A stretch of 48,186 nucleotides of DNA from positions 1-48,186 of the forward strand of contig JAUVAX010000016.1 in NCBI GenBank assembly GCA_030591685.1, in the 5' to 3' direction. Positions 1-48,186 of the stretch are shown here, one piece after another (the stretch's first letter is position 1; the number at the start of each line of letters is the position of its first letter). A program made the position numbers and the translations under genes. The stretch is from Pseudobdellovibrionaceae bacterium (lineage in GTDB: Bacteria; Bdellovibrionota; Bdellovibrionia; Bdellovibrionales; UBA1609). The notes under the pieces are model-generated. The model saw nothing but the letters and a program-made list of their open reading frames with translations, had not been told where the DNA came from and searched no databases.

Positions 1-1402
1 GAGCATTTTCTTTAGGGACATACTGATATAACACTCCATGCTTGCCTTGATAAAAATTACCCCTAAATATAAGTTCAAGCTCAACATCCTTACCCACAGT
101 AAAAATTTGACCCACATTTTTGGGTATGGCACTTGTTGAAATAATTTTTTTCTCAGATTTTTCAACGCCCGATAGGTTGTGCCGCCCGACCTCTAAGCCT
201 AACTTGGCGTCTATAGCTGAAGGTGGCTTTGTGGGCTTAATTTGACTAAACTGGTTGTTTGCATAATAAATACCTTCACGAACACCGGCCACAAAGGCTT
301 CTACCCCTAAGTCTAAATCATGCCACGCTTGAGTCCCGTAGCGCAAATCAGGGGCTAGCCCGTATTTTTCTAATAGTTTATTTTTAAAGCCCTTTGTAAC
401 GCGGCCATTACCATCTTTACCAGCATGTATATAAACCATAGCGATTTGTATCAAAGCGGCGATTTCAACAGGGTCTCTAGCGCCAGGCCTTTGGTTGTCA
501 AATTTGTACATTTCATCGTTAGCCCATTTAAAAATACTATCCATGGCTTCGGGCACTATTTTAGGGCTGGGGTAGCTCATAACAACGTCGTAGGTGCCAT
601 TGCCATTTTTACTCGGGTTTTTATGCCCGGTAGACCAATGGGTTCTTAAAATAGAGTAGGCTTTAAGTTTTTTGCCTTTGGCCTCTGGGAAAAACCCAAG
701 CTCGATGAGGCTATCTCGAACACTCATGATCCCTTCAATTTGAGCCATAGTTAAGTTGTCATCATATAAGCGGCTTCTGGCGTGGCGGTAGTTGCCCCCG
801 CCCATGTATAAGAGGTTATAGAGTTTAGAGTCTTTGCTTTTAAAAAAGGGCTCTAAAAACCGGGCGGCTTTTTGAGCGCCAGGCATGGCTGATTTGCCGC
901 CTAAGCGGTGGGCTTCTTTCCAGATGTCTATGTTTAATTCAAACTTATCATTTGGGTAGCGGTTCAAGAGCCTTTTCATTTCTAAAAAATCAATAACAGT
1001 CTGGGCATTATAGACTTCAGAATAATGCTGACCATTTTGTTTAGACTGCTCGATTTGAGCCCTGTTTATTAATAGCGAGGCGGTGTAAGCATTAGGATCA
1101 GTAGGCGTGCCCCACTCGTAATTAATTTTACCATTTTTTTGAAAGTCCTCTCGTAAGCGGACGGTGTCTAAATCGCCAGGCTTTACTTGGGCGCCAAAGT
1201 CTTTTAAGGCCGTGGGTTGATAGGATTTCTCTTGAGCCCTTAACTGTGCTGGGGTTGAAAACACACCCGTGTACGTACTGGCTTCAAACAGAAGTGTACA
1301 AGTGTTTTTTAACGAACCCCTTGAGGCAAAGGTGGTTTGAAAAAGAGTAAGGGTTAATAAAACGGCCCCATATTTTTTGCTGGCGTGTAAAAACTTTGAC
1401 AT
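1..1402 (-). CDS. Secreted Fic-domain protein, runs off left edge (>=467 aa)
   Basis: Manual translation from ATG at 1402 is open to position 1: MSKFLHASKKYGAVLLTLTLFQTTFA (signal-like)...YPSPKIVPEAMDSIFKWAN...DPVEIAALIQIAMVYIHAGKDGNGRVTK (Fic-like motif, 392..427). Absent from ORF track because there is no stop in the window. Confidence 0.85.
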   Translation of the reverse strand, partial: MSKFLHASKKYGAVLLTLTLFQTTFASRGSLKNTCTLLFEASTYTGVFSTPAQLRAQEKSYQPTALKDFGAQVKPGDLDTVRLREDFQKNGKINYEWGTPTDPNAYTASLLINRAQIEQSKQNGQHYSEVYNAQTVIDFLEMKRLLNRYPNDKFELNIDIWKEAHRLGGKSAMPGAQKAARFLEPFFKSKDSKLYNLLYMGGGNYRHARSRLYDDNLTMAQIEGIMSVRDSLIELGFFPEAKGKKLKAYSILRTHWSTGHKNPSKNGNGTYDVVMSYPSPKIVPEAMDSIFKWANDEMYKFDNQRPGARDPVEIAALIQIAMVYIHAGKDGNGRVTKGFKNKLLEKYGLAPDLRYGTQAWHDLDLGVEAFVAGVREGIYYANNQFSQIKPTKPPSAIDAKLGLEVGRHNLSGVEKSEKKIISTSAIPKNVGQIFTVGKDVELELIFRGNFYQGKHGVLYQYVPKENA

Positions 1403-1925
1403 TTTAGTTAAGTCCTTTTTTTAATTTTATATGGTAGGTATATGGCTTAAATTTTAATATAAATAAGAAATAGCATATAGAGGGGGTCTGCTCTATATGA
1501 ATTCATTTTTTTGAAAAAAAGTTAGTAGTGTTAAAAAGTTATACGGTAAGTAAAAGTGCTAATAATTACTAAACATTTAGAGTGCGGCGAGGGTTTTTTA
1601 GTTAAAACTGTGAACAGTATTTACACCTAAAACTCACTATAGAATTATTTTAAAACTGTAAATCTTTGATATAATTAATAATTAAGTAGAGAGGTCCAAT
1701 GTCTGTCAAAACATGGGGGGGGGGATGGTCCAGTGGAATCAGGGGACTTGTGGGTATAATTAAGTTTTATTTTTAAAGCTTAAAAGGTCTAGGGTGTGTT
1801 AGCTCACTAGTGGAGCGGCGGACTAATGCGCGGCGCTAATAGCTTTAAAACATGCTGCCCCCTTAGACATTAGCCCTGCTCATTAGGTTTTAAGCGCTCT
1901 TCAAGGCTAGTTTTTTTGTACAAAT

Positions 1926-1953
1926 TAAAGTCACCCTATAGGCTCACCGATTT
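1926..1953 (+). promoter_or_regulatory. Possible sigma28 promoter
   Basis: TAAA-N16-ACCGATTT upstream of the 2036 gene; spacer one longer than consensus. Confidence 0.5.
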
Positions 1954-1976
1954 ATTATTTACTACATTAAGTATAT

Positions 1977-2030
1977 TAGCCAGGACGGCTACTTTATTAA
2001 GCTAAGGATGGTGATGCCAAGGAAAGGGTA
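1977..2030 (+). promoter_or_regulatory. Three CsrA/RsmA-type AGGA hairpin-loop sites
   Basis: TAGCC-AGGAC-GGCTA, GCTAAGGATGGT and TGCC-AAGGAAAG-GGTA; the last covers the RBS. Confidence 0.65.
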
Positions 2031-2035
2031 TTCAC

Positions 2036-2581
2036 ATGTTAATAAAAGTCGCCAAGGGTTTAATCGTTACTCTCATTAGTCTTTCGAGTTTATATACGCA
2101 GGCCGCGGATATACAGATCTTTGAAGTTAAAAAAACCTTACCACTTACAAATGACGAACCTGTTTATCATGATTTTTATATCAATGCAGGCAATGAGTCC
2201 GGCTTGAAGCCAGGGATGCTCATCACTGTTTTTAGGAGAGAGGCTCTTTATGACACCTATCGAAGTCGCTCCCCCGGAGAGTTAAAAGTCCCCGTGGGCC
2301 GAATTAAGGTGATTCATGTGCAGAAGGGCTTAAGTGTTGCCAGAGTCTTCTCAAAGATAAGCCGTAAAAACACACCCATATTAGATTATAATTATATAAT
2401 GATTGGTGATCAGTTGGATTTAAGCACGGCTAAAATGGCGCCCAAAAAGTCACGCACTCGAAAGTCAGCACAAGTGGCCCCTTCTCAAGTTAATAGACCG
2501 TCAGAATCTTTTTTAAGTACTCTAGAAATGGCTTCTCAGTCCGAGAAGTCCCCAGTAGTCCCTGTGAGTCAGCAGCTTTGA
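2036..2581 (+). CDS. Exported protein with FlgT C-terminal-like domain
   Basis: Signal peptide; YINAGNESGLKPGMLITVFR...PVGRIKVIHVQKGLSVARV pattern. Confidence 0.6.
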   Translation: MLIKVAKGLIVTLISLSSLYTQAADIQIFEVKKTLPLTNDEPVYHDFYINAGNESGLKPGMLITVFRREALYDTYRSRSPGELKVPVGRIKVIHVQKGLSVARVFSKISRKNTPILDYNYIMIGDQLDLSTAKMAPKKSRTRKSAQVAPSQVNRPSESFLSTLEMASQSEKSPVVPVSQQL

Positions 2582-2748
2582 GCACAGGGTCAGGTTTTGA
2601 GAGCCTGGCCACAGGATATATCTTCAAATAAAATCACCCCAAGTTTAACCCCTCTCAAAGTTATTTTTTGAGGCTAAAATTATCAGGTAAAAGCTTCAAT
2701 TGTGAGGGTGGGGGCTTGTATTTTATTGGGGTTTTGGTCATATAAAGC

Positions 2749-3642
2749 ATGAAAAGTCATTATCACTGTTTAACAGTTCAAAATGTAAAACGAGACGAAG
2801 AGGACCTTCTAACGACACAATTGTTTGAGTTAGGGGCCAGTGGTGTCAGTGAGGACCTTGAGTTTGTTCAAACAAACGATATCTATGAGCCTGAAACTAT
2901 AGAGAGTGATATTTTTAATTTAAAAGCCTATTTTGAAAACGAAGTTCATTTTGATGAAATTAAAAGTGTACTCTCTCAGTACGAGAGCATGACCTATGTG
3001 TTAAGTAAAGAGCCCGTAAAAGATTGGCTCGTAGAGTGGAAAAAGGGTTTTCACCCCTTTGAGCTTGTAAATAATATTTGGGTTGTGCCGACTTGGTTAG
3101 AGGCGCCATCAACATCAAGGGCCAATATATTTATTGATCCAGGTATGGCTTTTGGTACTGGCACTCATGCGACAACACAACTTGCAGCTCAGGCTATTTT
3201 TGAACTTAAAAGTAATAATACTCAATTAAAAACGGCTATTGATGTGGGTACTGGTACGGCTATTTTAGCTATGCTTTGTGAGGTGTTAGGTTTTAGAACT
3301 ATTCAGGGCACTGAAATTGATGAAACCGCAAGAGTCGTGGGTCAAGAAAATATGACCGCCAACAAAATGAAACACATTACAATATTAGATAAGCAAATAG
3401 AGCATGTAGAAAATAAATTTGATTTAGTCATAGCCAATATTATTGACGGCGTGTTGTTAAAAATTCAAACCTCTCTTAAGCGCGCCTGTAAGCCTGGAGG
3501 GTTCATACTTTTAACAGGCGTTTTAAGTGAAAGAAAACCCCATTTTTTAAAAAACTTCACCCTTGATAATGAATTTGATTTAATAAAAACATATGAAAAA
3601 GAAGAGTGGTTAGGTTTTTTATTTAAACGAAGGGAAACGTGA
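2749..3642 (+). CDS. prmA: Ribosomal protein L11 methyltransferase
   Basis: IDPGMAFGTGTHATT, DVGTGTAIL, FDLVIANI motifs. Confidence 0.95.
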   Translation: MKSHYHCLTVQNVKRDEEDLLTTQLFELGASGVSEDLEFVQTNDIYEPETIESDIFNLKAYFENEVHFDEIKSVLSQYESMTYVLSKEPVKDWLVEWKKGFHPFELVNNIWVVPTWLEAPSTSRANIFIDPGMAFGTGTHATTQLAAQAIFELKSNNTQLKTAIDVGTGTAILAMLCEVLGFRTIQGTEIDETARVVGQENMTANKMKHITILDKQIEHVENKFDLVIANIIDGVLLKIQTSLKRACKPGGFILLTGVLSERKPHFLKNFTLDNEFDLIKTYEKEEWLGFLFKRRET

Positions 3643-3648
3643 CTTTTT

Positions 3649-4407
3649 ATGCGTCGATATTGGGTAGGTAAAAAGGCCATAAAAGATAACCTTGTTACAC
3701 TTGAGGGGGATGTGCTTCATCATATCGTTGATGTGTGTCGACAGACGTCAGGTAGTCAGTTTGAGGTTCTTAATGGTGACGGTCAGGCTTATTTTGTTGA
3801 GCTTATATCGGCCCACAAAAAACAGGCTCTCTGTAAGGTTTTAAATCAACGCAAGGTAATCCCATTGCCAAAGCCCTTTATTACGCTTTTTGTATCTATG
3901 CCTAAATTTAGTAAATTTGATTTAATACTTCAAAAGTGTGTTGAACTAGGGGTTTTTGCTGTTCAGCCCTTTGTGTCTCAGTTTAGTTATGTTCGTACAA
4001 AAGATAAAATCTCAGATAACAAAGTGAAACGTTGGGGTAAGATTATCCATTCGGCAACAGAGCAGTGCGGGCGAGGTGACTTTATGGAGTTACGCCCCTT
4101 AAAGACCTTTGACGAAATCGTAAATGAATTTAACCCTTCAGAGGACGGCAAGGGTCTATTTGCTTATGAGGGTGAGTGTGATAAGAATTTAAAACAGGCC
4201 TTAAGAGAACTCCCTCATGTGCCAGAGCATTTATGGGTTTTTGTGGGTAGCGAAGGCGGGTTTTCTAAGGATGAAGTGTTGAAATTTAAACAAATTAACC
4301 TTGAGCCCATCACTTTAGGAGAACATGTGCTACGAGTCGAAACCGCTTGTTTAGCCCTTGTCAGCATGATTAAGTACGAAATGTTGCTAAATGGGCCTAA
4401 TACGTAA
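3649..4407 (+). CDS. rsmE: 16S rRNA m3U1498 methyltransferase
   Basis: QKCVELGV, ATEQCGR, VGSEGGFS, LGEHVLRVETA; follows prmA. Confidence 0.95.
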   Translation: MRRYWVGKKAIKDNLVTLEGDVLHHIVDVCRQTSGSQFEVLNGDGQAYFVELISAHKKQALCKVLNQRKVIPLPKPFITLFVSMPKFSKFDLILQKCVELGVFAVQPFVSQFSYVRTKDKISDNKVKRWGKIIHSATEQCGRGDFMELRPLKTFDEIVNEFNPSEDGKGLFAYEGECDKNLKQALRELPHVPEHLWVFVGSEGGFSKDEVLKFKQINLEPITLGEHVLRVETACLALVSMIKYEMLLNGPNT

Positions 4408-4486
4408 AAAAACGCACAGCAACATGGTCTCGCTCATTTTCATTTGGGCAATTATTTGATTAAATATAAGCTTAGATAAGTAATTA

Positions 4487-5437
4487 TTGGGGGATACCTT
4501 GGATAGTGACAAAAATTTTTTAGATGATGACTTTGAATTTCGACCAATTACAAAGGGTTTAGGGTTTCATAAAAAGCCCATCTCTCTTAAAGAAGAAGTG
4601 GTTAAAACGGAACTAATAAACAAAGCTTTGCCTAAAAGCGTTCCACATAGGCCTGCAGCACGTTTTTTACAACAAGAGGCCTCTGTAGATGAGGCATTAA
4701 CCTATGAGGATATTTTACTTTCCCTCGGCGAGTCAGAGCCGGTTAGAGCCTTGGACTCCATGGCGGACTCCATTGAGTATGATGTGCACTCAACAGAGTC
4801 TGTTTTAGAGGATCTTGATTTATCTAAAACATTTCAAAGGGAGCAACAGGCCTCGCCAGATATTCAACCCTCTGAGGTGTCAATGCCCACCATGCCCCTT
4901 AGGGATATTGACCAGAACATTGAGAGAAAGCCCTTTTCAACCCCTCGGCCGACTATTATGCCCAGGCCGGGCACTAATGTTCGGAGAAGCTCTTCAAATG
5001 CGCCCGAATCTAAACTAGAAAAAGCCCCTATTTGTGTGGGTTCAATGGTTTTAGATTCAGTTTTAGTTACAAGTTTAAGTTTAATTTTTACTGTGAGTCT
5101 GCTTTACGTCACACAGGTGAGTGTGCCGTTATTTTTATCAAACTTAAAATCAGATTTGCCCACTCAGTTAAGTTTTGGAGTTTTATATTTATCCCTTTAC
5201 CAAATGTATGTCGTTGTTACGCGGAGCTTTTTTGGGAGCACTTTAGGTGAGTGGACCTTTGAGCATCAGCTCGGTAACGAAAAGGACCAAAAAAGAGGTC
5301 TGTACCCCCTTAAAGTTGTTTGGAGATCCTTAATTATTGTTATGACTGGGTTTGTAGTATTACCACTCCTTTCGTTTATCTTTAGAAAAGATATTATAGG
5401 TTTCTTTTCTGGACTCGATCTTTACAAACGCAGATGA
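4487..5437 (+). CDS. RDD-family membrane protein with disordered N-terminus
   Basis: Three C-terminal TM segments with G-STLGEW motif; TTG start uncertain. Confidence 0.7.
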
Positions 5438-5916
5438 AAAATTTGAAGGGTTATTATACAAGCTACCAAGAAATCTCTAATGATTTATCAATCGTTCGCA
5501 AGGACAAGAAAATAGTATTTACAAATGGTTGTTTTGACCTTTTGCATGTGGGTCATGTGAGGTATTTGGCTGAGGCCAAAGCTCAAGGGGATATACTTGT
5601 CATAGGGCTTAACTCTGACAAGAGCATTCAAGAACTAAAGGGCCCTGAAAGGCCCATTGTAGAGGAAGTATCGCGAGCAGAGATTTTGCTTGGGCTTCGG
5701 TCAGTAGACTATGTTTGTGTTTTTAACGAACCCACTCCTATTGATTTAATCACAGCCCTTGCGCCAGATGTTTTAGTAAAGGGTGGGGATTGGCCGGTGA
5801 GTGAAATCGTAGGGTCTGAGATAGTGTTAAATGGCGGTGGCCAAGTGAAGTCGCTACAGTTTGTTGTTGGAAACTCAACTACAAATATTGTTGAAAAAAT
5901 AAAAGCTCTTAAATAG
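5434..5916 (+). CDS. rfaE2: D-glycero-beta-D-manno-heptose 1-phosphate adenylyltransferase (HldE domain II)
   Basis: [42 protein letters not shown]. Confidence 0.93.
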
Positions 5917-5955
5917 TGCTAACGCACTTTGATTATAATTTATAATAATATTGTT

Positions 5956-6053
5956 TTACTGATTACTGATTACTGATTACTGATTACTGATTACTGATTA
6001 CTGATTACTGATTACTGATTACTGATTACTGATTACTGATTACTGATTACTGA
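5956..6053. repeat. Perfect tandem repeat (TTACTGA)x14
   Basis: 98 bp = 14 exact copies between two convergent genes. Confidence 0.98.
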
Positions 6054-6054
6054 T

Positions 6055-6774
6055 TTAAAATCGAAGACCAACCTTTGTACTGTACACGGGTTCTTTATAG
6101 CGATCTACCTGCGCACTTACAAACACCTTTGAGTAAGCATAGGTAAATCCAATAAGAGAATGAATGTGCGTAACGGAGAGGCTCTCTGCAAGGCCTGTGT
6201 CTGTAAAATTACTCCCCTCTCGAACTCCGACAAACTTACTAATCGTTTTAACTTGCCCCACGCCGGCATAAAAAGAAGCCCTTTCAAAACTAAACCCTGC
6301 TGTGACTTCAACCCCTGTGGAGTTTGAAGTGATGCTGTCATCAACATTACTTGTATTATTGTGAACAAGCAGGGACCAAACAATGGGGAGAAACTTTCCT
6401 TGAAAAAAGCTCCACTTTAAAAGTATTCCGTATTGAGAAATAGTGGTTTGTCGCAAAGGGGGGGTAAAGTCAAAGTACAAATCCATATCATTAAAAAGAC
6501 CCTTCGCAAAAGAAAACTTAGGGTACCTTAGCTTTGAGGGCTGAATAAGTAGGGTAGAGCTTGAAAGGTCAATTTCTTCGACGTTAATGCCAATTTCATA
6601 CCCGGGGAACCCTCCTAGGGGGAAGGGGGCGGAGAGGAGCTTTGTTGAAAGGTTCATCCCTAGGGTGTGCACAAGCTTTTCGCGCTCTTGGGCGTTGAGT
6701 CCTGAAGCCAGTAAAACTTTAGCATAGGAGGGGTTAATAGGTAAAAGTATAAAAATAATGAGTAAAAAACGCAT
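6055..6774 (-). CDS. Probable outer-membrane beta-barrel protein
   Basis: Signal peptide, amphipathic beta-strand pattern, C-terminal YSTKVGLRF. Confidence 0.65.
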   Translation of the reverse strand: MRFLLIIFILLPINPSYAKVLLASGLNAQEREKLVHTLGMNLSTKLLSAPFPLGGFPGYEIGINVEEIDLSSSTLLIQPSKLRYPKFSFAKGLFNDMDLYFDFTPPLRQTTISQYGILLKWSFFQGKFLPIVWSLLVHNNTSNVDDSITSNSTGVEVTAGFSFERASFYAGVGQVKTISKFVGVREGSNFTDTGLAESLSVTHIHSLIGFTYAYSKVFVSAQVDRYKEPVYSTKVGLRF

Positions 6775-6818
6775 GATTTATATTATAAAAGACCAGTCAT
6801 TAAGCCAAGTAAAAGTCT

Positions 6819-6849
6819 AAAAAAAAACCCTGGAACAAAAGTTCCAGGG
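6819..6849 (-). terminator. Intrinsic terminator ending the fla1 3' trailer
   Basis: CCCTGGAAC-TTTT-GTTCCAGGG followed by T9 on the minus strand. Confidence 0.9.
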
Positions 6850-6945
6850 CGGGCTTAAGAGTCGAAGTAAAGTAAAAAACTCTACAACGGGCTACTCATC
6901 TAAACTTAAAGTTAGAAAATTAAATAATAAGCTTAAATCAAAAGC
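6819..6945 (-). ncRNA. Candidate 3'-UTR-derived antisense RNA of fla1
   Basis: Lies between a stop-proximal hairpin and a terminator; 18-nt and 10-nt complementarity to the fla2 leader and 9-nt to the fla2 trailer. Confidence 0.5.
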
Positions 6946-6971
6946 CGGGAGCCAAAGCTGTTGGCCCCCAG
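6940..6971 (-). terminator. Stop-proximal hairpin (weak terminator or processing site) after fla1
   Basis: CTGGGGGCCAA-CAGCT-TTGGCTCCCGG then CTTTT. Confidence 0.6.
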
Positions 6972-6986
6972 TTCTTTAAAATTATA

Positions 6987-7811
6987 CTAAATCAGTCTCA
7001 GTGCGCTTTGTCCGTTTTGGTTAGCACTAGCTAAGACCCCAATGGCTGCGCTTTGTAAAATACTAGCAGATGCGAGCTCAGAGGTTTCGTGAGCAATATC
7101 AGCATCTTGTATTCTCGATTGTGCCGCAGAGAGGTTTTCGTTTTGTATGTCCAGATTACTTACAGTAACTTGTAATCTAGATTGAACAGCACCAAAGTCG
7201 GCTCGCATTTTACTGAGCTTCTCAATGGCGCTATCTACAGCTGAGAGTGTGTCCCTCGACCCGCTTTTATCAGTGATGTCGAGCCCATCAATACCGAGTT
7301 CTCCGGTTGTGGCGTCGGCATTCATCTCATATCTAATAATGTTTTCTTCTCCAGCAAATGGTCCAACATGGTACTCAAGTTCACCACCTGAGCCATTTAA
7401 AAGCTGTTTATTCCCAAACCTTGTGGATTGTGAAATACGCTCAGACTCTTTTATAAGTTGCTGTGCTTCTTGGTTTAAAAATTCTCGTTCTATATTACTG
7501 ACCGTATCACTGGCCCCCTGCACCCCAAGCTCTCTAAGCCTTATCAGGATGTTATTAATTTCATTCAACCCACCCTCACTAACTTGTATCAGTGACTGTG
7601 CGTTGTATGCATTGCTTCGAGCCATTCGGATCCCTTTAACTTGGCCCTTTATATTTTGTGATATCGCAAGGCCGGCGGCATCGTCGGCAGCGTTAACGAT
7701 TCGGCTCCCAGAAGCCAGAGCTGATTGTGCATGCTCTAATCGCCGTTGGTTTTTTGATAATTGCCTTTGTGCATTTATAGATGCTGTGTTTGTATTGATT
7801 CTTAAGCCCAT
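6987..7811 (-). CDS. fliC: Flagellin (fla1), 274 aa
   Basis: MGLRINTN...SGSRIVNAADDAAGLAI...SRIQDADIA; start moved to ATG 7811 after the AGGGGG RBS. Confidence 0.97.
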   Translation of the reverse strand: MGLRINTNTASINAQRQLSKNQRRLEHAQSALASGSRIVNAADDAAGLAISQNIKGQVKGIRMARSNAYNAQSLIQVSEGGLNEINNILIRLRELGVQGASDTVSNIEREFLNQEAQQLIKESERISQSTRFGNKQLLNGSGGELEYHVGPFAGEENIIRYEMNADATTGELGIDGLDITDKSGSRDTLSAVDSAIEKLSKMRADFGAVQSRLQVTVSNLDIQNENLSAAQSRIQDADIAHETSELASASILQSAAIGVLASANQNGQSALRLI

Positions 7812-8150
7812 TGGTAAGCCCCCTAGTAGTATTGTTTTTTGCTCATCCATGTATTTTTCTTGCCACTTAAGACAGAGAGCTTACAAAAAAAGAAGGTTTT
7901 AATTAAAAAAAACTATAGTGGCTATAAAAATAGCACACAGCTTTTTTTAGATTAAAAAACTTCTAGTTATGGGCTTCTTTGCTTAATAGCAAGGACCACG
8001 TCCTAGTCTTTATTAAGTTGTTACTTGGAGACGCTCTAAATTCAAGAGGGGTGACTGACCCTCTTAAAATTTAAAGACTTATTAGAAAGGCTTATTTCAG
8101 TGACTGCTAAAACAAACGTTCTCTTTTAAGGTGCTCCAACATGTTCTGAT
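7812..8150 (-). ncRNA. Long (~340 nt) fla1 5' leader with segments antisense to other flagellin leaders
   Basis: Between the sigma28 promoter and start codon; 15-nt exact complements of fla2 and fla4 leader segments; hairpin 8037..8073 with CAGUCAC loop. Confidence 0.55.
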
Positions 8151-8154
8151 AACC

Positions 8155-8181
8155 TCATCGACCAAGGTCCAGGAAACTTTA
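8155..8181 (-). promoter_or_regulatory. sigma28 promoter of fla1
   Basis: TAAA-N15-GTCGATGA. Confidence 0.85.
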
Positions 8182-8287
8182 GTACTTTGGTCTAGTTTTA
8201 TTTGCCGCAGCGCGTCTAGTCATTGAAATCACAGGAAATAGAAAATAAAAAAACTTATATAAAAAATGAAAAGACTAAAGTCACAAT

Positions 8288-8322
8288 AAATAAAGCCCTT
8301 AAAAGGTTTACTTTTAAGGGCT
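8288..8322 (-). terminator. Intrinsic terminator of fla2
   Basis: AGCCCTTAAAAG-TAAAC-CTTTTAAGGGCT followed by TTATTT. Confidence 0.8.
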
Positions 8323-8350
8323 GTTTTTGTTTTTTTGGGTGCCCGCCCTT

Positions 8351-9178
8351 TTATCCAATAAGCTTTCTGACTAATGTGGGGGCCTGATTGGCCTGTGCTA
8401 AGACGCTTGTAGAGAGCTCTTCAAGGATTCGAGCCCTTGTTAATTGAGCCATTTCACCAGCAACATCCACATCGGCAATAATTGAGCGAGCCTCTGAAAT
8501 GTTTTGGTGTTGAGAGGAAAGAGCGTCGATACTAAATTGAAACCGGCTTTGAGCTGAGCCAAACGTCGCTCGAGCCCTTAAGACCTGACCGAGGGCCCCA
8601 TCTAATTTTTCAATAGAATCTACGGCATCATCTTGGTCTGATATATTGAGGCCATCTATTTCAACCTCACTTGAGGTGGTGTTTGCATCTAGCTTAAATT
8701 TAATAATATTTTCGCTGCCGGCATTTGCCCCAACATGAAACGAAAACTCTTCATTATCGCCAACTAAAAGGTACTTTTGCCCGTACCTTGCCGACCGTGC
8801 AATACGGTCAAACTCCTGATTGAGGGATTGAAACTCCATGTCTAAGAACTCTCGTTCGTCTTTACCGACAGTATCAGAGGCGGCTTGAACGCCAATTTCT
8901 CTCATTCTTAAAAGGACATTGCTTTGCTCATTCAGGCTGCCTTCAGCTGTTTGTATAAAGGCCACGGCACTTTCGGCGTTAAGTTTGGCTTGTTTTAAGC
9001 CACTTATTTGAGACCTAAGGCCTTCGCTAATGGCAAAGCCGGCCACATCGCGACTGCCCTCGCCAACTCGCGAGCCAGAGGCCAGGGATTTTAGAGAGAT
9101 ATTAGTTTGTCTCTGCGATTTGTCCAAAAACCGTTGTGCCGTGAGAGACCCAACGTTTGTATTGATCCGAAAACTCAT
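8351..9178 (-). CDS. fliC: Divergent flagellin (fla2), 275 aa
   Basis: MSFRINTN...FIQTAEGSLNE...IADVDVA...VLAQANQAP; alternative GTG start at 9184. Confidence 0.95.
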   Translation of the reverse strand: MSFRINTNVGSLTAQRFLDKSQRQTNISLKSLASGSRVGEGSRDVAGFAISEGLRSQISGLKQAKLNAESAVAFIQTAEGSLNEQSNVLLRMREIGVQAASDTVGKDEREFLDMEFQSLNQEFDRIARSARYGQKYLLVGDNEEFSFHVGANAGSENIIKFKLDANTTSSEVEIDGLNISDQDDAVDSIEKLDGALGQVLRARATFGSAQSRFQFSIDALSSQHQNISEARSIIADVDVAGEMAQLTRARILEELSTSVLAQANQAPTLVRKLIG

Positions 9179-9269
9179 TTTCACACCCCTATCTTACTTT
9201 TCCTTTCTTAAGCCCTAAAAAAAGAAGAGTAGCCCAGTTGTAGAGATGTTGTTTTAGCAGTCAGGGGGC

Positions 9270-9296
9270 TCTTCGGTGCTGTGCGTCAGAACTTTA
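9270..9296 (-). promoter_or_regulatory. sigma28 promoter of fla2
   Basis: TAAA-N15-ACCGAAGA. Confidence 0.85.
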
Positions 9297-9555
9297 GATA
9301 AAAATAATGCAATACGTTAAGTGCTTGTTATAAAATACCTTTTTAGTAACATTTTTATAAACAGGCTCACCCTCAAGCTTCAGGTAAATGACTCCGTCCC
9401 TAGTTGGTGCTTTTGCAGCCCAGCTTCTGGCCTTCAGGCTTATAAGTCAAAATGAGATTCGCGGGGTCCAAATAAGAGGAGGGGTCGGCGATAAAAAAGT
9501 GGGGGGACAGAACATAAGGAGCTAGAAAGTAAAGGGACTAAAGAGAGAGTGTGCC

Positions 9556-9864
9556 TCAGGCGACCTCATCGTAGTTTTGAGCCTTACGAGTAAGAGTAAA
9601 CTCAAGCTCATCTAATTGAGCATATTTTTTAAGAGCCATTTTTAACTTAAAGTTGTGAGTAAATTTAGATTTATTTCGCTTCACAAACTCATCTAAGCGC
9701 TTTAAGGCCTCTTTAGATTCATCATAATGGGTCTTAACCGGCGGCTCGCCAGGTAAATCAGTATTAATAGGGGCCACTTTAAGGGGGGTGCCTTGAGGGG
9801 TGAGATGCTTGTCAGCCTCTTGGTCCTCCACAACAATAAATGGTTTCATAGCCTTAATTTGCAT
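9556..9864 (-). CDS. Hypothetical 102-aa protein, likely in the sigma28 regulon
   Basis: AGGGG RBS and upstream sigma28 promoter; no recognised domain. Confidence 0.7.
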   Translation of the reverse strand: MQIKAMKPFIVVEDQEADKHLTPQGTPLKVAPINTDLPGEPPVKTHYDESKEALKRLDEFVKRNKSKFTHNFKLKMALKKYAQLDELEFTLTRKAQNYDEVA

Positions 9865-9885
9865 TAAACTACCCCTTGGTCTAGC

Positions 9886-9912
9886 CTATCGGTAGTAAAC
9901 TCAAATACTTAA
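9886..9912 (-). promoter_or_regulatory. sigma28 promoter
   Basis: TTAA-N15-ACCGATAG. Confidence 0.75.
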
Positions 9913-10226
9913 TGCTTCGCGTTACTTATGAGGCAGGCTCCTTGAGTTAAGCCGGGCAAGCTGGCCTAACCCGTCCTAGAGCAGGCAGAAGTGTCCCTGG
10001 CCTTCATAGATTTAGCCCGCGAGGCTCAAATAACAGCCTATAAACAAAGCCTAGCCACAAATTGTCGGTAGTGTGTGTACACACGCAAGGGCGGTAACTC
10101 ATTAATTATACTTAACTTTTCACTTGTGGTAGGGGCAGTTGTTAGTTTTGCCTACAGGGCCCTTACTGAGTGGTCCCAAGTGATTAAAAATCTATTGTAA
10201 TAACAGATAGTTAGCCTGCTTCAATT

Positions 10227-10242
10227 TGGCACATTACGTGCC
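10227..10242 (+). promoter_or_regulatory. sigma54 -24/-12 promoter
   Basis: TGGCAC-ATTAC-GTGC with correct GG-N10-GC spacing. Confidence 0.65.
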
Positions 10243-10275
10243 TTATACATATATATAGGATAAGGAGCAGGCAAA

Positions 10276-11376
10276 ATGAACACTAAAAACACTTTCTACA
10301 TGGTTATCGTATTAATAGGTCTACTGTTTGTGTTTAATTATGGCGGTGGCAAGAACCCTTTTTTAAACGTAAAGGCAACTCAAAAAGTTTTTATGGATTT
10401 TCAAGATGAGGTTGATTTTAAAATCTCTAGGCCGTCCATAAAAATAACTCACCAAAATATGAGGCGCAAAATTCAGCAATTAAAAACGCGTAAGGTTTCG
10501 TTGAGAACAAAAAAACAACAGCTCTCAAAGAAAAAGGCGACTAAGGTTGTAAAAAAGAAAGATAAAAAGAAAAAGAAAAAAACTGAAGCTCAAAAAACTT
10601 TAGCTAACAAAAAAACTGTAAAAGATAAAAAATCACGAGCTAAATTGGAAGACTCTAACGTGCCTAATATCATTAGCTCAGCCCCTAAGGACGATGTAAA
10701 GGAAGCTTCAGAGGAGACAAATGAATGGATCGAAAGGTTTAAACAATTCCCAAATGTAAACACCTTAAAACAGTTTTTATCAGATCATCAGTTGGCTAAT
10801 ATTTCAGATCAGGTTTTTTATGCCGTTGTTGAAAGTTTATTAGAGGGGACAAATATAATTTTAAAAAAACTAGCCCTAACAGCCCTTGATGCTTCGCAAA
10901 CAGTGAGAAGCTTTCATTTACTAGTAGAGAAAGAATCAAGCCCAGAGTTTTTAGAATTAAAAGTAATGATCGAGCAAGCCCTTAATCGATACACCTTTGA
11001 GGGGCGCCTCTTTGTACTAAAGCAAGTTATTGGTAGCTCACAGTCTATTGCCTCTGTCGTTCGAGCAGGAGGTTTACTCTCTGAGCTTGTGAAGAAACTC
11101 ACTCAGGGTCAAAACGAAAAGGGAGAAATTCAAACCTTAGCACTCACAGAGAAGCGACGTAATCAAATGTTGGGCTTGCAGGAATTATTGAACCGAGCTA
11201 TAGGTGATTCGACTAATAATGATGTCAACGAGCAGTTGACAAGCACCTTAAGTGTTATAGAGGGTGTTTTAAAAGACACAACAAAGGTCGCCGAAAACTT
11301 AGATGACGACACTTTCGCCGAAGAGGGCGAGCCGGGTTTAGAAGAGGTTGGTTTGTCCTCTATAAGTACGTTTTAA
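10276..11376 (+). CDS. Hypothetical membrane-anchored protein, Lys-rich linker and helical (HEAT-like) C-terminus
   Basis: TAAGGAG RBS, N-terminal TM segment, KKKDKKKKKK tract. Confidence 0.75.
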   Translation: MNTKNTFYMVIVLIGLLFVFNYGGGKNPFLNVKATQKVFMDFQDEVDFKISRPSIKITHQNMRRKIQQLKTRKVSLRTKKQQLSKKKATKVVKKKDKKKKKKTEAQKTLANKKTVKDKKSRAKLEDSNVPNIISSAPKDDVKEASEETNEWIERFKQFPNVNTLKQFLSDHQLANISDQVFYAVVESLLEGTNIILKKLALTALDASQTVRSFHLLVEKESSPEFLELKVMIEQALNRYTFEGRLFVLKQVIGSSQSIASVVRAGGLLSELVKKLTQGQNEKGEIQTLALTEKRRNQMLGLQELLNRAIGDSTNNDVNEQLTSTLSVIEGVLKDTTKVAENLDDDTFAEEGEPGLEEVGLSSISTF

Positions 11377-11392
11377 TTAAAGGATAGTTTTT

Positions 11393-12511
11393 TTGAAGTT
11401 ATATTTTTATATACTAGCATTAATCTTCAGCTTTATAGGGAGTGCTGAGGCCTCCACGTGTAGACAGGTGTTTTCACCACATAAAATCCAATTAAAAACT
11501 ACTTATCAAAAAAGTGAATTTTTGGGTCAAGTGGCCGAAAACACAGGGAACAAGTCATTAAAAAAAATACGACTCAAAGTAGGTCAAGATCCGGAGCTTA
11601 AAGCTAGGTACAATAAACTTGTTGAAAAAATAGATTTAAACTCAGGGGCCTCAGCGGTTAAATTAGAAGTACTTTCGCAAAAGCTTATAGAGCTTATTAA
11701 GGTAAAAAATGAGGGGTATTTTAGAATCTTAAAAAAGGCGCTCTCGCCAAAGTCAGAGCCCCATGTTAAGGAGCTCGTTAGGCAGCGCCTACTTGTTCTG
11801 ACCCTTTCAAGGGATATTTCTTTAGAGTTAAAAAAATATGGCCTCTATCAAAAAAGCACTTGGCGCACGCGAGCACAAAGAAAACTCAAAAAATACATAC
11901 TACAAAGAAAACTTGTACAAGCCATTTTAATCAATGGCCTCAGTATTCATTTTTTAGGCTGGCCTGTTTATATACCTAATGTTGACTTTATTTCCCATAC
12001 CTACTTTTCACCCTCAGTATTGAAAATGGTCGAAAAGGAGGGCTTTGGGCCCACCTATAAGGATATTAAAAATCAATTTTCATTAAGGGTAGGGGCTCAA
12101 AAAGCCACCCATACAATTACAAAGGTTCTAACAGCAACGTTTTTGGCGACTTACTTGGCTTATTTTTCTTATGGGACTTATAAAGCAGGTAAACTTACTT
12201 ATGGTACCTATGAGATTCTACAAGACGTAGAGTACAGTCATACTTATTTTTTACTCAGCTCAGTACCTAAAGAAAATAAAATTTATGACAGTTGGGCTGA
12301 TCTATTTTATCAAATGAATGCTAGAGAGCCCGATATTAATAACAATCAATTTGACCGTTCTGATTGGAAAACTTACCTAATAGACATAAACACATCTTGG
12401 GCAAGCGCCATAGAGCAAGAGTATGGGCGCAGACCTAATATGAAAGAAAGCCTTGAAGACCGTAAAGCTTGGATAGAGTTTGTAAAAATTCCCTTTGATA
12501 GTGGTTTATAG
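11393..12511 (+). CDS. Hypothetical exported protein with internal hydrophobic segments
   Basis: Signal peptide ...AEA|STCRQVF; 372 aa. Confidence 0.75.
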   Translation: MKLYFYILALIFSFIGSAEASTCRQVFSPHKIQLKTTYQKSEFLGQVAENTGNKSLKKIRLKVGQDPELKARYNKLVEKIDLNSGASAVKLEVLSQKLIELIKVKNEGYFRILKKALSPKSEPHVKELVRQRLLVLTLSRDISLELKKYGLYQKSTWRTRAQRKLKKYILQRKLVQAILINGLSIHFLGWPVYIPNVDFISHTYFSPSVLKMVEKEGFGPTYKDIKNQFSLRVGAQKATHTITKVLTATFLATYLAYFSYGTYKAGKLTYGTYEILQDVEYSHTYFLLSSVPKENKIYDSWADLFYQMNAREPDINNNQFDRSDWKTYLIDINTSWASAIEQEYGRRPNMKESLEDRKAWIEFVKIPFDSGL

Positions 12512-12742
12512 GAGGGGGTTGGGTGTTGCTCGAGCGGGTCCTTTGCCTGCTACAGCTGATCTGCTAAATTGTCTGAGTTGTATAATAAAATCAGCTGAGC
12601 GTTAAGGCCAGTAGTGCACTAGGTGCATAGATCTATAGGTATGTAGAAATTTCACTATTTTGATTTACTAAGGCCAGCAGGCTTTAATTATAGTACTCTC
12701 GGTTAAAGTTTTACTTAGGTAAATACAAATAAAGGGGCTCTT

Positions 12743-14317
12743 ATGCTTATTAGAAATTTAGCATTGATTGTATCGGTGATTATTTGTGTAGGTTCAATTG
12801 TCGAGGCCAATGTGCTTCAGAAAAAATTACCAGAAGCAGATCTATATTCTCAAACTGATGTTGAGGCACTTAGTTTTCAATTTGTACAGGGCTCGCCGCC
12901 GGTTTTTTATAATGTCCCTCCCGGCCAAGTCGACCAAGAGATTTTAATAATAAATGATTTAAAAAAAATAGCCAAAGACGACCATGTCATTCAGTCCATA
13001 GTGGGCAATGAAGTATGGACGCTGCTCCCCCTCAGAGACAAAATACTAAATGAACAAAGATCTAAAGCCTTTGAAACCAGTATTAAGGTAGGTAAAAAAG
13101 TTGTTGGTGAATGGCTGCTTGAGGCGGCAAAACAAAGAGGGTTAGTTAAAAACGATAAAGAGGCCACAGCCCTACTAGAGGCACTAAATATAATTGAAAC
13201 CAAATCAGATGAGGAAATCACGGCCTACATTAATGAACATAAGCTAAAACCAATGCCGACTAAGGCAGACATTATTGATCGTGTTCAGGGAGGGATGGCG
13301 ATTCGTGACTCACAAAATCGAAAAGCTGAGTATGTAACAGAGATAGAGGCGCTTATCCGTGAAATTGACAGCAAAGAAAACACTTTTAAAATGCCCGATA
13401 ATTCAAGTTTTAGCCTTCAGGGTTTATATAAAAATGTAACAACACCTTCGGCATACATATTTACAGCTGGTATAAAGCTACCTAAGTCTAACATGGGTCC
13501 ACAAAATAATATATTCAGTTCGTCTGGTGTCGTTGGGCCTCTTGGTAATCTTTTTGTAAGGTCTGTTCAAATTATTTATAAGCTTTTATCAGGCAACTCA
13601 GTCACTTTTACTTCAATAAATCGCCCATGGGCAAAGCATGTTAGAAATTTAGATACAAATGAAATTACTGTCTCGACCTCTGACCCCTCAACATGGCACT
13701 GGGAGAAATCAGCTCAAGTTTGGGTGCAGATTGATGAGATGTTTAAGAAAAATAAAAAAGCTCCGGTCGCACCTTTTATGGGTCCTTTTTTAGAGGGTAA
13801 AGGTCCAACGCTGCTACCATTCCCCAAATATAGAGTGGGTGGTGGTTTCCTTTGGGCTAGAGACATGAAGACCCTTGCTGAAATAAAAGGTGGGTTTGTT
13901 GGCGGGTCATTTACAGTGACAGCAAAAAACCAAGTGAATAGGTATAAGCCGATTTCAGGTAATGTTAAAGTCGGGGTTGTTCTGCCAATGGAGAATATTA
14001 CATCCGGTAGTATCCCAAAACTTTTTGACTACGTATATGCTATGGCGTTTATTCAAAAAGGAGTTCAAGTTTCAAAGGCCATCAAAGCAACGACTAATGT
14101 TGGGTACATAATGAGCTTGTCAGAAATGTTCAATGCACAGCCTGTTTTTACTCAGCCCTATCCTGTGCAAACTCAACCAGGGAGCGTTGGTACTCCTGGT
14201 AACCCTGGTGGAGGGCCGATTGGTATATTCCCTCAGCCGCGTGATGACTCACGGTTAAACCCACCTATTGGGTTTATGCCGCGAGAGCAAGAGACGATCA
14301 TTTCGCCCCCGAAGTGA
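12743..14317 (+). CDS. Hypothetical secreted protein with Pro/Gly-rich C-terminus
   Basis: Signal peptide ...VEA; 524 aa; AAGGGG RBS. Confidence 0.75.
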   Translation: MLIRNLALIVSVIICVGSIVEANVLQKKLPEADLYSQTDVEALSFQFVQGSPPVFYNVPPGQVDQEILIINDLKKIAKDDHVIQSIVGNEVWTLLPLRDKILNEQRSKAFETSIKVGKKVVGEWLLEAAKQRGLVKNDKEATALLEALNIIETKSDEEITAYINEHKLKPMPTKADIIDRVQGGMAIRDSQNRKAEYVTEIEALIREIDSKENTFKMPDNSSFSLQGLYKNVTTPSAYIFTAGIKLPKSNMGPQNNIFSSSGVVGPLGNLFVRSVQIIYKLLSGNSVTFTSINRPWAKHVRNLDTNEITVSTSDPSTWHWEKSAQVWVQIDEMFKKNKKAPVAPFMGPFLEGKGPTLLPFPKYRVGGGFLWARDMKTLAEIKGGFVGGSFTVTAKNQVNRYKPISGNVKVGVVLPMENITSGSIPKLFDYVYAMAFIQKGVQVSKAIKATTNVGYIMSLSEMFNAQPVFTQPYPVQTQPGSVGTPGNPGGGPIGIFPQPRDDSRLNPPIGFMPREQETIISPPK

Positions 14318-14393
14318 GTATTACTAAGTCATTTATTAAGAGATATAGAGTTTTTTAAGTAAAAAAATAAATTGCGCGTAAAGGTAAAAAAAT

Positions 14394-16850
14394 ATGTTTA
14401 AATTTAAGGTTTTATTGGCGCCTGTTTTGTTAACAATGCTGGCCTCGTTTTCCCACGCGGCACCTAACATGTGTCATCTTCTTTTTAAGGCCTCTTACGA
14501 GGGCTTAACCAAGGCCGATCAATTAAGGTTAGATAATAGTAAAATTAAGATTGATCAAACCATAGATTTGAATTTTGATTTAGATTTTGTAAAAAACGCC
14601 GCAATACCTGAAAAAAAATATAATGAGTATGTCCATAAGTTTTATTACCATAAAAACTTTAACCCTTTAAGTTGGAGTTGGTACACGTTAAATCATTTGG
14701 GCCGTTGGACTTATATGACTTACCGAGGCGCCCCATCGGCTAGTTTTTATCAAAAAGCCCGACAAGACGCCCTATTTTTTGCAAGCCCTGAAATTCGACA
14801 AAAAATGAGTCGATTAAAAGAGGTTGTAGAGGGGTATGTAGAGCAAATTGTAAAAGTTAAAAATGAAATATCTGAACTAGAGTTAGAGGTTGATCATCTC
14901 AAGCAATATATTACCGAAAGCAAAAAAGAAAAAATCTTAGACCTACAGATGCAAATTGAGAGCCAGCGGTTAAAGCTTGAGTCCTATGAAGAAAAGCAAA
15001 AAAATAAAAATGATATTTTAGATAAAATTTCAAAAAATAGTGAGTTTAGAAAATCAAAAACAAGAATAAAAAGGCTGGTTAGGCAACTTAATACTTATGA
15101 CGCTCGAATTAATGAAACAATTAAGCTAGCCACCGCGACTCGATTAAGAGCCTACATGTACTGGAAGGCATTTCTTAGTTCGAGAATATTTTTTTATGAC
15201 AAGGTAAAGTATACACATCTCGTTATTGGCAAAAAAAATACAAGTAACGGAAAGTACTTTGAGGTCGTAGGGGCTCCTAGAGTTAGGGATTACCTTATTC
15301 GAGTCAAGGTCCCCGTGTATAATACTAAACTTAAGCAGTTCGAGTTTGAGGACGAATATTTTAAAACCAAATGGCACTTGTTTCATTCAGCCCGCGTAGA
15401 GCTAAGCAATGCCGTTAGGTATTCAGCCAAGGTCCCTGTTTTAAGTAGCTTGTTTTCGCAGCGTGAGGTTTTAAAACTAGAGAGGCAACAGGCTGAAACT
15501 CGGGGTGAACTTGAGGCTGTATATGTTGTTCTTGAGCGATTGAGATTAAAAAACAAGCTCAACCCAGAGACGACTGAGGAGCTAGATAAAATCGACACAG
15601 CTCTTAGAGAGCATGAGCGTACAGTCAGCCGCAGGGCAAAATTTTGGTTGAGCTCAAAGATATTTTGGGCCGAACACAAAAGCTTTTACAACCGCAGCTA
15701 TAATGCGACAGCACAATTTATTGACAAATACTTTAACCGCGACGGCGGTGCTGAAATTAGTCAAAATGAATTTACAGTACTCCTTAAGGACGCCGGTATT
15801 GCTGAAAAAACGAGAAGTTCTTTGCCAGTTACAGTGATGACCAGAAGCCTCATGGCCGTGCTCTTGAGTTCATCAGGGTATAAGTATCATCAAAACCTCT
15901 TTGAGTACGTACAGAAGTCTTATGACACTATAGATGCTACTGTCATGAATACCGCTTATAGGTATTATGGCGTTGATTTTAATATTAAAGCCATCACTCA
16001 TAAAGACTATAATTCAACAGGTAGCCGCACCGCTGAAGAGAAGTACGGAGCAGCTAGAAATAAACAGTTATACTTAGCCTTTGGGTCTAGGTATAAGAAA
16101 TTTTCAGAGGGAAAGCTAGAAGGCCTATCCTCTGAGGATATAACCACCTATGTAACCGCCGTAAATGAATTTAGAAAAGAGAGGGCGCTATACCTTTTAT
16201 CTAAAAAATTAAAGAGTATTGATGTGAGTAAAGATAAAAGTTTAATTTCTGTTCAATCTAAGTTAGTAGATAAGCTTTCAGAAGTTTCTTTTTTCGAAGC
16301 CGAAGCCATTGTAGAGGCTGCAAAAATAGTGGATAACAACGCATTTTCCCGTGTAGCCGCTGAACTATTGGGTGAAGTAACAAGAAAATACGATAACAAT
16401 AAAGAGATCTCAGACAGGGCGCCTGTCGATTTTGATAGCTATAAGGTCCAGAGATATATACTTAATATACTTCATGCCCTTAATTTAAGTGAAAAAGTAG
16501 ACTTTGCAACAGCACATAAGCTAATAGACGATTTAATGCTTGGAGAGCGAGGTTCAATGACCCTCAGGGCTTTAATCGAGGACAAGTACGAATTTGACAA
16601 TTTTAGGGCTAAAAAATTCTCCTTTCAAACAGAGTACAGCATTGAAAAGAACCTGCTCGAGGCTAGAAAGGCAGAGGTGAGTGTTTACTTTTTTAATAAA
16701 TTTATTAAAGACCATAACGGGGACGCAATAGATATTCTCAGTCGGGCGTTAGAGTTAGAGCAAGAGGCTTATAATCAGTACCTAAATGAAAATCCGGTAT
16801 TAAAGCGTGAAGTTATAAATGATAAGAGGTCTGTAGAGCTTGAGGATTAG
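14394..16850 (+). CDS. Large hypothetical secreted coiled-coil protein
   Basis: Signal peptide ...SHA|APNMCHLLF; 818 aa; heptad-rich region. Confidence 0.78.
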   Translation: MFKFKVLLAPVLLTMLASFSHAAPNMCHLLFKASYEGLTKADQLRLDNSKIKIDQTIDLNFDLDFVKNAAIPEKKYNEYVHKFYYHKNFNPLSWSWYTLNHLGRWTYMTYRGAPSASFYQKARQDALFFASPEIRQKMSRLKEVVEGYVEQIVKVKNEISELELEVDHLKQYITESKKEKILDLQMQIESQRLKLESYEEKQKNKNDILDKISKNSEFRKSKTRIKRLVRQLNTYDARINETIKLATATRLRAYMYWKAFLSSRIFFYDKVKYTHLVIGKKNTSNGKYFEVVGAPRVRDYLIRVKVPVYNTKLKQFEFEDEYFKTKWHLFHSARVELSNAVRYSAKVPVLSSLFSQREVLKLERQQAETRGELEAVYVVLERLRLKNKLNPETTEELDKIDTALREHERTVSRRAKFWLSSKIFWAEHKSFYNRSYNATAQFIDKYFNRDGGAEISQNEFTVLLKDAGIAEKTRSSLPVTVMTRSLMAVLLSSSGYKYHQNLFEYVQKSYDTIDATVMNTAYRYYGVDFNIKAITHKDYNSTGSRTAEEKYGAARNKQLYLAFGSRYKKFSEGKLEGLSSEDITTYVTAVNEFRKERALYLLSKKLKSIDVSKDKSLISVQSKLVDKLSEVSFFEAEAIVEAAKIVDNNAFSRVAAELLGEVTRKYDNNKEISDRAPVDFDSYKVQRYILNILHALNLSEKVDFATAHKLIDDLMLGERGSMTLRALIEDKYEFDNFRAKKFSFQTEYSIEKNLLEARKAEVSVYFFNKFIKDHNGDAIDILSRALELEQEAYNQYLNENPVLKREVINDKRSVELED

Positions 16851-16885
16851 TTTACTATAGTCTTAATATGTTAGTCCTAAAATCT

Positions 16886-16916
16886 AAAGCCCAGTCGAGC
16901 TCGACTGGGCTTTTTT
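16886..16916 (+). terminator. Intrinsic terminator
   Basis: Palindrome AAAGCCCAGTCGAGCTCGACTGGGCTTT followed by T tract. Confidence 0.85.
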
Positions 16917-17022
16917 CTATTTGCCCACAAGTCGATAAAAACTTAGTCGAGTATTCTTTAGTCTGTAGGGGTATAAAGGTCTGTATAATTTTAATTCTAT
17001 AGTCTTGGTTTTTATTTCTTTA

Positions 17023-17093
17023 GTCTAGAATGAGCAACACCTAAATCTAGTTTCACTCGACTGGGCTTAAGCAATGACTAGCCTCGCCGAAGG
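17023..17093 (+). promoter_or_regulatory. sigma28 promoter of fla3 with upstream palindromic box
   Basis: ATCTAG-N5-CTCGAC-N5-TTAA-N15-GCCGAAGG; extra GTCTAG at 17023. Confidence 0.8.
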
Positions 17094-17285
17094 GTAAGTT
17101 GTAAGCGGCACTGGCCTAGACTTAAAAAATGAAGAGAGATTTATAGTTTTAAAAGTAGACATAAACCTCGCTAAAAGTTTTAAGTACAAGGTCTGGTGTA
17201 AAAAATAAACCGTGTCGATAGACACCACAATCTGTAAGTAGCGGTAGGTCGTGAAAGTAAATTGTGAAAAATAAGGAGAACACAC

Positions 17286-18119
17286 ATGGCACTAGTTATA
17301 TCAACAAACATACCCTCAATAAATGCTCAAAAATCAATGAGTCAAACACAAAGAACACTACAAAAAACCATGGCCCAACTTTCATCGGGGTCAAGAATAA
17401 CAAAGGCCGCAGATGATGCCGCAGGCTTATCAATAAGTGAAAACTTAAAGTCTAACATAAGAGGCTACACACAGGCTCGTAGAAACGCCAACGACGGGAT
17501 CTCAATGATTCAAGTGGCTGAGGGTGGCCTTGCTGAGGTTTCAAATATATTAACGAGGCTCAGGGAGCTAGGCGTTCAGGCTGCTTCTGATACGATCGGA
17601 GATACAGAACGTGGATTTGTGAACAAAGAAGTTCAGCAATTAAAAAACGAAGTTCAACGTATTGCTAGTTCGACAAGGTTTAATGGCGCTCAGTTATTAG
17701 ATGGATCTGGGGGCGAGTTTTCCTTTCAGGTAGACATAGGTAATGATGATTTTAAAGATAGAATAACATTTGATACCTCAGAGCAGTCGGTGAACCTTTC
17801 TGATTTAAGTATTGATGGTTTTGATTTTTCATCCAACGATGGAGCCAGAGAGGCCCTAGAGCAACTCGATGCAAGCCAATCACAAGTGAACGGGCATAGA
17901 GCGAATTTAGGAGCCCTACAAAACAGACTCATATCTACAACAGAAAACCTAAGCACAGCAATTGAGAACTTTTCATCTGCAAACTCACGAATCAGAGACA
18001 CAGATGTTGCAGAATCAAGTGCAGCCCTTGCCTCAGCACAAATATTAGCTCAGGCTTCTGTGGGTGTTTTGGCTCAAGCCAATCAAATGCCTCAATCGGC
18101 ACTAAGGCTAATAGCTTAA
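17286..18119 (+). CDS. fliC: Flagellin (fla3)
   Basis: LSSGSRITKAADDAAGLSISE...SRIRDTDVA. Confidence 0.97.
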   Translation: MALVISTNIPSINAQKSMSQTQRTLQKTMAQLSSGSRITKAADDAAGLSISENLKSNIRGYTQARRNANDGISMIQVAEGGLAEVSNILTRLRELGVQAASDTIGDTERGFVNKEVQQLKNEVQRIASSTRFNGAQLLDGSGGEFSFQVDIGNDDFKDRITFDTSEQSVNLSDLSIDGFDFSSNDGAREALEQLDASQSQVNGHRANLGALQNRLISTTENLSTAIENFSSANSRIRDTDVAESSAALASAQILAQASVGVLAQANQMPQSALRLIA

Positions 18120-18179
18120 TAGTAATTATTTATAGATTTTATGTTTGGGGGGTGGTTCTCCGTCCCCGGAACTGACCTA

Positions 18180-18209
18180 CCCGGGGGGCTTGTCTCCCGG
18201 GGTTCTTTT
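18180..18209 (+). terminator. Terminator of fla3
   Basis: CCCGGGGGG-CTTG-TCTCCCGGG then GTTCTTTT. Confidence 0.7.
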
Positions 18210-18602
18210 AGTAAATAATATTATTACTGAAAGAAAGGTAAATGAATGGCTCACATGAGCCTCTAGTTTATAAAACCTCCTAAAGGTAAAAGCTAACTTA
18301 AAATTCACCCCTTTAAAGGTAAAAGTTATAGCTTAAGTCCACCTTTTTACTTCAAAATTAATTTATCACAATGGGTTTAAATATTAAGATAATAAAAATC
18401 TAATTTACCTTAATGCCCTCATTTAATATTGCTTATTTATTTTTGTTATATAGATAGTAGAAGTTAATTGTGTACAGGTAATTAATAACTCAGTGAGGTT
18501 GGGAACTTAATATATATAGACTCCACCAAGTAACAAAACATTAATTAACTTAAAAATATCATTGAAAACATTTTAGTAATTTTGATTTTTCCTAGAAGGG
18601 CC

Positions 18603-18680
18603 ATACGTTAGTCTAGTTAGTCAATACGTTGGTCTAGTTTGCCTAGACTCGACTAAAGTTCACCCAGACTCGACCGAAGT
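18603..18680 (+). promoter_or_regulatory. sigma28 promoter of fla4 with upstream boxes
   Basis: ATACGTTRGTCTAGTT x2 (21-bp period); GTCTAG-N5-CTAGAC-N5-TAAA-N15-ACCGAAGT. Confidence 0.85.
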
Positions 18681-18687
18681 AGTGGTA

Positions 18688-18895
18688 TACAAAGCAGCAG
18701 ACCTTGGACGGTCAGAACTTAGTTAAGCTTTTGAGTGACTGCTTAAGCTTAATTAAAAAAACTAAGTTCATTTCCTCAAGTTTCTTCTGCTCCAACATGT
18801 TCAACCAAGCCTATGATGGGCTGTTCTTGGCGGGCGGTTAGGGTCCGCCAAGAGCAGGGAAGATGGAATCTTTCTTAAAAAACGAGGAGAGTCTA
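18688..18895 (+). ncRNA. Conserved structured 5' leader of fla4
   Basis: Same hairpin order and conserved loops as the fla5 leader, with compensatory stem changes. Confidence 0.7.
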
Positions 18896-19729
18896 ATGTC
18901 ACTCAACATCACAACAAACATAGCGTCTATAAACGCTCAAAAAACAATGGCCACGTCGCAACGAAGTTTAGAAAAGAGTTTTGCTCAACTTTCGTCGGGT
19001 TCAAGAATAACAAAGGCTTCAGATGATGCCGCTGGGTTATCTATAAGCGAAAACTTAAAATCAACAATCAGAGGCTACTATCAGGCCCAACGAAATGCTA
19101 ACGATGGTATTTCAATGATTCAAGTAGCAGAAGGGGGCTTGGCTGAAACCTCTAATATATTAACTCGTTTAAGAGAATTAGGAGTACAAGCCGCGTCAGA
19201 TACAGTTGGTGACACAGAGAGAGGCTTTATTAATCAAGAAGTTCAACAGTTAAAAAGTGAAGTTCAGCGTATTGCCGAATCTACCAGGTATAACGGAACA
19301 AACCTACTTGATGGTAGCGGTGAGGAGTTTTCATTTCAAATAGATATAGGCAATGATGAGTTCAGAGATCGAATTTCATTTGATGCTTCAGCTCAAGAGG
19401 TCACCCTGGGTGCACTTGATATATCTAACTTTGATTATGCTGAAAAAGACGGAGCCAGAGATGCGCTTTCTGTTTTAGAAGATGCTCAAACAAGCGTCAA
19501 CGGGCACAGGGCAACTCTTGGAGCACTTCAGAATCGCCTTATTTCGACTTCAGAGAATTTAAACAATGCTATTGAAAACTTTTCGGCAGCTAACTCTCGA
19601 ATTAGAGATACTGACGTAGCTCAATCTAGCGCCGACTTAGCAAAGGGCCAGGTTTTAAATGCAGCCTCTATTAGTGTCCTGGCTCAGGCCAATCAAATGC
19701 CGCAATCAGCACTTCGCTTAATAGGTTAA
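18896..19729 (+). CDS. fliC: Flagellin (fla4), 277 aa
   Basis: Start moved to ATG 18896 after GAGGAG; MSLNITTNIAS matches fla5. Confidence 0.97.
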   Translation: MSLNITTNIASINAQKTMATSQRSLEKSFAQLSSGSRITKASDDAAGLSISENLKSTIRGYYQAQRNANDGISMIQVAEGGLAETSNILTRLRELGVQAASDTVGDTERGFINQEVQQLKSEVQRIAESTRYNGTNLLDGSGEEFSFQIDIGNDEFRDRISFDASAQEVTLGALDISNFDYAEKDGARDALSVLEDAQTSVNGHRATLGALQNRLISTSENLNNAIENFSAANSRIRDTDVAQSSADLAKGQVLNAASISVLAQANQMPQSALRLIG

Positions 19730-19762
19730 TACTTTAAAAAAAATGATATTAAAGACGTCTAG

Positions 19763-19796
19763 ACCAAGGCCCAGAAACTGGCCTTGGTTTTTTTTT
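19763..19796 (+). terminator. Terminator of fla4
   Basis: ACCAAGGCCCAG-AAA-CTGGCCTTGGT followed by T tract. Confidence 0.85.
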
Positions 19797-19919
19797 GAAC
19801 TTAAATATAGTTAGACATTATTTTTTAAAAACATAACTTCAGTTTATACCTCTGCTTTTAAAATTTACCTTCTATAAATAGTAAAAATATAAATATACCC
19901 TTAAAGCCTATGGACGAAT

Positions 19920-19990
19920 GTCTAGATCAAGTAACACCTTCGTCTAGTTATGCTCGACTCGACTTAAGTTCGCCCGGACTAGACCGAAGG
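19920..19990 (+). promoter_or_regulatory. sigma28 promoter of fla5 with upstream boxes
   Basis: GTCTAG at 19920 and 19942; GTCTAG-N5-CTCGAC-N5-TTAA-N15-ACCGAAGG. Confidence 0.85.
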
Positions 19991-19997
19991 GTTGTTA

Positions 19998-20204
19998 TAA
20001 CAAGCAGCAAGACTTTCGGCGGTCAGACTTTAGTAAGCCTTTATGTGACTGTATCGGTTTAAATAGAGCTAAAGTCAGACAAAGAAAAATTTGCAGCTCT
20101 AACATGTTCAACCCAATCCATGATGGATATCTGACGTGCGGGAGGTTAGGCCCGTTCATTAGGATTAAGAGCAAAGAGGCTCTTAAAAACCAAAGGAGAG
20201 TACT
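19998..20204 (+). ncRNA. Conserved structured 5' leader of fla5
   Basis: Homologous to the fla4 leader. Confidence 0.7.
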
Positions 20205-21038
20205 ATGTCACTCAATATAACAACAAACATAGCGTCTATAAACGCTCAAAAAACAATGGCCACGTCGCAAAGAAATTTAGAAAAGAGCTTTGCTCAACTT
20301 TCGTCGGGTTCAAGAATAACAAAGGCTTCAGATGATGCTGCGGGGCTATCTATAAGCGAAAACTTAAAATCAACAATCAGAGGCTACTATCAAGCACAGC
20401 GTAACGCGAGTGATGGTATTTCAATGATTCAAGTAGCTGAAGGAGGTTTGGCTGAAACCTCTAATATATTAACCCGTTTAAGGGAGCTAGGAGTTCAGGC
20501 CGCATCAGATACCGTTGGCAATACTGAACGAGGATTTATAAATAAAGAAGTTCAGCAGCTAAAAAGTGAGATTCAACGTATTTCTCAAGCAACAAGATAT
20601 AATGGTACAAACCTTTTAGATGGTAGCGGTGAAGAGTTTTCATTTCAGGTAGATATCGGTAATGATGATTTTAGAGATCGAATTTCATTCGATGCATCAG
20701 CACAAGAAAGCACATTAAGTGCTCTTGATGTAGGAAGCTTTGACTATTCAGATAAAGATGGCGCCAGGGAGGCACTTTCAGTTTTAGAGGACGCACAAAC
20801 TACTGTTAACGGTCACCGAGCAACGCTTGGTGCACTTCAAAATCGATTAATTTCAACCTCTGAGAACTTAAATAACGCCATTGAAAATTTCTCGGCGGCC
20901 AATTCTCGAATTAGAGATACAGATGTAGCTCAATCTAGTGCAGATTTAGCAAAGGGACAGGTTTTAAATGCAGCCGCAATTAGTGTTCTTTCGCAGGCCA
21001 ATCAAATGCCACAATCAGCACTTAGATTAATTGGATAA
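20205..21038 (+). CDS. fliC: Flagellin (fla5)
   Basis: Close paralogue of fla4; AAGGAG RBS. Confidence 0.97.
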   Translation: MSLNITTNIASINAQKTMATSQRNLEKSFAQLSSGSRITKASDDAAGLSISENLKSTIRGYYQAQRNASDGISMIQVAEGGLAETSNILTRLRELGVQAASDTVGNTERGFINKEVQQLKSEIQRISQATRYNGTNLLDGSGEEFSFQVDIGNDDFRDRISFDASAQESTLSALDVGSFDYSDKDGAREALSVLEDAQTTVNGHRATLGALQNRLISTSENLNNAIENFSAANSRIRDTDVAQSSADLAKGQVLNAAAISVLSQANQMPQSALRLIG

Positions 21039-21104
21039 TAAATTTTAAGAGTTAAAATTTGGCAGGGGAGAACTCTCCATTCCGGCCAGATCTAACCTAA
21101 CCTA

Positions 21105-21133
21105 CCTAAGGGCTCCGCAGCCCTTAGGTTTTT
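21105..21133 (+). terminator. Terminator of fla5
   Basis: CCTAAGGGCT-CCGC-AGCCCTTAGG-TTTTT. Confidence 0.9.
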
Positions 21134-21149
21134 CTAGTTATATGTCCTA

Positions 21150-21177
21150 TAAAGAAGACCGCTTATAATACCGATCC
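21150..21177 (+). promoter_or_regulatory. Possible sigma28 promoter of flaG-like gene
   Basis: TAAA-N16-ACCGATCC ending 10 nt before the ATG. Confidence 0.5.
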
Positions 21178-21187
21178 TCACCTTAAG

Positions 21188-21559
21188 ATGAATATAAAAT
21201 CACTTTCGAACATTATAACGCCCACAGATACGTTAACTCGAGTGGATAAAAAAGCTGAGGTTAAGGCCGAGCAAAGTGGTGAACGAGATGCAGATGGACG
21301 ACGACAACAGGACTCAGGTCCTGAAAAGCATTCTATAAATGATGAGGAGCTTCAAATAATTTTAGAAGCCTTAAAATCAATACCCGGAGTGATGGAACAT
21401 GATTTGATAATCCGTCCTCAAGAGATAAATAATTCATACTTTTTCTTTATTGAGGATAATAAGGGCAAAGTAATTCGTCGACTTAACACTAAAGAGGCGT
21501 GGGCCGTTCACCTTAGTAATGATCAGCCTAAAGGGCAGCTTTTAGACAAATCAATGTAG
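21188..21559 (+). CDS. flaG: FlaG-like flagellar protein
   Basis: Between flagellin and fliD; IEDNKGKVIRRL...GQLLDK pattern. Confidence 0.65.
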   Translation: MNIKSLSNIITPTDTLTRVDKKAEVKAEQSGERDADGRRQQDSGPEKHSINDEELQIILEALKSIPGVMEHDLIIRPQEINNSYFFFIEDNKGKVIRRLNTKEAWAVHLSNDQPKGQLLDKSM

Positions 21560-21677
21560 GGCTCTATCGGTAGTTCTTACCTATGTATTTGGTCTATGAC
21601 ATTCAATTGACTCACATAAATAATTAAATATTTGCAATAATTAAGTAAGGGTAATGACCTTTTTTAGGAGGATGATA

Positions 21678-23042
21678 GTGCCTATTACTTTCGGGGGAAT
21701 GGCTTCGGGATTACCGCCCAACATTGTTGAGCAGTTAATGGAGGCCGAAAAAATGCCCATAAGAAATATGGAAGTTAAAAAAGCTAAATCTGAAAGCAGA
21801 TTAAAGCTTGTTAACGAATTGGATGAAAAATTATCATCTATTGGTGACTCTATAGGCACTCTTGCCTCTGTTCATGGATTTAATGATTATAAAGTTTTAT
21901 CAGGTGATCCTAATATTATTCAAGGTTCCGTGGACCCGTTAACTTCACGGCCCGGAAATTGGAATATCGAAGTAAAGCAATTGGCCAGAAAGGCCGCTGC
22001 AATAACAAATGGGTTTCCTGATAAAGATAGAACTGAAATCGGGACGGGGTACTTTAAATTTGAAACCCCTGATGGTGAACGAGAGGTATACATAAAAGGC
22101 GAAAACAGTACTCTTCAAGGGGCTGTGCACGCGATTAATAATGCGAATATAGGGGTGAGGGCCTCGGTAATTAATGATCGTAAGTATCCAGAAAATCCAT
22201 ATAAAATTATGATCTCCGGAGATAACGTTGGCGACGACAACAGTGTGAAATATCCAACATTATATTTTCTCGATGGGGATCAAGATTTATATTTTGACCA
22301 AGAAAGAGAGGCTCAAAATGGCCTTATTAAAGTCGATGGATTTGAATTTGAAATTTCTGACAACTCAGTAGAGGACCTTATACCCGGTGTGGTTTTAGAG
22401 CTAAAGCAGGCCGCCCCTGATAGGCAAGTTAATGTAACGGTCACAGAAGATAGGGAAGTGGTCGCAGGTAAAGTAAAAGAATTTGTAGATGCGATTAACG
22501 GGGTTCTGGGGTTTATACAAACTCAAAACAGATTGTCAAAAGACGTCGACACTTCAAAGACCCTTGGCGGGGATGGCATGATCAGGGGTATAGAGACAAG
22601 GATGCGCCGACTTATTCAAGGGGCACAAATGGGAGTTCAGGGCCCGATAAAACGACTCAGTCAAATTGGTATTCAGTTTAATCGGGGGGGCACACTCGAC
22701 TATAAAGAAGAAACTTTTAATGCTGTGTTGGCAAAAGATCCAGATGCAGTCCAAAAATTTCTAGCCGGCGATGGGTTTTCTGTAGGGTTTATACCAAGCA
22801 TGAAAAATACACTTTCCATTGTTCAAGATAAAGTCTTTGGCCCAGTAGGTTCTAGGAGAAAGTCCCTACAGGGAAAAATCCGAAGAATAGACGACCAAAT
22901 AACGAGAAAGGAAGACCAGCTTGAAAAAAAAGAACAAACACTCAGGCGAAAGTTTGCAAACTTAGAAACGCAAATGTCAAAGCTTAAGTCCCAAGGGGGC
23001 CAGGTTGCAGCAATTGCCAGCATTGGAATGCAAACAGGATAA
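21678..23042 (+). CDS. fliD: Flagellar filament cap protein
   Basis: GMASGL...IVEQLMEAEK, IEVKQLA, AQNG..KVDG, LIPGVVLELK; GTG 21678 fits the AGGAGG RBS (ORF track starts at 21654). Confidence 0.93.
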   Translation: MPITFGGMASGLPPNIVEQLMEAEKMPIRNMEVKKAKSESRLKLVNELDEKLSSIGDSIGTLASVHGFNDYKVLSGDPNIIQGSVDPLTSRPGNWNIEVKQLARKAAAITNGFPDKDRTEIGTGYFKFETPDGEREVYIKGENSTLQGAVHAINNANIGVRASVINDRKYPENPYKIMISGDNVGDDNSVKYPTLYFLDGDQDLYFDQEREAQNGLIKVDGFEFEISDNSVEDLIPGVVLELKQAAPDRQVNVTVTEDREVVAGKVKEFVDAINGVLGFIQTQNRLSKDVDTSKTLGGDGMIRGIETRMRRLIQGAQMGVQGPIKRLSQIGIQFNRGGTLDYKEETFNAVLAKDPDAVQKFLAGDGFSVGFIPSMKNTLSIVQDKVFGPVGSRRKSLQGKIRRIDDQITRKEDQLEKKEQTLRRKFANLETQMSKLKSQGGQVAAIASIGMQTG

Positions 23043-23095
23043 ACATTTATGAATATGAGCCGATATATAAACATAAGTAAAGGAAGTAATGATTA

Positions 23096-23506
23096 ATGAA
23101 AAACCCATACCAGCAGTACAAAAAAACATCTATAGAAAGTGCCAGTCGAGAAAAGCTTCTTCTAATGATGTATGAAGGGGCCATTAGGTTTGTAAAAAAA
23201 GCAATGATAGCTATAGATAATAAAGACATTGCACAACGTGGTTATAATATTGGCCGTGCCTTTGATGTGATAATGGAACTAAATAACACCCTAGATCATC
23301 AGGTGGGTGGAGAAATTGCTGTTAACTTAGAGTCGTTATATATGTTTATGACCGATAAGCTCACTCAAGCAAATATTAATAATGATAAACAGGGCCTTGA
23401 AGAGGTATTAAAACCACTGACAACACTTTATGACGGTTGGAAAGTGGCTATTGAGCAACTTAAAAAAAATGAAATTAAACATACTCAATCTATGGAGGGA
23501 AAATGA
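23096..23506 (+). CDS. fliS: Flagellin export chaperone
   Basis: ASREKLLLMMYEGAI...GGEIAVNLESLY. Confidence 0.95.
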   Translation: MKNPYQQYKKTSIESASREKLLLMMYEGAIRFVKKAMIAIDNKDIAQRGYNIGRAFDVIMELNNTLDHQVGGEIAVNLESLYMFMTDKLTQANINNDKQGLEEVLKPLTTLYDGWKVAIEQLKKNEIKHTQSMEGK

Positions 23507-23934
23507 GTCAAATATCAAACCTACTAAGCGAAAAAAACGAGTACCTAGATAAATTTTATGCTTTAAATTCTGCGGAATTAGTAAGAATTTTAGATGGTGA
23601 TTTTGAAAATTTAGATACTTTTTATAATGCTAGGGATTGTATTCTGAATATGATAAACAGTGTTGATAAAAGAATTAATGATTTAAACAGAGGGTTACTA
23701 ACTCCTGAAAAACTAAGCGTTCAGGATAGAAAAGTAGTATTACGCGCACTTGATAAAAAAAATGACATGGTTCAACAAATTTTATCACTTGATCTACAGA
23801 TTTTAAGTGCAATTGAAGACAAAAAATCATCCATAATTAAGGAATTGGGCCAAACACGAATCACAAAACGTGCAATGGGGTCATATAAATCGGGTAAGTC
23901 TCGATCAAAAACCTCTTTTGATGAAAACGTATAA
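23503..23934 (+). CDS. Helical protein, possibly a FliT/FlgN-type chaperone
   Basis: Overlaps the fliS stop; size and position only. Confidence 0.55.
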   Translation: MSQISNLLSEKNEYLDKFYALNSAELVRILDGDFENLDTFYNARDCILNMINSVDKRINDLNRGLLTPEKLSVQDRKVVLRALDKKNDMVQQILSLDLQILSAIEDKKSSIIKELGQTRITKRAMGSYKSGKSRSKTSFDENV

Positions 23935-23941
23935 ATAATTA

Positions 23942-23967
23942 GTTTCTGCCGCATACGCGGCAGAAAC
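23942..23967 (+). terminator. Strong hairpin after the fliD-fliS operon
   Basis: GTTTCTGCCGC-ATAC-GCGGCAGAAAC; no U tract. Confidence 0.55.
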
Positions 23968-24156
23968 AGCACTCTGAAAAATTAGTTCAACGGGTCTCTG
24001 CGTATCACGTAGGTTTCGCTCAATCCTGATTTTTTCTGAATCACAGTTCACTTCGCCTCACCCTAAGTCCGGTCAAAAAAATGCTTACTTTTATCAGACT
24101 CGACAGTCTTATGACTCAATTTGGGACTCAAATACAAATTGGTTGTCCCCAATCAT

Positions 24157-24172
24157 TGGCATTCATGTTGCT
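24157..24172 (+). promoter_or_regulatory. sigma54 promoter
   Basis: TGGCAT-TCATG-TTGCT, GG-N10-GC. Confidence 0.8.
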
Positions 24173-24206
24173 TATATAACTAACTTAGTAGAAAGGTGCG
24201 TGAGTC

Positions 24207-25301
24207 ATGGAATTATATAAAAAGTCAAAGTATCCAAAATCAGTCGATGGTCCAGGGTCTGATAAAGAGCAAGAACAGTATGAGGGTTTAAATTGTTACC
24301 CAATAGAACACACGGATATTGTCCTTGAAGAGTTTGATAAAGAGGCCTCTGAAACTGAAATTAGATATGGAATTAATAAAGTCCTATCAAGTGCTGAAGC
24401 TCAAGAGGATCTGCTTTTACAAAACGCAGACATACTTATTTTAAATGCTGAATATGAGCTAGCCCTTACCCTTCTAAAAGAAGCCATTCATTTAAATCCG
24501 CAGCAGGACGTAACTATTAAAAAAATGGGACAGTGTTTTATGGGGCTTGGCCGTGTTGAAAAAGCCATTGAGTGCTTTAAGTCAGCTACAGTTAGATCAA
24601 AAACACCATCAAACCTAGCTCTTCTAGCAAAAGCTTATTATTCATCAGGTAGTGATGAGCAGGCTTTAGAGTTTTACCTGTTATCACTGGAGAGCAAAGG
24701 ATTAATTCCCTCGGTAGAATTTGAAGTTTATAAAAATATTGGAAATATTTATGTTCGAGCAGGCGAATTAGACTTAGCAGAGCAAAATTACAATAGGGCT
24801 TACACATTAAACCCAAAATCTGACATTTTATTGGTTAACTATGGGACTCTTGAAATGCAAAAGCAAAATTTTGATCTTGCACTTGAAAACTTTAGAAAGG
24901 CAATAGGGTTAAATAAAAATAATGACAAGGCCTGGGTGGGGTTGGCACTTATACACCGTGAGTATGGAGATCATGTGCTGTCGTGGGCAAACTTAGAGAG
25001 AGCTTTAGATCTAAATTCAAAAAACCCAATAGCACTACAAATATATATAGATTGGGGGATGAAGGACTCGTGTGAACACAGAGTTATCGCTTGGCTTGAA
25101 AATTATTTAATTAAAAACCCAAAAGATTCAAACGTCAGCTCTGTTTTAGCACAATTACTCTTTAGAATGGAGCGATTTAAACACTGCGAATTTGAGCTTA
25201 AGCGAACGTTAAGCCTCGACCCGAGTAATATAGAAGCTCTAAAGTTGAAACCCTTGGCGCATGCAAGCCGCATTAAAAAACTTAATGGAGACTTTCGTTG
25301 A
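24207..25301 (+). CDS. Tetratricopeptide-repeat protein
   Basis: Repeated A..F..AL.LNP TPR pattern. Confidence 0.9.
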   Translation: MELYKKSKYPKSVDGPGSDKEQEQYEGLNCYPIEHTDIVLEEFDKEASETEIRYGINKVLSSAEAQEDLLLQNADILILNAEYELALTLLKEAIHLNPQQDVTIKKMGQCFMGLGRVEKAIECFKSATVRSKTPSNLALLAKAYYSSGSDEQALEFYLLSLESKGLIPSVEFEVYKNIGNIYVRAGELDLAEQNYNRAYTLNPKSDILLVNYGTLEMQKQNFDLALENFRKAIGLNKNNDKAWVGLALIHREYGDHVLSWANLERALDLNSKNPIALQIYIDWGMKDSCEHRVIAWLENYLIKNPKDSNVSSVLAQLLFRMERFKHCEFELKRTLSLDPSNIEALKLKPLAHASRIKKLNGDFR

Positions 25302-25894
25302 TTAAAATTGGTCAGGCAAAAAATAATTTAAAAATTATTATTCAAGATGGTATGCCCATGTGCTCGGAGTATGACCCTGAGAAGGAATCCCAGCGATGGG
25401 CGAGCCGACAAAATGTTAAAAGTTACGAGGCTATAATATTTATAGGTGCTGGGAGTGGATATAAAATAGCTGAAGTGGCAAGTCTTAATGTGAGTGCTAA
25501 AATAGTTGTTATTGAGCCCAGCATGAGAACGATTACTTTAATTAAATCTATTCACGGAGCAAGAGTCGAGGGGGTAAATTTTGTAAATGCCTCAACATCA
25601 GAGTGTGTCTTTTCAAATAGTGAGGTTCAGTCAGCTCTGATGTTAAAATACAAAGTGATGAATTTGTTGTATTCGCATATGTCTAATGGGATTAAGGATC
25701 ATGAAGAACTCTATAATGATCTACTTGGTCGAACACAAGTTGGATTAAGAAAAATCCTCTCCCTCAGGTCAGTTAGAGACATAAACTTAAACTTATCAAT
25801 TAGCAGTGAGCTTTTAAGTATAAAACATTATAAGCACACTTCAAGTACAAGCATGAATAATAAAATTCAACTTTTAAATGAGCTAATTAAATGA
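25298..25894 (+). CDS. Maf-like N-terminal domain protein
   Basis: SEYDPEKESQRW...IFIGAGSGY...IVVIEP resembles the N-terminus of motility-associated factor proteins; catalytic part not seen. Confidence 0.6.
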   Translation: MIKIGQAKNNLKIIIQDGMPMCSEYDPEKESQRWASRQNVKSYEAIIFIGAGSGYKIAEVASLNVSAKIVVIEPSMRTITLIKSIHGARVEGVNFVNASTSECVFSNSEVQSALMLKYKVMNLLYSHMSNGIKDHEELYNDLLGRTQVGLRKILSLRSVRDINLNLSISSELLSIKHYKHTSSTSMNNKIQLLNELIK

Positions 25895-27378
25895 ATATTA
25901 TCGATGGCGAAAAAAGTAAAAAAAGAATTTTAGTCATAGCACTTTTAAGAATTGGAGATAATATAGCCTTGTCTCCAGCCTTGGATTGCCTTAAAAAAAA
26001 ATATAATGATAGTGAAATTGACATAATTATAAATGAAAACTTCAAATCTATGTCAGATATGCTCCCATTTATTAATTCAGTACATACGTTTCCAAGAAAA
26101 GAGCTGCAACATTTAATCTCAAACCCCGATTCGAGTTTTTTTGAAAGCATAGATGTGCTAACAAAATTCATTGATACTATAAATTTAAAAGGTGAATATG
26201 ATGTCATATATAATTTCACACACAATAAGCTCTCGGCATGCGTGACAGGACTAGTTCAATCGAGAGCCATCATTGGTATGTCGACTGATTTACGCGGAAA
26301 TTATAAAATTAAAGATCCATGGATGAACTATTTAAATGAAACGCCCGAAATGGACAATGGCTCGATCTTCCACTACAGCGATATTTATGCTAGCTCAGTA
26401 TTAGAAACAAAAAGTAAGTCCTTTAACTTAGTTGAATCTAAAACAGCGAGGGACAGGGCTTTTGATTTGATAGATCATAAAGAATATGTTGTGTTTCAGC
26501 CACTTTCTAGTGACAAAAAGAAAAATGTTAATATATCAGTAGCAGCTAATTTTTTAAAGAACTACTCAAAATCAACTGACTCTTTAACTGTATATTTGTT
26601 GGGGGCTCCGTTTGAGCAAGAGGCATTGCAAAAATTAGTGGAGTGCTCTGGTGCTCATAAAGGCTGTGTAAAAATAATTATATGCGATTTGCAGGAGGCT
26701 TTTAGTATTATTAAAAAAGCCAGCCTTGTTATTTCAGTAGACACTTCAATAAAGCATATGGCCTGTGCTGCGGGGGTAAAAGTCATTGAGTTAAGTTTAG
26801 GCTCTAGCTGTGTAGAGAAGACAGGTGCCTACTCCATGGGTAGCATTATATTGCGACCCACGGTGGAGTGCTTCCCGTGTGATCATAGACTAGAGTGCAC
26901 TCAATTAGAGTACCTATGCCAGCAGCAAATAGGCACTGACCTCATATTGAGAGTCACTCAGTCCGTATTAATAAACACAGAGCCACTAACAAAAATTGCT
27001 GAAGATTTTTTTGGTAAAAGTGAAATAATAGTGGCAGAGCGATCTCGTGTTGGATTTTGGTATGCTCGACCTGTTGAGCCAACAATGAATTATAAACATA
27101 TTTTAAATTTTATTAAAAAATATGCCATTCAGTTTTACCTCAACGGGTATTCAGAAGTCGTAGTGCCTCCATATATGAGTTGGACTCAGGATTTAAGTTT
27201 AGATTTAAATCATATTGTTACTAAAAAATGTGAAAATAAGATACGTGACCTGCTTTTAAGAGAACAAGAGGGTACTCTTAGTGAACATAGCATCGTTGAA
27301 AAAATATATTATAAATTTATAGAGTTGTTACTAACTCATCATTATAGGAGAAGCGATGAAGCCTTACAAATCAGATAA
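25891..27378 (+). CDS. Glycosyltransferase family 9 with C-terminal extension
   Basis: ILVIALLRIGD...ISVDTSIKHMACA...CFPC. Confidence 0.88.
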   Translation: MNIIDGEKSKKRILVIALLRIGDNIALSPALDCLKKKYNDSEIDIIINENFKSMSDMLPFINSVHTFPRKELQHLISNPDSSFFESIDVLTKFIDTINLKGEYDVIYNFTHNKLSACVTGLVQSRAIIGMSTDLRGNYKIKDPWMNYLNETPEMDNGSIFHYSDIYASSVLETKSKSFNLVESKTARDRAFDLIDHKEYVVFQPLSSDKKKNVNISVAANFLKNYSKSTDSLTVYLLGAPFEQEALQKLVECSGAHKGCVKIIICDLQEAFSIIKKASLVISVDTSIKHMACAAGVKVIELSLGSSCVEKTGAYSMGSIILRPTVECFPCDHRLECTQLEYLCQQQIGTDLILRVTQSVLINTEPLTKIAEDFFGKSEIIVAERSRVGFWYARPVEPTMNYKHILNFIKKYAIQFYLNGYSEVVVPPYMSWTQDLSLDLNHIVTKKCENKIRDLLLREQEGTLSEHSIVEKIYYKFIELLLTHHYRRSDEALQIR

Positions 27379-27532
27379 ATGTTTAAAAAAAGTGTTACGC
27401 ACTTTAGATGAGACAGCGAGGAGACTTGTTAATGCGCGAGGATACACGAATGAGGTCCAAAACGTAAAACTCTTAGAGGAGCTATTAAAGGAGCAACTTA
27501 TTAATGAAAATTCTCGTACTACAACTCGCTAG
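27356..27532 (+). CDS. Small 58-aa ORF bridging the two GT9 genes
   Basis: AGGAG RBS at 27346; MKPYKSDKCLKKVLRTLDETARRL...; overlaps both neighbours. Confidence 0.5.
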   Translation: MKPYKSDKCLKKVLRTLDETARRLVNARGYTNEVQNVKLLEELLKEQLINENSRTTTR

Positions 27533-28976
27533 ATACGGCGATGTTCTTCAATCACTACCGTCGTTAAATGCACTTAAAAGGCTGAACCCCTCAGCTGAAA
27601 TTCACTTACTTGTTCGTGAGCGATTTAAAGAGGTGGCAGAGCTGTGTAGTACCGTCGATGTTATGCATACTGTGCCCACGGCAAAAATTATTGACCCAAT
27701 ACTTAGAGACATAGAAGGTGGTGAAAACGGCTCAATGGATATTCTCTTGGAGTTCGTAGACCAACTAAAACAACAGGGTTTTACTAAAATTGTAAATTTA
27801 AGTTTCTCGCCGTTTTCTAGCTATTTAGTTCGTGCAATAAGTGTGGGTGAGCCTGAGGTGTCCGGGTATACTCGCTATGAGGATGGGTTTTTATCAATAC
27901 CAGACGATATGAGTGCTTACTTTTATGCTCAAGTCGGCGTGGGCCGATGCAATAGAATCCACATGACAGATATTTTTTCAACTCTAATGGGTGTTGATGT
28001 ATTGCCTGAGGACTTTCGTGTAGATTTAGACCTTGCAGCATCAGGGTGTCAAGCCCCTCTTGCTCCCCATGTTATTTTACATATAGGAGCCAGTGAGGTT
28101 GAAAAATCCTTTAGTGTATTTAAGTGGAAACAGCTCCTTAGAAAATTTGTTAAATCTAACCCTGAGATAAACTACTATATGGTAGGGTCAAAAAGTGAAG
28201 TTCAAAAATCTATAGATATATTAGATGGTGAGGACTTTAGTAACACATATAATATTGTGGGTCAGACAACCTTTAAGCAAGCGTTTACAATTGCCAGAGA
28301 GGCTCGTGCAATTGTTGGTGCCGATAGTGTTTTTATGCATATAGGGTCACTACTAAATATCCCATGTATTAACTTTTCATTTGGCCCTGTTAATTTGTGG
28401 GAGACAGGGCCTTTAAGTAACGGCAGTCGTATACTTTATTCTGATTCTGAAGAGGGCATACCTTCTGATCTCGTTTCTTCAGAGTTGAACTCCCTACTCA
28501 ATGGTGAAGAGGGCAGTACTGAGGTTTATAGGCGAAAAGATAATGGAACGTGCCGATATATTGCACCTAAAAGATGTGACGTGGGTGAGTTTGAGTGGAA
28601 GCTCATACAGTCTCTCTATATAGGTGGGGATTTTCCCGAGATCAATAGCAGCACTGTAAACCATGCATTAATAAGATGTATGGAGGTGACAGATTTAGCT
28701 ATGGAAAGAATTCAATTACGTATTGATGGACAATCCTTAGATCATGGCACTGATGTCGTTTTTGAACAAATTGACCCATTGTTGCTAGCGATTGGTAAAA
28801 TGTCTCCCGTATTGACGCCATTATTAAATTGGTTTGAAACTGAGCGAATTCGTATAGGCCCTGGGACATTAAATACAGTACTCAGTGAGACTCTAGAGGT
28901 ATTCACTCGTTTTAAGATGGTGCTTTCAGCAATTTTAATTAATCAAGAACAATCAACCTATGAGGTTAACCCATAA
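27504..28976 (+). CDS. Glycosyltransferase family 9 with C-terminal extension
   Basis: MKILVLQLARYGDVL...VGADSVFMHIGS...ETGP. Confidence 0.9.
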   Translation: MKILVLQLARYGDVLQSLPSLNALKRLNPSAEIHLLVRERFKEVAELCSTVDVMHTVPTAKIIDPILRDIEGGENGSMDILLEFVDQLKQQGFTKIVNLSFSPFSSYLVRAISVGEPEVSGYTRYEDGFLSIPDDMSAYFYAQVGVGRCNRIHMTDIFSTLMGVDVLPEDFRVDLDLAASGCQAPLAPHVILHIGASEVEKSFSVFKWKQLLRKFVKSNPEINYYMVGSKSEVQKSIDILDGEDFSNTYNIVGQTTFKQAFTIAREARAIVGADSVFMHIGSLLNIPCINFSFGPVNLWETGPLSNGSRILYSDSEEGIPSDLVSSELNSLLNGEEGSTEVYRRKDNGTCRYIAPKRCDVGEFEWKLIQSLYIGGDFPEINSSTVNHALIRCMEVTDLAMERIQLRIDGQSLDHGTDVVFEQIDPLLLAIGKMSPVLTPLLNWFETERIRIGPGTLNTVLSETLEVFTRFKMVLSAILINQEQSTYEVNP

Positions 28977-28988
28977 AAGGATCAGGTC

Positions 28989-29612
28989 ATGGAAACAGTA
29001 AAGCTAAGTAAATTAGAAATAGAGAATCAATACCCTCGTTGTGGATCGCTGGCTGAGGTGATTACCCGAGTTGAGGCCAAATTATGGGATGATCTCAAGG
29101 TTATATATCAAATAAAGCTAAATGATGTATGGCTTACAGCAATAGATGAGGAGAAAATAGCTGTAACAAATCTTAATGAGGTTTCTGATCTAACAATTCG
29201 CGCTAAGCCGTTAAATGCATTAGTTTCAGAAAATTTGACCGCTGTGATTACTTGGATTTCAAATGCACGCATAGCACTAGATAAATCCGTTGAGCACATA
29301 GATCAAAAAGATTATAAGAGCTTTAGCACAGTACTTGTCCCTGTTTTTGATGGTTGTAAGTGGTTCTCAGAGAGCTTGCTTTTGCTTCAGGAGCCCATTA
29401 AAAAAATATCCTGTGAGGTTGCTGATCCGCCGCAATGGGCTGTGCTTCAAATAGAGCTCACAAAAATAATTCAAAAGATGGTTCCGGGATATCAGGATAA
29501 AAACTATCAATTACTTTCAGATTTAATTAGCTTTGAACTTATGGTTATTTTTGAAAAATGGCTTGAGCTTTTGACTCAGCAGGATAAACTAATCAAGAAA
29601 GTCTACTCATAA
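28989..29612 (+). CDS. Hypothetical helical protein
   Basis: 207-aa ORF at the end of the glycosylation block. Confidence 0.75.
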   Translation: METVKLSKLEIENQYPRCGSLAEVITRVEAKLWDDLKVIYQIKLNDVWLTAIDEEKIAVTNLNEVSDLTIRAKPLNALVSENLTAVITWISNARIALDKSVEHIDQKDYKSFSTVLVPVFDGCKWFSESLLLLQEPIKKISCEVADPPQWAVLQIELTKIIQKMVPGYQDKNYQLLSDLISFELMVIFEKWLELLTQQDKLIKKVYS

Positions 29613-29659
29613 AGTACCGCTTATGAGTAGTTCGAATCAACTACTTATAGGGGGTCTGT

Positions 29660-31633
29660 ATTAAAGAAATTAAAAGCCCTTTTATTTTAGTTGCAGGGTC
29701 GGTGCCCAGTGTTTTTGAAACCCCAGAATTTCAAAATTACATCGTAGTGGCTGTTACCACAATAGATGAATTAAAAAACTTTGTAGTTAATGATTTGTGC
29801 CAGGTTGTCATCGTAGATTTTAATACATTTAAATGCGATGAGAACGAGGCTCTTGGGCTATGCAAAACACTGAACCCTAAGGCTACACGAATAGTTTCAA
29901 AAGAAACAAAAGATGCAGCTGATATCGCCGATGCAGTTAACAAATATAAAGTATTTAAATACATAAATTCAACTGATGATAAAAATATAGGTAAGTACAT
30001 TTATGAAGTCAGTGATCAGTTTTTCAACTTCAAGGGGCAACAAATACAATTAGCAGATGTTAAAAAACAAAACCTGCTTCTTGAAGAAATGACAATGAGT
30101 TTAGAGAAAACAATTGACGATAGGACTCATGATCTAGAAAAAGCCAAAAAAGCTGTAGAAGAGCATGTCCAAACCATAAGGGGGATTAATAAGTTTCTTT
30201 TGGACCTGTCAAGCCTGGTGTCTGTAGAAGAAATCTTACTAGTTTTAAAAAATGAATTTAAGAAATTTCATAAAATTTTACCACCTATATTAGCGATTCA
30301 AGCAACGAATGATACTCCGAAGTTGATTTATTTTAATGGTGGAAATATTCACACTCATATAATATCAAAATTATGGCCAGACGTTATTGATATTCGAAAA
30401 AATAATATATTAGACCAAGAGTTTCTTGCAAATGAGCTAGGACGACCCCTTGGCCCTGTATTGAGTGTGCCATTAAACAGTGAGCATGGTAATTATGTGT
30501 TATTTATTGAATCCACCTTGAATGAAGACGAGATGCAGTCATTATTTGCTTTTTTAGGAGATCGGCTGAAGGCTGTAACTATGACTCTAGAGCGGATCGT
30601 ACTGGATCAAGAGATTAGGTCGGCATCTTATATGTGGGAGGCAACGTTTGATGGCATTGAGGCTCCAATTGCTATCATTGACAAAAGTTTTCAAGTCTTA
30701 AGAGGTAACAGGTACTTTTCGGCAGACAAAAAAATATGTTATCGCTCACTTGGGGGAGAAAATAAGGTTTGCAAAGGGTGTCCCGTAAACGAGCCCAGCT
30801 CTCTGGCTGTTAAATCTGCAAAAATTTCGTTAAATCAGCGGACTTATTTTGTGCACTCATACCCCATCTCAGAGGCTGGTGATGCTTCTGAGCACTTTGT
30901 AAATCATTACGTAGACACCACAAGGTCTGAAAAATTAGCGGGCCAGATCATACAAAATGAAAAAATGTCAGCGGTGGGGCATTTGGCCGATCACATTGCA
31001 CACGAATTAAACAACCCCTTAACCGGAATAAGGTCTTTATCTCAGGTTCTTATTGGTGAAGTGAGCGAAGAGGGGACCTTAAAGTCTGACTTAATTGAGG
31101 TCGAGAAGGCCTCTATGCGTTGCCAACGAATAATAAATAACCTTTTAGACTTTTCAAAAGGAAGCGAGCCATCAAGCCACCAGAGTATATCAATAAGCGA
31201 AGTTATAAATAAGACCTTACCATTTTTAAAGGCTGTGACCGGCTACTTTGAGCAAGAAATTGATTTAATCGATGATGATACAGTATTTATGGACTCTCAG
31301 CTGCTACAGCAGGTTGTATTTAATTTAATTAACAACGCCTGCCAGTCCATGGGCGAAAAAGGTAAGTTAGTCATTCAAACTAAAAAATATAGTAGAGACT
31401 CTGACGTATGGATTGAGTTGTCAGTTAAAGATACGGGTTCTGGTATATCAGGTGATAATTTAAAAAAAGTATTTGCCCCTTTTTACACGACAAAAAAAGA
31501 GGGCGAGGGCACGGGCCTTGGCCTCAGTGTTTGCAAAAGCATTATCGAAAAGTATGGTGGTATTATTGATGTTAAAAGTCGTCTAGGTGTGGGGTCGACA
31601 TTTTACGTTCACTTAAAAAGTGAAGAGCAGTAG
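29660..31633 (+). CDS. Cytoplasmic sensor histidine kinase (degenerate receiver, coiled coil, PAS-like, HisKA, HATPase)
   Basis: IAHELNNPL, NLINNA, DTGSGI, PFYTTK..GEGTGLGL; start either ATT 29660 or GTG 29702. Confidence 0.9.
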   Translation: MKEIKSPFILVAGSVPSVFETPEFQNYIVVAVTTIDELKNFVVNDLCQVVIVDFNTFKCDENEALGLCKTLNPKATRIVSKETKDAADIADAVNKYKVFKYINSTDDKNIGKYIYEVSDQFFNFKGQQIQLADVKKQNLLLEEMTMSLEKTIDDRTHDLEKAKKAVEEHVQTIRGINKFLLDLSSLVSVEEILLVLKNEFKKFHKILPPILAIQATNDTPKLIYFNGGNIHTHIISKLWPDVIDIRKNNILDQEFLANELGRPLGPVLSVPLNSEHGNYVLFIESTLNEDEMQSLFAFLGDRLKAVTMTLERIVLDQEIRSASYMWEATFDGIEAPIAIIDKSFQVLRGNRYFSADKKICYRSLGGENKVCKGCPVNEPSSLAVKSAKISLNQRTYFVHSYPISEAGDASEHFVNHYVDTTRSEKLAGQIIQNEKMSAVGHLADHIAHELNNPLTGIRSLSQVLIGEVSEEGTLKSDLIEVEKASMRCQRIINNLLDFSKGSEPSSHQSISISEVINKTLPFLKAVTGYFEQEIDLIDDDTVFMDSQLLQQVVFNLINNACQSMGEKGKLVIQTKKYSRDSDVWIELSVKDTGSGISGDNLKKVFAPFYTTKKEGEGTGLGLSVCKSIIEKYGGIIDVKSRLGVGSTFYVHLKSEEQ

Positions 31634-31852
31634 TTTCGAGGTGTAAATATTAAGTCCCACAGAGCTTGTTTTTATTATCCAAAAATTAAACATTACATGA
31701 GATTTAAAGTGCGAAGACTTAACTTACACTCACGCCTAGACCATGGTCGAATAGAGTAAAGGTTTTATTTATGACTAATTTAGTGTTCGATGAAAATCTA
31801 ATAAAAAATATAGCTTGAGTGCTAAGCTACTTTTTTTTACTATGTATGGGGT

Positions 31853-32209
31853 ATGAATGTACTGGTTGTTGATGATGAATCTATTGTGCGGTTGGCATTA
31901 AAAAGAGCCTTAGTTAACCTTGGAGATACTGTTTTCGAGGCAGCTAACGGCGAAGAGGCCATTGAGATTTGGGGTGCTTCAAGCATTGACCTGGTTTTTT
32001 TAGATGTATTGATGCCACGGTTGACTGGGCCTCAGGTTTTAGAGGAAATCGGTGAGCATAGTGCCAAGGTAGTGTTAATATCTGCCTATACAGGAGAGTA
32101 TAACATGCAGCGGGCAAAAAATTTAGGAGCCAATTTATTTATTGCTAAGCCCTTTGCTGATATTTTTGAGGTCGTAAATCAAGGTAGGGGGTTAGTCATT
32201 GGGAAATAA
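31853..32209 (+). CDS. Single-domain response regulator
   Basis: VLVVDDE...LVFLDVLMP...IAKPF. Confidence 0.93.
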   Translation: MNVLVVDDESIVRLALKRALVNLGDTVFEAANGEEAIEIWGASSIDLVFLDVLMPRLTGPQVLEEIGEHSAKVVLISAYTGEYNMQRAKNLGANLFIAKPFADIFEVVNQGRGLVIGK

Positions 32210-32606
32210 TAATGATGAAGTTATTGTAAAAAAAATCAAACCCTACCCTATATTGGTGAAGATGGAGGCCAACATGGCAGCCTTCCATGCTAATATTGTC
32301 AAACTTACGGAGGTAGGCTTTTTGGTTGAACTGTGTGATATTTTTGTACGCGTTAATGATCAATATGATGTGAGCTTTGAGCTCCCGGTCATGGGCAAAT
32401 ATGTCATCGCTCAAACTAAGATTGTGAAGACTTATGATCGGCTTGAAAAGCCCGTTGCACCCCCTGTCACGGCGAATGGAGAGCTGGCTACGGGTAAGAA
32501 TTCTCAGACTGTAAGAATTGCAGAGTTTCACTTTAAAAGGCTTCCTGCAGAGCAATTAAGTAGAATAAAAAAATTTTTGGTAGCAATTAATCAGGTGTCA
32601 CGTTAA
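32199..32606 (+). CDS. PilZ-like beta-barrel protein
   Basis: ANIVKLTEVGFLVE...SFELP...AEFHFKRL pattern; lacks RxxxR. Confidence 0.5.
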   Translation: MGNNNDEVIVKKIKPYPILVKMEANMAAFHANIVKLTEVGFLVELCDIFVRVNDQYDVSFELPVMGKYVIAQTKIVKTYDRLEKPVAPPVTANGELATGKNSQTVRIAEFHFKRLPAEQLSRIKKFLVAINQVSR

Positions 32607-32614
32607 AAGCCCTT

Positions 32615-33166
32615 ATGCGTATAATATCTGGGTCCTTAGGGGGACGAAAATTAAAAAATTTCAAATCTAAGCATATACGGCCCACGACGGACAGGGTAAA
32701 GGAAAGTGTTTTTAATAAGCTCACCCCCTATATTTTAGACGCTCAAGTTTTAGATTTATTTTCAGGCACTGGAAACTTGGCAATAGAGTCCTACTCAAGA
32801 GGTGCTAAAAGAGTTGTTGCTGTGGAAAATTCAAAAAAATCGCTGGAAATCATTAATGACAATTTGAGGGAGTTGAAAATTTCAAATGGAATTAAGCTGA
32901 TCCCTAAAGAAGTCCTTTCGTTCTTAAAAACCTATGAAGGTGAGCCCTTTGATATTGTACTTATAGACCCCCCGTTTACAAAAAAAATGGCTCACGAGAC
33001 GATGATTCAGGTTTCTAAATCAAAAATATTAAATCCTGGTGGTATTATTATGATAGAGTCTAGCTCACATGAGCAAATGGATGAGAGCTACGAGGGATTA
33101 GATTTGTGGGAAAGAAAATCCTACGGGGATAAAAATGTGAGTTTCTTTACAAAAGGCAACGAATGA
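32615..33166 (+). CDS. rsmD: 16S rRNA m2G966 methyltransferase
   Basis: MRIISG...RPTTDRVKESVFN...LDLFSGTG...DPPF. Confidence 0.96.
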   Translation: MRIISGSLGGRKLKNFKSKHIRPTTDRVKESVFNKLTPYILDAQVLDLFSGTGNLAIESYSRGAKRVVAVENSKKSLEIINDNLRELKISNGIKLIPKEVLSFLKTYEGEPFDIVLIDPPFTKKMAHETMIQVSKSKILNPGGIIMIESSSHEQMDESYEGLDLWERKSYGDKNVSFFTKGNE

Positions 33167-33651
33167 AAAAAGCAGTTTATCCGGGTAGTTTTGACCCCAT
33201 AACTTATGGACATATTAATATTATTAAACGATTAAAAAATGTGTGTGACGAGCTGACTGTTCTCGTCGCCAATTCGCCTAAAAAGCCTTATTTATTTAGT
33301 TCTGAGGAGCGCCTTGAGATGGCCACTCAAAGTTTACAAGGCCTAGAAAACATAAAGGTCGACGTGTATGATGGACTAACGGTGAACTACTCTATAGAAA
33401 ATGAAATTAATTTTATAATTAGAGGTGTTCGCGGAGCTGCTGATTTAGAATATGAAATGACCATGTCCGCCATTAATAAAAAATTAGCTCCAGATATTGA
33501 AACCCTGATTGTCCCGGCGGACCCGGAGTATAGTTTTCTAGCTTCTCGATTTGTTAAAGAAATTTCTTTTTTTGGTGGGGCGTTAACGGCCTTGGTCCCT
33601 CCTTGTGTTGAAGAGGCTTTAAGTAAAAAATTTATAAAAGGAGAAAAGTAA
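33163..33651 (+). CDS. coaD: Phosphopantetheine adenylyltransferase
   Basis: AVYPGSFDPITYGH. Confidence 0.96.
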   Translation: MKKAVYPGSFDPITYGHINIIKRLKNVCDELTVLVANSPKKPYLFSSEERLEMATQSLQGLENIKVDVYDGLTVNYSIENEINFIIRGVRGAADLEYEMTMSAINKKLAPDIETLIVPADPEYSFLASRFVKEISFFGGALTALVPPCVEEALSKKFIKGEK

Positions 33652-34847
33652 TGTTATCGGAAAGAGCGAAAAGTTTAAAACCTTCTCCCACTTTGGCTTT
33701 GGCGGCAAAGGCAAAAGAGTTAAAAGCAGAGGGTAAGGATGTTATTTCGTTATCTGTAGGTGAACCCGATTGGGATACCTTTCAAAGTATCAAAAGAGTA
33801 GGTATTGAAGCTATTGAGTCTGGCTGTACAAAGTATTCTCCGGCTAACGGCCTCCCCGAGCTAAGGTCGGCTATTGCTAAGCAAACAAATTCTGATTTTG
33901 GTATGGATTACAACCCTAATGACGTAACTGTTACTACCGGCGGTAAGTTTGTGATTTTTAGTGCTCTTCAGGTTCTTTGTAACCCTCAAGATGAGGTGAT
34001 TATACCGGCTCCTTACTGGGTGAGTTACCCAACAATGGTTGAGTTAGCAGACGGTTTACCGAGGGTTGTGTTATGTGATAAGGCCTCAGGTTTTAAGCTC
34101 ACACCTAAACTTTTAAGAGAGAATATAAATGAAAAAACAAAAATTTTAATTTTAAACTCACCAAGTAACCCAACGGGTTGCATGTACACAGAAGCAGAGC
34201 TGAAGGCTCTTAGTGAGGTTTTACTAGAACATCCAAAAATTGTAATTTTATCGGACGATATATATAATCGCTTGGTGTTTAATGGGGAAGGCTTGGCACC
34301 ACATATTTTAAAAGTTGAGCCTCGTTTAAAGGATCGAACACTTGTTTTAAATGGAGCTTCTAAGACATACTCAATGACGGGGTGGAGAGTGGGATGGGCC
34401 GTTGGGCCGAATGAAATCATATCAGCGATGACTAAATTTCAAAGTCAATCGGTGAGCTGCGCTTGTACCTTTTCTCAAAAAGCAACTCTGCAAGCTATTG
34501 AAAATGGTACAAAGGAGCTTGAGGAGGCTAAGAGACTTTTAAAATTTAGGCGTGATTTTGTTTATGAACAGATAAATACGCTACCAAATATAAAATCGGC
34601 TGAGCCAGAAGGGGCTTTTTATGTTTGGCCCGATATAAGTTTTTATTTAGGTAAGCAGTTTAAGGGTAAAAAATTAAAGACATCTAGAGATTTTTGCCAG
34701 GCTTTATTAGAGGACCAAATGGTAGCAGCGGTCCCCGGCATTGAATTTGGTTTAGATGGTTATTTAAGAATCAGCTATGCCCTTAATGAGGATCGTATGA
34801 GCGAAGCCATAAAGCGTATAGAGTGCTTTATTGAGAAAATCCAGTAA
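33651..34847 (+). CDS. aspC: Aspartate aminotransferase (PLP, class I)
   Basis: PYWVSYP, NSPSNPTG, SKTYSMTGWRVG. Confidence 0.9.
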   Translation: MLSERAKSLKPSPTLALAAKAKELKAEGKDVISLSVGEPDWDTFQSIKRVGIEAIESGCTKYSPANGLPELRSAIAKQTNSDFGMDYNPNDVTVTTGGKFVIFSALQVLCNPQDEVIIPAPYWVSYPTMVELADGLPRVVLCDKASGFKLTPKLLRENINEKTKILILNSPSNPTGCMYTEAELKALSEVLLEHPKIVILSDDIYNRLVFNGEGLAPHILKVEPRLKDRTLVLNGASKTYSMTGWRVGWAVGPNEIISAMTKFQSQSVSCACTFSQKATLQAIENGTKELEEAKRLLKFRRDFVYEQINTLPNIKSAEPEGAFYVWPDISFYLGKQFKGKKLKTSRDFCQALLEDQMVAAVPGIEFGLDGYLRISYALNEDRMSEAIKRIECFIEKIQ

Positions 34848-35030
34848 GACGGTCCCAAGGGCCTCAAAAAAAATAAATTAGCCCTGCTTGGCCCTTAATG
34901 GGTCTAGTTAAGTGGGGTTGGCATTTATTTGCCTAGCCCTAAGTCTGGCGTTACTGGATATTTTGGTCAGTAATATTATATACTTGAGCCAGGATTTTTA
35001 GGTTTAAACCTTAATCAAGGGGGCTACGGC

Positions 35031-36236
35031 ATGGGTGTATTGGGGATGATTCAAATCATTTTAAATGTATTTTTGCTTTTAGGAGTTTTTATTCTATGGG
35101 TGAAATTAAGTAAGAGGCCTAAAGATGACCCTCGATTAAGTCGTGGCCTTCAATTACTACAAAGTAAAATTTCAGTATTAGAGGATTTATCAGATAGAAC
35201 AGACGTTCAAGTAAAGCAGCTAATGGAGTTACTCGACGGTAAGGCTAAACAATTACAAAGTAAAATTTTTGAATCTGAAAAACAGGTTCAGCGCATTGAG
35301 CAATCTATGCATAAGAGCTTAGAGGTGGCAGATATTTTTCAAGACAAAATCCCTCATGAAGAAATTATTGAAAGGCAAACATCAGTAAAGTATATACAGG
35401 CGGCACAATTAGCGCATCAAGGTAAGTCTGTAGATGAGGTTGTAAAATTAGTGGGTCTGCCTAAAGGTGAAGTTGAATTTATTGTTAAGGTAAATAAGGA
35501 CCAATTGATGTTTGATAACGAGAAGCTACCGGCTTGGGCGCAGAAAAAGGCACAAAATATAAAAGCCACCTCTGACGATGCATATAGCGTTGAGCGAGTG
35601 ATTGGAAACATCGAGGGTGTATTTGAGCCCTCTGGTGTGGACTTAGGAAGTCTAGAAAAACTCGGCAAGGATTTTCGTAAAGCCTGTAGTGATCATGACT
35701 TTGAAGAAAAAAAATATGAGGATTCAAGAATTGACCTTTCACCCGCAATTGACAGAGCCAAAGTATGGACTAAAAAGACCGTTGGTCAGGCTGGAGGCAT
35801 TATAAATGATACGGCCCATAGAGTTGCTGGTCAGGCCAGTGCACTTCAAGAAGTGGCACAAGTCATGGGACAAAAGGTAAAAGGAGGCATTCAAAAAAAC
35901 TTTGATCTAGATGGTTTGCCTAAAGAGAGTATAGATGTTGAGACGTCTGTGCCCTCGGACCCATACCCTGTAGCCTTTGAGATGAACGGGCCTAATGAGT
36001 CGGCAGAGTTTATAGAGAGCACTCAGGCAGAGAAAAAAGAATTCACATTGTCGAACGATATAAACACAGACATGAGCATTCAAGGGATCTTGGATCAGGC
36101 TCATAAGACGGCGCTAAAAGTATCCGAAAATAACAAGACCGAGGTTGCTGAAAAAATTAAAGAAAATGTAAAACCAACGGAAGCGCCCGTTAAAAAGGTT
36201 ATCTTTCCGCGAATTGACGAAGGGCCACTGTTTTGA
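35031..36236 (+). CDS. Membrane-anchored coiled-coil protein with DUF2802-like motif
   Basis: N-terminal TM; YIQAAQLAHQGKSVDEVVKLVGLPKGEVEFI. Confidence 0.7.
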   Translation: MGVLGMIQIILNVFLLLGVFILWVKLSKRPKDDPRLSRGLQLLQSKISVLEDLSDRTDVQVKQLMELLDGKAKQLQSKIFESEKQVQRIEQSMHKSLEVADIFQDKIPHEEIIERQTSVKYIQAAQLAHQGKSVDEVVKLVGLPKGEVEFIVKVNKDQLMFDNEKLPAWAQKKAQNIKATSDDAYSVERVIGNIEGVFEPSGVDLGSLEKLGKDFRKACSDHDFEEKKYEDSRIDLSPAIDRAKVWTKKTVGQAGGIINDTAHRVAGQASALQEVAQVMGQKVKGGIQKNFDLDGLPKESIDVETSVPSDPYPVAFEMNGPNESAEFIESTQAEKKEFTLSNDINTDMSIQGILDQAHKTALKVSENNKTEVAEKIKENVKPTEAPVKKVIFPRIDEGPLF

Positions 36237-36475
36237 AGAACACACTATCAAAGGTATTTGTTGGTGAGAGGCTTAAGGCAAGGGTTATAGAGATCGTGGG
36301 AAATAGAGAGTTCATAGTTAATTTTTGTGGAGATCTAATTAGGGTCGTAAACAATTCAGAAAAGAATTTAAAAATCGGGAGCCAGGTGGAGCTTGTTGTG
36401 ACAACTATAAGCCCGCTGGGTTTCCGATTAATGGGTCGAAGCTCTTTAGCAAGAGGGCTGTCGGTGAGTGTTTAA
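36233..36475 (+). CDS. Small hypothetical beta protein (S1/OB-like)
   Basis: Overlaps upstream stop; 80 aa. Confidence 0.55.
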   Translation: MKNTLSKVFVGERLKARVIEIVGNREFIVNFCGDLIRVVNNSEKNLKIGSQVELVVTTISPLGFRLMGRSSLARGLSVSV

Positions 36476-36491
36476 AAAACAATTTATATAA

Positions 36492-37388
36492 TTAAAGTAA
36501 AGTCAGTTCGGCTTCAAGAGCTTTATGGTCTGAGCCCTGAAGGTTCGCCCAAACTTTTGAGGTCTTTACGCTTAAGCCTCGTACAAAAATGTAATCGATG
36601 TACCGGCCAAAAACTTGAGTTCTTTGATCGTTTGAAAATTTAACTTCTTGAAGGTTTAGTGTTGAAGAAATGTTTTTTAAGAGCTCGATTTTTCTCTCGG
36701 ACCAGGTGTTAAAGTCTCCGGCAAAAATCACAGGGCCGGAGTGAGCCTCAATTTTTTTTGCAGCAGCACTCAGCTGGCTCGAAAGAGCGGCCACCGTGAC
36801 AAAATTAACAGCATGTATATTAATAGTGAGGAGCTCAGAAGGGGAGTTCTCAATGGGGTAATAATTGAGTAGCGTCACCTTTGGAGTGTTCACAATGGGT
36901 TCAACATTTTTACTGCGTAAATAATGAGTCTCAAGGGGAGCCACTTTGGAGGCGTTAGATACGCCCGTTCTGATCCCCTTACTTTTATAAATAAAAGAGG
37001 TTGCTGTTTTATGCATATACCCATCAAGTTTGCTAAGAGTTTGCTTCATTTTTGGCCCTAGGTAGACCTCTTGAAGTAACAATATTTCCTTTCCTTGGGA
37101 GGCTCGTTTAAAATCTCGAGACCAAGAGGCATTTTTGCCCTTATATAAATTCCAGACTAAAATTTTAATGCTCTCGGGGTTGAGCCTCTCTATAGAGCTT
37201 TGACCGTAGGAGGTGAGCACGTCGTTATCTTGAGGGACCTCATAGTCAAAGCGTAAAGGGTCAACAAGGGGCTCTGAATTTGTGCTGGCGAAAACACTCA
37301 TGTTGGATGTTCCAAGTAGAGCAATAATGGGCGCTATAAGTACTGAAAAATGAGAAACTTTCATAATATATAAAACCTTTGTTTTCAT
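36492..37388 (-). CDS. Exported endonuclease/exonuclease/phosphatase family protein (YafD-like)
   Basis: WNLYKG, LLQE, NIHAVNF, AGDFNTWS, IDYIFVRG, SDH. Confidence 0.9.
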   Translation of the reverse strand: MKTKVLYIMKVSHFSVLIAPIIALLGTSNMSVFASTNSEPLVDPLRFDYEVPQDNDVLTSYGQSSIERLNPESIKILVWNLYKGKNASWSRDFKRASQGKEILLLQEVYLGPKMKQTLSKLDGYMHKTATSFIYKSKGIRTGVSNASKVAPLETHYLRSKNVEPIVNTPKVTLLNYYPIENSPSELLTINIHAVNFVTVAALSSQLSAAAKKIEAHSGPVIFAGDFNTWSERKIELLKNISSTLNLQEVKFSNDQRTQVFGRYIDYIFVRGLSVKTSKVWANLQGSDHKALEAELTLL

Positions 37389-37534
37389 AAACTTTATGTC
37401 ACCTTTTGTTCGAATACAAAACTAAATTTTCAACAATCTAAAGCTAATACGTCATAAATACGTAACTATTTGAATTATATTAGGAATATCTAAAAATATA
37501 AATCACTTTTTAGTGATTTGAGTTCAGCTCAAAA

Positions 37535-38032
37535 CTACCGAGCGCTCTCTTTAACAAAACGACTCATATAGTACCGTACGAGGTGGTCCATGTTGACTTT
37601 GTGGTCTTTGTACTTCCAAACAAGCTGCGCATAGGCGCCCCATTCGGCGGTAATAATGTCGGTGTCTAATGAGGTCTCTTCAGCGGCTTTTTGCCCAGGG
37701 ATGTAGGAGTTTCCAATGTGATTAAAGCGTATGGCGATTTCACCCGGCGCTTGAGCTGAGAAAATAAGCTTATAGGCGTTTCTAAAAAGCATAAAGTCAG
37801 CCGGAGTTTTGGATATGCCATAAATTTTAATTTTACCCATAGGTGAGCCTTTAAGCTGGTTAAAGGCCGAGGAGAGTTCGACGAATGTGGTTTTAAGGTC
37901 GATTAAAAAGTCTAAGGTTTCGTCTTTAAGGTGTTTGTCTGTATCAAAGTCTGAGGAGAGGTCTACAATGCCTGACTCTTCCATTTGTTGTTCGGCTAAG
38001 ACTAATTGTTTAATCCACTGTAACTTATCCAT
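37535..38032 (-). CDS. Hypothetical protein (165 aa)
   Basis: Start moved to ATG 38032 (MDKLQWIKQLV) after the AAGGGGG RBS. Confidence 0.75.
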   Translation of the reverse strand: MDKLQWIKQLVLAEQQMEESGIVDLSSDFDTDKHLKDETLDFLIDLKTTFVELSSAFNQLKGSPMGKIKIYGISKTPADFMLFRNAYKLIFSAQAPGEIAIRFNHIGNSYIPGQKAAEETSLDTDIITAEWGAYAQLVWKYKDHKVNMDHLVRYYMSRFVKESAR

Positions 38033-38233
38033 ACTTAAAATCCCCCTTAGTACATACAGTGCTGGCTTTACAGGGCGCATTACACTAAATATATCTTCAT
38101 TCTCAGGGGGCAATTGTGTCAATAGTAATCATCATTGCGCTGCACGACAAATAATTATCTTTGGGCTTCACAGCGGCGTACAATTGCGTAGAATGGTGTG
38201 TAGATTAACTCTATAAAATTAAAGGGGAAAAGC

Positions 38234-38734
38234 ATGTTTAAAAAATTTATCTACGGGATCATAGTGTGCTCTTTAGCATCTCTAGTGGCTTGTGATTCTG
38301 CAGAGAAAAAAGTATCACCTGGTGATGTTGAAGCTGACGGTTCTGTTATCTCAAAAGACATTAATTTTGACTCTATGGGGAGTGACAGCGGTAAAATCGT
38401 AGGTCTGAGTACAGTTAACTTTGAGTACGATAAAGCTCGGTTAACTTCAGAGTCTAGAAAAAACATTGCTGGTAATGCTGAGTGGATCCGTAAAAACACA
38501 AAGATCACTGTGCAAATCGAGGGTCATTGTGATAGCCGAGGGTCTGTTGAGTACAACTTAGCTTTAGGTGAAAGACGGGCCAAGTCTGTTATGAACTACT
38601 TAGTAAGTCTTGGTATACCCGCAAAGCGAATGACTATAATTAGCTATGGTAAAGAGAAGCTCATCTCTAATGGGGACTCAGTAAGTGACCATAACCAAAA
38701 TAGAAGAGCTAATTTTGTACCATTACCTAATTAA
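38234..38734 (+). CDS. pal: Peptidoglycan-associated lipoprotein
   Basis: LVAC lipobox; IEGHCDSRGSVEYNLALGERRA; SYGKE; NRRA. Confidence 0.93.
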   Translation: MFKKFIYGIIVCSLASLVACDSAEKKVSPGDVEADGSVISKDINFDSMGSDSGKIVGLSTVNFEYDKARLTSESRKNIAGNAEWIRKNTKITVQIEGHCDSRGSVEYNLALGERRAKSVMNYLVSLGIPAKRMTIISYGKEKLISNGDSVSDHNQNRRANFVPLPN

Positions 38735-38737
38735 TTT

Positions 38738-39040
38738 ATGAAATTACGTAACCTAACTGGGCCCTTTTTTTTAATTTTGGCGTCGTGTGTAGGGCCGGCG
38801 CCGGTGAGTGAGTACAATTTTTCTAATATTGCTATTGAAGAGGCCAAAAGTGCTGGCGCATTAACATACTCACCAGGGCTTTTAAATAAGGCTGAGGATG
38901 CTTACAAGCAGGCCAAAGATTATTATAATGAAAAAAATTACAGCCAAGCCGCAAAATTTTTTAACAAAGCTCAAAAATATGCTGAAAAAGCAGAGCTAAG
39001 AGCAAAAGTTAAAAAGTTTGATAAAGGAGAGTCCCTGTGA
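38738..39040 (+). CDS. Small helical lipoprotein (DUF4398-like)
   Basis: LASC lipobox; AKSAGA..YSP..L..AE. Confidence 0.7.
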   Translation: MKLRNLTGPFFLILASCVGPAPVSEYNFSNIAIEEAKSAGALTYSPGLLNKAEDAYKQAKDYYNEKNYSQAAKFFNKAQKYAEKAELRAKVKKFDKGESL

Positions 39041-39702
39041 AGGCTATTAAAATCATAAGTTCACTCATTTTATGTGTCGCGGTGTCGGGGTGTATTCGCA
39101 CTCGATCCGAAATAGAAGAGGTGGCGGATCAAAAACAAGTGAGGTCATTACAAGAAGAGAAGGCGACGTTGCAGATGCAGGTCAATGATGTTCAGGCCGA
39201 CTTGCGACAAACCGTGGGCCGAATTGATTTATTAGAGCGCTTTATTGAAGAGTCGGCACAAAAAAAACAACAGCCCGAGGATGAGGGTACCGTTTCTCAA
39301 AAAGACCGACTCAAAGCCTACGAGGAGTCCCTTGCAAGCATAGAGGCCCAGGTCAAAGAAATGACCATTGAAGTCGCCGCATTAAAGAAAATGGTCATTA
39401 GCGGATCTGGTGTTTCAAAGTCAGGGACCAAAGTAAAGAGTAAAAAAAACCACCTCTCAGAAGCAGAGGCTTTGTTTGCAAAAAAAGACTGGCAAAAAGC
39501 TATTTTAGGGTTTCAGAACTACCGTGAAAAATACCCCAAGGGTAAATTTTATAAAGTGGCGACATATAAAATAGGCGTTTGCTTTCAAGAACTAGGGATG
39601 CTATCTGAGGCTAAATCTTTTTTTGATGAAGTGATTGATAGATACTCTAAGTCAAGAGAGGCTAGGAAGTCTCGAAAAAGGTTAAAAACACTTCGTAAAT
39701 AA
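39037..39702 (+). CDS. cpoB: CpoB/YbgF-like TPR lipoprotein
   Basis: VSGC lipobox, coiled coil, C-terminal TPR (YPKG...YKIG); next to pal. Confidence 0.75.
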   Translation: MKAIKIISSLILCVAVSGCIRTRSEIEEVADQKQVRSLQEEKATLQMQVNDVQADLRQTVGRIDLLERFIEESAQKKQQPEDEGTVSQKDRLKAYEESLASIEAQVKEMTIEVAALKKMVISGSGVSKSGTKVKSKKNHLSEAEALFAKKDWQKAILGFQNYREKYPKGKFYKVATYKIGVCFQELGMLSEAKSFFDEVIDRYSKSREARKSRKRLKTLRK

Positions 39703-39740
39703 TTGAATAGTCGTTCTGGATACGTTTTTTAATAATACAA

Positions 39741-40805
39741 ATGGTGAAAACTCTAATGATAAAAAATGTTTTAGCTATTGAGACAAGCTGTGATGACACT
39801 TCGGCGGCAATTGTTACCCACGAAGGTTTTGTGCGTTCGGTTATATCGGCTAATCAAGATAAATATCATGCTGTGTTTGGTGGGGTGGTACCTGAGGTCG
39901 CTGGGCGTGCACACACTCAAATGGTTTTACCTATTGTTGAGGAGTGCTTTAAAGGGTCAAATATTTCTTGGTCAGAGATAGATGGTGTCGTTGTAACAAA
40001 CAGGCCGGGCCTTGTGGGGTCGTTACTCGTTGGGGTTGTGACGGCTAAAGCTTTGGCACAGGCTTACGGTAAGCCTTTTATAGGAGTGAACCACTTAGAG
40101 GCTCATTTACTGGCCCCTTTTTTAAGCGACGACTCTTATTCGCCTCCTGAGGATTTCACATACCCCTATATTGCTTTAGCAATTAGCGGGGGGCATACTC
40201 AGCTTTATTTAGTGGAGCAGTTGGGGCGGTATAGGGTTCTTGGATCTACGTTAGACGATGCTGCCGGCGAAGCCTTTGATAAGTTTGCCAAAATGTTAGG
40301 GTTGGGGTTTCCCGGAGGGGTACAAGTCGACCAGAGGGCCCTTAGTGGTGACCCTAAGGCCTACGACTTTCCGAGAAGTTTAATTCACGAGGATAATTTT
40401 AATTTTTCATTTTCTGGCCTTAAATCAGCAGGGCAAAGAACCCTTCAGGCGTTAACTCAAAAACAGAGGCAACAAAACGTAGCGGACCTGTGTGCGAGTT
40501 ATCAAGAGGCCATTGTAGAAGTACTTTTAGCTAAACTTAACAAAGCTTGTGCCCACTTTAATTTAAAAAAGGCAGTTCTTACTGGTGGGGTGAGCGCTAA
40601 CTCAAGGCTTCGAAAATTAGGTCAGCTATGGGCGGATAAAAATAATATACAGCTCGTTATACCGCCCCTTCGCTACTGCACTGATAATGCGGCGATGGTT
40701 GGCTTTGCTGGTATTCAACGTATGAACCTTGGTGAGCGATCGGATCAAGGTTTAGGCCCTTCACCTAGAGTCTTAGAGACGGATTTTATTTATGAAAACT
40801 CTTAA
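39741..40805 (+). CDS. tsaD: tRNA t6A biosynthesis protein
   Basis: LAIETSCDDT, GGVVPEVA, HLEAH, DDAAGEAFDK, CTDNAAM. Confidence 0.97.
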   Translation: MVKTLMIKNVLAIETSCDDTSAAIVTHEGFVRSVISANQDKYHAVFGGVVPEVAGRAHTQMVLPIVEECFKGSNISWSEIDGVVVTNRPGLVGSLLVGVVTAKALAQAYGKPFIGVNHLEAHLLAPFLSDDSYSPPEDFTYPYIALAISGGHTQLYLVEQLGRYRVLGSTLDDAAGEAFDKFAKMLGLGFPGGVQVDQRALSGDPKAYDFPRSLIHEDNFNFSFSGLKSAGQRTLQALTQKQRQQNVADLCASYQEAIVEVLLAKLNKACAHFNLKKAVLTGGVSANSRLRKLGQLWADKNNIQLVIPPLRYCTDNAAMVGFAGIQRMNLGERSDQGLGPSPRVLETDFIYENS

Positions 40806-41622
40806 AGAGCAGGTTAAAGAACGCTTAAAAGAATTTGAAATAAGCCCCAAGAGGTCTTTAGGGCAGAACTTTTTGATTAATGGAGGGGTGATCTCTAAGA
40901 TCATCGCAACCTTAGACTTAAGCTACCCTCTAACGATAGAGGTGGGCCCTGGTTTGGGGGCAATAACTGAAGATCTAAAAGTAGAAAACAAATTTAAGCT
41001 CATTGAGTTAGACCGCAAACTCTCTGCATACTGGGCTAGAGAGGGGTATGATGTTTTAGAGGCGGATGCCTTAAAGGTAAATTGGTTTGAGCTTTGTGAA
41101 AATAAAAAAACACAGCTTGTGAGTAATTTGCCTTATCAAATTTCATCAAGCTTACTGGTTCAATTATGCAGTGGGCCTGATAATTTAGACCAAATGACTT
41201 TAATGTACCAAAAAGAGGTCGCCGAACGAATTGCCAGTGAGCCGGGGAGTAAGCAGTATGGTCTGTTGAGCGTGATGGCTCAAGTTTTTTGGACCATCCA
41301 GTTTGTGCTGGATGCCGGCCCCACAGACTTTTACCCTCGGCCTAATATAGCCAGCCGAGTGTTAAAATTTACCAGAAAGCCCCTAAACACCCATGATTTA
41401 GACCTTGAGGGCCGAACACGTTTTTTAAAGTTCGTAAAAGCCGCTTTTCAGCAGCGCAGAAAATTTTTAATGAAAAATGTTTCAAACTATATTAAAGGTA
41501 GTGAGAGTAAAAGGGCTCAAGTTTTAGAGCTTTTTTCTCAGTGGGGCTTTGATGAAAAGGTGAGAGCAGAAAGATTATCTCCCCAGCAATTTTTAGATTT
41601 TTATAAGGTTTTTAATATATGA
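40792..41622 (+). CDS. rsmA: 16S rRNA dimethyladenosine transferase
   Basis: LGQNFL, EVGPGLGAIT, SNLPYQISS, QKEVAERI. Confidence 0.96.
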   Translation: MKTLKEQVKERLKEFEISPKRSLGQNFLINGGVISKIIATLDLSYPLTIEVGPGLGAITEDLKVENKFKLIELDRKLSAYWAREGYDVLEADALKVNWFELCENKKTQLVSNLPYQISSSLLVQLCSGPDNLDQMTLMYQKEVAERIASEPGSKQYGLLSVMAQVFWTIQFVLDAGPTDFYPRPNIASRVLKFTRKPLNTHDLDLEGRTRFLKFVKAAFQQRRKFLMKNVSNYIKGSESKRAQVLELFSQWGFDEKVRAERLSPQQFLDFYKVFNI

Positions 41623-42074
41623 GTGGGATTAAAATCATTGCTCTTAATAAAAAGGCCCGATTTGACTATCATATTGATGATACGTTAGAGGCCGGTTTGC
41701 AGTTAACGGGGAGTGAGGTCAAGTCGCTCCGAGACGGTCAGTGCAATTTAAAAGACTCGTATGTGTCCTTTAGAAACGGCGAGGCGTTTTTACAAAACGC
41801 TCACATATCCCCTTACAAAGCGAGCAGCTATAACAACCATGAGCCGGAACGACTAAGAAAGCTACTGCTTCATAAAATAGAAATTGAACGCTTAGATGAC
41901 CAGGTCTGTAAAAAGGGCCTAACAATTGTGCCGTTAAAGCTTTATTTTAAAAAAGGTAAAGTAAAACTAGAAATCGGAATCGCTAAGGGTAAAACTAAAG
42001 GCGACAAGAGACAGACAGACAAAAAACGTGACGCTGATCGTGAGATAGCCTCACGCCTAAAGCATTCCAAGTAA
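41619..42074 (+). CDS. smpB: SsrA-binding protein
   Basis: NKKARFDY...EAGLQLTGSEVKSLR...RKLLLHK. Confidence 0.97.
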   Translation: MSGIKIIALNKKARFDYHIDDTLEAGLQLTGSEVKSLRDGQCNLKDSYVSFRNGEAFLQNAHISPYKASSYNNHEPERLRKLLLHKIEIERLDDQVCKKGLTIVPLKLYFKKGKVKLEIGIAKGKTKGDKRQTDKKRDADREIASRLKHSK

Positions 42075-42414
42075 CTCACCCCTATTTTTAAAATCATACT
42101 AAGCGCAGAAGCCTCTTTTGGAGCCCAGCATGGGAGTGGTTTGTCCGGTCGGTGTATGTGTCTTATTTTTTTAAGGCTACGGGTGCTTTTCTAGCTCAAA
42201 ATAAAGCCATAGTACTAAAATAATCTACTCTTTAGTTTAGATTTATTAAAACTAAAAAAGACTTACGCGTGGTTTCTGAATCTAAGCAGCATCGTGTTAA
42301 ATGCTCAGCAGAGCTATTAACTGCCCCTTTGGTTTATAATAACTCTTGTGACAAAGGAGCAATAGAGGATAGAATTGTCTTAGTTAATAAAAACCATAAC
42401 TCTTAAGATAATCT

Positions 42415-43260
42415 ATGAGCTTTAACGTTATAAAAAATAATTTCAATAAATCTTTTTTTTGTATTTTTAGTCAAAAAAATGCTGGGTTTACATTGGTTGA
42501 AATACTAATGGTCATAATACTGGTGGGTATTTTAAGTGCTGTGTCGGTGAGTGTTCTTAATGACTCTGTTGACGATGGTCGATTTGATGAAACATTAAGT
42601 GAAATGCGCACAATTCGTGATGCTGTTATTGGCAATCAAAAATTACGAGAGGGCGGCACTCGAACTTCATTTGGTTACTTTGGTGATGTGGGGGCTATGC
42701 CTGCAGTAATAGGTGATTTAACAACGATCCCAGCGGGGGTGACAGCGTGGGTTGTAGACTCAGCTGAGCGGACGTCCTACGGTTGGAACGGCCCCTATTT
42801 GTCGGGTGGTGATTCGGGCGCTGACTATACAACCGATGCCTGGGGGACGGCCTATGTTTATACTCCAGGGGCGGTGCCACCGACTCTTGTGAGTCTGGGG
42901 GCCGACCGTGCTGTGGGCGGTACAGAGCTAAATCAAGATATAACTATTAATATGCCAGCCACAGAAAGGCTGGCCACTGTTGAGGGGTTTGTCTCTGACA
43001 GTGGAGGGCCTTACACCGGGGACTTGCAAATAGAATTAAACTATTCAAGCGGCACTGGTGGGCTCAACCAGGCCATGGTGACAAAGGCTTCACCCAGTGA
43101 TGGGCATTTTAGTTTTGCCAGTGTCCCTTTTGGGGTGAGGTCTATTACTGTGTACCAAGGCACAAAAGCTGTGCCTATTAGTACCGTGGGGCCTGTAGTA
43201 ATAACAGTAGATCGACCAAATGTTATGGTGCCCGCCAACCAGTTAGACATAAACCCCTAG
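42415..43260 (+). CDS. Prepilin/GspG-like pseudopilin with C-terminal beta-sandwich domain
   Basis: AG|FTLVEILMVIILVGIL; GWNGPYL...DAWGTAYVY...SLGAD..GG...QDI. Confidence 0.88.
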   Translation: MSFNVIKNNFNKSFFCIFSQKNAGFTLVEILMVIILVGILSAVSVSVLNDSVDDGRFDETLSEMRTIRDAVIGNQKLREGGTRTSFGYFGDVGAMPAVIGDLTTIPAGVTAWVVDSAERTSYGWNGPYLSGGDSGADYTTDAWGTAYVYTPGAVPPTLVSLGADRAVGGTELNQDITINMPATERLATVEGFVSDSGGPYTGDLQIELNYSSGTGGLNQAMVTKASPSDGHFSFASVPFGVRSITVYQGTKAVPISTVGPVVITVDRPNVMVPANQLDINP

Positions 43261-43272
43261 GGAGGTTTCGCT

Positions 43273-46212
43273 ATAGGCTTACCGGATAAAAAATCAAAAA
43301 GGCTCAGCGGATTTACATTAATTGAGCTATTAATGATTATTATTTTAACGAGCATTTTAGCGACCGTTTCTGTAACCTTTCTTGTGGGGTCGCTCAGTGA
43401 GAGTCAATTTGAGGGGACAGTGTCTGAGATGCAAGCCCTTCGAAGCGCAATGGTGGGTCATGTAGGTTTAAAAGTAAGAGGGATTAGATCTCAATTTGGG
43501 TATGTTGGGGATGTAGGCGGTTTGCCGGCAACCATTGCAGACTTGCTCACTTTGCCAGCGGGGGTTTCAGCATGGGTTATAGATACAACAAATAGATTAG
43601 GGCATGGCTGGAATGGTCCTTACCTTAAAGGTGGGGACTCTGGCGGTGATTACACGACAGACGAATGGGGCAATGCCTATGTTTATACCCCGGGTGCGGC
43701 GCCGCCCACCCTTGTAAGCCTCGGTGCTGATGGTGTTGTTGGGGGCACGGGCTTAGATCAAGATATTACTTTTGAAATCCCACTCAATCACAGAGAGTCA
43801 ACGGTACAAGGTTTTATTGTCAACGGAGGCGCGGGGAACCCTATTGGGACGGCGGCTGATGTGACCTTGTATTACCCCGATGGTTCTGGTGGGCTGACAA
43901 CTAATTTACAAACCATACTTGCTGCAGCCAATGGCTTTTTTAGTTTTCCTAATATACCGGTTGGGGTGCGGTCAGTATTATTAAATGTTTCAGGGGTGGA
44001 TTATGGCCCTTATATATTTACAGTAGATAAAAATAATTATGTCATACCTGTAAGTTTAACTGACATAGCAACCCCTGCCCCTGATTGCACAGGTATAACT
44101 ATATATTTTCAATCACAGACCTCTAATGGTTCAGAAACAATAACAGCTGTTAATTTAATTGTAGAGGCCAGTGGGATTTGTGGTGCCGATATGACAGTCG
44201 ATTATGTGCTCGCCGACGGCACAGCTGTTTCATCTCCACCTAGTCAGAGAGACTATTTTGCAGACACAGGGACAGTGACTATTTTAGCAGGGACCACGAC
44301 AGCTAATGTGCCCGTAAAACTTAAAAATGATAACAATGCTGAGCTGAGTGAGTTTCTCACAGCCACTATCTCTAACCCAACCCCTCTCGGAGAGGCCACT
44401 TTAGGTTTGTTTACGGTTCACACCTTTACGATTAACGATGACGAAAACCCCCTTGTTTATTATGTGAGAAAAACAGGCAACGATGTGAACTCTGGCATTG
44501 TGCCGTCAGACGCATGGTTAACAATAGACTTTGCGGCCTCAACATTAATAGCCGGTAAGACCGTATACGTGGGTGCGGGTACTTATGTAGAGCAAGTAGT
44601 AATGGATAACTCAGGGACTGTTGGTAGCCCCATAATTTTTAAAGCTGACACGGATGGTACAAATACAGGCGATGCCGGAGATGTGTTTGTGCAACAGGCC
44701 GGACAGGATGTTTTTTACGCCACTGGTAAATCATATGTCACTGTGGATGGCTTTTATATTAATTCAGGGGCACGGGCGTTTAACTTTGAAACCTCAGGTA
44801 CTGGCAATAGTATTGTTAATAATACTATTGATGGCATGACAAATGAAGGCCTTCGCTTGGATAACCAAACAGGTGCCAAAGTAGATAGTAATGTTATTTT
44901 TAACTGCACAACTGAGGCCATTTATTTATCGGCAAATGCGACGGGTTGTGAGGTGAATAATAATTTAATGTACTCAAATAACATAGGTGTATATTCGATT
45001 AATAATACAGGCAGTGAGTTAGTCAGAAACAATACCATTTATAACAACACAAGTGACGGCATTGTAACCTCGACAGGGTCAACACTTGTTGCCAATAATA
45101 ATATTATTGTTAATAACGGTACCGGGTTAAATCAAAGTGCCGGGTCATTAACTTCTGATTATAATGATGTTTGGAACAATACAACAAACTACACCTCTGT
45201 GGCCGTTGGAGCTAATGATTTAAGTACAGACGCACAGTTTGTAAACGCGGCGGCTTTTGATTTTCATGTTAATAATTTAAATGCCACTATAGATGCCGGC
45301 AATGCTGCGGCCACTACGATAGTAATGGCTGACGGGGTGGACCTTTCTTTCAAATCCACCCGTGCGGATGAGGGGCCTGATGGGACCTCTGATGGGGCCA
45401 CTGTAAACATGGGCTTTCATTATTATACAAGTATTTTGCCACCACCATCAGGGTGCACCGCTGGTAGCTACACGGCCACCGTTGACGAAGTTTTTACGGT
45501 TCCCGTATTGTGTACGTCACTTATAATTAAAGCCTGGGGCGGCGGCGGCGGTGCGGGCTCAAACAGTAATGTTCGTGCCGGAGATGGCGGGGGGGCTGGC
45601 TATGCCTACTCAAATACTTTAACCGTAATCCCAGGCGATACCTATACGGTCACAATTGGTAAAGGTGGCAACGGCGGGGCTGCCGCGTGCGTTGCTGGTG
45701 GCACCGGTGGTTATGGTGGCGGAGCTAAGGGATCACTCTCAGTAGGCGGCGCTGGTGCTGGTGGAGGTGCTGGTGGTGCTGCAGGGGCTGCAGGCTCTTA
45801 CGCTGGTGGCGCTGGTGGTTACGGTGGCGGTGGCGGTGGCGGTGGAAGTACCGCTATTGGTATTGGCGGCCAAGGTGGTGCGGCCACAGTGATCGTTGAT
45901 GACCAAACAACCACAGAAATTATTATTGCCGGTGGTGGTGGTGCCGGTGGTGGTGGAGCTAGCGCTGGTGGTGGTGGTAATGCCGGGGCAGGCGGCCCGG
46001 GATGCTCTCAAAATGGGGGCGCCAGTGCTGATGTACAAAGGGGCGGCGGCGGCGGCGGCGGCGCCTGCTTGGGGGATAACTCGGGCAATGGCGCCGGGAC
46101 GACTCCGTCAAATTCAGGTCAAGCCGCAGGCGGCGGTGAAGGGGGCTCGCCCAGTGGGAGTTGCAACAATGCTAACGGTACAGATGGTTTAGTTACTTTT
46201 GAATTCAGTTAA
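43273..46212 (+). CDS. Giant prepilin fusion: GspG-like + beta-sandwich + Calx-beta-like + parallel beta-helix + glycine-rich domain
   Basis: Frame open upstream of ATG 43333, giving IGLPDKKSKRLSG|FTLIELLMIIIL; GGAGGT RBS 6 nt before ATA 43273; domain motifs read from the translation. Confidence 0.85.
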   Translation: MGLPDKKSKRLSGFTLIELLMIIILTSILATVSVTFLVGSLSESQFEGTVSEMQALRSAMVGHVGLKVRGIRSQFGYVGDVGGLPATIADLLTLPAGVSAWVIDTTNRLGHGWNGPYLKGGDSGGDYTTDEWGNAYVYTPGAAPPTLVSLGADGVVGGTGLDQDITFEIPLNHRESTVQGFIVNGGAGNPIGTAADVTLYYPDGSGGLTTNLQTILAAANGFFSFPNIPVGVRSVLLNVSGVDYGPYIFTVDKNNYVIPVSLTDIATPAPDCTGITIYFQSQTSNGSETITAVNLIVEASGICGADMTVDYVLADGTAVSSPPSQRDYFADTGTVTILAGTTTANVPVKLKNDNNAELSEFLTATISNPTPLGEATLGLFTVHTFTINDDENPLVYYVRKTGNDVNSGIVPSDAWLTIDFAASTLIAGKTVYVGAGTYVEQVVMDNSGTVGSPIIFKADTDGTNTGDAGDVFVQQAGQDVFYATGKSYVTVDGFYINSGARAFNFETSGTGNSIVNNTIDGMTNEGLRLDNQTGAKVDSNVIFNCTTEAIYLSANATGCEVNNNLMYSNNIGVYSINNTGSELVRNNTIYNNTSDGIVTSTGSTLVANNNIIVNNGTGLNQSAGSLTSDYNDVWNNTTNYTSVAVGANDLSTDAQFVNAAAFDFHVNNLNATIDAGNAAATTIVMADGVDLSFKSTRADEGPDGTSDGATVNMGFHYYTSILPPPSGCTAGSYTATVDEVFTVPVLCTSLIIKAWGGGGGAGSNSNVRAGDGGGAGYAYSNTLTVIPGDTYTVTIGKGGNGGAAACVAGGTGGYGGGAKGSLSVGGAGAGGGAGGAAGAAGSYAGGAGGYGGGGGGGGSTAIGIGGQGGAATVIVDDQTTTEIIIAGGGGAGGGGASAGGGGNAGAGGPGCSQNGGASADVQRGGGGGGGACLGDNSGNGAGTTPSNSGQAAGGGEGGSPSGSCNNANGTDGLVTFEFS

Positions 46213-46407
46213 GTTATTCATAAAAAATAAAAGTTAAAATAATGCAGGGATTTTTAAACAAATATGAGCTTAAAAATTACTTAGAGTTCGATATTTTTTT
46301 TAAAAAAAGTGTCAGATCACTCAGGCTGCTGAAGCTAAGCGGAGTGAAAATTACAGACCCCTTTGCCAAAGGGGACCCTTGGGGCCGGTATCACTTTTAA
46401 TTCATAT

Positions 46408-47610
46408 TTAATGTAAAGTGGCGCTGTCAATAAGCTCATTGTAACTGTAGGCTTCGAAGTCAGCCCCAAACTCTGTCAGCTCTGCGAACCAAACATGTCT
46501 ATACTCGCCAACAAAATCCAGGTACCACCTTTCAGGTTGGGCTTCTCGGTAGCCTGCGCCCCAACACCCATCACCAAAGTAAACAGTCCCTTCGGGGTCT
46601 TTTTTATTATTTTTAAGTGGATAGGTTCGTTTAGCCACATGATCATGGTTTTCAAAAGCGGCTGTTAAGTTATATTTATCAAATAGACCCATCCAGTGTT
46701 TTCTTCCCTTTTTTGATCCACGAGTTTCAAATTTTCTGTGGCCAGGGTAGAGGGGCACATGATACATGGCTAATTTATTTTTCATATGTTTGTAGGTCTC
46801 AAACTGTTGAGTGAGCCATTCTACTTGAGAACGGTGCGAGTATATATGTCCTGTATCTAAAACAATTAACACACTATGGGCTCCAAGTTTACGAGTGAAA
46901 AATGTTTTATCACCATTTTGCGGGAACAGCTGAAAGTAAAATGGAGCCTTAGTTTTTTTACTCAATCCGAACTTAGTGACCTCATGGTTACCAATGGCAA
47001 CAATAAGTGGTATGACTCTCTGATCATCTGTAATCATCACAGGCTCCATGGCTTTAAACCAATCATCCCACTTATCAAGGTTTGTTAGTTTACCGTTGGC
47101 GTAAGAAATATCTCCGCCAATGAGTATAACGTCAGGGTCTTTTTTAAGGGCTCCTTCGGCAACATCGGCCAGTATATTTTTAGACCTCAGGTCGCCACCT
47201 TGAATAACTTTTACCGGTGCGCCACCATTTGGAAGGGTTTTAAAATAATGCATGGGCAATATAATTTCGTCGTTTTCGTTTCTAATTTCAAAAAAATGTT
47301 TTGTACCAGCAGAGAGGTTTTTAAATGAATAAGAGTACTTTGTTTTTAATACACCTTTAAACTCCATTATTTCAGTGGGCACATTGCTCCACGAAATTTG
47401 GTGCTCAGATTTATAAAACAAGTTTAGGGGTTCAGTTGTATGTTCAGACACAAGGTAGTTAACGACCATAGAGCGAGACGTATCAGGGTTATCAAAGGTT
47501 AAGTAAACAAACGGGTCTTTACTGTCGCCGACAATAGTGCCAAGGAGTTTACACGAGCTCAAAGATACGGATATGGTGAATACTAAAAGTAGAGTTTTTA
47601 GGTGTTTCAA
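46408..47610 (-). CDS. Purple-acid-phosphatase-like metallophosphoesterase lipoprotein
   Basis: LSSC lipobox; GGD, GGDISY, GNHE, YHVP, ENHDH. Confidence 0.9.
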   Translation of the reverse strand: MKHLKTLLLVFTISVSLSSCKLLGTIVGDSKDPFVYLTFDNPDTSRSMVVNYLVSEHTTEPLNLFYKSEHQISWSNVPTEIMEFKGVLKTKYSYSFKNLSAGTKHFFEIRNENDEIILPMHYFKTLPNGGAPVKVIQGGDLRSKNILADVAEGALKKDPDVILIGGDISYANGKLTNLDKWDDWFKAMEPVMITDDQRVIPLIVAIGNHEVTKFGLSKKTKAPFYFQLFPQNGDKTFFTRKLGAHSVLIVLDTGHIYSHRSQVEWLTQQFETYKHMKNKLAMYHVPLYPGHRKFETRGSKKGRKHWMGLFDKYNLTAAFENHDHVAKRTYPLKNNKKDPEGTVYFGDGCWGAGYREAQPERWYLDFVGEYRHVWFAELTEFGADFEAYSYNELIDSATLH

Positions 47611-47844
47611 AGTAATCCCCTCGCTCGAATAAATGCTGACTTAGATGCCAGCTCGTCTAGACACTCATCATGCGTGTTTAAACTATAAATTCGAACCCTA
47701 ATTCCCCTACATACCCAGGATCAGGACTAAAGCCCCCCCCTCTCAAGTGATAGGTCATTTTTTGGTTTTGCGATAGGCTCGCTACTAGAGTGCTAAGTAA
47801 AAGGGTTGAGGCTATGTTTTCAATGAGCCCTAATAGTTAGTGGC

Positions 47845-48186
47845 TTACCTGTAAATAAGTTCAGCGTCTTGGATTTTCTCTTCGTCCAGTTGGGGGGAGA
47901 GGTTGAGTAGGTCCTCTTTGTAGACATAATTTTTTGTTGTGCCCTCTGGCCAAATAAAATCTTCGGGCTCGCCTTGGGGGGTCAGGCCTTTCATAAAAAG
48001 GCTCCAAATAGGTAGGGCTGCGCTAGCGCCTGTGAGGTTATGAGAGGTGTTATCATCGTAACCCACCCAAACAATAGTGAGAGCATCAGGGGTGAACCCT
48101 GCAAACCAAGCATCTTTAGAGTCACTTGTTGTCCCTGTTTTACCAGCAGCAATGCCTTTATATCCCCAGGCTTTTGCACTTTTTGC
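47845..48186 (-). CDS. Class A penicillin-binding protein, C-terminal end (truncated by window)
   Basis: AAGKTGTTSDSKDAWFAGFTP...VWVGYDDN...TGASAALPIW. Confidence 0.93.
   Translation of the reverse strand, partial: AKSAKAWGYKGIAAGKTGTTSDSKDAWFAGFTPDALTIVWVGYDDNTSHNLTGASAALPIWSLFMKGLTPQGEPEDFIWPEGTTKNYVYKEDLLNLSPQLDEEKIQDAELIYR

What the first reader, a model, noticed from the sequence alone, without database searches (positions are those of the whole stretch)
6819..21133. Candidate RNA-RNA base-pairing network linking the untranslated regions of all five flagellin transcripts
Seen: several non-coding segments are reverse complements of each other as RNA. fla1 leader with fla4, fla5 and fla2 leaders (15, 14, 15 nt); fla1 trailer with fla2 leader (18 and 10 nt); fla3 and fla5 trailers with fla3/4/5 leader loops (7-9 nt). 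Each match is an inverted repeat in DNA when both genes share a strand and a direct repeat when they are on opposite strands, so the only consistent rule is transcript complementarity. An exact 15-mer has chance about 4^-15 per position pair under uniform composition. Established: paralogous flagellins are normally tuned by sigma28/FlgM, CsrA-FliW or separate sRNAs. Inference: these mRNAs regulate or co-assemble with one another through their UTRs to set flagellin stoichiometry or order in the filament. I know of no described system like this, but could not search.
Basis: partly seen in the sequence, partly recalled or inferred. Interest (0 to 1): 0.92.

Follow-up and report, generated by a model that had tools for sequence, protein, structure and literature searches.

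The report
Flagellin mRNAs that pair through UTRs
The untranslated ends of several flagellin messenger RNAs in this Bdellovibrio-family bacterium are complementary to one another, and the match is kept by paired mutations across many related genera, which points to RNA-RNA contacts that probably tune which flagellins are made.

Summary
The long complementarities are real and not chance. They are fla1 leader x fla4 leader (15 nt), x fla5 (14 nt with one G:U), x fla2 5' end (15 nt), and fla1 trailer x fla2 leader (18 nt with a bulge, plus 10 nt). The 7-9 nt matches and the link to fla3 sit at chance level in the window.

Relatives decide the matter. In loci of Bdellovibrionaceae/Pseudobdellovibrionaceae, each partner pair changes together. 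Cognate partners beat non-cognate ones (0/20000, 1/20000 and 0/20000 permutations). Mismatches in the best helix are G:U 16 against A.C 1. A pair of hairpin loops covaries without exception (G/C 22, A/T 8, A/C 0). The rule holds whether the genes share a strand or not.

fla1 (the fliC1/Bd0604 orthologue) is the hub. Its 5' end, two hairpins and a trailer module each have a partner.

Published B. bacteriovorus RNA-seq reports two unexplained small RNAs, APsRNA3 and APsRNA4, at the places that correspond to the fla1 leader and trailer.

The effect on expression is inferred, not shown.

I file this as a new variant of a known kind.

The parts
8156..8181 (-). sigma28-like promoter of fla1
   Evidence: Pattern scan. 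The same layout is conserved upstream of fla1 orthologues. In B. bacteriovorus HD100 a FliA promoter and a mapped start lie at the corresponding place (APsRNA3, PMC3627812 Table 2).
8132..8146 (-). Element D: predicted first ~15 nt of fla1 mRNA. It is complementary to the fla4 and fla5 leaders, and in cis to 8025-8030.
   Evidence: In relatives, positions 1-11 give WC 264, GU 16, A.C 1, other 5 in 26 distinct pairs. Cognate 32.2 against non-cognate 26.4, 0/20000.
8090..8117 (-). HP1 hairpin of the fla1 leader (loop 8101-8106). Its 5' arm plus loop (8101-8115) is complementary to the fla2 mRNA 5' end.
   Evidence: MFE fold. Column counts over 25 loci: 85.0% paired, 11 of 22 pairs with changes on both sides, 0/2000 permutations. 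It co-occurs with an adjacent fla2.
8044..8065 (-). HP2 hairpin of the fla1 leader, loop 8051-8058. The loop is complementary to the hairpin loop in the fla4 and fla5 leaders.
   Evidence: Stem covaries. The variable loop base covaries with the partner loop: G/C 22, A/T 8, G/T 2, A/C 0.
8025..8030 (-). 3' strand of helix P1. It pairs in cis with 8134-8140 and closes a three-way junction around HP1 and HP2.
   Evidence: MFE folds of 3 of 5 orthologues. The count of structure pairs: helix 1 is 91.6% paired, 2 pairs with changes on both sides.
6987..7811 (-). fla1 CDS (orthologue of B. bacteriovorus Bd0604/fliC1 by position and 59-85% identity in relatives)
6945..6971 (-). First terminator-like hairpin directly after the fla1 stop codon
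6819..6900 (-). fla1 trailer module. It holds site B' (6880-6897), site C' (6846-6854), the 10-mer 6851-6860, and the terminator 6827-6850 with its U tract.
   Evidence: The module is conserved downstream of fla1 in relatives. Cognate against non-cognate with the fla2 leader: 30.9 against 27.5, 1/20000. It corresponds in place to APsRNA4 of HD100.
9271..9296 (-). sigma28-like promoter of fla2
9249..9263 (-). Site A: predicted 5' end of fla2 mRNA, complementary to fla1 HP1
9206..9243 (-). Site B region of the fla2 leader (9225-9243 and 9206-9215), complementary to the fla1 trailer
8341..8349 (-). Site C: G/C-rich 9-mer just after the fla2 stop codon, complementary to fla1 trailer 6846-6854 (weak support)
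   Evidence: 10 of 29 loci, my tally of the listing. Permutation 237/20000, but the same-sense control gives 540/20000.
8351..9184 (-). fla2 CDS
18654..18679 (+). sigma28-like promoter of fla4
   Evidence: The HD100 Bd0606 promoter and TSS have the same layout.
18735..18741 (+). Loop heptamer in the first hairpin of the fla4 leader, complementary to the fla1 HP2 and HP1 loops
18788..18802 (+). Element D' of the fla4 leader, complementary to the fla1 mRNA 5' end. It is unpaired in the MFE fold.
   Evidence: RNAcofold ddG -13.6 kcal/mol, 0/40 shuffles as low.
20045..20051 (+). Loop heptamer in the fla5 leader
20096..20109 (+). Element D' of the fla5 leader (14 nt, one G:U)
   Evidence: ddG -13.0, 2/40.
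18896..19729 (+). fla4 CDS
20205..21038 (+). fla5 CDS
17286..18119 (+). fla3 CDS. Its leader (about 17100-17285) lacks D' and the loop heptamer, so it is not convincingly part of the network.

Best explanation
The untranslated regions of paralogous, sigma28-driven flagellin transcripts carry sites that evolve under selection to stay complementary to each other as RNA. fla1 is the hub.

(1) The first ~11-21 nt of the fla1 transcript pair with a single-stranded stretch about 105-125 nt upstream of the start codon of 'type-A' flagellin leaders (fla4 and fla5 here; the fliC2 neighbour in Bdellovibrio). The loop of fla1 hairpin HP2 matches the loop of a hairpin about 50 nt further upstream in the same leaders. 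Together this looks like a kissing loop plus an end duplex.

(2) The 5' arm and loop of fla1 hairpin HP1 match the 5' end of fla2 mRNA. The fla2 end repeats the sequence of HP1's own 3' arm, so pairing would work by strand displacement started at the loop.

(3) A hairpin-plus-terminator module behind fla1 matches the fla2 leader.

The pairing RNAs may be the full mRNAs or stable UTR fragments. The cultured relative accumulates small RNAs at the places that correspond to the fla1 leader and trailer.

The most likely consequence is post-transcriptional cross-regulation among flagellin paralogues, through stability and/or translation, which sets their ratio or timing as FlaX does in Vibrio.

Shown: the complementarity, its covariation, its RNA-type mismatch bias and its structural context. 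Shown only in a relative and from a paper: the transcripts exist. Inferred: pairing in vivo, its sign, and its effect on the filament.
For: Window. The long matches exceed shuffles and are unique in the genome.

Relatives. The fla2->fla1 tandem and the long fla1 leader are conserved. The 5' element was found in 49 of 81 loci after a distance filter.

De novo best complementary hit. By my own tally of the listing, the best hit falls on site A in 21 of 29 loci, on site B in 15 of 29 and on site C in 10 of 29.

Cognate against non-cognate partners:
- A: 36.9 against 28.9, 0/20000.
- B: 30.9 against 27.5, 1/20000.
- D: 32.2 against 26.4, 0/20000.
- Same-sense and distal-leader controls are not significant.

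Column counts for A: 85.0% paired, 11 of 22 pairs with changes on both sides, permuted partners 77.9 +/- 1.3% (0/2000), slid registers 28-44%.

Element D, positions 1-11: WC 264, GU 16, A.C 1, other 5.

Loops: G/C 22, A/T 8, G/T 2, A/C 0 over 32 gene pairs. By eye the A/T state falls in at least four separate groups of loci.

Orientation. The rule holds for same-strand, opposite-strand and divergent gene arrangements.

HP1 presence tracks an adjacent fla2: 33 of 35 loci with an adjacent flagellin gene have HP1, and 25 of 35 without one lack it.

Structure. The fla1 5' domain is 86.6% paired against 77.4% shuffled, 0/500 on all five measures. The type-A hairpin is 64.3% against 44.2%, with 0/500 on three of the five measures. 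D' is unpaired in the MFE folds.

Energetics with intramolecular competition. fla1 5' domain x fla4 leader -13.6 kcal/mol (0/40 shuffles); x fla5 -13.0 (2/40); negative control fla3 -3.2 (35/40).

Transcripts in HD100. Bd0604 lies at 562130-562954(+). APsRNA3 lies at 561854-561981(+) with a FliA promoter. APsRNA4 lies at 562984-563081(+). The Bd0606 TSS is 164 nt upstream of its start (PMC3627812 Table 2 and supplementary files 2 and 3).
Against: There are no RNA data for this organism. One DNA holder and no RNA holder were listed, so transcript ends in the window are predicted from promoter and terminator motifs and by analogy with HD100.

I never saw the HD100 sequence. The identification of APsRNA3 and APsRNA4 with the fla1 elements rests on coordinates and on related Bdellovibrio strains.

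For pairing A in this genome, the net cofold gain is no better than shuffles (-4.8 kcal/mol, 18/40). For trailer x fla2 leader it is modest (-9.0, 6/40).

The mismatch bias in A is weak: GU 20, A.C 11, other 21 in the 17 core pairs.

Site C and the leader-loop/trailer motif are weak.

RNAalifold on MAFFT alignments did not recover HP1 or the type-A hairpin, and it proposed a different cis partner for the 5' element.

The loci are related to one another, so permutation counts overstate independence.

In Bdellovibrio proper I found no partner for the conserved trailer loop.

Nothing here shows the direction or size of any regulatory effect.
Confidence: 0.72

Rival explanations
1. The fla2-fla1 complementarities (A, B, C) are long-range intramolecular pairs inside a read-through fla2-fla1 transcript. 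They would be 5'UTR-intergenic and 5'UTR-3'UTR closure of one RNA, not contacts between separate mRNAs.
For: fla2 lies directly upstream of fla1 on the same strand in 35 of 70 loci examined. The sites are arranged so that one bicistronic RNA could form all three.
Against: Each gene has its own sigma28-like promoter, and fla2 has a strong terminator. In G010 fla2 and fla1 are divergent, yet A (20 nt) and B (12 nt) persist (read by eye). Ten loci have HP1 without an adjacent fla2; in several of them fla2 lies kilobases away. Pairings D and the loops link genes that are 10 kb apart and on opposite strands in the window.
Confidence: 0.08
2. The motifs are binding sites of a protein (a DNA-binding regulator or an RNA-binding protein). 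They occur in either orientation, and the sites of one genome change together because they track the same protein.
For: The elements are highly conserved cores close to promoters. CsrA and FliW are encoded in the genome. A further conserved motif array lies upstream of the promoters.
Against: Mismatches in helix D are G:U 16 against A.C 1, an asymmetry that only RNA pairing predicts. Helices extend by lineage-specific flanking bases, up to 21 nt in L037. The motifs sit in hairpin loops whose stems covary. The two partners are always reverse complements in transcript sense and never the same sense (same-sense controls).
Confidence: 0.07
3. The repeats are DNA-level features: relics of duplicated and inverted leader segments, or inverted repeats that flank an invertible (phase-variable) segment carrying fla2 and the fla1 promoter.
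For: In the window, A, B and C are inverted repeats around fla2, and D is a direct repeat. The fla1 trailer aligns over 52 nt with the reverse complement of the fla2 leader. The + strand of the fla1 leader carries the two fla4 elements in the same order.
Against: The repeat type (direct or inverted) switches with gene orientation among genomes, while transcript complementarity is constant. Compensatory changes occur at many positions over many genera. There is a G:U bias. No recombinase family was found among the 14 neighbouring ORFs scanned against Pfam. I saw no inverted variant of the segment among 35 loci with the tandem.
Confidence: 0.03

Closest known systems
Vibrio cholerae FlaX (PMC11879080; abstract and passages read)
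   Same: It is an RNA from the 3'UTR of one flagellin gene (flaA). It base-pairs at several sites in the 5'UTR of a paralogous flagellin mRNA (flaB) and changes flagellin ratios and motility. The authors propose that flagellin mRNAs generally use 3'UTR-derived sRNAs against other flagellins. The fla1 trailer module x fla2 leader pairing has this layout.
   Different: FlaX is ProQ-associated and RNase E-processed, and its gene is sigma54/FlrA-dependent. Here ProQ and Hfq were not found and all the genes have sigma28-like promoters. The dominant contacts here are 5'UTR to 5'UTR: a transcript 5' end, a kissing loop and strand invasion of a hairpin, centred on one hub leader. I found no sequence relation (Rfam gave nothing).
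sigma28-dependent UTR-derived sRNAs of E. coli (MotR, FliX, etc.; PMC10578931, search listing and abstract start only)
   Same: They are small RNAs derived from UTRs of flagellar genes, transcribed from sigma28 promoters, and they act on flagellar synthesis.
   Different: That is all I take from the listing and abstract start; the paper's targets and chaperone dependence were not read. Here the partners are the leaders of paralogous flagellin mRNAs, and Hfq was not found in this genome.
APsRNA3 and APsRNA4 of B. bacteriovorus HD100 (PMC3627812, Table 2 and supplements read)
   Same: By coordinates they lie 276 nt upstream of Bd0604 and 30 nt downstream of it, where the fla1 5' domain and trailer module lie in relatives. 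APsRNA3 has a FliA promoter. Both are attack-phase specific.
   Different: They were reported as intergenic sRNAs of unknown function, with no targets, no structure model and no link to the flagellin genes. No later paper in the held library mentions them.
Antisense kissing-loop control (plasmid CopA/CopT, RNA I/RNA II; recalled, no call)
   Same: Recognition starts between complementary hairpin loops of about 6-7 nt and can go on to a longer duplex.
   Different: Those pairs are cis-encoded and fully complementary. Here the partners are encoded in trans by paralogous genes and share only short covarying sites.
Listeria mRNA-mRNA interaction that couples a virulence factor and its chaperone (PMC8722363, search listing only)
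   Same: Two protein-coding mRNAs pair directly to couple their expression.
   Different: It is a single pair of unrelated genes, not a multi-node set among paralogues. I did not read the details.

Membership tests
FlaX-type flagellin 3'UTR-derived sRNA | Encoded in the 3'UTR of a flagellin gene and ending at a terminator | tested here: met
   The module 6819-6900(-) lies behind fla1 with the terminator 6827-6850. It is conserved behind fla1 orthologues.
FlaX-type flagellin 3'UTR-derived sRNA | Complementary to the 5'UTR of a paralogous flagellin mRNA at more than one site | tested here: met
   18 nt (with a bulge) plus 10 nt with the fla2 leader, z 7.2. Covaries in relatives, 1/20000.
FlaX-type flagellin 3'UTR-derived sRNA | Accumulates as a separate small RNA released from the mRNA | not testable with these tools
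   No RNA run for this organism. In HD100 a 98-nt RNA (APsRNA4) is reported 30 nt behind Bd0604.
FlaX-type flagellin 3'UTR-derived sRNA | Associated with and stabilised by ProQ | tested here: not met
   The ProQ family PF04352 was not found in the genome (completeness estimate 100%).
Hfq-dependent sigma28 UTR-derived sRNAs (E. coli type) | sigma28 promoter | tested here: met
   A motif lies upstream of each of the five flagellin genes. This is a motif match only.
Hfq-dependent sigma28 UTR-derived sRNAs (E. coli type) | Hfq present as chaperone (a feature of this class as I recall it; not read in PMC10578931) | tested here: not met
   The Hfq family PF17209 was not found in the genome.
Any curated Rfam family | Match at the family's gathering score | tested here: not met
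   There were 5 matches at E <= 1 in 5500-23500. None reached its gathering score and none was relevant.
Kissing-loop antisense pair | Complementary loops presented on hairpins, with covariation between the loops | tested here: met
   Loop bases G/C 22, A/T 8, G/T 2, A/C 0. Stems covary.
Kissing-loop antisense pair | Cis-encoded, fully complementary partners | tested here: not met
   The partners are separate genes up to 10 kb apart, with only short complementary sites.
Hin-type invertible flagellar switch | Recombinase gene in or beside a segment flanked by inverted repeats, with both orientations found | tested here: not met
   No recombinase family among the 14 ORFs scanned. No inverted variant among the tandem loci. 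Complementarity follows transcripts, not DNA orientation.
CsrA-FliW control of flagellin translation | csrA and fliW genes present; GGA motifs at the flagellin leader and SD | tested here: inconclusive
   csrA and fliW lie side by side on contig C35. GGA-rich leaders are seen by eye for the flagellins on C22 and C85. This is not the feature under study and does not explain the complementarities.

The most novel reading that the evidence does not exclude
The fla1 (fliC1) leader is a chaperone-independent docking hub. Its three-way-junction 5' domain would hold two other flagellin mRNAs at once: fla2 by invasion of HP1, and a type-A mRNA by a 5'-end duplex plus the HP2 kissing loop. The fla1 trailer would clamp the fla2 leader. 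Flagellin mRNAs would then travel and be translated as a physical multi-mRNA complex, which would fix the order or local ratio in which different flagellins reach the export gate. That is assembly-line control by mRNA-mRNA tethering rather than simple repression.
Probability: 0.15. Interest if true: 0.95.

Novelty: new variant of a known kind. Interest (0 to 1): 0.8.

Why it matters
How bacteria with many flagellin paralogues set the composition and order of the filament is largely unexplained. Bdellovibrio, with six flagellins and a sheathed flagellum, is a classic case.

This finding gives concrete, nucleotide-resolved candidate contacts. Evolution has already run the compensatory-mutation experiment on them over many genera.

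It also assigns a probable role to two published but orphan small RNAs (APsRNA3 and APsRNA4) of a cultivable, genetically tractable model.

It would extend the recent FlaX idea, cross-talk between flagellin mRNAs through their UTRs, to another phylum. The mechanics differ: leader-to-leader pairing, a transcript 5' end used as seed, and kissing loops, with no Hfq or ProQ found.

Tried and rejected
- Exact-match length as a statistic. Rejected because dinucleotide shuffles of these A/T-rich UTRs reach 17 nt through homopolymer runs. I replaced it with a weighted local score.
- RNA.duplexfold all-against-all. I replaced it with the local score and RNAcofold.
- Sequencing runs. No RNA holder was listed, and two metatranscriptome runs of the same study hold next to none of the sampled words. 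I did not lay any reads.
- Earlier findings of this scan. Nothing for this place or these words.
- DNA search of the fla4 leader in 31 genomes. Only the region upstream of the promoter matched, in 5 relatives, so the leaders had to be compared by anchored analysis.
- One long alignment of the fla2-fla1 region (A1, 3886 columns). It exceeded the column limit of the count of structure pairs, so I made the same kind of count in a script.
- RNAalifold on MAFFT alignments. It missed HP1 and the type-A hairpin. I counted hand-given structures instead.
- Partner of the fla1 trailer loop in B. bacteriovorus strains. A 10-mer pattern search was at noise level, and the one hit shared between genomes lay inside a coding region. 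None of five other flagellin leaders of strain Bd5 matched convincingly.
- Leader-loop x own-trailer motif. Only weak support: 23.8 against 22.9, 790/20000.
- Site C. The signal is not clearly above the composition control.

Full report
**What is in the window**

The region holds five flagellin genes, each with Pfam Flagellin_N and Flagellin_C.
- fla1: 6987-7850(-)
- fla2: 8351-9184(-)
- fla3: 17286-18119(+)
- fla4: 18863-19729(+)
- fla5: 20205-21038(+)

fliD follows at 21654-23042. The domain offsets suggest that the true starts of fla1 and fla4 are 7811 and 18896.

A loose sigma28-type pattern finds a site in front of each of the five genes. Terminator-like hairpins follow each gene, and fla1 has two: 6945-6971 and 6827-6850.

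The genome is a 98-contig, 2.66-Mb assembly with eight flagellin genes and a weaker ninth Flagellin_N match. Record titles of the closest loci place it in the Bdellovibrionaceae/Pseudobdellovibrionaceae.

**Check of the observation**

The long complementarities exist as described.
- fla1 leader 8132-8146 with fla4 leader 18788-18802: 15 nt.
- fla1 leader with fla5 leader 20096-20109: 14 nt with one G:U.
- fla1 leader 8101-8115 with fla2 leader 9249-9263: 15 nt.
- fla1 trailer 6880-6897 with fla2 leader 9225-9243: 18 nt with a bulge.
- fla1 trailer 6851-6860 with fla2 leader 9206-9215: 10 nt.

Exact-match length is a poor statistic here. Shuffles of these A/T-rich segments reach 17 nt through homopolymer runs. 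Matches of 9 nt or more are raised equally in both orientations.

With a weighted local score and 300 dinucleotide shuffles per pair, the results were as follows.
- fla1 trailer x fla2 leader: z 7.2, 0/300.
- fla1 leader x fla4: 1/300.
- fla1 leader x fla2: 4/300.
- fla1 leader x fla5: 12/300.
- fla1 trailer x fla4 leader: 6/300.
- fla2 leader x fla4 leader: 4/300.
- The remaining pairs of the 45 are at chance.
- Same-sense similarity appears only among fla3, fla4 and fla5, which is paralogy.

The 15-mers are unique in the genome. Rfam gave nothing at any gathering score. So the long matches are real, while the 7-9-nt matches and the fla3 link are not above chance in this window.

**What the relatives show**

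fla1 has clear orthologues: 59-85% identity against 45-55% for paralogues. They were found in 16 of 26 family genomes sampled, G000 included, and in 80 public loci.

In many genera fla2 sits directly upstream of fla1.

The fla1 leader is conserved in architecture.
- A sigma28-like promoter.
- A 5' element at the predicted start.
- Hairpin HP1.
- Hairpin HP2, with a near-invariant loop heptamer.
- A short element that pairs in cis with the 5' element.

The 5' element was found in 49 of 81 loci after a distance filter.

MFE folds give a three-way junction in 3 of 5 orthologues folded. A count of the helix P1 plus HP2 model on 18 sequences gave 86.6% paired cells against 77.4% in shuffles. Seven pairs had changes on both sides. 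All five measures scored 0/500, and slid registers gave 41-62%.

**Partner sites change together**

*(A) fla2 mRNA 5' end with the 5' arm and loop of fla1 HP1.*
- By my tally of the listing, the best de novo complementary hit falls here in 21 of 29 loci.
- Cognate partners score 36.9 against 28.9 for non-cognate, 0/20000 permutations.
- On alignment columns of 25 loci, 85.0% of 453 cells pair (WC 360, GU 25, mismatch 68).
- Eleven of 22 pairs show changes on both sides.
- Permuted partners give 77.9 +/- 1.3% (0/2000). Slid registers give 28-44%.

*(B) fla2 leader with the loop of a hairpin in the fla1 trailer.*
- It is the best hit in 15 of 29 loci (my tally).
- Cognate 30.9 against 27.5, 1/20000.
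- Whole blocks are replaced on both sides in this window, G037, G031 and G014 (read by eye).

*(D) The first nucleotides of fla1 mRNA with a stretch 105-125 nt upstream of the start codon of 'type-A' flagellin leaders.*
- Cognate 32.2 against 26.4, 0/20000, n = 25 loci.
- In 26 distinct pairs from 22 loci, positions 1-11 give WC 264, GU 16, A.C 1, other 5.
- Changes on both sides occur at five positions.

*(E) The fla1 HP2 loop with the loop of a hairpin about 50 nt upstream of D' in the same leaders.*
- The one variable base covaries: G/C 22, A/T 8, G/T 2, A/C 0 over 32 gene pairs.
- By eye the A/T state falls in at least four separate groups of loci.

Controls. The same-sense and distal-leader controls for A, B and D are not significant. 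These rules hold where the genes share a strand (most loci), lie on opposite strands (window, L033, L034) or are divergent (G010).

HP1 tracks fla2. Of 35 loci with an adjacent upstream flagellin gene, 33 have HP1. Of 35 without one, 25 lack it. Several of the other ten have fla2 kilobases away.

**Weaker parts**

- Site C (fla2 trailer with fla1 trailer) gives 237/20000, but its same-sense control gives 540/20000.
- The leader-loop/own-trailer motif of the fla3/4/5-type genes gives 23.8 against 22.9, 790/20000.
- For A, the core mismatches are GU 20, A.C 11, other 21. In this genome the net cofold gain is no better than shuffles: -4.8 kcal/mol, 18/40.
- D does better: -13.6 with fla4 (0/40) and -13.0 with fla5 (2/40).
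- The trailer with the fla2 leader is modest: -9.0 (6/40).
- The fla3 control gives -3.2 (35/40).
- RNAalifold on MAFFT alignments missed HP1 and the type-A hairpin, and it offered another cis partner for the 5' element.
- A hand-given stem for the type-A hairpin gave 64.3% against 44.2%, with 0/500 on three of the five measures.

**Are these RNAs made?**

There is no RNA run for this organism. The cultured relative B. bacteriovorus HD100 has published RNA-seq and TSS maps (PMC3627812; passages, section 16 and supplementary files 2 and 3 read).
- Bd0604 (flagellin) lies at 562130-562954(+).
- APsRNA3 lies at 561854-561981(+), is 128 nt long and has a FliA promoter. It starts 276 nt upstream of Bd0604.
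- APsRNA4 lies at 562984-563081(+), is 98 nt long and starts 30 nt after the Bd0604 stop codon.
- The Bd0606 TSS lies 164 nt upstream of its start, with a FliA site.

In other Bdellovibrio strains, the fla1 orthologue's 5' element lies 280-296 nt upstream of the start, and the trailer module lies directly behind the gene. Pairings D and E are kept there with further compensatory changes.

I did not see the HP1 element in these strains, and no adjacent fla2 is present.

I did not see the HD100 sequence itself, so the equation of APsRNA3 and APsRNA4 with these elements rests on coordinates. No later paper in the held library mentions these sRNAs.

**How it most likely works**

*Shown.* Selection keeps these UTR sites complementary as RNA. 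The sites sit in a 5' end, in hairpin loops or in an unpaired linker, all places suited to starting a duplex.

*Inferred.*
- fla1 RNA, either full length or as stable leader and trailer fragments, pairs in trans with fla2 and type-A flagellin mRNAs.
- The fla2 5' end repeats the sequence of HP1's own 3' arm. Pairing would therefore start at the loop and displace that arm.
- The type-A contact would combine a loop-loop kiss with an 11-21-bp end duplex well upstream of the ribosome-binding site. That argues for an effect on stability or processing rather than direct occlusion of the ribosome-binding site.
- The trailer contact lies in the fla2 leader, and in this window it extends to within 8 nt of the start region. 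That is compatible with translational control, as for FlaX.

Hfq and ProQ families were not found; CsrA and FliW were. The sign of regulation is unknown.

**Comparison with what is known**

The nearest system is V. cholerae FlaX (PMC11879080; abstract and passages read). It is an sRNA processed from the flaA 3'UTR. It pairs at three sites in the flaB 5'UTR, blocks initiation and shifts filament composition. Its authors propose this as a general concept for flagellin mRNAs.

The fla1 trailer/fla2 leader pair works like that, but it fails the ProQ criterion and shows no sequence relation.

I did not find the following described in the searches:
- leader-to-leader contacts;
- use of a transcript 5' end as the seed;
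- the covarying kissing loops;
- the hub role of one leader.

The sigma28-dependent UTR-derived sRNAs of E. coli and the C. jejuni flagellar sRNAs were seen only as search listings. The Listeria mRNA-mRNA pair was also seen only as a listing.

**Verdict**

- The feature is a new variant of a known kind.
- It is conserved from this cold-seep MAG to cultured Bdellovibrio and can be tested there directly.

Noticed in passing
window 18611-18652, 19933-19960, 17028-17060 (+) and 8187-8225: An array of two to four copies of a short motif with a palindromic CTAG core lies just upstream of the -35 of the flagellin promoters. For fla1 it is in inverted orientation. This is the only part of the fla4 upstream region that a DNA search finds in other genera (5 relatives). 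It is a candidate site for a transcription factor.
   Followed up: partly
window 10276-16850 (+) and 9556-9864 (-): Four large ORFs (366, 372, 524 and 818 aa) and a 102-aa ORF lie between the two flagellin groups. None has a Pfam family at E <= 0.001.
   Followed up: no
G000 contigs C22:1-330 and C85:1087-1500; C35:69278-70050: The leaders of two flagellin genes elsewhere in the genome carry tandem GGA-rich motifs at and just before the Shine-Dalgarno sequence (by eye). csrA and fliW lie side by side on C35. So a CsrA-FliW circuit probably acts on other flagellins in parallel.
   Followed up: partly
loci L089, L093, L102, L103, L106 (fliC2-type genes); window 18150-18175 and 21062-21085: The trailers of fla3/fla5-type genes hold a hairpin whose loop contains a CUCC-like anti-Shine-Dalgarno string. 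In Bdellovibrio strains the best leader/own-trailer match is this loop against the gene's own Shine-Dalgarno region. This may be 3'UTR to ribosome-binding-site pairing.
   Followed up: no
window 8107-8140 (-): RNAalifold pairs the fla1 5' element with the 5' arm of HP1 instead of the distal cis element. The pairs are kept but show no changes on both sides. The 5' element may therefore switch between two cis partners and the trans partner.
   Followed up: partly
window 8294-8322: A 12-bp hairpin with T runs on both sides scores as a terminator on both strands. It separates fla2 from the fla1 promoter.
   Followed up: no
window 7812-8020 (-): The distal 200 nt of the 336-nt fla1 leader is A/T-rich and not conserved in sequence among genera. 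Its length, however, is kept at roughly 190-340 nt in most loci. Its role is unknown.
   Followed up: no

Follow-up and report, generated by a model that had tools for sequence, protein, structure and literature searches.

A tandem flagellin pair with FliA-like promoters

The window, by which we mean the whole 48,186-nt stretch of DNA analysed, belongs to a 2.66-Mb Pseudobdellovibrionaceae genome, in which we counted eight flagellin genes and a longer FlgL-like match. Two flagellin genes, fla2 and fla1, form a tandem pair on the minus strand, each with a FliA-like promoter ahead of it. The fla2 coding sequence occupies 8351–9178 (minus; ATG at 9178, SD at 9190–9186) and is followed by a terminator-like hairpin at 8294–8322, present on both strands. 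fla1, a fliC1-type flagellin gene and the host of the trailer RNA described below, spans 6987–7811 (minus; ATG at 7811, SD at 7824–7819). An upstream in-frame ATG at 7850 (7850–7812, minus) would add 13 codons; we set the start at 7811 because the orthologues and the SD point there. The fla1 protein shares 64–67% identity with the flagellin in those named B. bacteriovorus records that have a trailer matching the small RNA APsRNA4, and its named closest relatives are Bdellovibrionales. A tree of 215 flagellin sequences resolved a fla2 clade (65 sequences, support 0.99), a fla1 group and a third clade, into which the window's three remaining flagellins fell.

Using the FliA consensus given in PMC3627812, we placed the FliA (σ28)-like promoter of fla2 at 9270–9297 (minus), with a putative transcription start near 9263; this promoter is conserved in fla2 leaders. 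The corresponding promoter of fla1 lies at 8155–8182 (minus), with a putative start near 8148. CTAGAC/GTCTAG repeats, possibly candidate binding sites for a regulator, precede flagellin promoters at about 17030–17100, 18590–18680 and 19900–20000 (plus) and at 8215–8155 (minus). By eye, one arm of the fla2 terminator hairpin (8322–8311, minus) is nearly complementary to the fla2 leader at 9222–9211 (minus). Elsewhere in the genome, the end of contig C85 and the start of contig C22 carry an identical 9-nt tandem repeat beside flagellin genes; the two contigs probably adjoin, yielding a fliC3/fliC4-like pair.

A conserved RNA fold predicted behind fliC1-type flagellin genes

Behind fla1 orthologues we found a recurrent layout: first a hairpin (hairpin 1, with GCCCACAGAC as its consensus loop), then UUAAGCCC(G/A)CCC as the linker, and finally a terminator. 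In the window, this trailer core, delimited by alignment and pair counts, covers 6818–6912 (minus) and comprises hairpin 1, the linker seed, the intrinsic terminator and a U-run. Seed 1 (6880–6901, minus) is the 5′ arm and loop of hairpin 1, and seed 2 (6846–6863, minus) is the linker running into the terminator stem. The terminator (6818–6850, minus) consists of a stem at 6850–6827 and the U-run; its helix, the third of the alignment, is 95.6% paired. A preliminary description of the window had placed the element between a hairpin (6971–6945) and this terminator, and we confirmed both. The hairpin at 6945–6971 (minus), between the fla1 stop and the trailer, is not conserved in sequence and may be a leaky terminator or a protective hairpin. 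Across 96 homologues the element lies 32–505 nt past the stop (median 126), and 17 of them have no structured stretch upstream.

A pattern search recovered 88 distinct trailers and missed 27 loci, many of them incomplete. With near-duplicates and atypical long hairpins excluded, 60 of the 88 entered the alignment, from which the structure was drawn by hand. Both sides had changed in 11 of 14 base pairs and 88.9% of cells were paired, a level reached by none of 500 shuffles; slid controls gave 40–59%. A model built from the alignment matched the window once, at 6822–6920 (E 6e-12; the sequence itself belongs to the model). Of the 151 genomes in the order, 105 were matched, almost without exception by one strong copy, a count that takes in the training sequences and a few weak matches. 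Among 121 genomes sampled outside the order, 13 weak matches (E 6e-5 or worse) appeared. We rejected a look-alike on contig C35 as a second trailer copy, since it is an AT-rich stretch with a terminator. Searches of Rfam gave no match at the gathering score with eight related loci, and chance-level matches only with window positions 5500–20500. Overall, as judged from sequence and pair covariation, the trailer is a conserved structured RNA behind fliC1-type flagellins. It lies within the 3′ UTR and shares the intrinsic terminator of the mRNA, as 3′-UTR-derived small RNAs do, and carries a conserved seed with predicted complementarity to a target in trans. Separately, CCCAC is frequent in the terminator loops of trailers (for example L142, L047 and L058) and GUGGG occurs in several fla2 leader hairpin loops, a possible further loop–loop contact.

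The position of the trailer corresponds to that of APsRNA4 in B. bacteriovorus HD100, a small RNA reported at 3,500 RPKM, 116-fold enriched in attack phase, without a FliA promoter and with its 5′ end 30 nt past the stop of Bd0604 (fliC1) (PMC3627812). The fliC1 leader was described as a separate small RNA, APsRNA3; the ends of these RNAs were estimated from coverage, and the paper gives no target or function and reports no homology of APsRNA4 outside B. bacteriovorus (PMC3627812). The printed APsRNA4 sequence matches, by eye, the trailer of a named B. bacteriovorus locus (L108); our alignment includes L107, L118, L119 and others. The printed sequence runs through the upstream hairpin and ends at the point where hairpin 1 passes into its loop, short of the two seeds and of the terminator. 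APsRNA4 thus shares with the trailer both the position behind fliC1 and continuity of sequence with the conserved element. Complete termination at the upstream hairpin, which would have spoken against an RNA from this region, does not occur in B. bacteriovorus, where published RNA-seq coverage crosses the hairpin into the element. The present genome has a gene of the RNase E/G family. In the literature on Bdellovibrio small RNAs outside subscription journals, the APsRNAs were described in the 2013 paper only.

Complementarity between seed 1 and the fla2 leader

Seed 1 is complementary to site 1 of the fla2 leader (9223–9245, minus), a pairing that we call I1. Site 1 overlaps an anti-SD (9249–9241) that pairs with 9191–9183 in the predicted fold of the leader. 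The preliminary description had reported this pairing; it is present and extends to 6901–6880 with 9245–9223. The helix scored −36.9 kcal/mol versus −17.8 ± 3.0 for 300 dinucleotide shuffles of the trailer, none of which was as good. Because the whole 61-nt core gave sprawling matches, which outranked the fla2 site (6th among non-self matches), we used short seeds for genome scans. With the 23-nt seed 1, no non-self match on either strand of the 2.66-Mb genome scored better than site 1 (−34.8, next −32.8).

Both genes were present in 73 records, 65 of them with a trailer and 59 with a usable leader. Cognate I1 pairs scored −28.2 versus −22.3 ± 0.5 for permuted partners, a comparison that ignores relatedness and so overstates the difference, and the cognate pair beat the row mean in 48 of 59 records. 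In this genome, with its completely diverged loop, the cognate pair ranks first in both directions. Different compensatory loop changes were found in L001, L010, L012, L017, L022, L024/L110/L160, L082, L134, L136, L145, L173 and this genome; as the changes differ among records, they do not trace to a single inherited event. Of 58 paired records, left after one close relative had been dropped, 7 gave no site; in the remaining 51, deviant loop cells were paired in 27 of 39 cases, with 18.3 expected. L006, L008 and L071 carry uncompensated loop changes, and in the I1 core G-U and A-C cells stand at about 8 to 8. Absence of the matches from related genomes, which the preliminary description had named as a refutation, is not what we observed; they are conserved and co-vary. 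Together, these data make it very probable that seed 1 and the fla2 leader do pair and that selection maintains this pairing.

Five Bdellovibrio genomes (L193–L197) returned no fla2 orthologue with the fla2 query, the best match being fliC1 itself (45–47%). The same genomes retain the trailer loop and seed 2, and a search of their flagellin leaders and 3′ UTRs gave no consistent complement of the loop, so there the loop has another target or role.

The fla1 leader is complementary to the fla2 mRNA 5′ end

The fla1 leader folds into a structured module (8024–8140, minus), a homologue of APsRNA3, with a stem that closes it in relatives (8140–8134 with 8030–8024), a hairpin holding the I3 site (8101–8115, minus) and a second hairpin at 8065–8044. 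Positions 8115–8101 perfectly complement 9263–9249, the first ~15 nt of the fla2 mRNA (9249–9263, minus) if transcription starts at the putative site; this pairing, I3, is the second-best non-self site genome-wide. Cognate pairs scored −32.7 versus −23.1 for permuted ones and were better in 48 of 49 genomes, the permutation again ignoring relatedness and overstating the effect. Double changes occurred at all 14 columns, with 22 G-U versus 8 A-C cells in 46 records, and I3 gave the strongest signal across relatives among the tested pairings. The I3 and I1 sites lie at most 7 nt apart in 30 of 39 records. On the evidence of complementarity, a pairing between the fla1 leader and the first ~17 nt of the fla2 mRNA was overlooked in the preliminary description.

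In folding models, I3 binding opened neither RBS. Activation of fla1 through its leader was rejected, since I3 binding lowered the opening cost of the fla1 RBS in 5 and raised it in 18 of 48 cases. The stem that closes the fla1 leader is formed by GUUGGAG and CUCCAAC (8140–8134 with 8030–8024, minus), and GUUGGAG recurs at the fla1 SD in many relatives (for example L004, L018 and L135); CUCCAAC could switch between the closing stem and the fla1 SD, acting there as an anti-SD.

I1 and I3 form inverted repeats around the genes, as an invertible DNA segment, relics of duplication or chance might also leave behind. However, one orientation prevails in 71 of 72 loci, where an invertible segment would occur in both among relatives. 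Moreover, G-U cells exceed A-C cells in I3 (22 to 8), an excess that the I1 core (about 8 to 8) does not share; the sites occupy loops of RNA hairpins and the inferred +1, and chance is excluded by the shuffles and the covariation. We therefore regard a DNA-level or chance origin as extremely improbable.

Pairing of seed 1 is predicted to open the fla2 RBS

When site 1 was held unpaired in folding models of the fla2 leader, the cost of opening the fla2 RBS fell from 10.0 to 6.1 kcal/mol in this genome. Across relatives, blocking site 1 reduced the cost by at least 1 kcal/mol in 37 of 45 records and raised it in 2; the same blocking of the I3 site gave a decrease in 8 and an increase in 11. fla2 leaders hide the RBS more than shuffled leaders in 36 of 44 cases. 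All these values come from folding models that start at the inferred transcription start. As blocking site 1 opens the RBS, activation of fla2 is predicted, and we think that the I1 pairing probably has this effect. Activation through the opening of an RBS-hiding stem has been described for the 3′-UTR-derived small RNA FlaX and flaB/D in V. parahaemolyticus (bioRxiv 10.64898/2026.08.28.747715).

A real I1 pairing might instead repress fla2 or promote decay of its mRNA, so that fla1 expression would shut fla2 off, with an RNase III substrate or a hidden standby site as possible routes. I1 and I3 together would form a near-continuous duplex over the first ~40 nt of the fla2 leader; FlaX represses flaB through standby sites (PMC11879080), and single-flagellin blocks along the filament would suit such a switch (PMC2791853). 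Nonetheless, site 1 is the arm that hides the RBS, not the RBS, and for 37 of 45 records the models predict that the RBS opens when site 1 is bound. Repression thus appears distinctly unlikely.

Seed 2 has alternative targets

The preliminary description had listed, besides the seed 1 pairing, two short matches of seed 2 and a 15-mer (6846–6860) equal to the joined fla2 3′ end and leader. All three complementarities and the 15-mer are present. The 10-mer target has 14 copies and the 9-mer target 18 copies in the genome; as each is at chance level taken alone, we judged both by conservation. Neither is among the top 20 seed 2 sites genome-wide, over 20 better-scoring sites lying elsewhere, and part of seed 2 is predicted to be paired inside the trailer of this genome. 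The candidate targets, which would be alternatives to one another, are the fla1 start (I4), the fla2 3′ UTR (I2) and, in this genome only, a loop in the fla2 leader.

The three targets differ in conservation. The RBS-proximal 10-mer match, in the loop of the inner fla2 leader hairpin (9206–9215, minus), occurs in 1 of 65 fla2 leaders, namely this one. The 9-mer match just after the fla2 stop (I2; 8341–8349, minus) fared better, being present in 25 of 85 fla2 3′ UTRs, 0 of 109 fla1 and 0 of 37 third-clade 3′ UTRs, with 0.085 expected. Among 64 paired records it is found in 23; where the variable seed position is G it occurs in 22 of 46, and where that position is A, in 1 of 16. It is missing from the other 41, 4 of which hold a similar site in the leader instead.

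One of the 14 copies of the 10-mer target is the start of fla1 itself (7809–7800), within a seed 2 site over the start codon and codons 2–4 (I4; 7800–7810, minus). Gly2 is encoded by GGC in 97 of 104 fla1 genes versus 4 of 21 and 5 of 42 genes in the other two clades, and Leu3 by TTA in 92 of 101 versus 16 of 34 and 20 of 36 elsewhere, a codon bias that could be inherited. Cognate seeds fit better in 70 of 93 cases by a small margin (−19.8 versus −19.1), and I4 includes compensatory cases as well as several uncompensated seeds. The variable seed position is G or A, each able to pair with the U of AUG. By its distribution, the start codon of fla1 is the widest and most conserved predicted target of seed 2, and the preliminary description had overlooked it.

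The fla1 start site and the fla2 3′ site both use GCCC and hence compete, and the 15-mer is a by-product of this overlap between competing seed 2 sites. The preliminary description had read the 15-mer, which does equal the joined sequence, as a padlock or splint for covalent circularisation of the fla2 mRNA. That reading depends on a leader site that no other genome shares (1 of 65 leaders) and on a 3′ site that 41 of 64 paired genomes lack, 4 of them with a similar leader site. The start of fla1 gives the same overlap, and both fla2 targets compete for the same GCCC. A splint for ligation would show conserved pairing with both true ends of its substrate; here neither target is at a predicted transcript end, the sites lying about 50 nt inside, and the resulting circle would lose site 1. 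We find circularisation hardly credible.

Pairing in trans and chaperones

fla1 and fla2 are co-oriented in 71 of 72 loci, mostly 350–1,000 nt apart, an arrangement that would also suit long-range cis pairing within one fla2–fla1 read-through transcript. However, fla1 has its own promoter and a terminator follows fla2. In L175, moreover, 7.9 kb and five opposite-strand ORFs separate the genes and I1, I2 and I3 are intact, indicating that the pairings are kept even between genes that cannot lie on one transcript. Read-through pairing is thus very unlikely as a general explanation; I4 may well form in cis. The genome, 100% complete by markers, gave no match to Hfq and no match to ProQ (PF04352), for which an E. 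coli control was positive; CsrA is present. Long helices nucleated at loops would fit chaperone-independent pairing.

Complementarities reach the third flagellin clade

A second trailer family lies behind third-clade (Bd0606-type) flagellins, at about 18140–18215 and 21060–21140 (plus), and is conserved in Bdellovibrio. Its layout is a hairpin with a CUCC-type loop, a linker ACCUACC (18175 and 21100) and a terminator, and third-clade leaders carry a complement of the linker, GGUAGGU or GGUUAGG (17243, 18836 and 20144). Likewise, the loop CAGUCAC of the second fla1 leader hairpin (8065–8044, minus) complements GUGACUG in third-clade leaders (18735–18741 and 20045–20051, plus). Matching variants of this pair occur in Bdellovibrio, in a weak test of 16 loci (p about 0.02) for which some loops were mis-picked. 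These UTR complementarities suggest that the whole flagellin network may be tied together by base pairing between UTRs.

Discussion

A model of reciprocal flagellin control

Complementarity at four places co-varies across genomes, and the trailer fold is conserved; both statements concern the sequences themselves. On this basis we favour, with somewhat more confidence than doubt, a model in which the trailer, with its two seeds, works as a conserved antisense module. It would activate fla2 and damp fla1, and the fla2 mRNA would titrate it where that mRNA has a second site. The trailer would act without a chaperone, either while still at the fla1 mRNA's 3′ terminus or after processing to a small RNA. 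Seed 1 would dock where the fla2 leader is open and displace the arm that hides the RBS, turning fla2 translation on, and the fla1 leader would serve as a second anchor, or as a guard of the 5′ end, by binding the neighbouring first ~17 nt of the fla2 mRNA. Seed 2, over the start codon of its own host gene, would damp fla1 translation, and the seed 2 site of the fla2 mRNA, here in the 3′ UTR, would act as a sponge that lifts this brake. The role of seed 2 as brake and sponge is the part we hold least firmly, only just on the side of acceptance. As a net effect, each flagellin would be made in step with the mRNA of the other, setting block order or ratio in a multi-flagellin filament. The Bdellovibrio filament has been described as ordered blocks of flagellins with FliC1 at the midpoint (PMC2791853). 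From the preliminary description, this model keeps the fla1 trailer as a 3′-UTR RNA with the fla2 leader as its partner, joined in part of the clade by the 3′ UTR of fla2; it drops the circular junction, and adds to the proposed control of fla2 the predicted sign (activation), I3 and the target at the fla1 start.

The same helices can be arranged differently. Full-length fla1 and fla2 mRNAs might form one defined dimer, which alone would be translated well or stable, with the fla2 leader splinting the fla1 ends (I3 and I1) and the fla1 trailer splinting the fla2 ends (I1 and I2). The order of the seeds equals the order required of a splint in both directions, in 30 of 39 records the I1 site adjoins that of I3, no helices overlap once I2 replaces I4, and each gene has a FliA-like promoter. 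In contrast, 41 of 64 paired records lack I2, 4 of them having the site in the leader, ribosomes that reach the fla2 stop would be expected to displace I2, and the fliC1 leader and trailer of B. bacteriovorus were reported as separate small RNAs, APsRNA3 and APsRNA4 (PMC3627812). We consider this double clamp unlikely. The broader idea that a chaperone-free reciprocal mRNA dimer, each message splinting the ends of the other, serves as an RNA-only sensor of stoichiometry is a shade less doubtful, and we offer it tentatively.

Relation to known systems

The closest likeness is to FlaX of Vibrio, a flagellin 3′ UTR RNA that pairs with the leaders of other flagellins, as the trailer appears to do from its complementarity, and that activates flaB/D in V. 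parahaemolyticus by opening an RBS-hiding stem, as predicted here by folding. FlaX represses reporters including one of its own host gene flaA, and FlaY, a 3′ UTR RNA of the activated target, binds FlaX as a sponge (PMC11879080; bioRxiv 10.64898/2026.08.28.747715). However, Vibrio belongs to another phylum, the trailer has a ~90-nt core versus 265 nt for FlaX, and the promoter here is FliA-like rather than σ54. The FlaX family is ProQ-bound, whereas this genome has no ProQ or Hfq match, and the helices here are long and near-perfect. A second antisense module, the 5′ leader of the host gene, binds next to the site of the trailer in our model. The comparison with FlaX was made from its published description, and the trailer model fades to E 6e-5 or worse outside the order.

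The E. coli small RNAs MotR, FliX, UhpU and FlgO are Hfq-dependent and have other targets than those proposed here. They are σ28-dependent (PMC10578931; PMC11879080) and, like the trailer, are FliA-driven RNAs derived from UTRs of flagellar genes. Pairing between UTRs is known from icaR of S. aureus and hbs of B. subtilis, in which the 3′ UTR pairs with the start region of its own mRNA, as in I4, and from L. monocytogenes, in which the hly 3′ UTR pairs with the prsA2 5′ UTR, as in I1 (PMC7821165). Each of these is a single interaction, poorly conserved between species (PMC7821165), whereas the four pairings described here are linked and order-wide; I4, unlike icaR and hbs, covers the start codon and not the SD. 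The fliC1-derived APsRNA4 and APsRNA3 resemble the trailer and the fla1 leader module in position. Literature outside subscription journals on Bdellovibrio flagellin small RNAs and on mRNA–mRNA pairing gave no description of these pairings.

Many Bdellovibrio attack-phase genes share one sigma factor, and pairing between UTRs would provide a concrete RNA mechanism for the setting of flagellin order or ratio that can be tested by mutation, in parts in a cultured strain. To our knowledge, intermolecular covariation this clear is rare among bacterial regulatory RNAs, and here it arises without Hfq or ProQ. The trailer would represent an order-wide RNA family that Rfam lacks, and APsRNA3 and APsRNA4, orphan RNAs known since 2013, would gain candidate targets and a corrected extent. 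Overall, the flagellin UTRs of these bacteria would represent an independent origin of the FlaX/FlaY logic.

What the first reader, a model, noticed from the sequence alone, without database searches (positions are those of the whole stretch)
8099..8146. 5' end of the fla1 transcript carries two antisense seeds against fla2, fla4 and fla5 leaders
Seen: directly after the fla1 sigma28 promoter the RNA reads GAACAUGUUGGAGCA (8146..8132). This is the exact complement of UGCUCCAACAUGUUC in the fla4 leader (18788..18802) and of GCUCUAACAUGUUC in fla5 (20096..20109), where the one change keeps a G-U pair. Next is UUGUUUUAGCAGUCA (8115..8101), the exact complement of the start of the fla2 leader (9263..9249), and partly of the GUGACUG loops of fla4 (18734..18743, 10 nt) and fla5 (20045..20051). 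The two sites are co-linear on fla4 and fla5. Inference: the ~340-nt leader, or a short RNA released from it, is a multi-target trans-acting RNA.
Basis: partly seen in the sequence, partly recalled or inferred. Interest (0 to 1): 0.88.

Follow-up and report, generated by a model that had tools for sequence, protein, structure and literature searches.

The report
Flagellin mRNA leaders that pair together
The untranslated start of one flagellin mRNA carries three short stretches that are complementary to the leaders of three sister flagellin mRNAs, and this complementarity is kept by matching changes across many predatory Bdellovibrio-like bacteria, so the flagellin messages very probably regulate each other by RNA-RNA pairing.

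Summary
The two "seeds" at 8146..8132 and 8115..8101 are exactly complementary to the fla4/fla5 and fla2 leaders.

The 5' ~123 nt of the fla1 leader is conserved across Bdellovibrionales:
- by BLAST in 22 of 41 relatives;
- by profile search in 79 of 80 ortholog loci.

It folds as a Y-shaped domain with a free 5' GAACAY tail, a closing helix P1, and two hairpins whose loops read CAGUCA(C).

Three intermolecular pairings covary within genomes:
- 5' seed with a 14-nt box in fla4-type leaders. At positions 1-11 I counted 303 Watson-Crick, 15 G-U, 0 A-C and 1 other. None of 10000 partner shuffles reached the observed pairing.
- Hairpin A with the extreme 5' end of fla2-type mRNAs. Cognate duplexes averaged -27.2 kcal/mol against -19.1 for non-cognate.
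- Hairpin-B loop with a fla4-type hairpin loop, fully complementary in 35 of 37 pairs.

The core is not palindromic in most genomes, which argues against a protein operator.

The trans-RNA reading is strongly supported. Three things remain untested: the direction of regulation, whether it activates or represses, and whether a short RNA is released. No expression data were found. I found no published description.

The parts
8185..8220 (-). Conserved boxes upstream of the fla1 promoter (ACTAGACGCGCTGCG ... AACTAGACC). Function unknown; possibly a transcription-factor site.
   Evidence: Conserved in the alignments; coordinates.
8155..8181 (-). Sigma-28 (FliA)-type promoter of fla1: -35 TAAAGTTT at 8181..8174, -10 GTCGATGA at 8162..8155.
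   Evidence: Read from the sequence. Conserved, with fixed spacing to the seed, in 79 of 80 ortholog loci. The spacing rule (-10 plus 7 nt, then +1) comes from the mapped start site of Bd0606 in the supplement of PMC3627812.
8025..8147 (-). The whole conserved 5' domain of the fla1 leader, about 123 nt: free 5' tail, helix P1, hairpin A and hairpin B (a three-way junction).
   Evidence: MFE folds give this architecture in 59 of 61 orthologous leaders. P1 plus hairpin B are 87.9% paired against 77.3% in shuffles, with 0 of 500 shuffles as high. No Rfam family matches.
8132..8146 (-). Module 1, the 5' seed GAACAUGUUGGAGCA. Nt 1-6 are unpaired (a toehold). Nt 8-13 form the 5' strand of P1 in cis. 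The seed is complementary to the box in the fla4 and fla5 leaders.
   Evidence: Mean unpaired probability is 0.78 for nt 1-6 and 0.28 for nt 7-14, over 65 leaders.
8090..8117 (-). Module 2, hairpin A. The loop CAGUCA lies at 8106..8101. Its 5' arm plus loop (8115..8101) is complementary to the first 15 nt of the fla2 mRNA.
8034..8076 (-). Module 3, hairpin B. The loop UCAGUCAC lies at 8058..8051 and is complementary to the GUGACUG hairpin loops of the fla4 and fla5 leaders.
8025..8030 (-). 3' strand of P1 (CUCCAA), which pairs in cis with UUGGAG of the seed.
   Evidence: Compensatory variants seen in relatives: GAAG/CUUC, GGAAG/CUUCC, GGGAC/GUCCC (alignment).
6987..7811 (-). fla1 coding sequence: a 274-aa flagellin, probably the FliC1 ortholog.
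   Evidence: FliC1 of B. bacteriovorus is the only 274-aa flagellin in Table 1 of PMC2791853. The orthology is inferred.
9249..9296 (-). fla2 sigma-28 promoter (-35 at 9296..9289, -10 at 9277..9270) and the 5' end of the fla2 mRNA (9263..9249, UGACUGCUAAAACAA), which is the partner of hairpin A.
8351..9178 (-). fla2 coding sequence (flagellin).
18654..18680 (+). fla4 sigma-28 promoter: -35 at 18654..18661, -10 at 18673..18680.
18735..18741 (+). fla4 leader hairpin loop GUGACUG, the kissing partner of the hairpin-B loop.
18788..18802 (+). fla4 leader box UGCUCCAACAUGUUC, about 107 nt upstream of the start codon, the partner of the 5' seed.
18896..19729 (+). fla4 coding sequence (277-aa flagellin).
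19964..19990 (+). fla5 sigma-28 promoter: -35 at 19964..19971, -10 at 19983..19990.
20045..20051 (+). fla5 leader hairpin loop GUGACUG.
20096..20109 (+). fla5 leader box GCUCUAACAUGUUC, with one G-U pair against the seed.
20205..21038 (+). fla5 coding sequence (277-aa flagellin).

Best explanation
The first ~123 nt of the fla1 (FliC1-type) flagellin mRNA form a conserved Y-shaped RNA domain. This domain works as a base-pairing hub for other flagellin mRNAs.

Shown by comparison:
1. The 5' terminal 11-14 nt pair with a box about 100-115 nt upstream of the start codon of fla4/fla5-type mRNAs. In the genus with six flagellins the box lies about 62-69 nt upstream.
2. The loop of hairpin B pairs with a hairpin loop about 50 nt upstream of that box, as a kissing contact.
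3. The loop plus 5' arm of hairpin A pairs with the first 14-20 nt of the fla2-type mRNA.

Inferred:
- Pairing starts at the free GAACAY tail and at the loops. It then displaces the cis helices P1 and hairpin A.
- It needs no Hfq, because no Hfq gene was found.
- The long duplexes change mRNA fate (RNase III-type cleavage, or protection of the 5' end) rather than RBS access. This would set the relative amounts or timing of the different flagellins in the filament.
- My guess is that the abundant fla1 leader holds down the fla4/fla5-type (FliC2-like) messages. I give that sign about 40%.
- Whether the domain acts within the full mRNA or as a processed 5' fragment is open.
For: Observation in the window.

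Conservation of the noncoding domain:
- 22 of 41 relatives by BLAST, at 72-78% identity across genera and families.
- 79 of 80 fla1-ortholog loci.
- Also present in a second family and in the six-flagellin genus.

Seed and box:
- 40 pairs in 39 loci, giving 29 distinct combinations.
- 378 of 406 cells are paired. Shuffled partners gave 355.6 +/- 2.7, and 0 of 10000 shuffles reached the observed value.
- At least two Watson-Crick pair types occur at positions 1, 2, 4, 5, 6, 7, 8, 9 and 11.
- Core positions 1-11: 303 WC, 15 G-U, 0 A-C, 1 other.

Examples of co-divergence: GAATGTATTGGAGC/GCTCCAATACATTC, GAACAAAACGGGGA/TCCTCGTTTTGTTC, GAACGCGTTGAAGC/GTTTCAACGCGTTC. In the six-flagellin genus: GUUACUUGUUGG, GUAACACGUUGG and GUACACGUUGG, each with its matching box. 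On a quick tree the variants sit in at least 9 separate lineages.

Hairpin A and the fla2 5' end:
- 39 of 40 loci give a 14-20 bp duplex.
- Cognate mean -27.15 kcal/mol, non-cognate -19.08. None of 10000 permutations did as well.

Loop B and the fla4-type loop: 35 of 37 pairs are fully complementary, including 4 with CAAUCAC/GUGAUUG.

Seed positions 1-6 have no cis partner, yet they covary with the box.

In this window fla4 and fla5 lie on the opposite strand from fla1, so the pairing here must be intermolecular.

No Hfq was found; CsrA and FliW are present.

Context from B. bacteriovorus:
- The Bd0606 start site is mapped 164 nt upstream, behind a FliA promoter of the fla4 type.
- Attack-phase RPKM is 11984 for Bd0604 and 1932 for Bd0606 (PMC3627812 supplement).
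- The filament holds much FliC1 followed by little FliC2 (PMC2791853).
Against: - There is no expression evidence for this organism. The only holder of the stretch is a DNA run, and two metatranscriptomes from the same study hold nothing.
- The fla1 start site is predicted, not mapped. The published B. bacteriovorus start-site table that I could read has no row for Bd0604.
- Seed positions 12-14 pair less regularly: 27 of the 28 unpaired cells lie there.
- Loop B on its own is too short to be significant within one genome (z -1.1 to -1.5).
- Blocking the box or the seed in silico has no consistent effect on RBS accessibility. The change was -0.004 +/- 0.047 for 38 fla4-type leaders and +0.023 +/- 0.058 for 65 fla1-type leaders. 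So no mechanism or sign follows from folding.
- No intrinsic terminator follows the domain in the relatives, so release of a short RNA is unsupported.
- Related genomes are not independent, and my alignments were anchored on the motifs themselves.
- The equations fla1 = FliC1 and fla4-type = FliC2 are inferred from protein length and gene order only.
Confidence: 0.8

Rival explanations
1. DNA-level explanation. The shared 14-15-mers are binding sites of one DNA-binding protein (an operator built on the AACATGTT palindrome). They sit downstream of several flagellin promoters, in either orientation.
For: In this window the core AACATGTT is a palindrome and the same double-stranded motif occurs at three promoter-proximal places. 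Other conserved, partly palindromic CTAGAC boxes lie upstream of the promoters, so protein control of these promoters is likely anyway.
Against: - Most relatives have non-palindromic cores such as AACACGTT, ATGTATT or ACAAAAC.
- The sequence changes drastically between genomes, yet the two sites stay complementary. A protein site would be expected to stay constant.
- The non-Watson-Crick cells in the core are 15 G-U, 0 A-C and 1 other, which is strand-specific and typical of RNA.
- The hairpin A/fla2 match extends to 14-20 nt and follows the stem of an RNA hairpin.
Confidence: 0.03
2. Evolutionary leftover. The matches are remnants of an inverted duplication of a flagellin leader, or of gene conversion between paralogous leaders, and have no function in trans.
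For: The flagellin genes are paralogs. Read on the plus strand, the fla1 upstream region looks like a shortened fla4/fla5 leader (TGACTGCT ... GCTCCAACATGTTC).
Against: - The surrounding leader sequence is not alignable, while the short modules are kept across two families and many genera.
- In most genomes the genes lie on the same strand, so the modules are true reverse complements and not copies.
- Gene conversion would give identity, not G-U-tolerant complementarity.
- Three separate modules with two different partner classes would all have to be leftovers.
Confidence: 0.03
3. Cis-only structure. The seed exists only to form helix P1 inside the fla1 leader. The fla4-type box resembles the P1 3' strand (CUCCAAC) because all flagellin leaders share that element for some other reason.
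For: P1 is predicted in 59 of 61 leaders and shows compensatory changes. The fla1 leader has its own CUCCAAC at about +115.
Against: - P1 uses only seed nt ~7-13. Nt 1-6 are unpaired in cis (p = 0.78), yet they covary with the fla4-type box at positions 1, 2, 4, 5 and 6.
- The fla1 cis strand continues as AACAAA, not as RUGUUC.
- This reading does not explain the pairing of hairpin A with the fla2 5' end, or of loop B with the fla4-type loop.
Confidence: 0.05
4. Same pairing, opposite or mutual logic. The fla2-type and fla4-type leaders act on fla1: by opening P1 and hairpin A they change fla1 translation or decay. Alternatively, the duplexes tether flagellin mRNAs together for joint localisation, rather than one RNA regulating the others.
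For: - Pairing is symmetrical by nature.
- Opening P1 frees the conserved CUCCAACAAA element of fla1.
- Blocking the seed in silico raises fla1 RBS accessibility slightly, in 29 of 65 leaders against a fall in 9.
- A translation-dependent polar localisation of a flagellin mRNA is on record in C. jejuni (PMC4894983, title and start of abstract only).
Against: - If the orthology holds, the fliC1 message is about 6-fold more abundant than fliC2 in B. bacteriovorus attack phase. That fits a regulator in excess better than a target.
- One RNA carrying three modules for two partner classes looks like a hub.
- The in silico effect is small (+0.023 +/- 0.058).
Confidence: 0.25

Closest known systems
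mRNA-mRNA interaction of hly and prsA2 in Listeria monocytogenes (PMC8722363; I saw only the search listing and the start of the abstract; the mechanism is recalled)
   Same: An untranslated part of one protein-coding mRNA base-pairs in trans with another mRNA from the same functional module, coupling their expression. No dedicated sRNA gene is involved.
   Different: Here one leader has three modules for two classes of partners. The partners are paralogs of the regulator's own gene. The contacts include loop-loop kissing and pairing with an extreme 5' end. The evidence is comparative, not experimental.
Sigma-28-dependent UTR-derived sRNAs of E. coli (UhpU, MotR, FliX, FlgO; PMC10578931, listing and start of abstract)
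   Same: Base-pairing RNAs made from UTRs of flagellar genes under FliA control, which tune flagellar synthesis after transcription.
   Different: As I recall, the E. coli RNAs are Hfq-bound, released fragments with short seeds that act on many non-flagellin targets. Here no Hfq gene was found, the complementarity is 11-20 nt, the targets are sister flagellin leaders, and release of a fragment is not shown. There is no sequence or Rfam relation.
CJnc230 and CJnc170 sRNAs of Campylobacter jejuni (PMC11187230, listing and start of abstract)
   Same: Post-transcriptional control by base-pairing RNAs within the flagellar hierarchy of a polar flagellate that has several flagellins and a CsrA-FliW system.
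   Different: Those are separate sRNAs and are not part of a flagellin mRNA. Their targets and sequences are unrelated.
Dual-function flaA mRNA in the CsrA-FliW network of C. jejuni (PMC4894983, title and start of abstract)
   Same: A flagellin mRNA leader that is itself a regulator of other flagellar messages. CsrA and FliW genes are present in this genome too.
   Different: As I recall, flaA acts by titrating the protein CsrA through GGA motifs. Here the conserved features are complementary RNA stretches, and the CAGUCAC loops carry no GGA motif.
Antisense systems that start with loop contacts (plasmid CopA/CopT, RNAI/RNAII, OxyS-fhlA) and sRNAs that pair with an mRNA's extreme 5' end (FasX-ska); all recalled, none seen in a call
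   Same: Hairpin loops of 6-8 nt that nucleate pairing and then extend into a stem. Two separated contacts occur on one target. Pairing at the very 5' end can change mRNA stability.
   Different: The plasmid systems are encoded in cis. The others are dedicated sRNAs. None of them links paralogous structural-protein mRNAs.

Membership tests
Any described RNA family (Rfam 15) | A match to a covariance model at the family's gathering score | tested here: not met
   There were 0 matches in the whole window at gathering thresholds. In 7780..9300 at E up to 1 there were only three sub-threshold hits, none over 8025..8147.
Trans-encoded base-pairing regulatory RNA | Complementarity to the target that is conserved by compensatory change across species | tested here: met
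Trans-encoded base-pairing regulatory RNA | The pairing stretch lies inside the transcript | tested here: inconclusive
   A conserved sigma-28 promoter places +1 at the seed. The spacing rule is taken from the mapped Bd0606 start site. There is no mapped start for fla1 or Bd0604.
Trans-encoded base-pairing regulatory RNA | A measurable effect on target expression | not testable with these tools
   This needs genetics in a cultured Bdellovibrio.
Hfq-dependent sRNA | An Hfq chaperone encoded in the genome | tested here: not met
   PF17209 gave no match in a genome scored 100% complete. The control genomes did match.
5' UTR-derived sRNA released by premature termination | An intrinsic terminator, or a mapped 3' end, inside the leader | tested here: inconclusive
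   No terminator-like site was listed on the minus strand in 7812..8146. A bulged hairpin followed 5 nt later by a T8 run lies at about 7935..7897, in this window only. The relatives have an A/U-rich linker but no U-tract after P1.
Cis-encoded antisense RNA | Regulator and target are transcribed from opposite strands of the same DNA | tested here: not met
   The partners are separate loci 1.1 to 12 kb apart, each with its own promoter.
CsrA-controlled flagellin leader (hag/flaA type) | CsrA and FliW genes are present | tested here: met
   CsrA lies at C35:69278-69433 and FliW at C35:69697-70050.
CsrA-controlled flagellin leader (hag/flaA type) | GGA motifs in a hairpin loop and at the Shine-Dalgarno sequence account for the conserved elements | tested here: not met
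   The conserved loops read CAGUCAC and GUGACUG, with no GGA. GGA-containing elements (AAGGAUU and the SD) do exist further downstream in fla4-type leaders, so CsrA control may coexist. It does not explain the finding.
mRNA-mRNA regulatory interaction | Both partners are protein-coding mRNAs and the pairing lies in untranslated parts | tested here: met
   All modules lie between sigma-28 promoters and flagellin start codons. Whether the fla1 domain acts while still attached to its mRNA was not tested.

The most novel reading that the evidence does not exclude
The leader of the FliC1-type mRNA is the post-transcriptional organiser of the multi-flagellin filament. By one-to-one pairing with the fla2-type and FliC2-type messages it sets the order and ratio in which flagellins are made. 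The segmental make-up of the Bdellovibrio filament (FliC1 block, then a small FliC2 block) would then be programmed by direct mRNA-mRNA contacts among paralogs. This would be an Hfq-free RNA network conserved throughout the order.
Probability: 0.3. Interest if true: 0.9.

Novelty: new variant of a known kind. Interest (0 to 1): 0.82.

Why it matters
How bacteria with several flagellins place each one in its own segment of the filament is an old open question. In B. bacteriovorus the order FliC3, FliC5, FliC1, FliC2, FliC6 is known (PMC2791853), but the control behind it is not.

A conserved, covarying set of RNA duplexes between flagellin leaders gives a concrete hypothesis that can be tested by mutation. 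The same modules are present in the six-flagellin genus that has cultured, genetically tractable members.

It would also be:
- a clear case of regulatory cross-talk between paralogous mRNAs;
- an example of multi-site, kissing-loop-assisted pairing in a lineage without Hfq;
- a new, widely conserved structured RNA domain, absent from Rfam, that could be modelled and annotated.

Tried and rejected
- Expression data. One search listed no RNA holder. Laying the two metatranscriptomes of the same study and the DNA run gave 0 RNA contigs on 6900..21100, so nothing can be said about expression or ends.
- Duplex folding of the whole 130-nt domain against whole leaders. It was uninformative (z between +1.2 and -1.7), because long sequences always find loop-rich duplexes. 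I replaced it with module-wise tests.
- RNAalifold on a MAFFT alignment. It recovered only hairpin B plus a weak, non-covarying seed helix. The variable arms are misaligned, so I used single-sequence folds and a hand-set structure.
- The idea that the CUCC of the fla4-type box masks the Shine-Dalgarno sequence. I rejected it because many genomes have CACC boxes and blocking the box does not change predicted RBS access.
- My regular expression for fla2-type 5' ends caught only 5 leaders, so that number is not used.
- In one search my automatic promoter call was misplaced in about half of the 30 loci. Only the 10 loci with a correctly placed promoter and a partner start in the locus are counted, and 9 of them show the duplex.
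- A strict promoter-plus-seed pattern across the phylum hit 29 of 401 genomes. Hits outside the order lack the promoter context and look random. The pattern also misses diverged seeds, so it is only a lower bound inside the order.
- Earlier findings of this scan returned nothing.
- Literature searches found no paper on pairing between flagellin leaders. Karunker 2013 discarded long 5' UTRs in its sRNA screen (passage seen).
Full report
**1. The observation.**
Every string and coordinate in the finding is correct.
- fla1 (6987..7811, minus strand, 274 aa) is preceded by a sigma-28-type promoter: TAAAGTTT at 8181..8174 and GTCGATGA at 8162..8155.
- Seven to eight bases further on, the strand reads GAACATGTTGGAGCA (8146..8132).
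- Its exact complement stands at 18788..18802 in the fla4 leader.
- fla5 carries the complement at 20096..20109 with one C-to-T change, which leaves a G-U pair.
- TTGTTTTAGCAGTCA (8115..8101) is the perfect complement of 9263..9249, right behind the fla2 promoter.

This is not chance.
- In the whole 2.66-Mb genome the first 15-mer, allowing up to 2 mismatches, occurs 4 times. Three of these are in these leaders.
- The second 15-mer occurs exactly twice, both times in flagellin leaders.

Module-wise duplex energies, against 300 dinucleotide shuffles of each leader:

| fla1 module | Partner leader | Energy (kcal/mol) | z | Shuffles as good |
|---|---|---|---|---|
| Seed | fla4 | -26.5 | -9.3 | 0 of 300 |
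| Seed | fla5 | -24.0 | -6.8 | 0 of 300 |
| Hairpin A | fla2 | -21.9 | -4.9 | 0 of 300 |

Nothing was seen for fla3 or for the three flagellin genes elsewhere in the genome. The genome has 8 flagellin genes in all.

**2. What the region is.**
A BLAST search with the fla1 upstream region found the noncoding stretch 8255..8040 at 72-78% identity in 22 of 41 related genomes. That is 14 of 24 in the same family and 7 of 16 in other families of the order.

A search with 19 fla1-type proteins returned 80 loci, all labelled Bdellovibrionales, Pseudobdellovibrionaceae or similar. One is a cultured strain, Bdellovibrio sp. HCB-110. A profile of the leader hit 79 of these 80 loci.

The conserved elements are:
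- two boxes upstream of the promoter;
- the sigma-28 promoter;
- GAACAYGUUGGAGC, starting at the predicted +1;
- UUUCAGCAGUCAC;
- a hairpin whose loop reads (U)CAGUCAC;
- CUCCAAC at about +115.

Single-sequence folds of the first 140 nt give the same Y shape in 59 of 61 leaders:
- nt 1-6 are free;
- nt ~7-13 pair with CUCCAAC (helix P1);
- hairpin A has the loop CAGUCA;
- hairpin B has the loop UCAGUCAC.

Counted on alignment A2, P1 plus hairpin B are 87.9% paired. Shuffles give 77.3% (0 of 500 as high), and slid partners give 50-66%.

No Rfam family matches.

**3. The partners are conserved too, and they covary.**
Of 20 places in relatives that carry the box GCTCCAACRTGTTC with up to 1 mismatch:
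- 12 lie in sense orientation, 100-115 nt upstream of a flagellin 46-54% identical to fla1. This is the position seen in fla4 and fla5.
- 4 are fla1-type leaders.
- 4 have no flagellin gene in the fetched stretch.

A profile of this fla4-type leader hit 52 of 126 other flagellin upstream regions in the 80 loci.

Pairing each genome's seed with its own box gave 40 pairs in 39 loci and 29 distinct combinations.
- 378 of 406 cells are paired.
- Dealing the boxes out at random among genomes gives 355.6 +/- 2.7, and 0 of 10000 shuffles reach the observed value.
- At least two Watson-Crick pair types occur at positions 1, 2, 4, 5, 6, 7, 8, 9 and 11.
- In the 11-nt core there are 303 Watson-Crick cells, 15 G-U, no A-C and one other.
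- Positions 12-14 are looser: 27 of the 28 unpaired cells lie there.

Examples of seeds with their matching boxes:

| Seed | Box | Where |
|---|---|---|
| GAATGTATTGGAGC | GCTCCAATACATTC | L128 |
| GAACAAAACGGGGA | TCCTCGTTTTGTTC | L084 |
| GAACGCGTTGAAGC | GTTTCAACGCGTTC | L060, L062 |
| AGACACATTGGAGC | GCTCCAATGTGTCT | L081 |
| GUUACUUGUUGG, GUAACACGUUGG, GUACACGUUGG | the matching box in each case | the six-flagellin genus |

On a quick tree of the 80 fla1-type proteins these variants sit in at least nine separate lineages. The tree is a short search and many forks are unresolved.

**4. The second and third contacts.**
The flagellin gene just upstream of fla1 (fla2-type) starts its mRNA with (G)UGACUGCUGAAAUGAA. 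This is the complement of the loop and 5' arm of hairpin A.

In 40 loci:
- The cognate duplex averages -27.15 kcal/mol, against -19.08 for non-cognate pairs. None of 10000 permutations did as well.
- The cognate partner is the best of 40 in 18 loci and ranks in the top four in 35.
- 39 of 40 loci give a 14-20 bp duplex that begins at the predicted 5' end.

Co-divergence is again plain:
- GACUACUG with CAGUAGUC;
- UGACUAUAAACGACC with GGUCGUUUAUAGUCA;
- an 18-nt match, UUGACUGUUAGACGAGAU, in L133.

The 7-nt loop of hairpin B is perfectly complementary to the fla4-type hairpin loop in 35 of 37 pairs. Of these, 31 are CAGUCAC/GUGACUG and 4 are CAAUCAC/GUGAUUG. Loop A matches that loop in only 19 of 37 pairs.

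So hairpin A serves fla2 and hairpin B serves fla4/fla5.

Four loci whose leaders have only one CAGUCAC hairpin have no flagellin gene within 10 kb upstream. That fits the assignment, but it is weak evidence.

**5. Why RNA, and why in trans.**
- The core is a palindrome only in the window's small clade. Most genomes have AACACGUU or something quite different.
- The mismatches are one-sided: G-U occurs but never A-C. This is expected for pairing between the two sense transcripts and not for a shared double-stranded DNA site.
- Seed nt 1-6 have no partner in cis (unpaired probability 0.78 over 65 leaders), yet they covary with the box.
- In most genomes all these genes lie on one strand. In this window and its nearest relatives fla4 and fla5 are inverted relative to fla1. 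The complementarity holds in both layouts. Each gene has its own sigma-28 promoter, and terminator-like hairpins separate them.

**6. Start sites.**
No RNA data exist for this organism. The stretch is held by one DNA run of a cold-seep metagenome, and two metatranscriptomes from the same study hold nothing.

The nearest experimental anchor is B. bacteriovorus HD100. The supplement of PMC3627812 lists a FliA-dependent start for Bd0606 164 nt upstream of the gene. Its promoter string is of the fla4 type, and +1 falls 7 nt after the -10 octamer.

Applying this spacing in the window gives:
- fla1: +1 at about 8147, so the seed is at +2 to +16;
- fla2: +1 at about 9262, inside the UGACUG.

The same table has no row for Bd0604. 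The authors state that long 5' UTRs were discarded in their sRNA screen.

**7. Link to the model organism (inferred).**
- The six-flagellin genus sampled has a 274-aa fla1-type gene in 41 of 41 genomes. A 53-58% identical flagellin lies 1.3-2.1 kb downstream.
- In 9 of the 10 loci where my promoter call was right and the partner start was in the locus, the seed pairs over 11-15 nt with a box about 63-69 nt upstream of that partner. A GUGACUG loop lies about 115 nt upstream.
- In B. bacteriovorus, FliC1 is the only 274-aa flagellin. fliC1/fliC2 (Bd0604/Bd0606) are a gene pair. The filament holds a large amount of FliC1 followed by a small amount of FliC2 (PMC2791853, abstract and passages).
- Attack-phase RPKM is 11984 for Bd0604 and 1932 for Bd0606.
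- So fla1 is probably the FliC1 ortholog and the fla4 type the FliC2 ortholog. I did not compare the sequences directly.

**8. Mechanism.**

*Shown by comparison:* three conserved intermolecular duplexes.

*Inferred:*
- Pairing is nucleated at the free 5' tail and at the loops, then extends by displacing P1 and the stem of hairpin A.
- It works without Hfq. PF17209 was not found in a genome scored 100% complete.
- CsrA and FliW genes are present. They may act on GGA elements nearer the start codon, but they do not explain the complementary modules.

*Open:*
- Blocking the box or the seed in silico does not change predicted RBS access in a consistent way.
- I therefore favour an effect on RNA stability or processing over a translational switch, and I only guess at repression of the FliC2-type messages.
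- The opposite or a mutual direction, and a tethering role, remain open.
- No terminator follows the domain in relatives, so a released short RNA is not supported.
- In this window the leader is about 100 nt longer than usual and contains a hairpin plus a T8 run (about 7935..7897). I did not resolve what that is.

**9. Novelty.**
Regulatory RNAs embedded in mRNA leaders, mRNA-mRNA pairing and sigma-28-dependent UTR-derived sRNAs are known (PMC8722363, PMC10578931, PMC11187230, PMC4894983; listings and abstract starts only).

A three-module hub in one flagellin leader that pairs with the leaders of its paralogs, conserved across an order, was not found in eight literature searches, in Rfam, or in this scan's earlier notes. 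I class it as a new variant of a known kind.

**10. Caveats.**
- The genomes are related, so shuffle tests overstate independence.
- My alignments were anchored on the motifs.
- Energies are nearest-neighbour estimates.
- Everything about function is inference until it is tested in a cultured Bdellovibrio.

Noticed in passing
window 8185..8220 (-); 18604..18650 (+); 19925..19962 (+): Conserved CTAGAC-type boxes, partly inverted repeats (GGTCTAGTTT ... CTAGAC), lie just upstream of the -35 element of the fla1, fla4 and fla5 promoters and of their orthologs. They may be a shared transcription-factor site.
   Followed up: no
window about 7897..7960 (-): The fla1 leader here is 336 nt, against about 190-300 nt in most relatives. 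The extra A/T-rich part holds a bulged hairpin followed 5 nt later by a T8 run. This could be an attenuator or just an insertion. The terminator scan did not list it.
   Followed up: partly
L056-L135, about 60-70 nt upstream of the fla1-type and fla2-type start codons: A conserved CUGUGGGC motif occurs in the 3' part of both fla1-type and fla2-type leaders. It is not obvious in the window's own fla1 and fla2 leaders. Its function is unknown.
   Followed up: no
window 18840..18895 and the fla4-type alignment: fla4-type leaders keep a hairpin with a GUAGG loop and an AAGGAUU element before the Shine-Dalgarno sequence. These are candidate CsrA sites. CsrA and FliW genes are adjacent on contig C35 (69278..70050), and no Hfq gene was found.
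   Followed up: partly
window 18603..18974: A strain-variant DNA contig of run X1 differs at 18 positions plus one deletion. None of the differences listed falls inside the GUGACUG loop (18735..18741) or the box (18788..18802); the nearest are at 18771 and 18808.
   Followed up: no
L100, L103, L104, L115, L111, L118: One clade has an extra 9-17 nt (starting GUACGGA...) between the predicted start and the seed. In L100, L103, L104 and L115 it partly repeats the seed. In these genomes the seed is not at the extreme 5' end.
   Followed up: no
window 17040..17285 and contigs C85, C93, C22: The leaders of fla3 and of the three flagellin genes outside the window carry none of the three partner motifs, although they seem to have sigma-28-like promoters. 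Only some paralogs belong to the network.
   Followed up: partly
L027, L028 with L009, L011: In two related genomes the fla4-type leader lacks the GUGACUG hairpin, and the fla1-type hairpin B has a different loop (AAUGGU). This looks like joint loss of the kissing contact, while the seed-box pairing is kept with a G-U pair.
   Followed up: partly

What the first reader, a model, noticed from the sequence alone, without database searches (positions are those of the whole stretch)
18688..20204. Novel structured ~210-nt leader motif shared by fla4 and fla5 (partly fla3)
Seen in both leaders, in order: AAGCAGCA; a GACY-N6-GGUC hairpin; a long hairpin (GAACUUAGUU/AACUAAGUUC vs GACUUUAG/CUAAAGUC, compensatory) with GUGACU in the loop; single-stranded GCUCYAACAUGUUCAACC; a small hairpin with AUGAU loop; a hairpin with GGUUAGG loop; then an RBS-proximal hairpin. 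Stems diverge while loops are conserved. The fla3 leader starts AAGCGGCA and ends with comparable hairpins (GAUA loop, GUAGGU loop). It matches no riboswitch I recognise.
Basis: partly seen in the sequence, partly recalled or inferred. Interest (0 to 1): 0.75.

Follow-up and report, generated by a model that had tools for sequence, protein, structure and literature searches.

The report
Flagellin mRNA leaders pairing in trans
The folded leader in front of two flagellin genes is the docking site for the leader of a sister flagellin gene, and the fit is kept by matching mutations across an order of predatory bacteria, which points to an undescribed RNA-to-RNA circuit that may set the order in which flagellins build the filament.

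Summary
The motif is real, but it is not a stand-alone riboswitch. The fla4 and fla5 leaders are sigma-28 flagellin 5' UTRs (FliC2 type, Bdellovibrionales). Two conserved elements, the GUGACUG loop and the unpaired GCUCYAACAUGUUC, are complementary to a hairpin loop and to the 5' end of the fla2 (FliC1-type) leader at window 8147-8020. The 14-mer occurs only at these three places in the 2.66-Mb genome. Across 69 genomes the own-genome helix averages 11.4 bp versus 7.7 for foreign pairs. Seed changes are Watson-Crick compensated in 53 of 63 cells, and G-U outnumbers A-C 23 to 4. The GGUUAGG loop and RBS fit the 3' UTRs of fla5/fla3, a weaker signal. The fla1 leader pairs with both fla2 UTRs. 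The fla2 module matches by position APsRNA3, an uncharacterised attack-phase RNA of B. bacteriovorus. Pairing in vivo is about 0.9 likely; direction is untested. Best guess: kissing plus toehold invasion frees an anti-RBS strand that shuts off the earlier flagellin. This scan noted the leader-leader pairing before in two other genomes. The literature searches run here found no description.

The parts
18654..18680 (+). sigma-28 (FliA)-type promoter of fla4; predicted +1 at 18688
   Evidence: TAAAG-N15-CCGAA. The orthologous promoter of Bd0606 has its mapped TSS at the 10th nt after CCGAA.
18688..18895 (+). fla4 (FliC2-type) 5' leader, the motif of the finding
18735..18741 (+). site A, GUGACUG at the tip of the long hairpin; kissing partner of the CAGUCAC loop S3 of the fla2 leader
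   Evidence: exact complement in 56 of 61 leader/loop combinations, 10 of them compensated variants
18789..18802 (+). site B, docking strand for the 5' end of the fla2 RNA (15 bp with 18788)
18836..18842 (+). GGUUAGG loop (consensus GUAGGU), complementary to ACCUAACC/ACCUAC in FliC2-type 3' UTRs
18886..18892 (+). fla4 RBS GGAGAGU, complementary to ACUCUCC in the fla5 3' UTR
18896..19729 (+). fla4 flagellin CDS (277 aa). The in-frame ATG at 18863 listed by the ORF finder has no homology support.
19964..19990 (+). sigma-28-type promoter of fla5; predicted +1 at 19998
19998..20204 (+). fla5 leader: site A 20045-51, site B 20096-109, GGUUAGG loop 20144-50, RBS 20195-201
20205..21038 (+). fla5 flagellin CDS (277 aa, FliC2 type), followed by a 123-aa ORF, fliD and fliS
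21060..21133 (+). fla5 3' UTR element: hairpin bearing ACUCUCC (21072-78, anti-RBS), CUAACCUAACCUACC (21092-106, anti-loop), intrinsic terminator
17101..17285 (+). fla3 leader: same promoter class, no site A or B, keeps GGUAGG (17243-48) and RBS GGAGAAC (17275-81)
   Evidence: cofold with the fla2 module only -3.2 kcal/mol
18145..18209 (+). fla3 3' UTR element: GUUCUCC (18155-61) fits the fla3 RBS, GACCUACC (18174-81) fits the fla3 GGUAGGUC site, then terminator
8155..8181 (-). sigma-28-type promoter of fla2; predicted +1 at 8147
   Evidence: an RNA contig of a Bdellovibrio run stops at the equivalent base (weak hint)
8020..8147 (-). fla2 (FliC1-type) leader module, about 128 nt, positional equivalent of APsRNA3: S1 seed 8146-8132, S2 8115-8101, S3 loop 8057-8051, anti-seed/anti-RBS strand 8030-8024
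6987..7811 (-). fla2 flagellin CDS (274 aa, FliC1 type)
6820..6900 (-). fla2 3' UTR element (positional equivalent of APsRNA4); 6895-6885 and 6860-6851 fit the fla1 leader
9179..9262 (-). fla1 leader: 5' end (9263-9249) complementary to S2 over 15 bp; internal sites 9240-9229 and 9215-9206 fit the fla2 3' UTR

Best explanation
The fla4/fla5 leader is a display scaffold for trans RNA-RNA pairing among flagellin transcripts. Its stems hold out three recognition elements. (1) Site A kisses the CAGUCAC loop (S3) of the fla2 leader module. (2) Site B captures the free 5' toehold of that module and invades the short helix that the seed forms with an internal CUCCAA strand, giving an 11-16 bp duplex. 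(3) The GUAGGU-type loop and the RBS are bound by the 3' UTR element of FliC2-type mRNAs, which would repress by RBS occlusion. Shown here: complementarity, covariation, strand asymmetry and predicted accessibility. Inferred: pairing in vivo (about 0.9). Inferred with less support: the outcome. The most likely outcome is that the displaced CUCCAA strand pairs with the fla2 RBS or exposes the AU-rich stretch behind it to cleavage, so that the later flagellin mRNA turns down the earlier one; the same 'later silences earlier' logic fits the fla2 3' UTR on the fla1 leader and the fliC2 3' UTR on the fliC5 leader. The circuit would order or ration flagellins in a filament built of blocks.
For: The 14-mer occurs 3 times in 2.66 Mb: fla4, fla5 and, antisense, fla2. 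Own-genome seed/leader helix 11.4 bp versus 7.7 foreign and 5.6 shuffled, 0 of 20000 permutations, 57 of 69 genomes at 9 bp or more. In 65 of those 69, 55 of 780 cells change on both sides, at all 12 positions; seed departures are restored by Watson-Crick pairs in 53 of 63. G-U 23 versus A-C 4 at positions 2-12. Site A/S3 complement in 56 of 61. fla1 5' end versus S2: 13.6 versus 8.8 bp, n=50, 0 of 20000; fla2 3' UTR versus fla1 leader: 9.6 versus 7.8, n=46, 0 of 20000. FliC2-type 3' UTR versus RBS 6.21 versus 5.60 (0 of 20000) and versus loop 6.14 versus 5.86 (21 of 20000), with fla2 3' UTR controls not significant. Three held-out genomes fit 3 of 3, one with a new compensated seed. In the truncated module the seed/anti helix forms in 51 of 57, toehold 89% and S3 loop 98% unpaired, and seed/site B beats seed/anti in 44 of 44. 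The anti strand covaries with its own RBS (0 of 20000) and own seed (38 of 20000). APsRNA3 and APsRNA4 map to the fliC1 leader and 3' UTR. Filament order FliC3-5-1-2-6.
Against: No experiment shows pairing or its effect. Equilibrium folding of the whole fla2 leader shows no switch: blocking the seed lowers RBS access by more than 0.1 in only 3 of 56 and raises it in 3. The anti/RBS duplex beats all control windows in only 27 of 55, and not in the four cultured Bdellovibrio loci printed. Of 21 genomes with divergent seeds predicted in advance, 8 fit, 1 fit partly, 3 failed at site B, 4 gave only short leaders without a match and 5 could not be tested. Permutation tests overstate because genomes are related, and register shifts inflate the per-column counts. 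With G-U allowed, 23 genome sites pair 14 bp or more with the seed region. The published APsRNA3 start is 276 nt before the start codon, 4 nt downstream of the +1 predicted here (280 nt in locus L128), which would shorten the toehold.
Confidence: 0.5

Rival explanations
1. Same pairing, opposite direction: the fla2 leader module, released as an APsRNA3-type small RNA, represses or delays fla4/fla5 translation by covering site B as a ribosome standby site, as FlaX does on flaB.
For: APsRNA3 was scored as a discrete 128-nt RNA after long 5' UTRs were discarded, and the module ends at a median of +122. Site B is largely unpaired and lies a median 107 nt before the start codon. FliC1 is abundant and FliC2 minor; attack-phase RPKM 11984 versus 1932. 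FlaX precedent.
Against: It does not explain why the anti strand covaries with the fla2 RBS. Occupying site B hardly changes predicted RBS access in the FliC2 leader (gain in 10, loss in 3 of 65), so only a standby or decay mechanism remains. It is not exclusive of the best explanation.
Confidence: 0.27
2. The pairings stabilise rather than repress: burying the 5' end of one flagellin mRNA (fla2 in site B, fla1 in S2) shields it from 5'-end-dependent decay and couples the amounts of the paralogues, as hly does for prsA2.
For: Both long duplexes start at or next to the predicted +1 of one partner. Precedent in Listeria (abstract).
Against: It leaves the kissing loop, the anti-RBS strand and the RBS-complementary 3' UTR elements unexplained.
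Confidence: 0.13
3. The leader is mainly a CsrA/FliW-controlled flagellin leader, and the shared words are protein-binding sites on RNA or DNA, or relics of duplication.
For: csrA and fliW lie side by side in this genome. GGA follows site B within 33 nt in 31 of 47 long leaders and occurs at -45 to -17 in 40 of 47. B. bacteriovorus CsrA represses a hag reporter (passages). AACAUGUU is a palindrome.
Against: The AUGAU loops in this genome lack GGA. The partner words are reverse complements on the transcripts and change together. The G-U over A-C excess (23 to 4) is expected for RNA pairing and not for a DNA site. The spacing between the two sites differs between partners, which does not fit an inverted copy. 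CsrA probably acts as an added layer.
Confidence: 0.06
4. A ligand-sensing riboswitch or thermometer.
For: Conserved loops on covarying stems.
Against: No Rfam match. The conserved loop and linker bases vary in step with a partner RNA, whereas a ligand pocket would stay fixed.
Confidence: 0.02

Closest known systems
APsRNA3 and APsRNA4 of Bdellovibrio bacteriovorus HD100 (Karunker et al. 2013, PMC3627812; passages, section 16 and supplement rows seen)
   Same: Positions match the fla2/fliC1 leader module (128 nt, FliA promoter, upstream of Bd0604) and the fliC1 3' UTR element.
   Different: In the parts seen, the paper gives no target, link to flagellin or function, and states no homology outside B. 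bacteriovorus. The match is by offset and orthology; the HD100 sequence itself was not retrieved.
FlaX of Vibrio cholerae (PMC11879080; abstract, outline and section 35 seen)
   Same: An RNA from a flagellin UTR pairs at several sites with the leader of a sister flagellin mRNA and alters filament composition.
   Different: FlaX is one 3'-derived, ProQ-bound sRNA. Here 5' leaders pair with 5' leaders, 3' UTRs pair back, three flagellin classes are linked, and no ProQ or Hfq match was found in this genome.
hly-prsA2 mRNA-mRNA pairing in Listeria monocytogenes (PMC8722363; abstract and outline seen)
   Same: A UTR of one mRNA pairs with the 5' end of another.
   Different: One 3'-to-5' contact that stabilises an unrelated gene; no paralogue relay and, in the abstract, no kissing loop or displaced anti-RBS strand.
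sigma-28-dependent UTR-derived sRNAs of E. coli: UhpU, MotR, FliX, FlgO (PMC10578931; abstract and outline seen)
   Same: FliA-driven, UTR-derived base-pairing RNAs in flagellar control.
   Different: Listed under Hfq, and act on regulators and ribosomal protein mRNAs; E. coli has no set of flagellin paralogues to order (recalled).
Kissing-loop antisense systems (CopA-CopT, OxyS-fhlA) and synthetic toehold switches (recalled, not looked up)
   Same: Loop-loop contact followed by single-strand invasion; displacement of a strand that controls an RBS.
   Different: Here both partners are leaders of chromosomal protein-coding paralogues.
CsrA-FliW-flagellin partner switch of Bacillus subtilis (passages of PMC13443453)
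   Same: csrA-fliW present; GGA motifs in many FliC2-type leaders.
   Different: Sites A and B and the GUAGGU loop are not GGA sites and have RNA partners.

Membership tests
Rfam families (riboswitches, leaders, sRNAs) | covariance-model score at or above the gathering threshold | tested here: not met
   0 hits in the window; 10 sub-threshold hits in 3 loci, none a bacterial flagellar or riboswitch family
trans base-pairing UTR RNA (FlaX-like) | complementarity to a sister flagellin leader, kept by compensatory change | tested here: met
trans base-pairing UTR RNA (FlaX-like) | released as a discrete RNA from a flagellin UTR | tested here: inconclusive
   APsRNA3/4 reported as discrete RNAs; an RNA contig runs from the leader into the fliC1 CDS, but contigs cannot show transcript ends
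trans base-pairing UTR RNA (FlaX-like) | ProQ or Hfq chaperone available | tested here: not met
   no match to PF17209 or PF04352 in this genome, completeness 100% by marker genes
trans base-pairing UTR RNA (FlaX-like) | measured change in target translation or stability | not testable with these tools
   needs reporters and mutants
kissing-loop antisense system | complementary exposed loops plus a second single-stranded pairing site in antiparallel order | tested here: met
   S3 loop 98% unpaired, toehold 89% unpaired; site A at a loop in 48 of 60. S1 precedes S3 on the fla2 RNA and A precedes B on fla4, the antiparallel order
toehold switch | free toehold, weaker internal helix, stronger trigger duplex | tested here: met
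   seed/anti in 51 of 57 truncated modules; trigger stronger in 44 of 44
toehold switch | trigger binding changes RBS accessibility | tested here: inconclusive
   not seen in equilibrium folding (3 of 56), though the anti strand covaries with the RBS
CsrA-controlled flagellin leader | GGA in a hairpin loop plus GGA near the RBS; csrA and fliW in the genome | tested here: inconclusive
   genes present; GGA after site B in 31 of 47 relatives, but the first loop here is AUGAU
sigma-28 (FliA) regulon | TAAAG-N15/16-CCGA(A/T) promoter | tested here: met
   fla1-fla5; the orthologous fliC2 promoter is mapped and marked FliA

The most novel reading that the evidence does not exclude
Bdellovibrionales run a chaperone-free relay of natural toehold switches written into their flagellin mRNAs: the leader and 3' UTR of each later flagellin transcript capture the 5' end and RBS of the earlier one, so that the mRNAs themselves time the succession of flagellin blocks that gives the tapered filament.
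Probability: 0.35. Interest if true: 0.93.

Novelty: new variant of a known kind. Interest (0 to 1): 0.82.

Why it matters
How six near-identical flagellins with largely shared sigma-28 control end up in ordered blocks in the Bdellovibrio filament is open (Iida 2009 maps the blocks but, in the three of four parts read, gives no ordering mechanism). This finding names the bases to mutate in a tractable, non-pathogenic bacterium. It gives a candidate function to two orphan attack-phase RNAs. It would also be a rare natural case of mRNA leaders regulating each other by loop kissing and strand displacement without a recognisable Hfq or ProQ.

Tried and rejected
Rfam search: nothing. fla2 3' UTR versus its own RBS: not significant, 5060 of 20000, so not claimed. 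Cis switch by equilibrium folding of the full fla2 leader: not seen. Site B as an anti-RBS inside the FliC2 leader: little predicted effect, and CUCC is absent from many site B copies. A first regex for site B mis-picked many rows and was replaced by consensus matching; the site A/S3 table does not depend on it. Broad-window tests of S3 and of the FliC2 3' UTR were weak (96 and 47 of 20000, the latter near the shuffled mean), so narrower tests were run afterwards and are post hoc. MAFFT could not align the stems of the 36 long leaders (39% identity), so stem covariation was counted only on 17 short-form leaders. RNA runs were available only as contigs, which show no ends, strand or level. Model R1 (12 pairs) misses the divergent cultured Bdellovibrio form, so its blanks are not absence; its weak hit G091 was not examined. 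Structure prediction and protein-complex tools were not used, as the claim concerns RNA. Literature searches found no description of flagellin leader-leader pairing; APsRNA3 occurs in 1 paper. The library lacks most subscription papers, and bioRxiv supplements were closed.

Full report
Setting. The window holds five flagellin genes: fla1 (9178-8351) and fla2 (7811-6987) on the minus strand, and fla3, fla4 and fla5 on the plus strand ahead of a 123-aa ORF, fliD and fliS. Three more lie on other contigs. Named relatives are Bdellovibrionales. By identity and synteny with four named Bdellovibrio genomes, fla2 is FliC1 type (65-67%), fla3/4/5 are FliC2 type (62-65%), the other three are FliC5, FliC3 and FliC4 types, and fla1 has no clear counterpart among their 5-6 flagellins. 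Lengths agree with Bd0604 (274 aa) and Bd0606 (277 aa). fla1-fla5 each have a sigma-28 promoter. The mapped start of Bd0606 is the 10th base after CCGAA, which puts +1 at 18688 (fla4), 19998 (fla5) and 8147 (fla2). In one RNA run, contigs stop at exactly the equivalent bases of both genes in locus L128 (9721, 11921); this is a weak hint.

Observation. The leaders fold better than shuffles (z -4.5 and -2.4) and match no Rfam family. In 17 short-form leaders the stems covary (16 of 28 pairs with two-sided changes; 92.8% paired versus 34-46% for slid controls) while the GUGAYUG and GUAGGU loops and the site B linker stay unpaired in the consensus. The small GACY/GGUC hairpin and the AUGAU loop are not general.

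The partner. The fla2 transcript begins with the reverse complement of the fla4 linker. GCUCYAACAUGUUC occurs 3 times in the genome on either strand: fla4, fla5 and antisense in fla2. I collected 91 FliC1-type leaders; 69 genomes also gave a FliC2-type leader of 150 nt or more. The longest Watson-Crick helix between seed and own leader averaged 11.4 bp, against 7.7 for other genomes' leaders and 5.6 for shuffled ones (0 of 20000 permutations; 57 of 69 at 9 bp or more). With the two sides located independently, 65 of 69 genomes were kept (dropped: G025, L094, L096, L097). Of 780 cells, 666 were consensus, 55 changed on both sides, 23 were G-U and 36 broken, 19 of these at the position before +1. 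Seed departures were restored by Watson-Crick pairs in 53 of 63 cases. The variants recur on separate branches, for example C-G to U-A at position 7 with 5 changes on the tree; the summed 32 changes are inflated by register shifts. G-U outnumbers A-C 23 to 4, which points to RNA on the transcribed strands rather than a DNA site. Relatedness makes all permutation figures too strong.

Prediction tests. For 21 genomes with divergent seeds I wrote down the prediction first. Eight fit (three with one mismatch), one fit partly, three failed at site B, four gave only short leaders with no match, and five yielded no FliC2-type leader. Three further genomes found later by a covariance model fit 3 of 3 (12, 13 and 15 bp), one with a new compensated seed.

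Second contact. Site A is the exact complement of the S3 hairpin loop in 56 of 61 combinations, including GUGAUUG/CAAUCAC 9 times (5-6 changes on the tree) and GUGACUA/UAGUCAC once. S1 precedes S3 on fla2 and A precedes B on fla4, the antiparallel order needed for one two-site complex. Cofolding the 128-nt module gains 13.6 kcal/mol with fla4, 13.0 with fla5 and 3.2 with fla3.

Third element. The GGUUAGG/GUAGGU loop and the RBS have complements in the 3' UTRs of FliC2-type genes, just before the terminator. In this genome fla4/5 GGUUAGG and GGAGAGU fit the fla5 tail, and fla3 GGUAGGUC and GGAGAAC fit the fla3 tail. fla4 has no such tail, so control of fla4 would be in trans. Over 68 genomes the RBS test gave 6.21 versus 5.60 bp (0 of 20000) and the loop test 6.14 versus 5.86 (21 of 20000); the same queries against fla2 3' UTRs were not significant. 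These helices are short and the tests were narrowed after a weak first pass, so this arm is less certain. In 4 of 4 cultured Bdellovibrio the same tail also fits the fliC5 leader at both sites.

Wider circuit. The fla1 5' end pairs with S2 of the fla2 leader (13.6 versus 8.8 bp, n=50; 47 at 9 bp or more), and the fla2 3' UTR pairs with the fla1 leader (9.6 versus 7.8, n=46). The fla2 3' UTR versus its own RBS was not significant. The module model hit 10 of 151 phylum genomes at E 0.001 or better; the 9 strong ones, this genome included, are all in the same order.

Existing data. Karunker 2013 lists APsRNA3 (561,854-561,981, FliA promoter) 276 nt before Bd0604 and APsRNA4 just behind it, without function. 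The module here ends at a median of +122. The published start is 4 nt downstream of my predicted +1; I could not resolve this.

Mechanism. The isolated module folds into two hairpins closed by a helix between the 3' half of the seed and a CUCCAA strand, with a free toehold. This helix forms in 51 of 57 truncated modules, and site B binds the seed more strongly in 44 of 44 (median -21.3 versus -9.6 kcal/mol). The CUCCAA strand pairs about as well with the fla2 RBS (-10.1, against -5.5 for control windows) and covaries with it. I therefore favour kissing, invasion and release of an anti-RBS strand, so that the later flagellin mRNA turns down the earlier one, in line with the filament order FliC5-FliC1-FliC2. 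Against this, equilibrium folding of full leaders shows the switch in only 3 of 56, so it would have to be kinetic, and the anti/RBS fit is best-in-leader in only 27 of 55. Repression of FliC2 by a released small RNA and stabilisation by 5'-end burial remain live and are not exclusive. csrA and fliW are present; Hfq and ProQ were not found.

Known systems and novelty. FlaX, hly-prsA2 and the E. coli sigma-28 sRNAs show that each ingredient has a precedent. Nine searches found no report of leader-to-leader pairing among flagellin paralogues. Two earlier notes of this scan describe the same leader pairing in other genomes, one with the APsRNA3 link. I saw them after reaching both points; they are unchecked AI notes and add no independent support. 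The lines shown from them do not mention the 3' UTR arms, the G-U asymmetry or the anti-RBS strand. Verdict: real, a new variant of trans base-pairing control, interest 0.82.

Noticed in passing
window 18605-18653, 19915-19963, 17018-17066: A conserved periodic DNA motif upstream of FliC2-type promoters (GTCYAG-N16-GTCYAG-N4-CTNGAC-NCGAC abutting the -35 box) in the consensus of 75 promoters; FliC1-type (74) and fla1-type (36) promoters carry different class-specific words. Probably sites for an activator that grades sigma-28 promoters.
   Followed up: partly
L183-L186 (named Bdellovibrio loci), fliC1 3' UTR and RBS: In cultured Bdellovibrio, which lack fla1 and S2, a GGGAUA loop in the fliC1 3' UTR fits AUCCC just before the fliC1 Shine-Dalgarno in several rows, although the test over all 86 genomes was not significant.
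   Followed up: partly
L164, L165, L160 with L094, L096, L097: One clade has a changed fla2 5' end that no longer fits site B but partly fits a new site about 50 nt before the FliC2 start codon; possible rewiring.
   Followed up: partly
own genome C85 fla7 3' UTR; L197-L200: FliC3-type 3' UTRs share GUUUCCUGCGA before the terminator; in 3 of 4 cultured genomes the adjacent UCUGUU fits the fliC5 leader. A possible further link of the relay.
   Followed up: no
own genome C35:69278-70050; leaders of fla6, fla7, fla8: Adjacent csrA and fliW; FliC3-, FliC4- and FliC5-type leaders carry several AAGGA words, the usual CsrA pattern.
   Followed up: partly
window 5957-6055: Tandem run of a 7-nt unit (AATCAGT on the minus strand, about 14 copies) right after the stop codon of the 239-aa ORF.
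   Followed up: no
window 16884-16911 and 17056-17071: The terminator hairpin after the 818-aa ORF shares CTCGACTGGGCT with the fla3 promoter region.
   Followed up: no
L166, L172, L173, L175, L182 (genomes of L129, L132, L134, L136): A clade with a distinct fla2 seed (GUGCAUGAYGAAG-like) whose retrieved FliC2-type genes have short leaders without a match; its target is unknown.
   Followed up: partly
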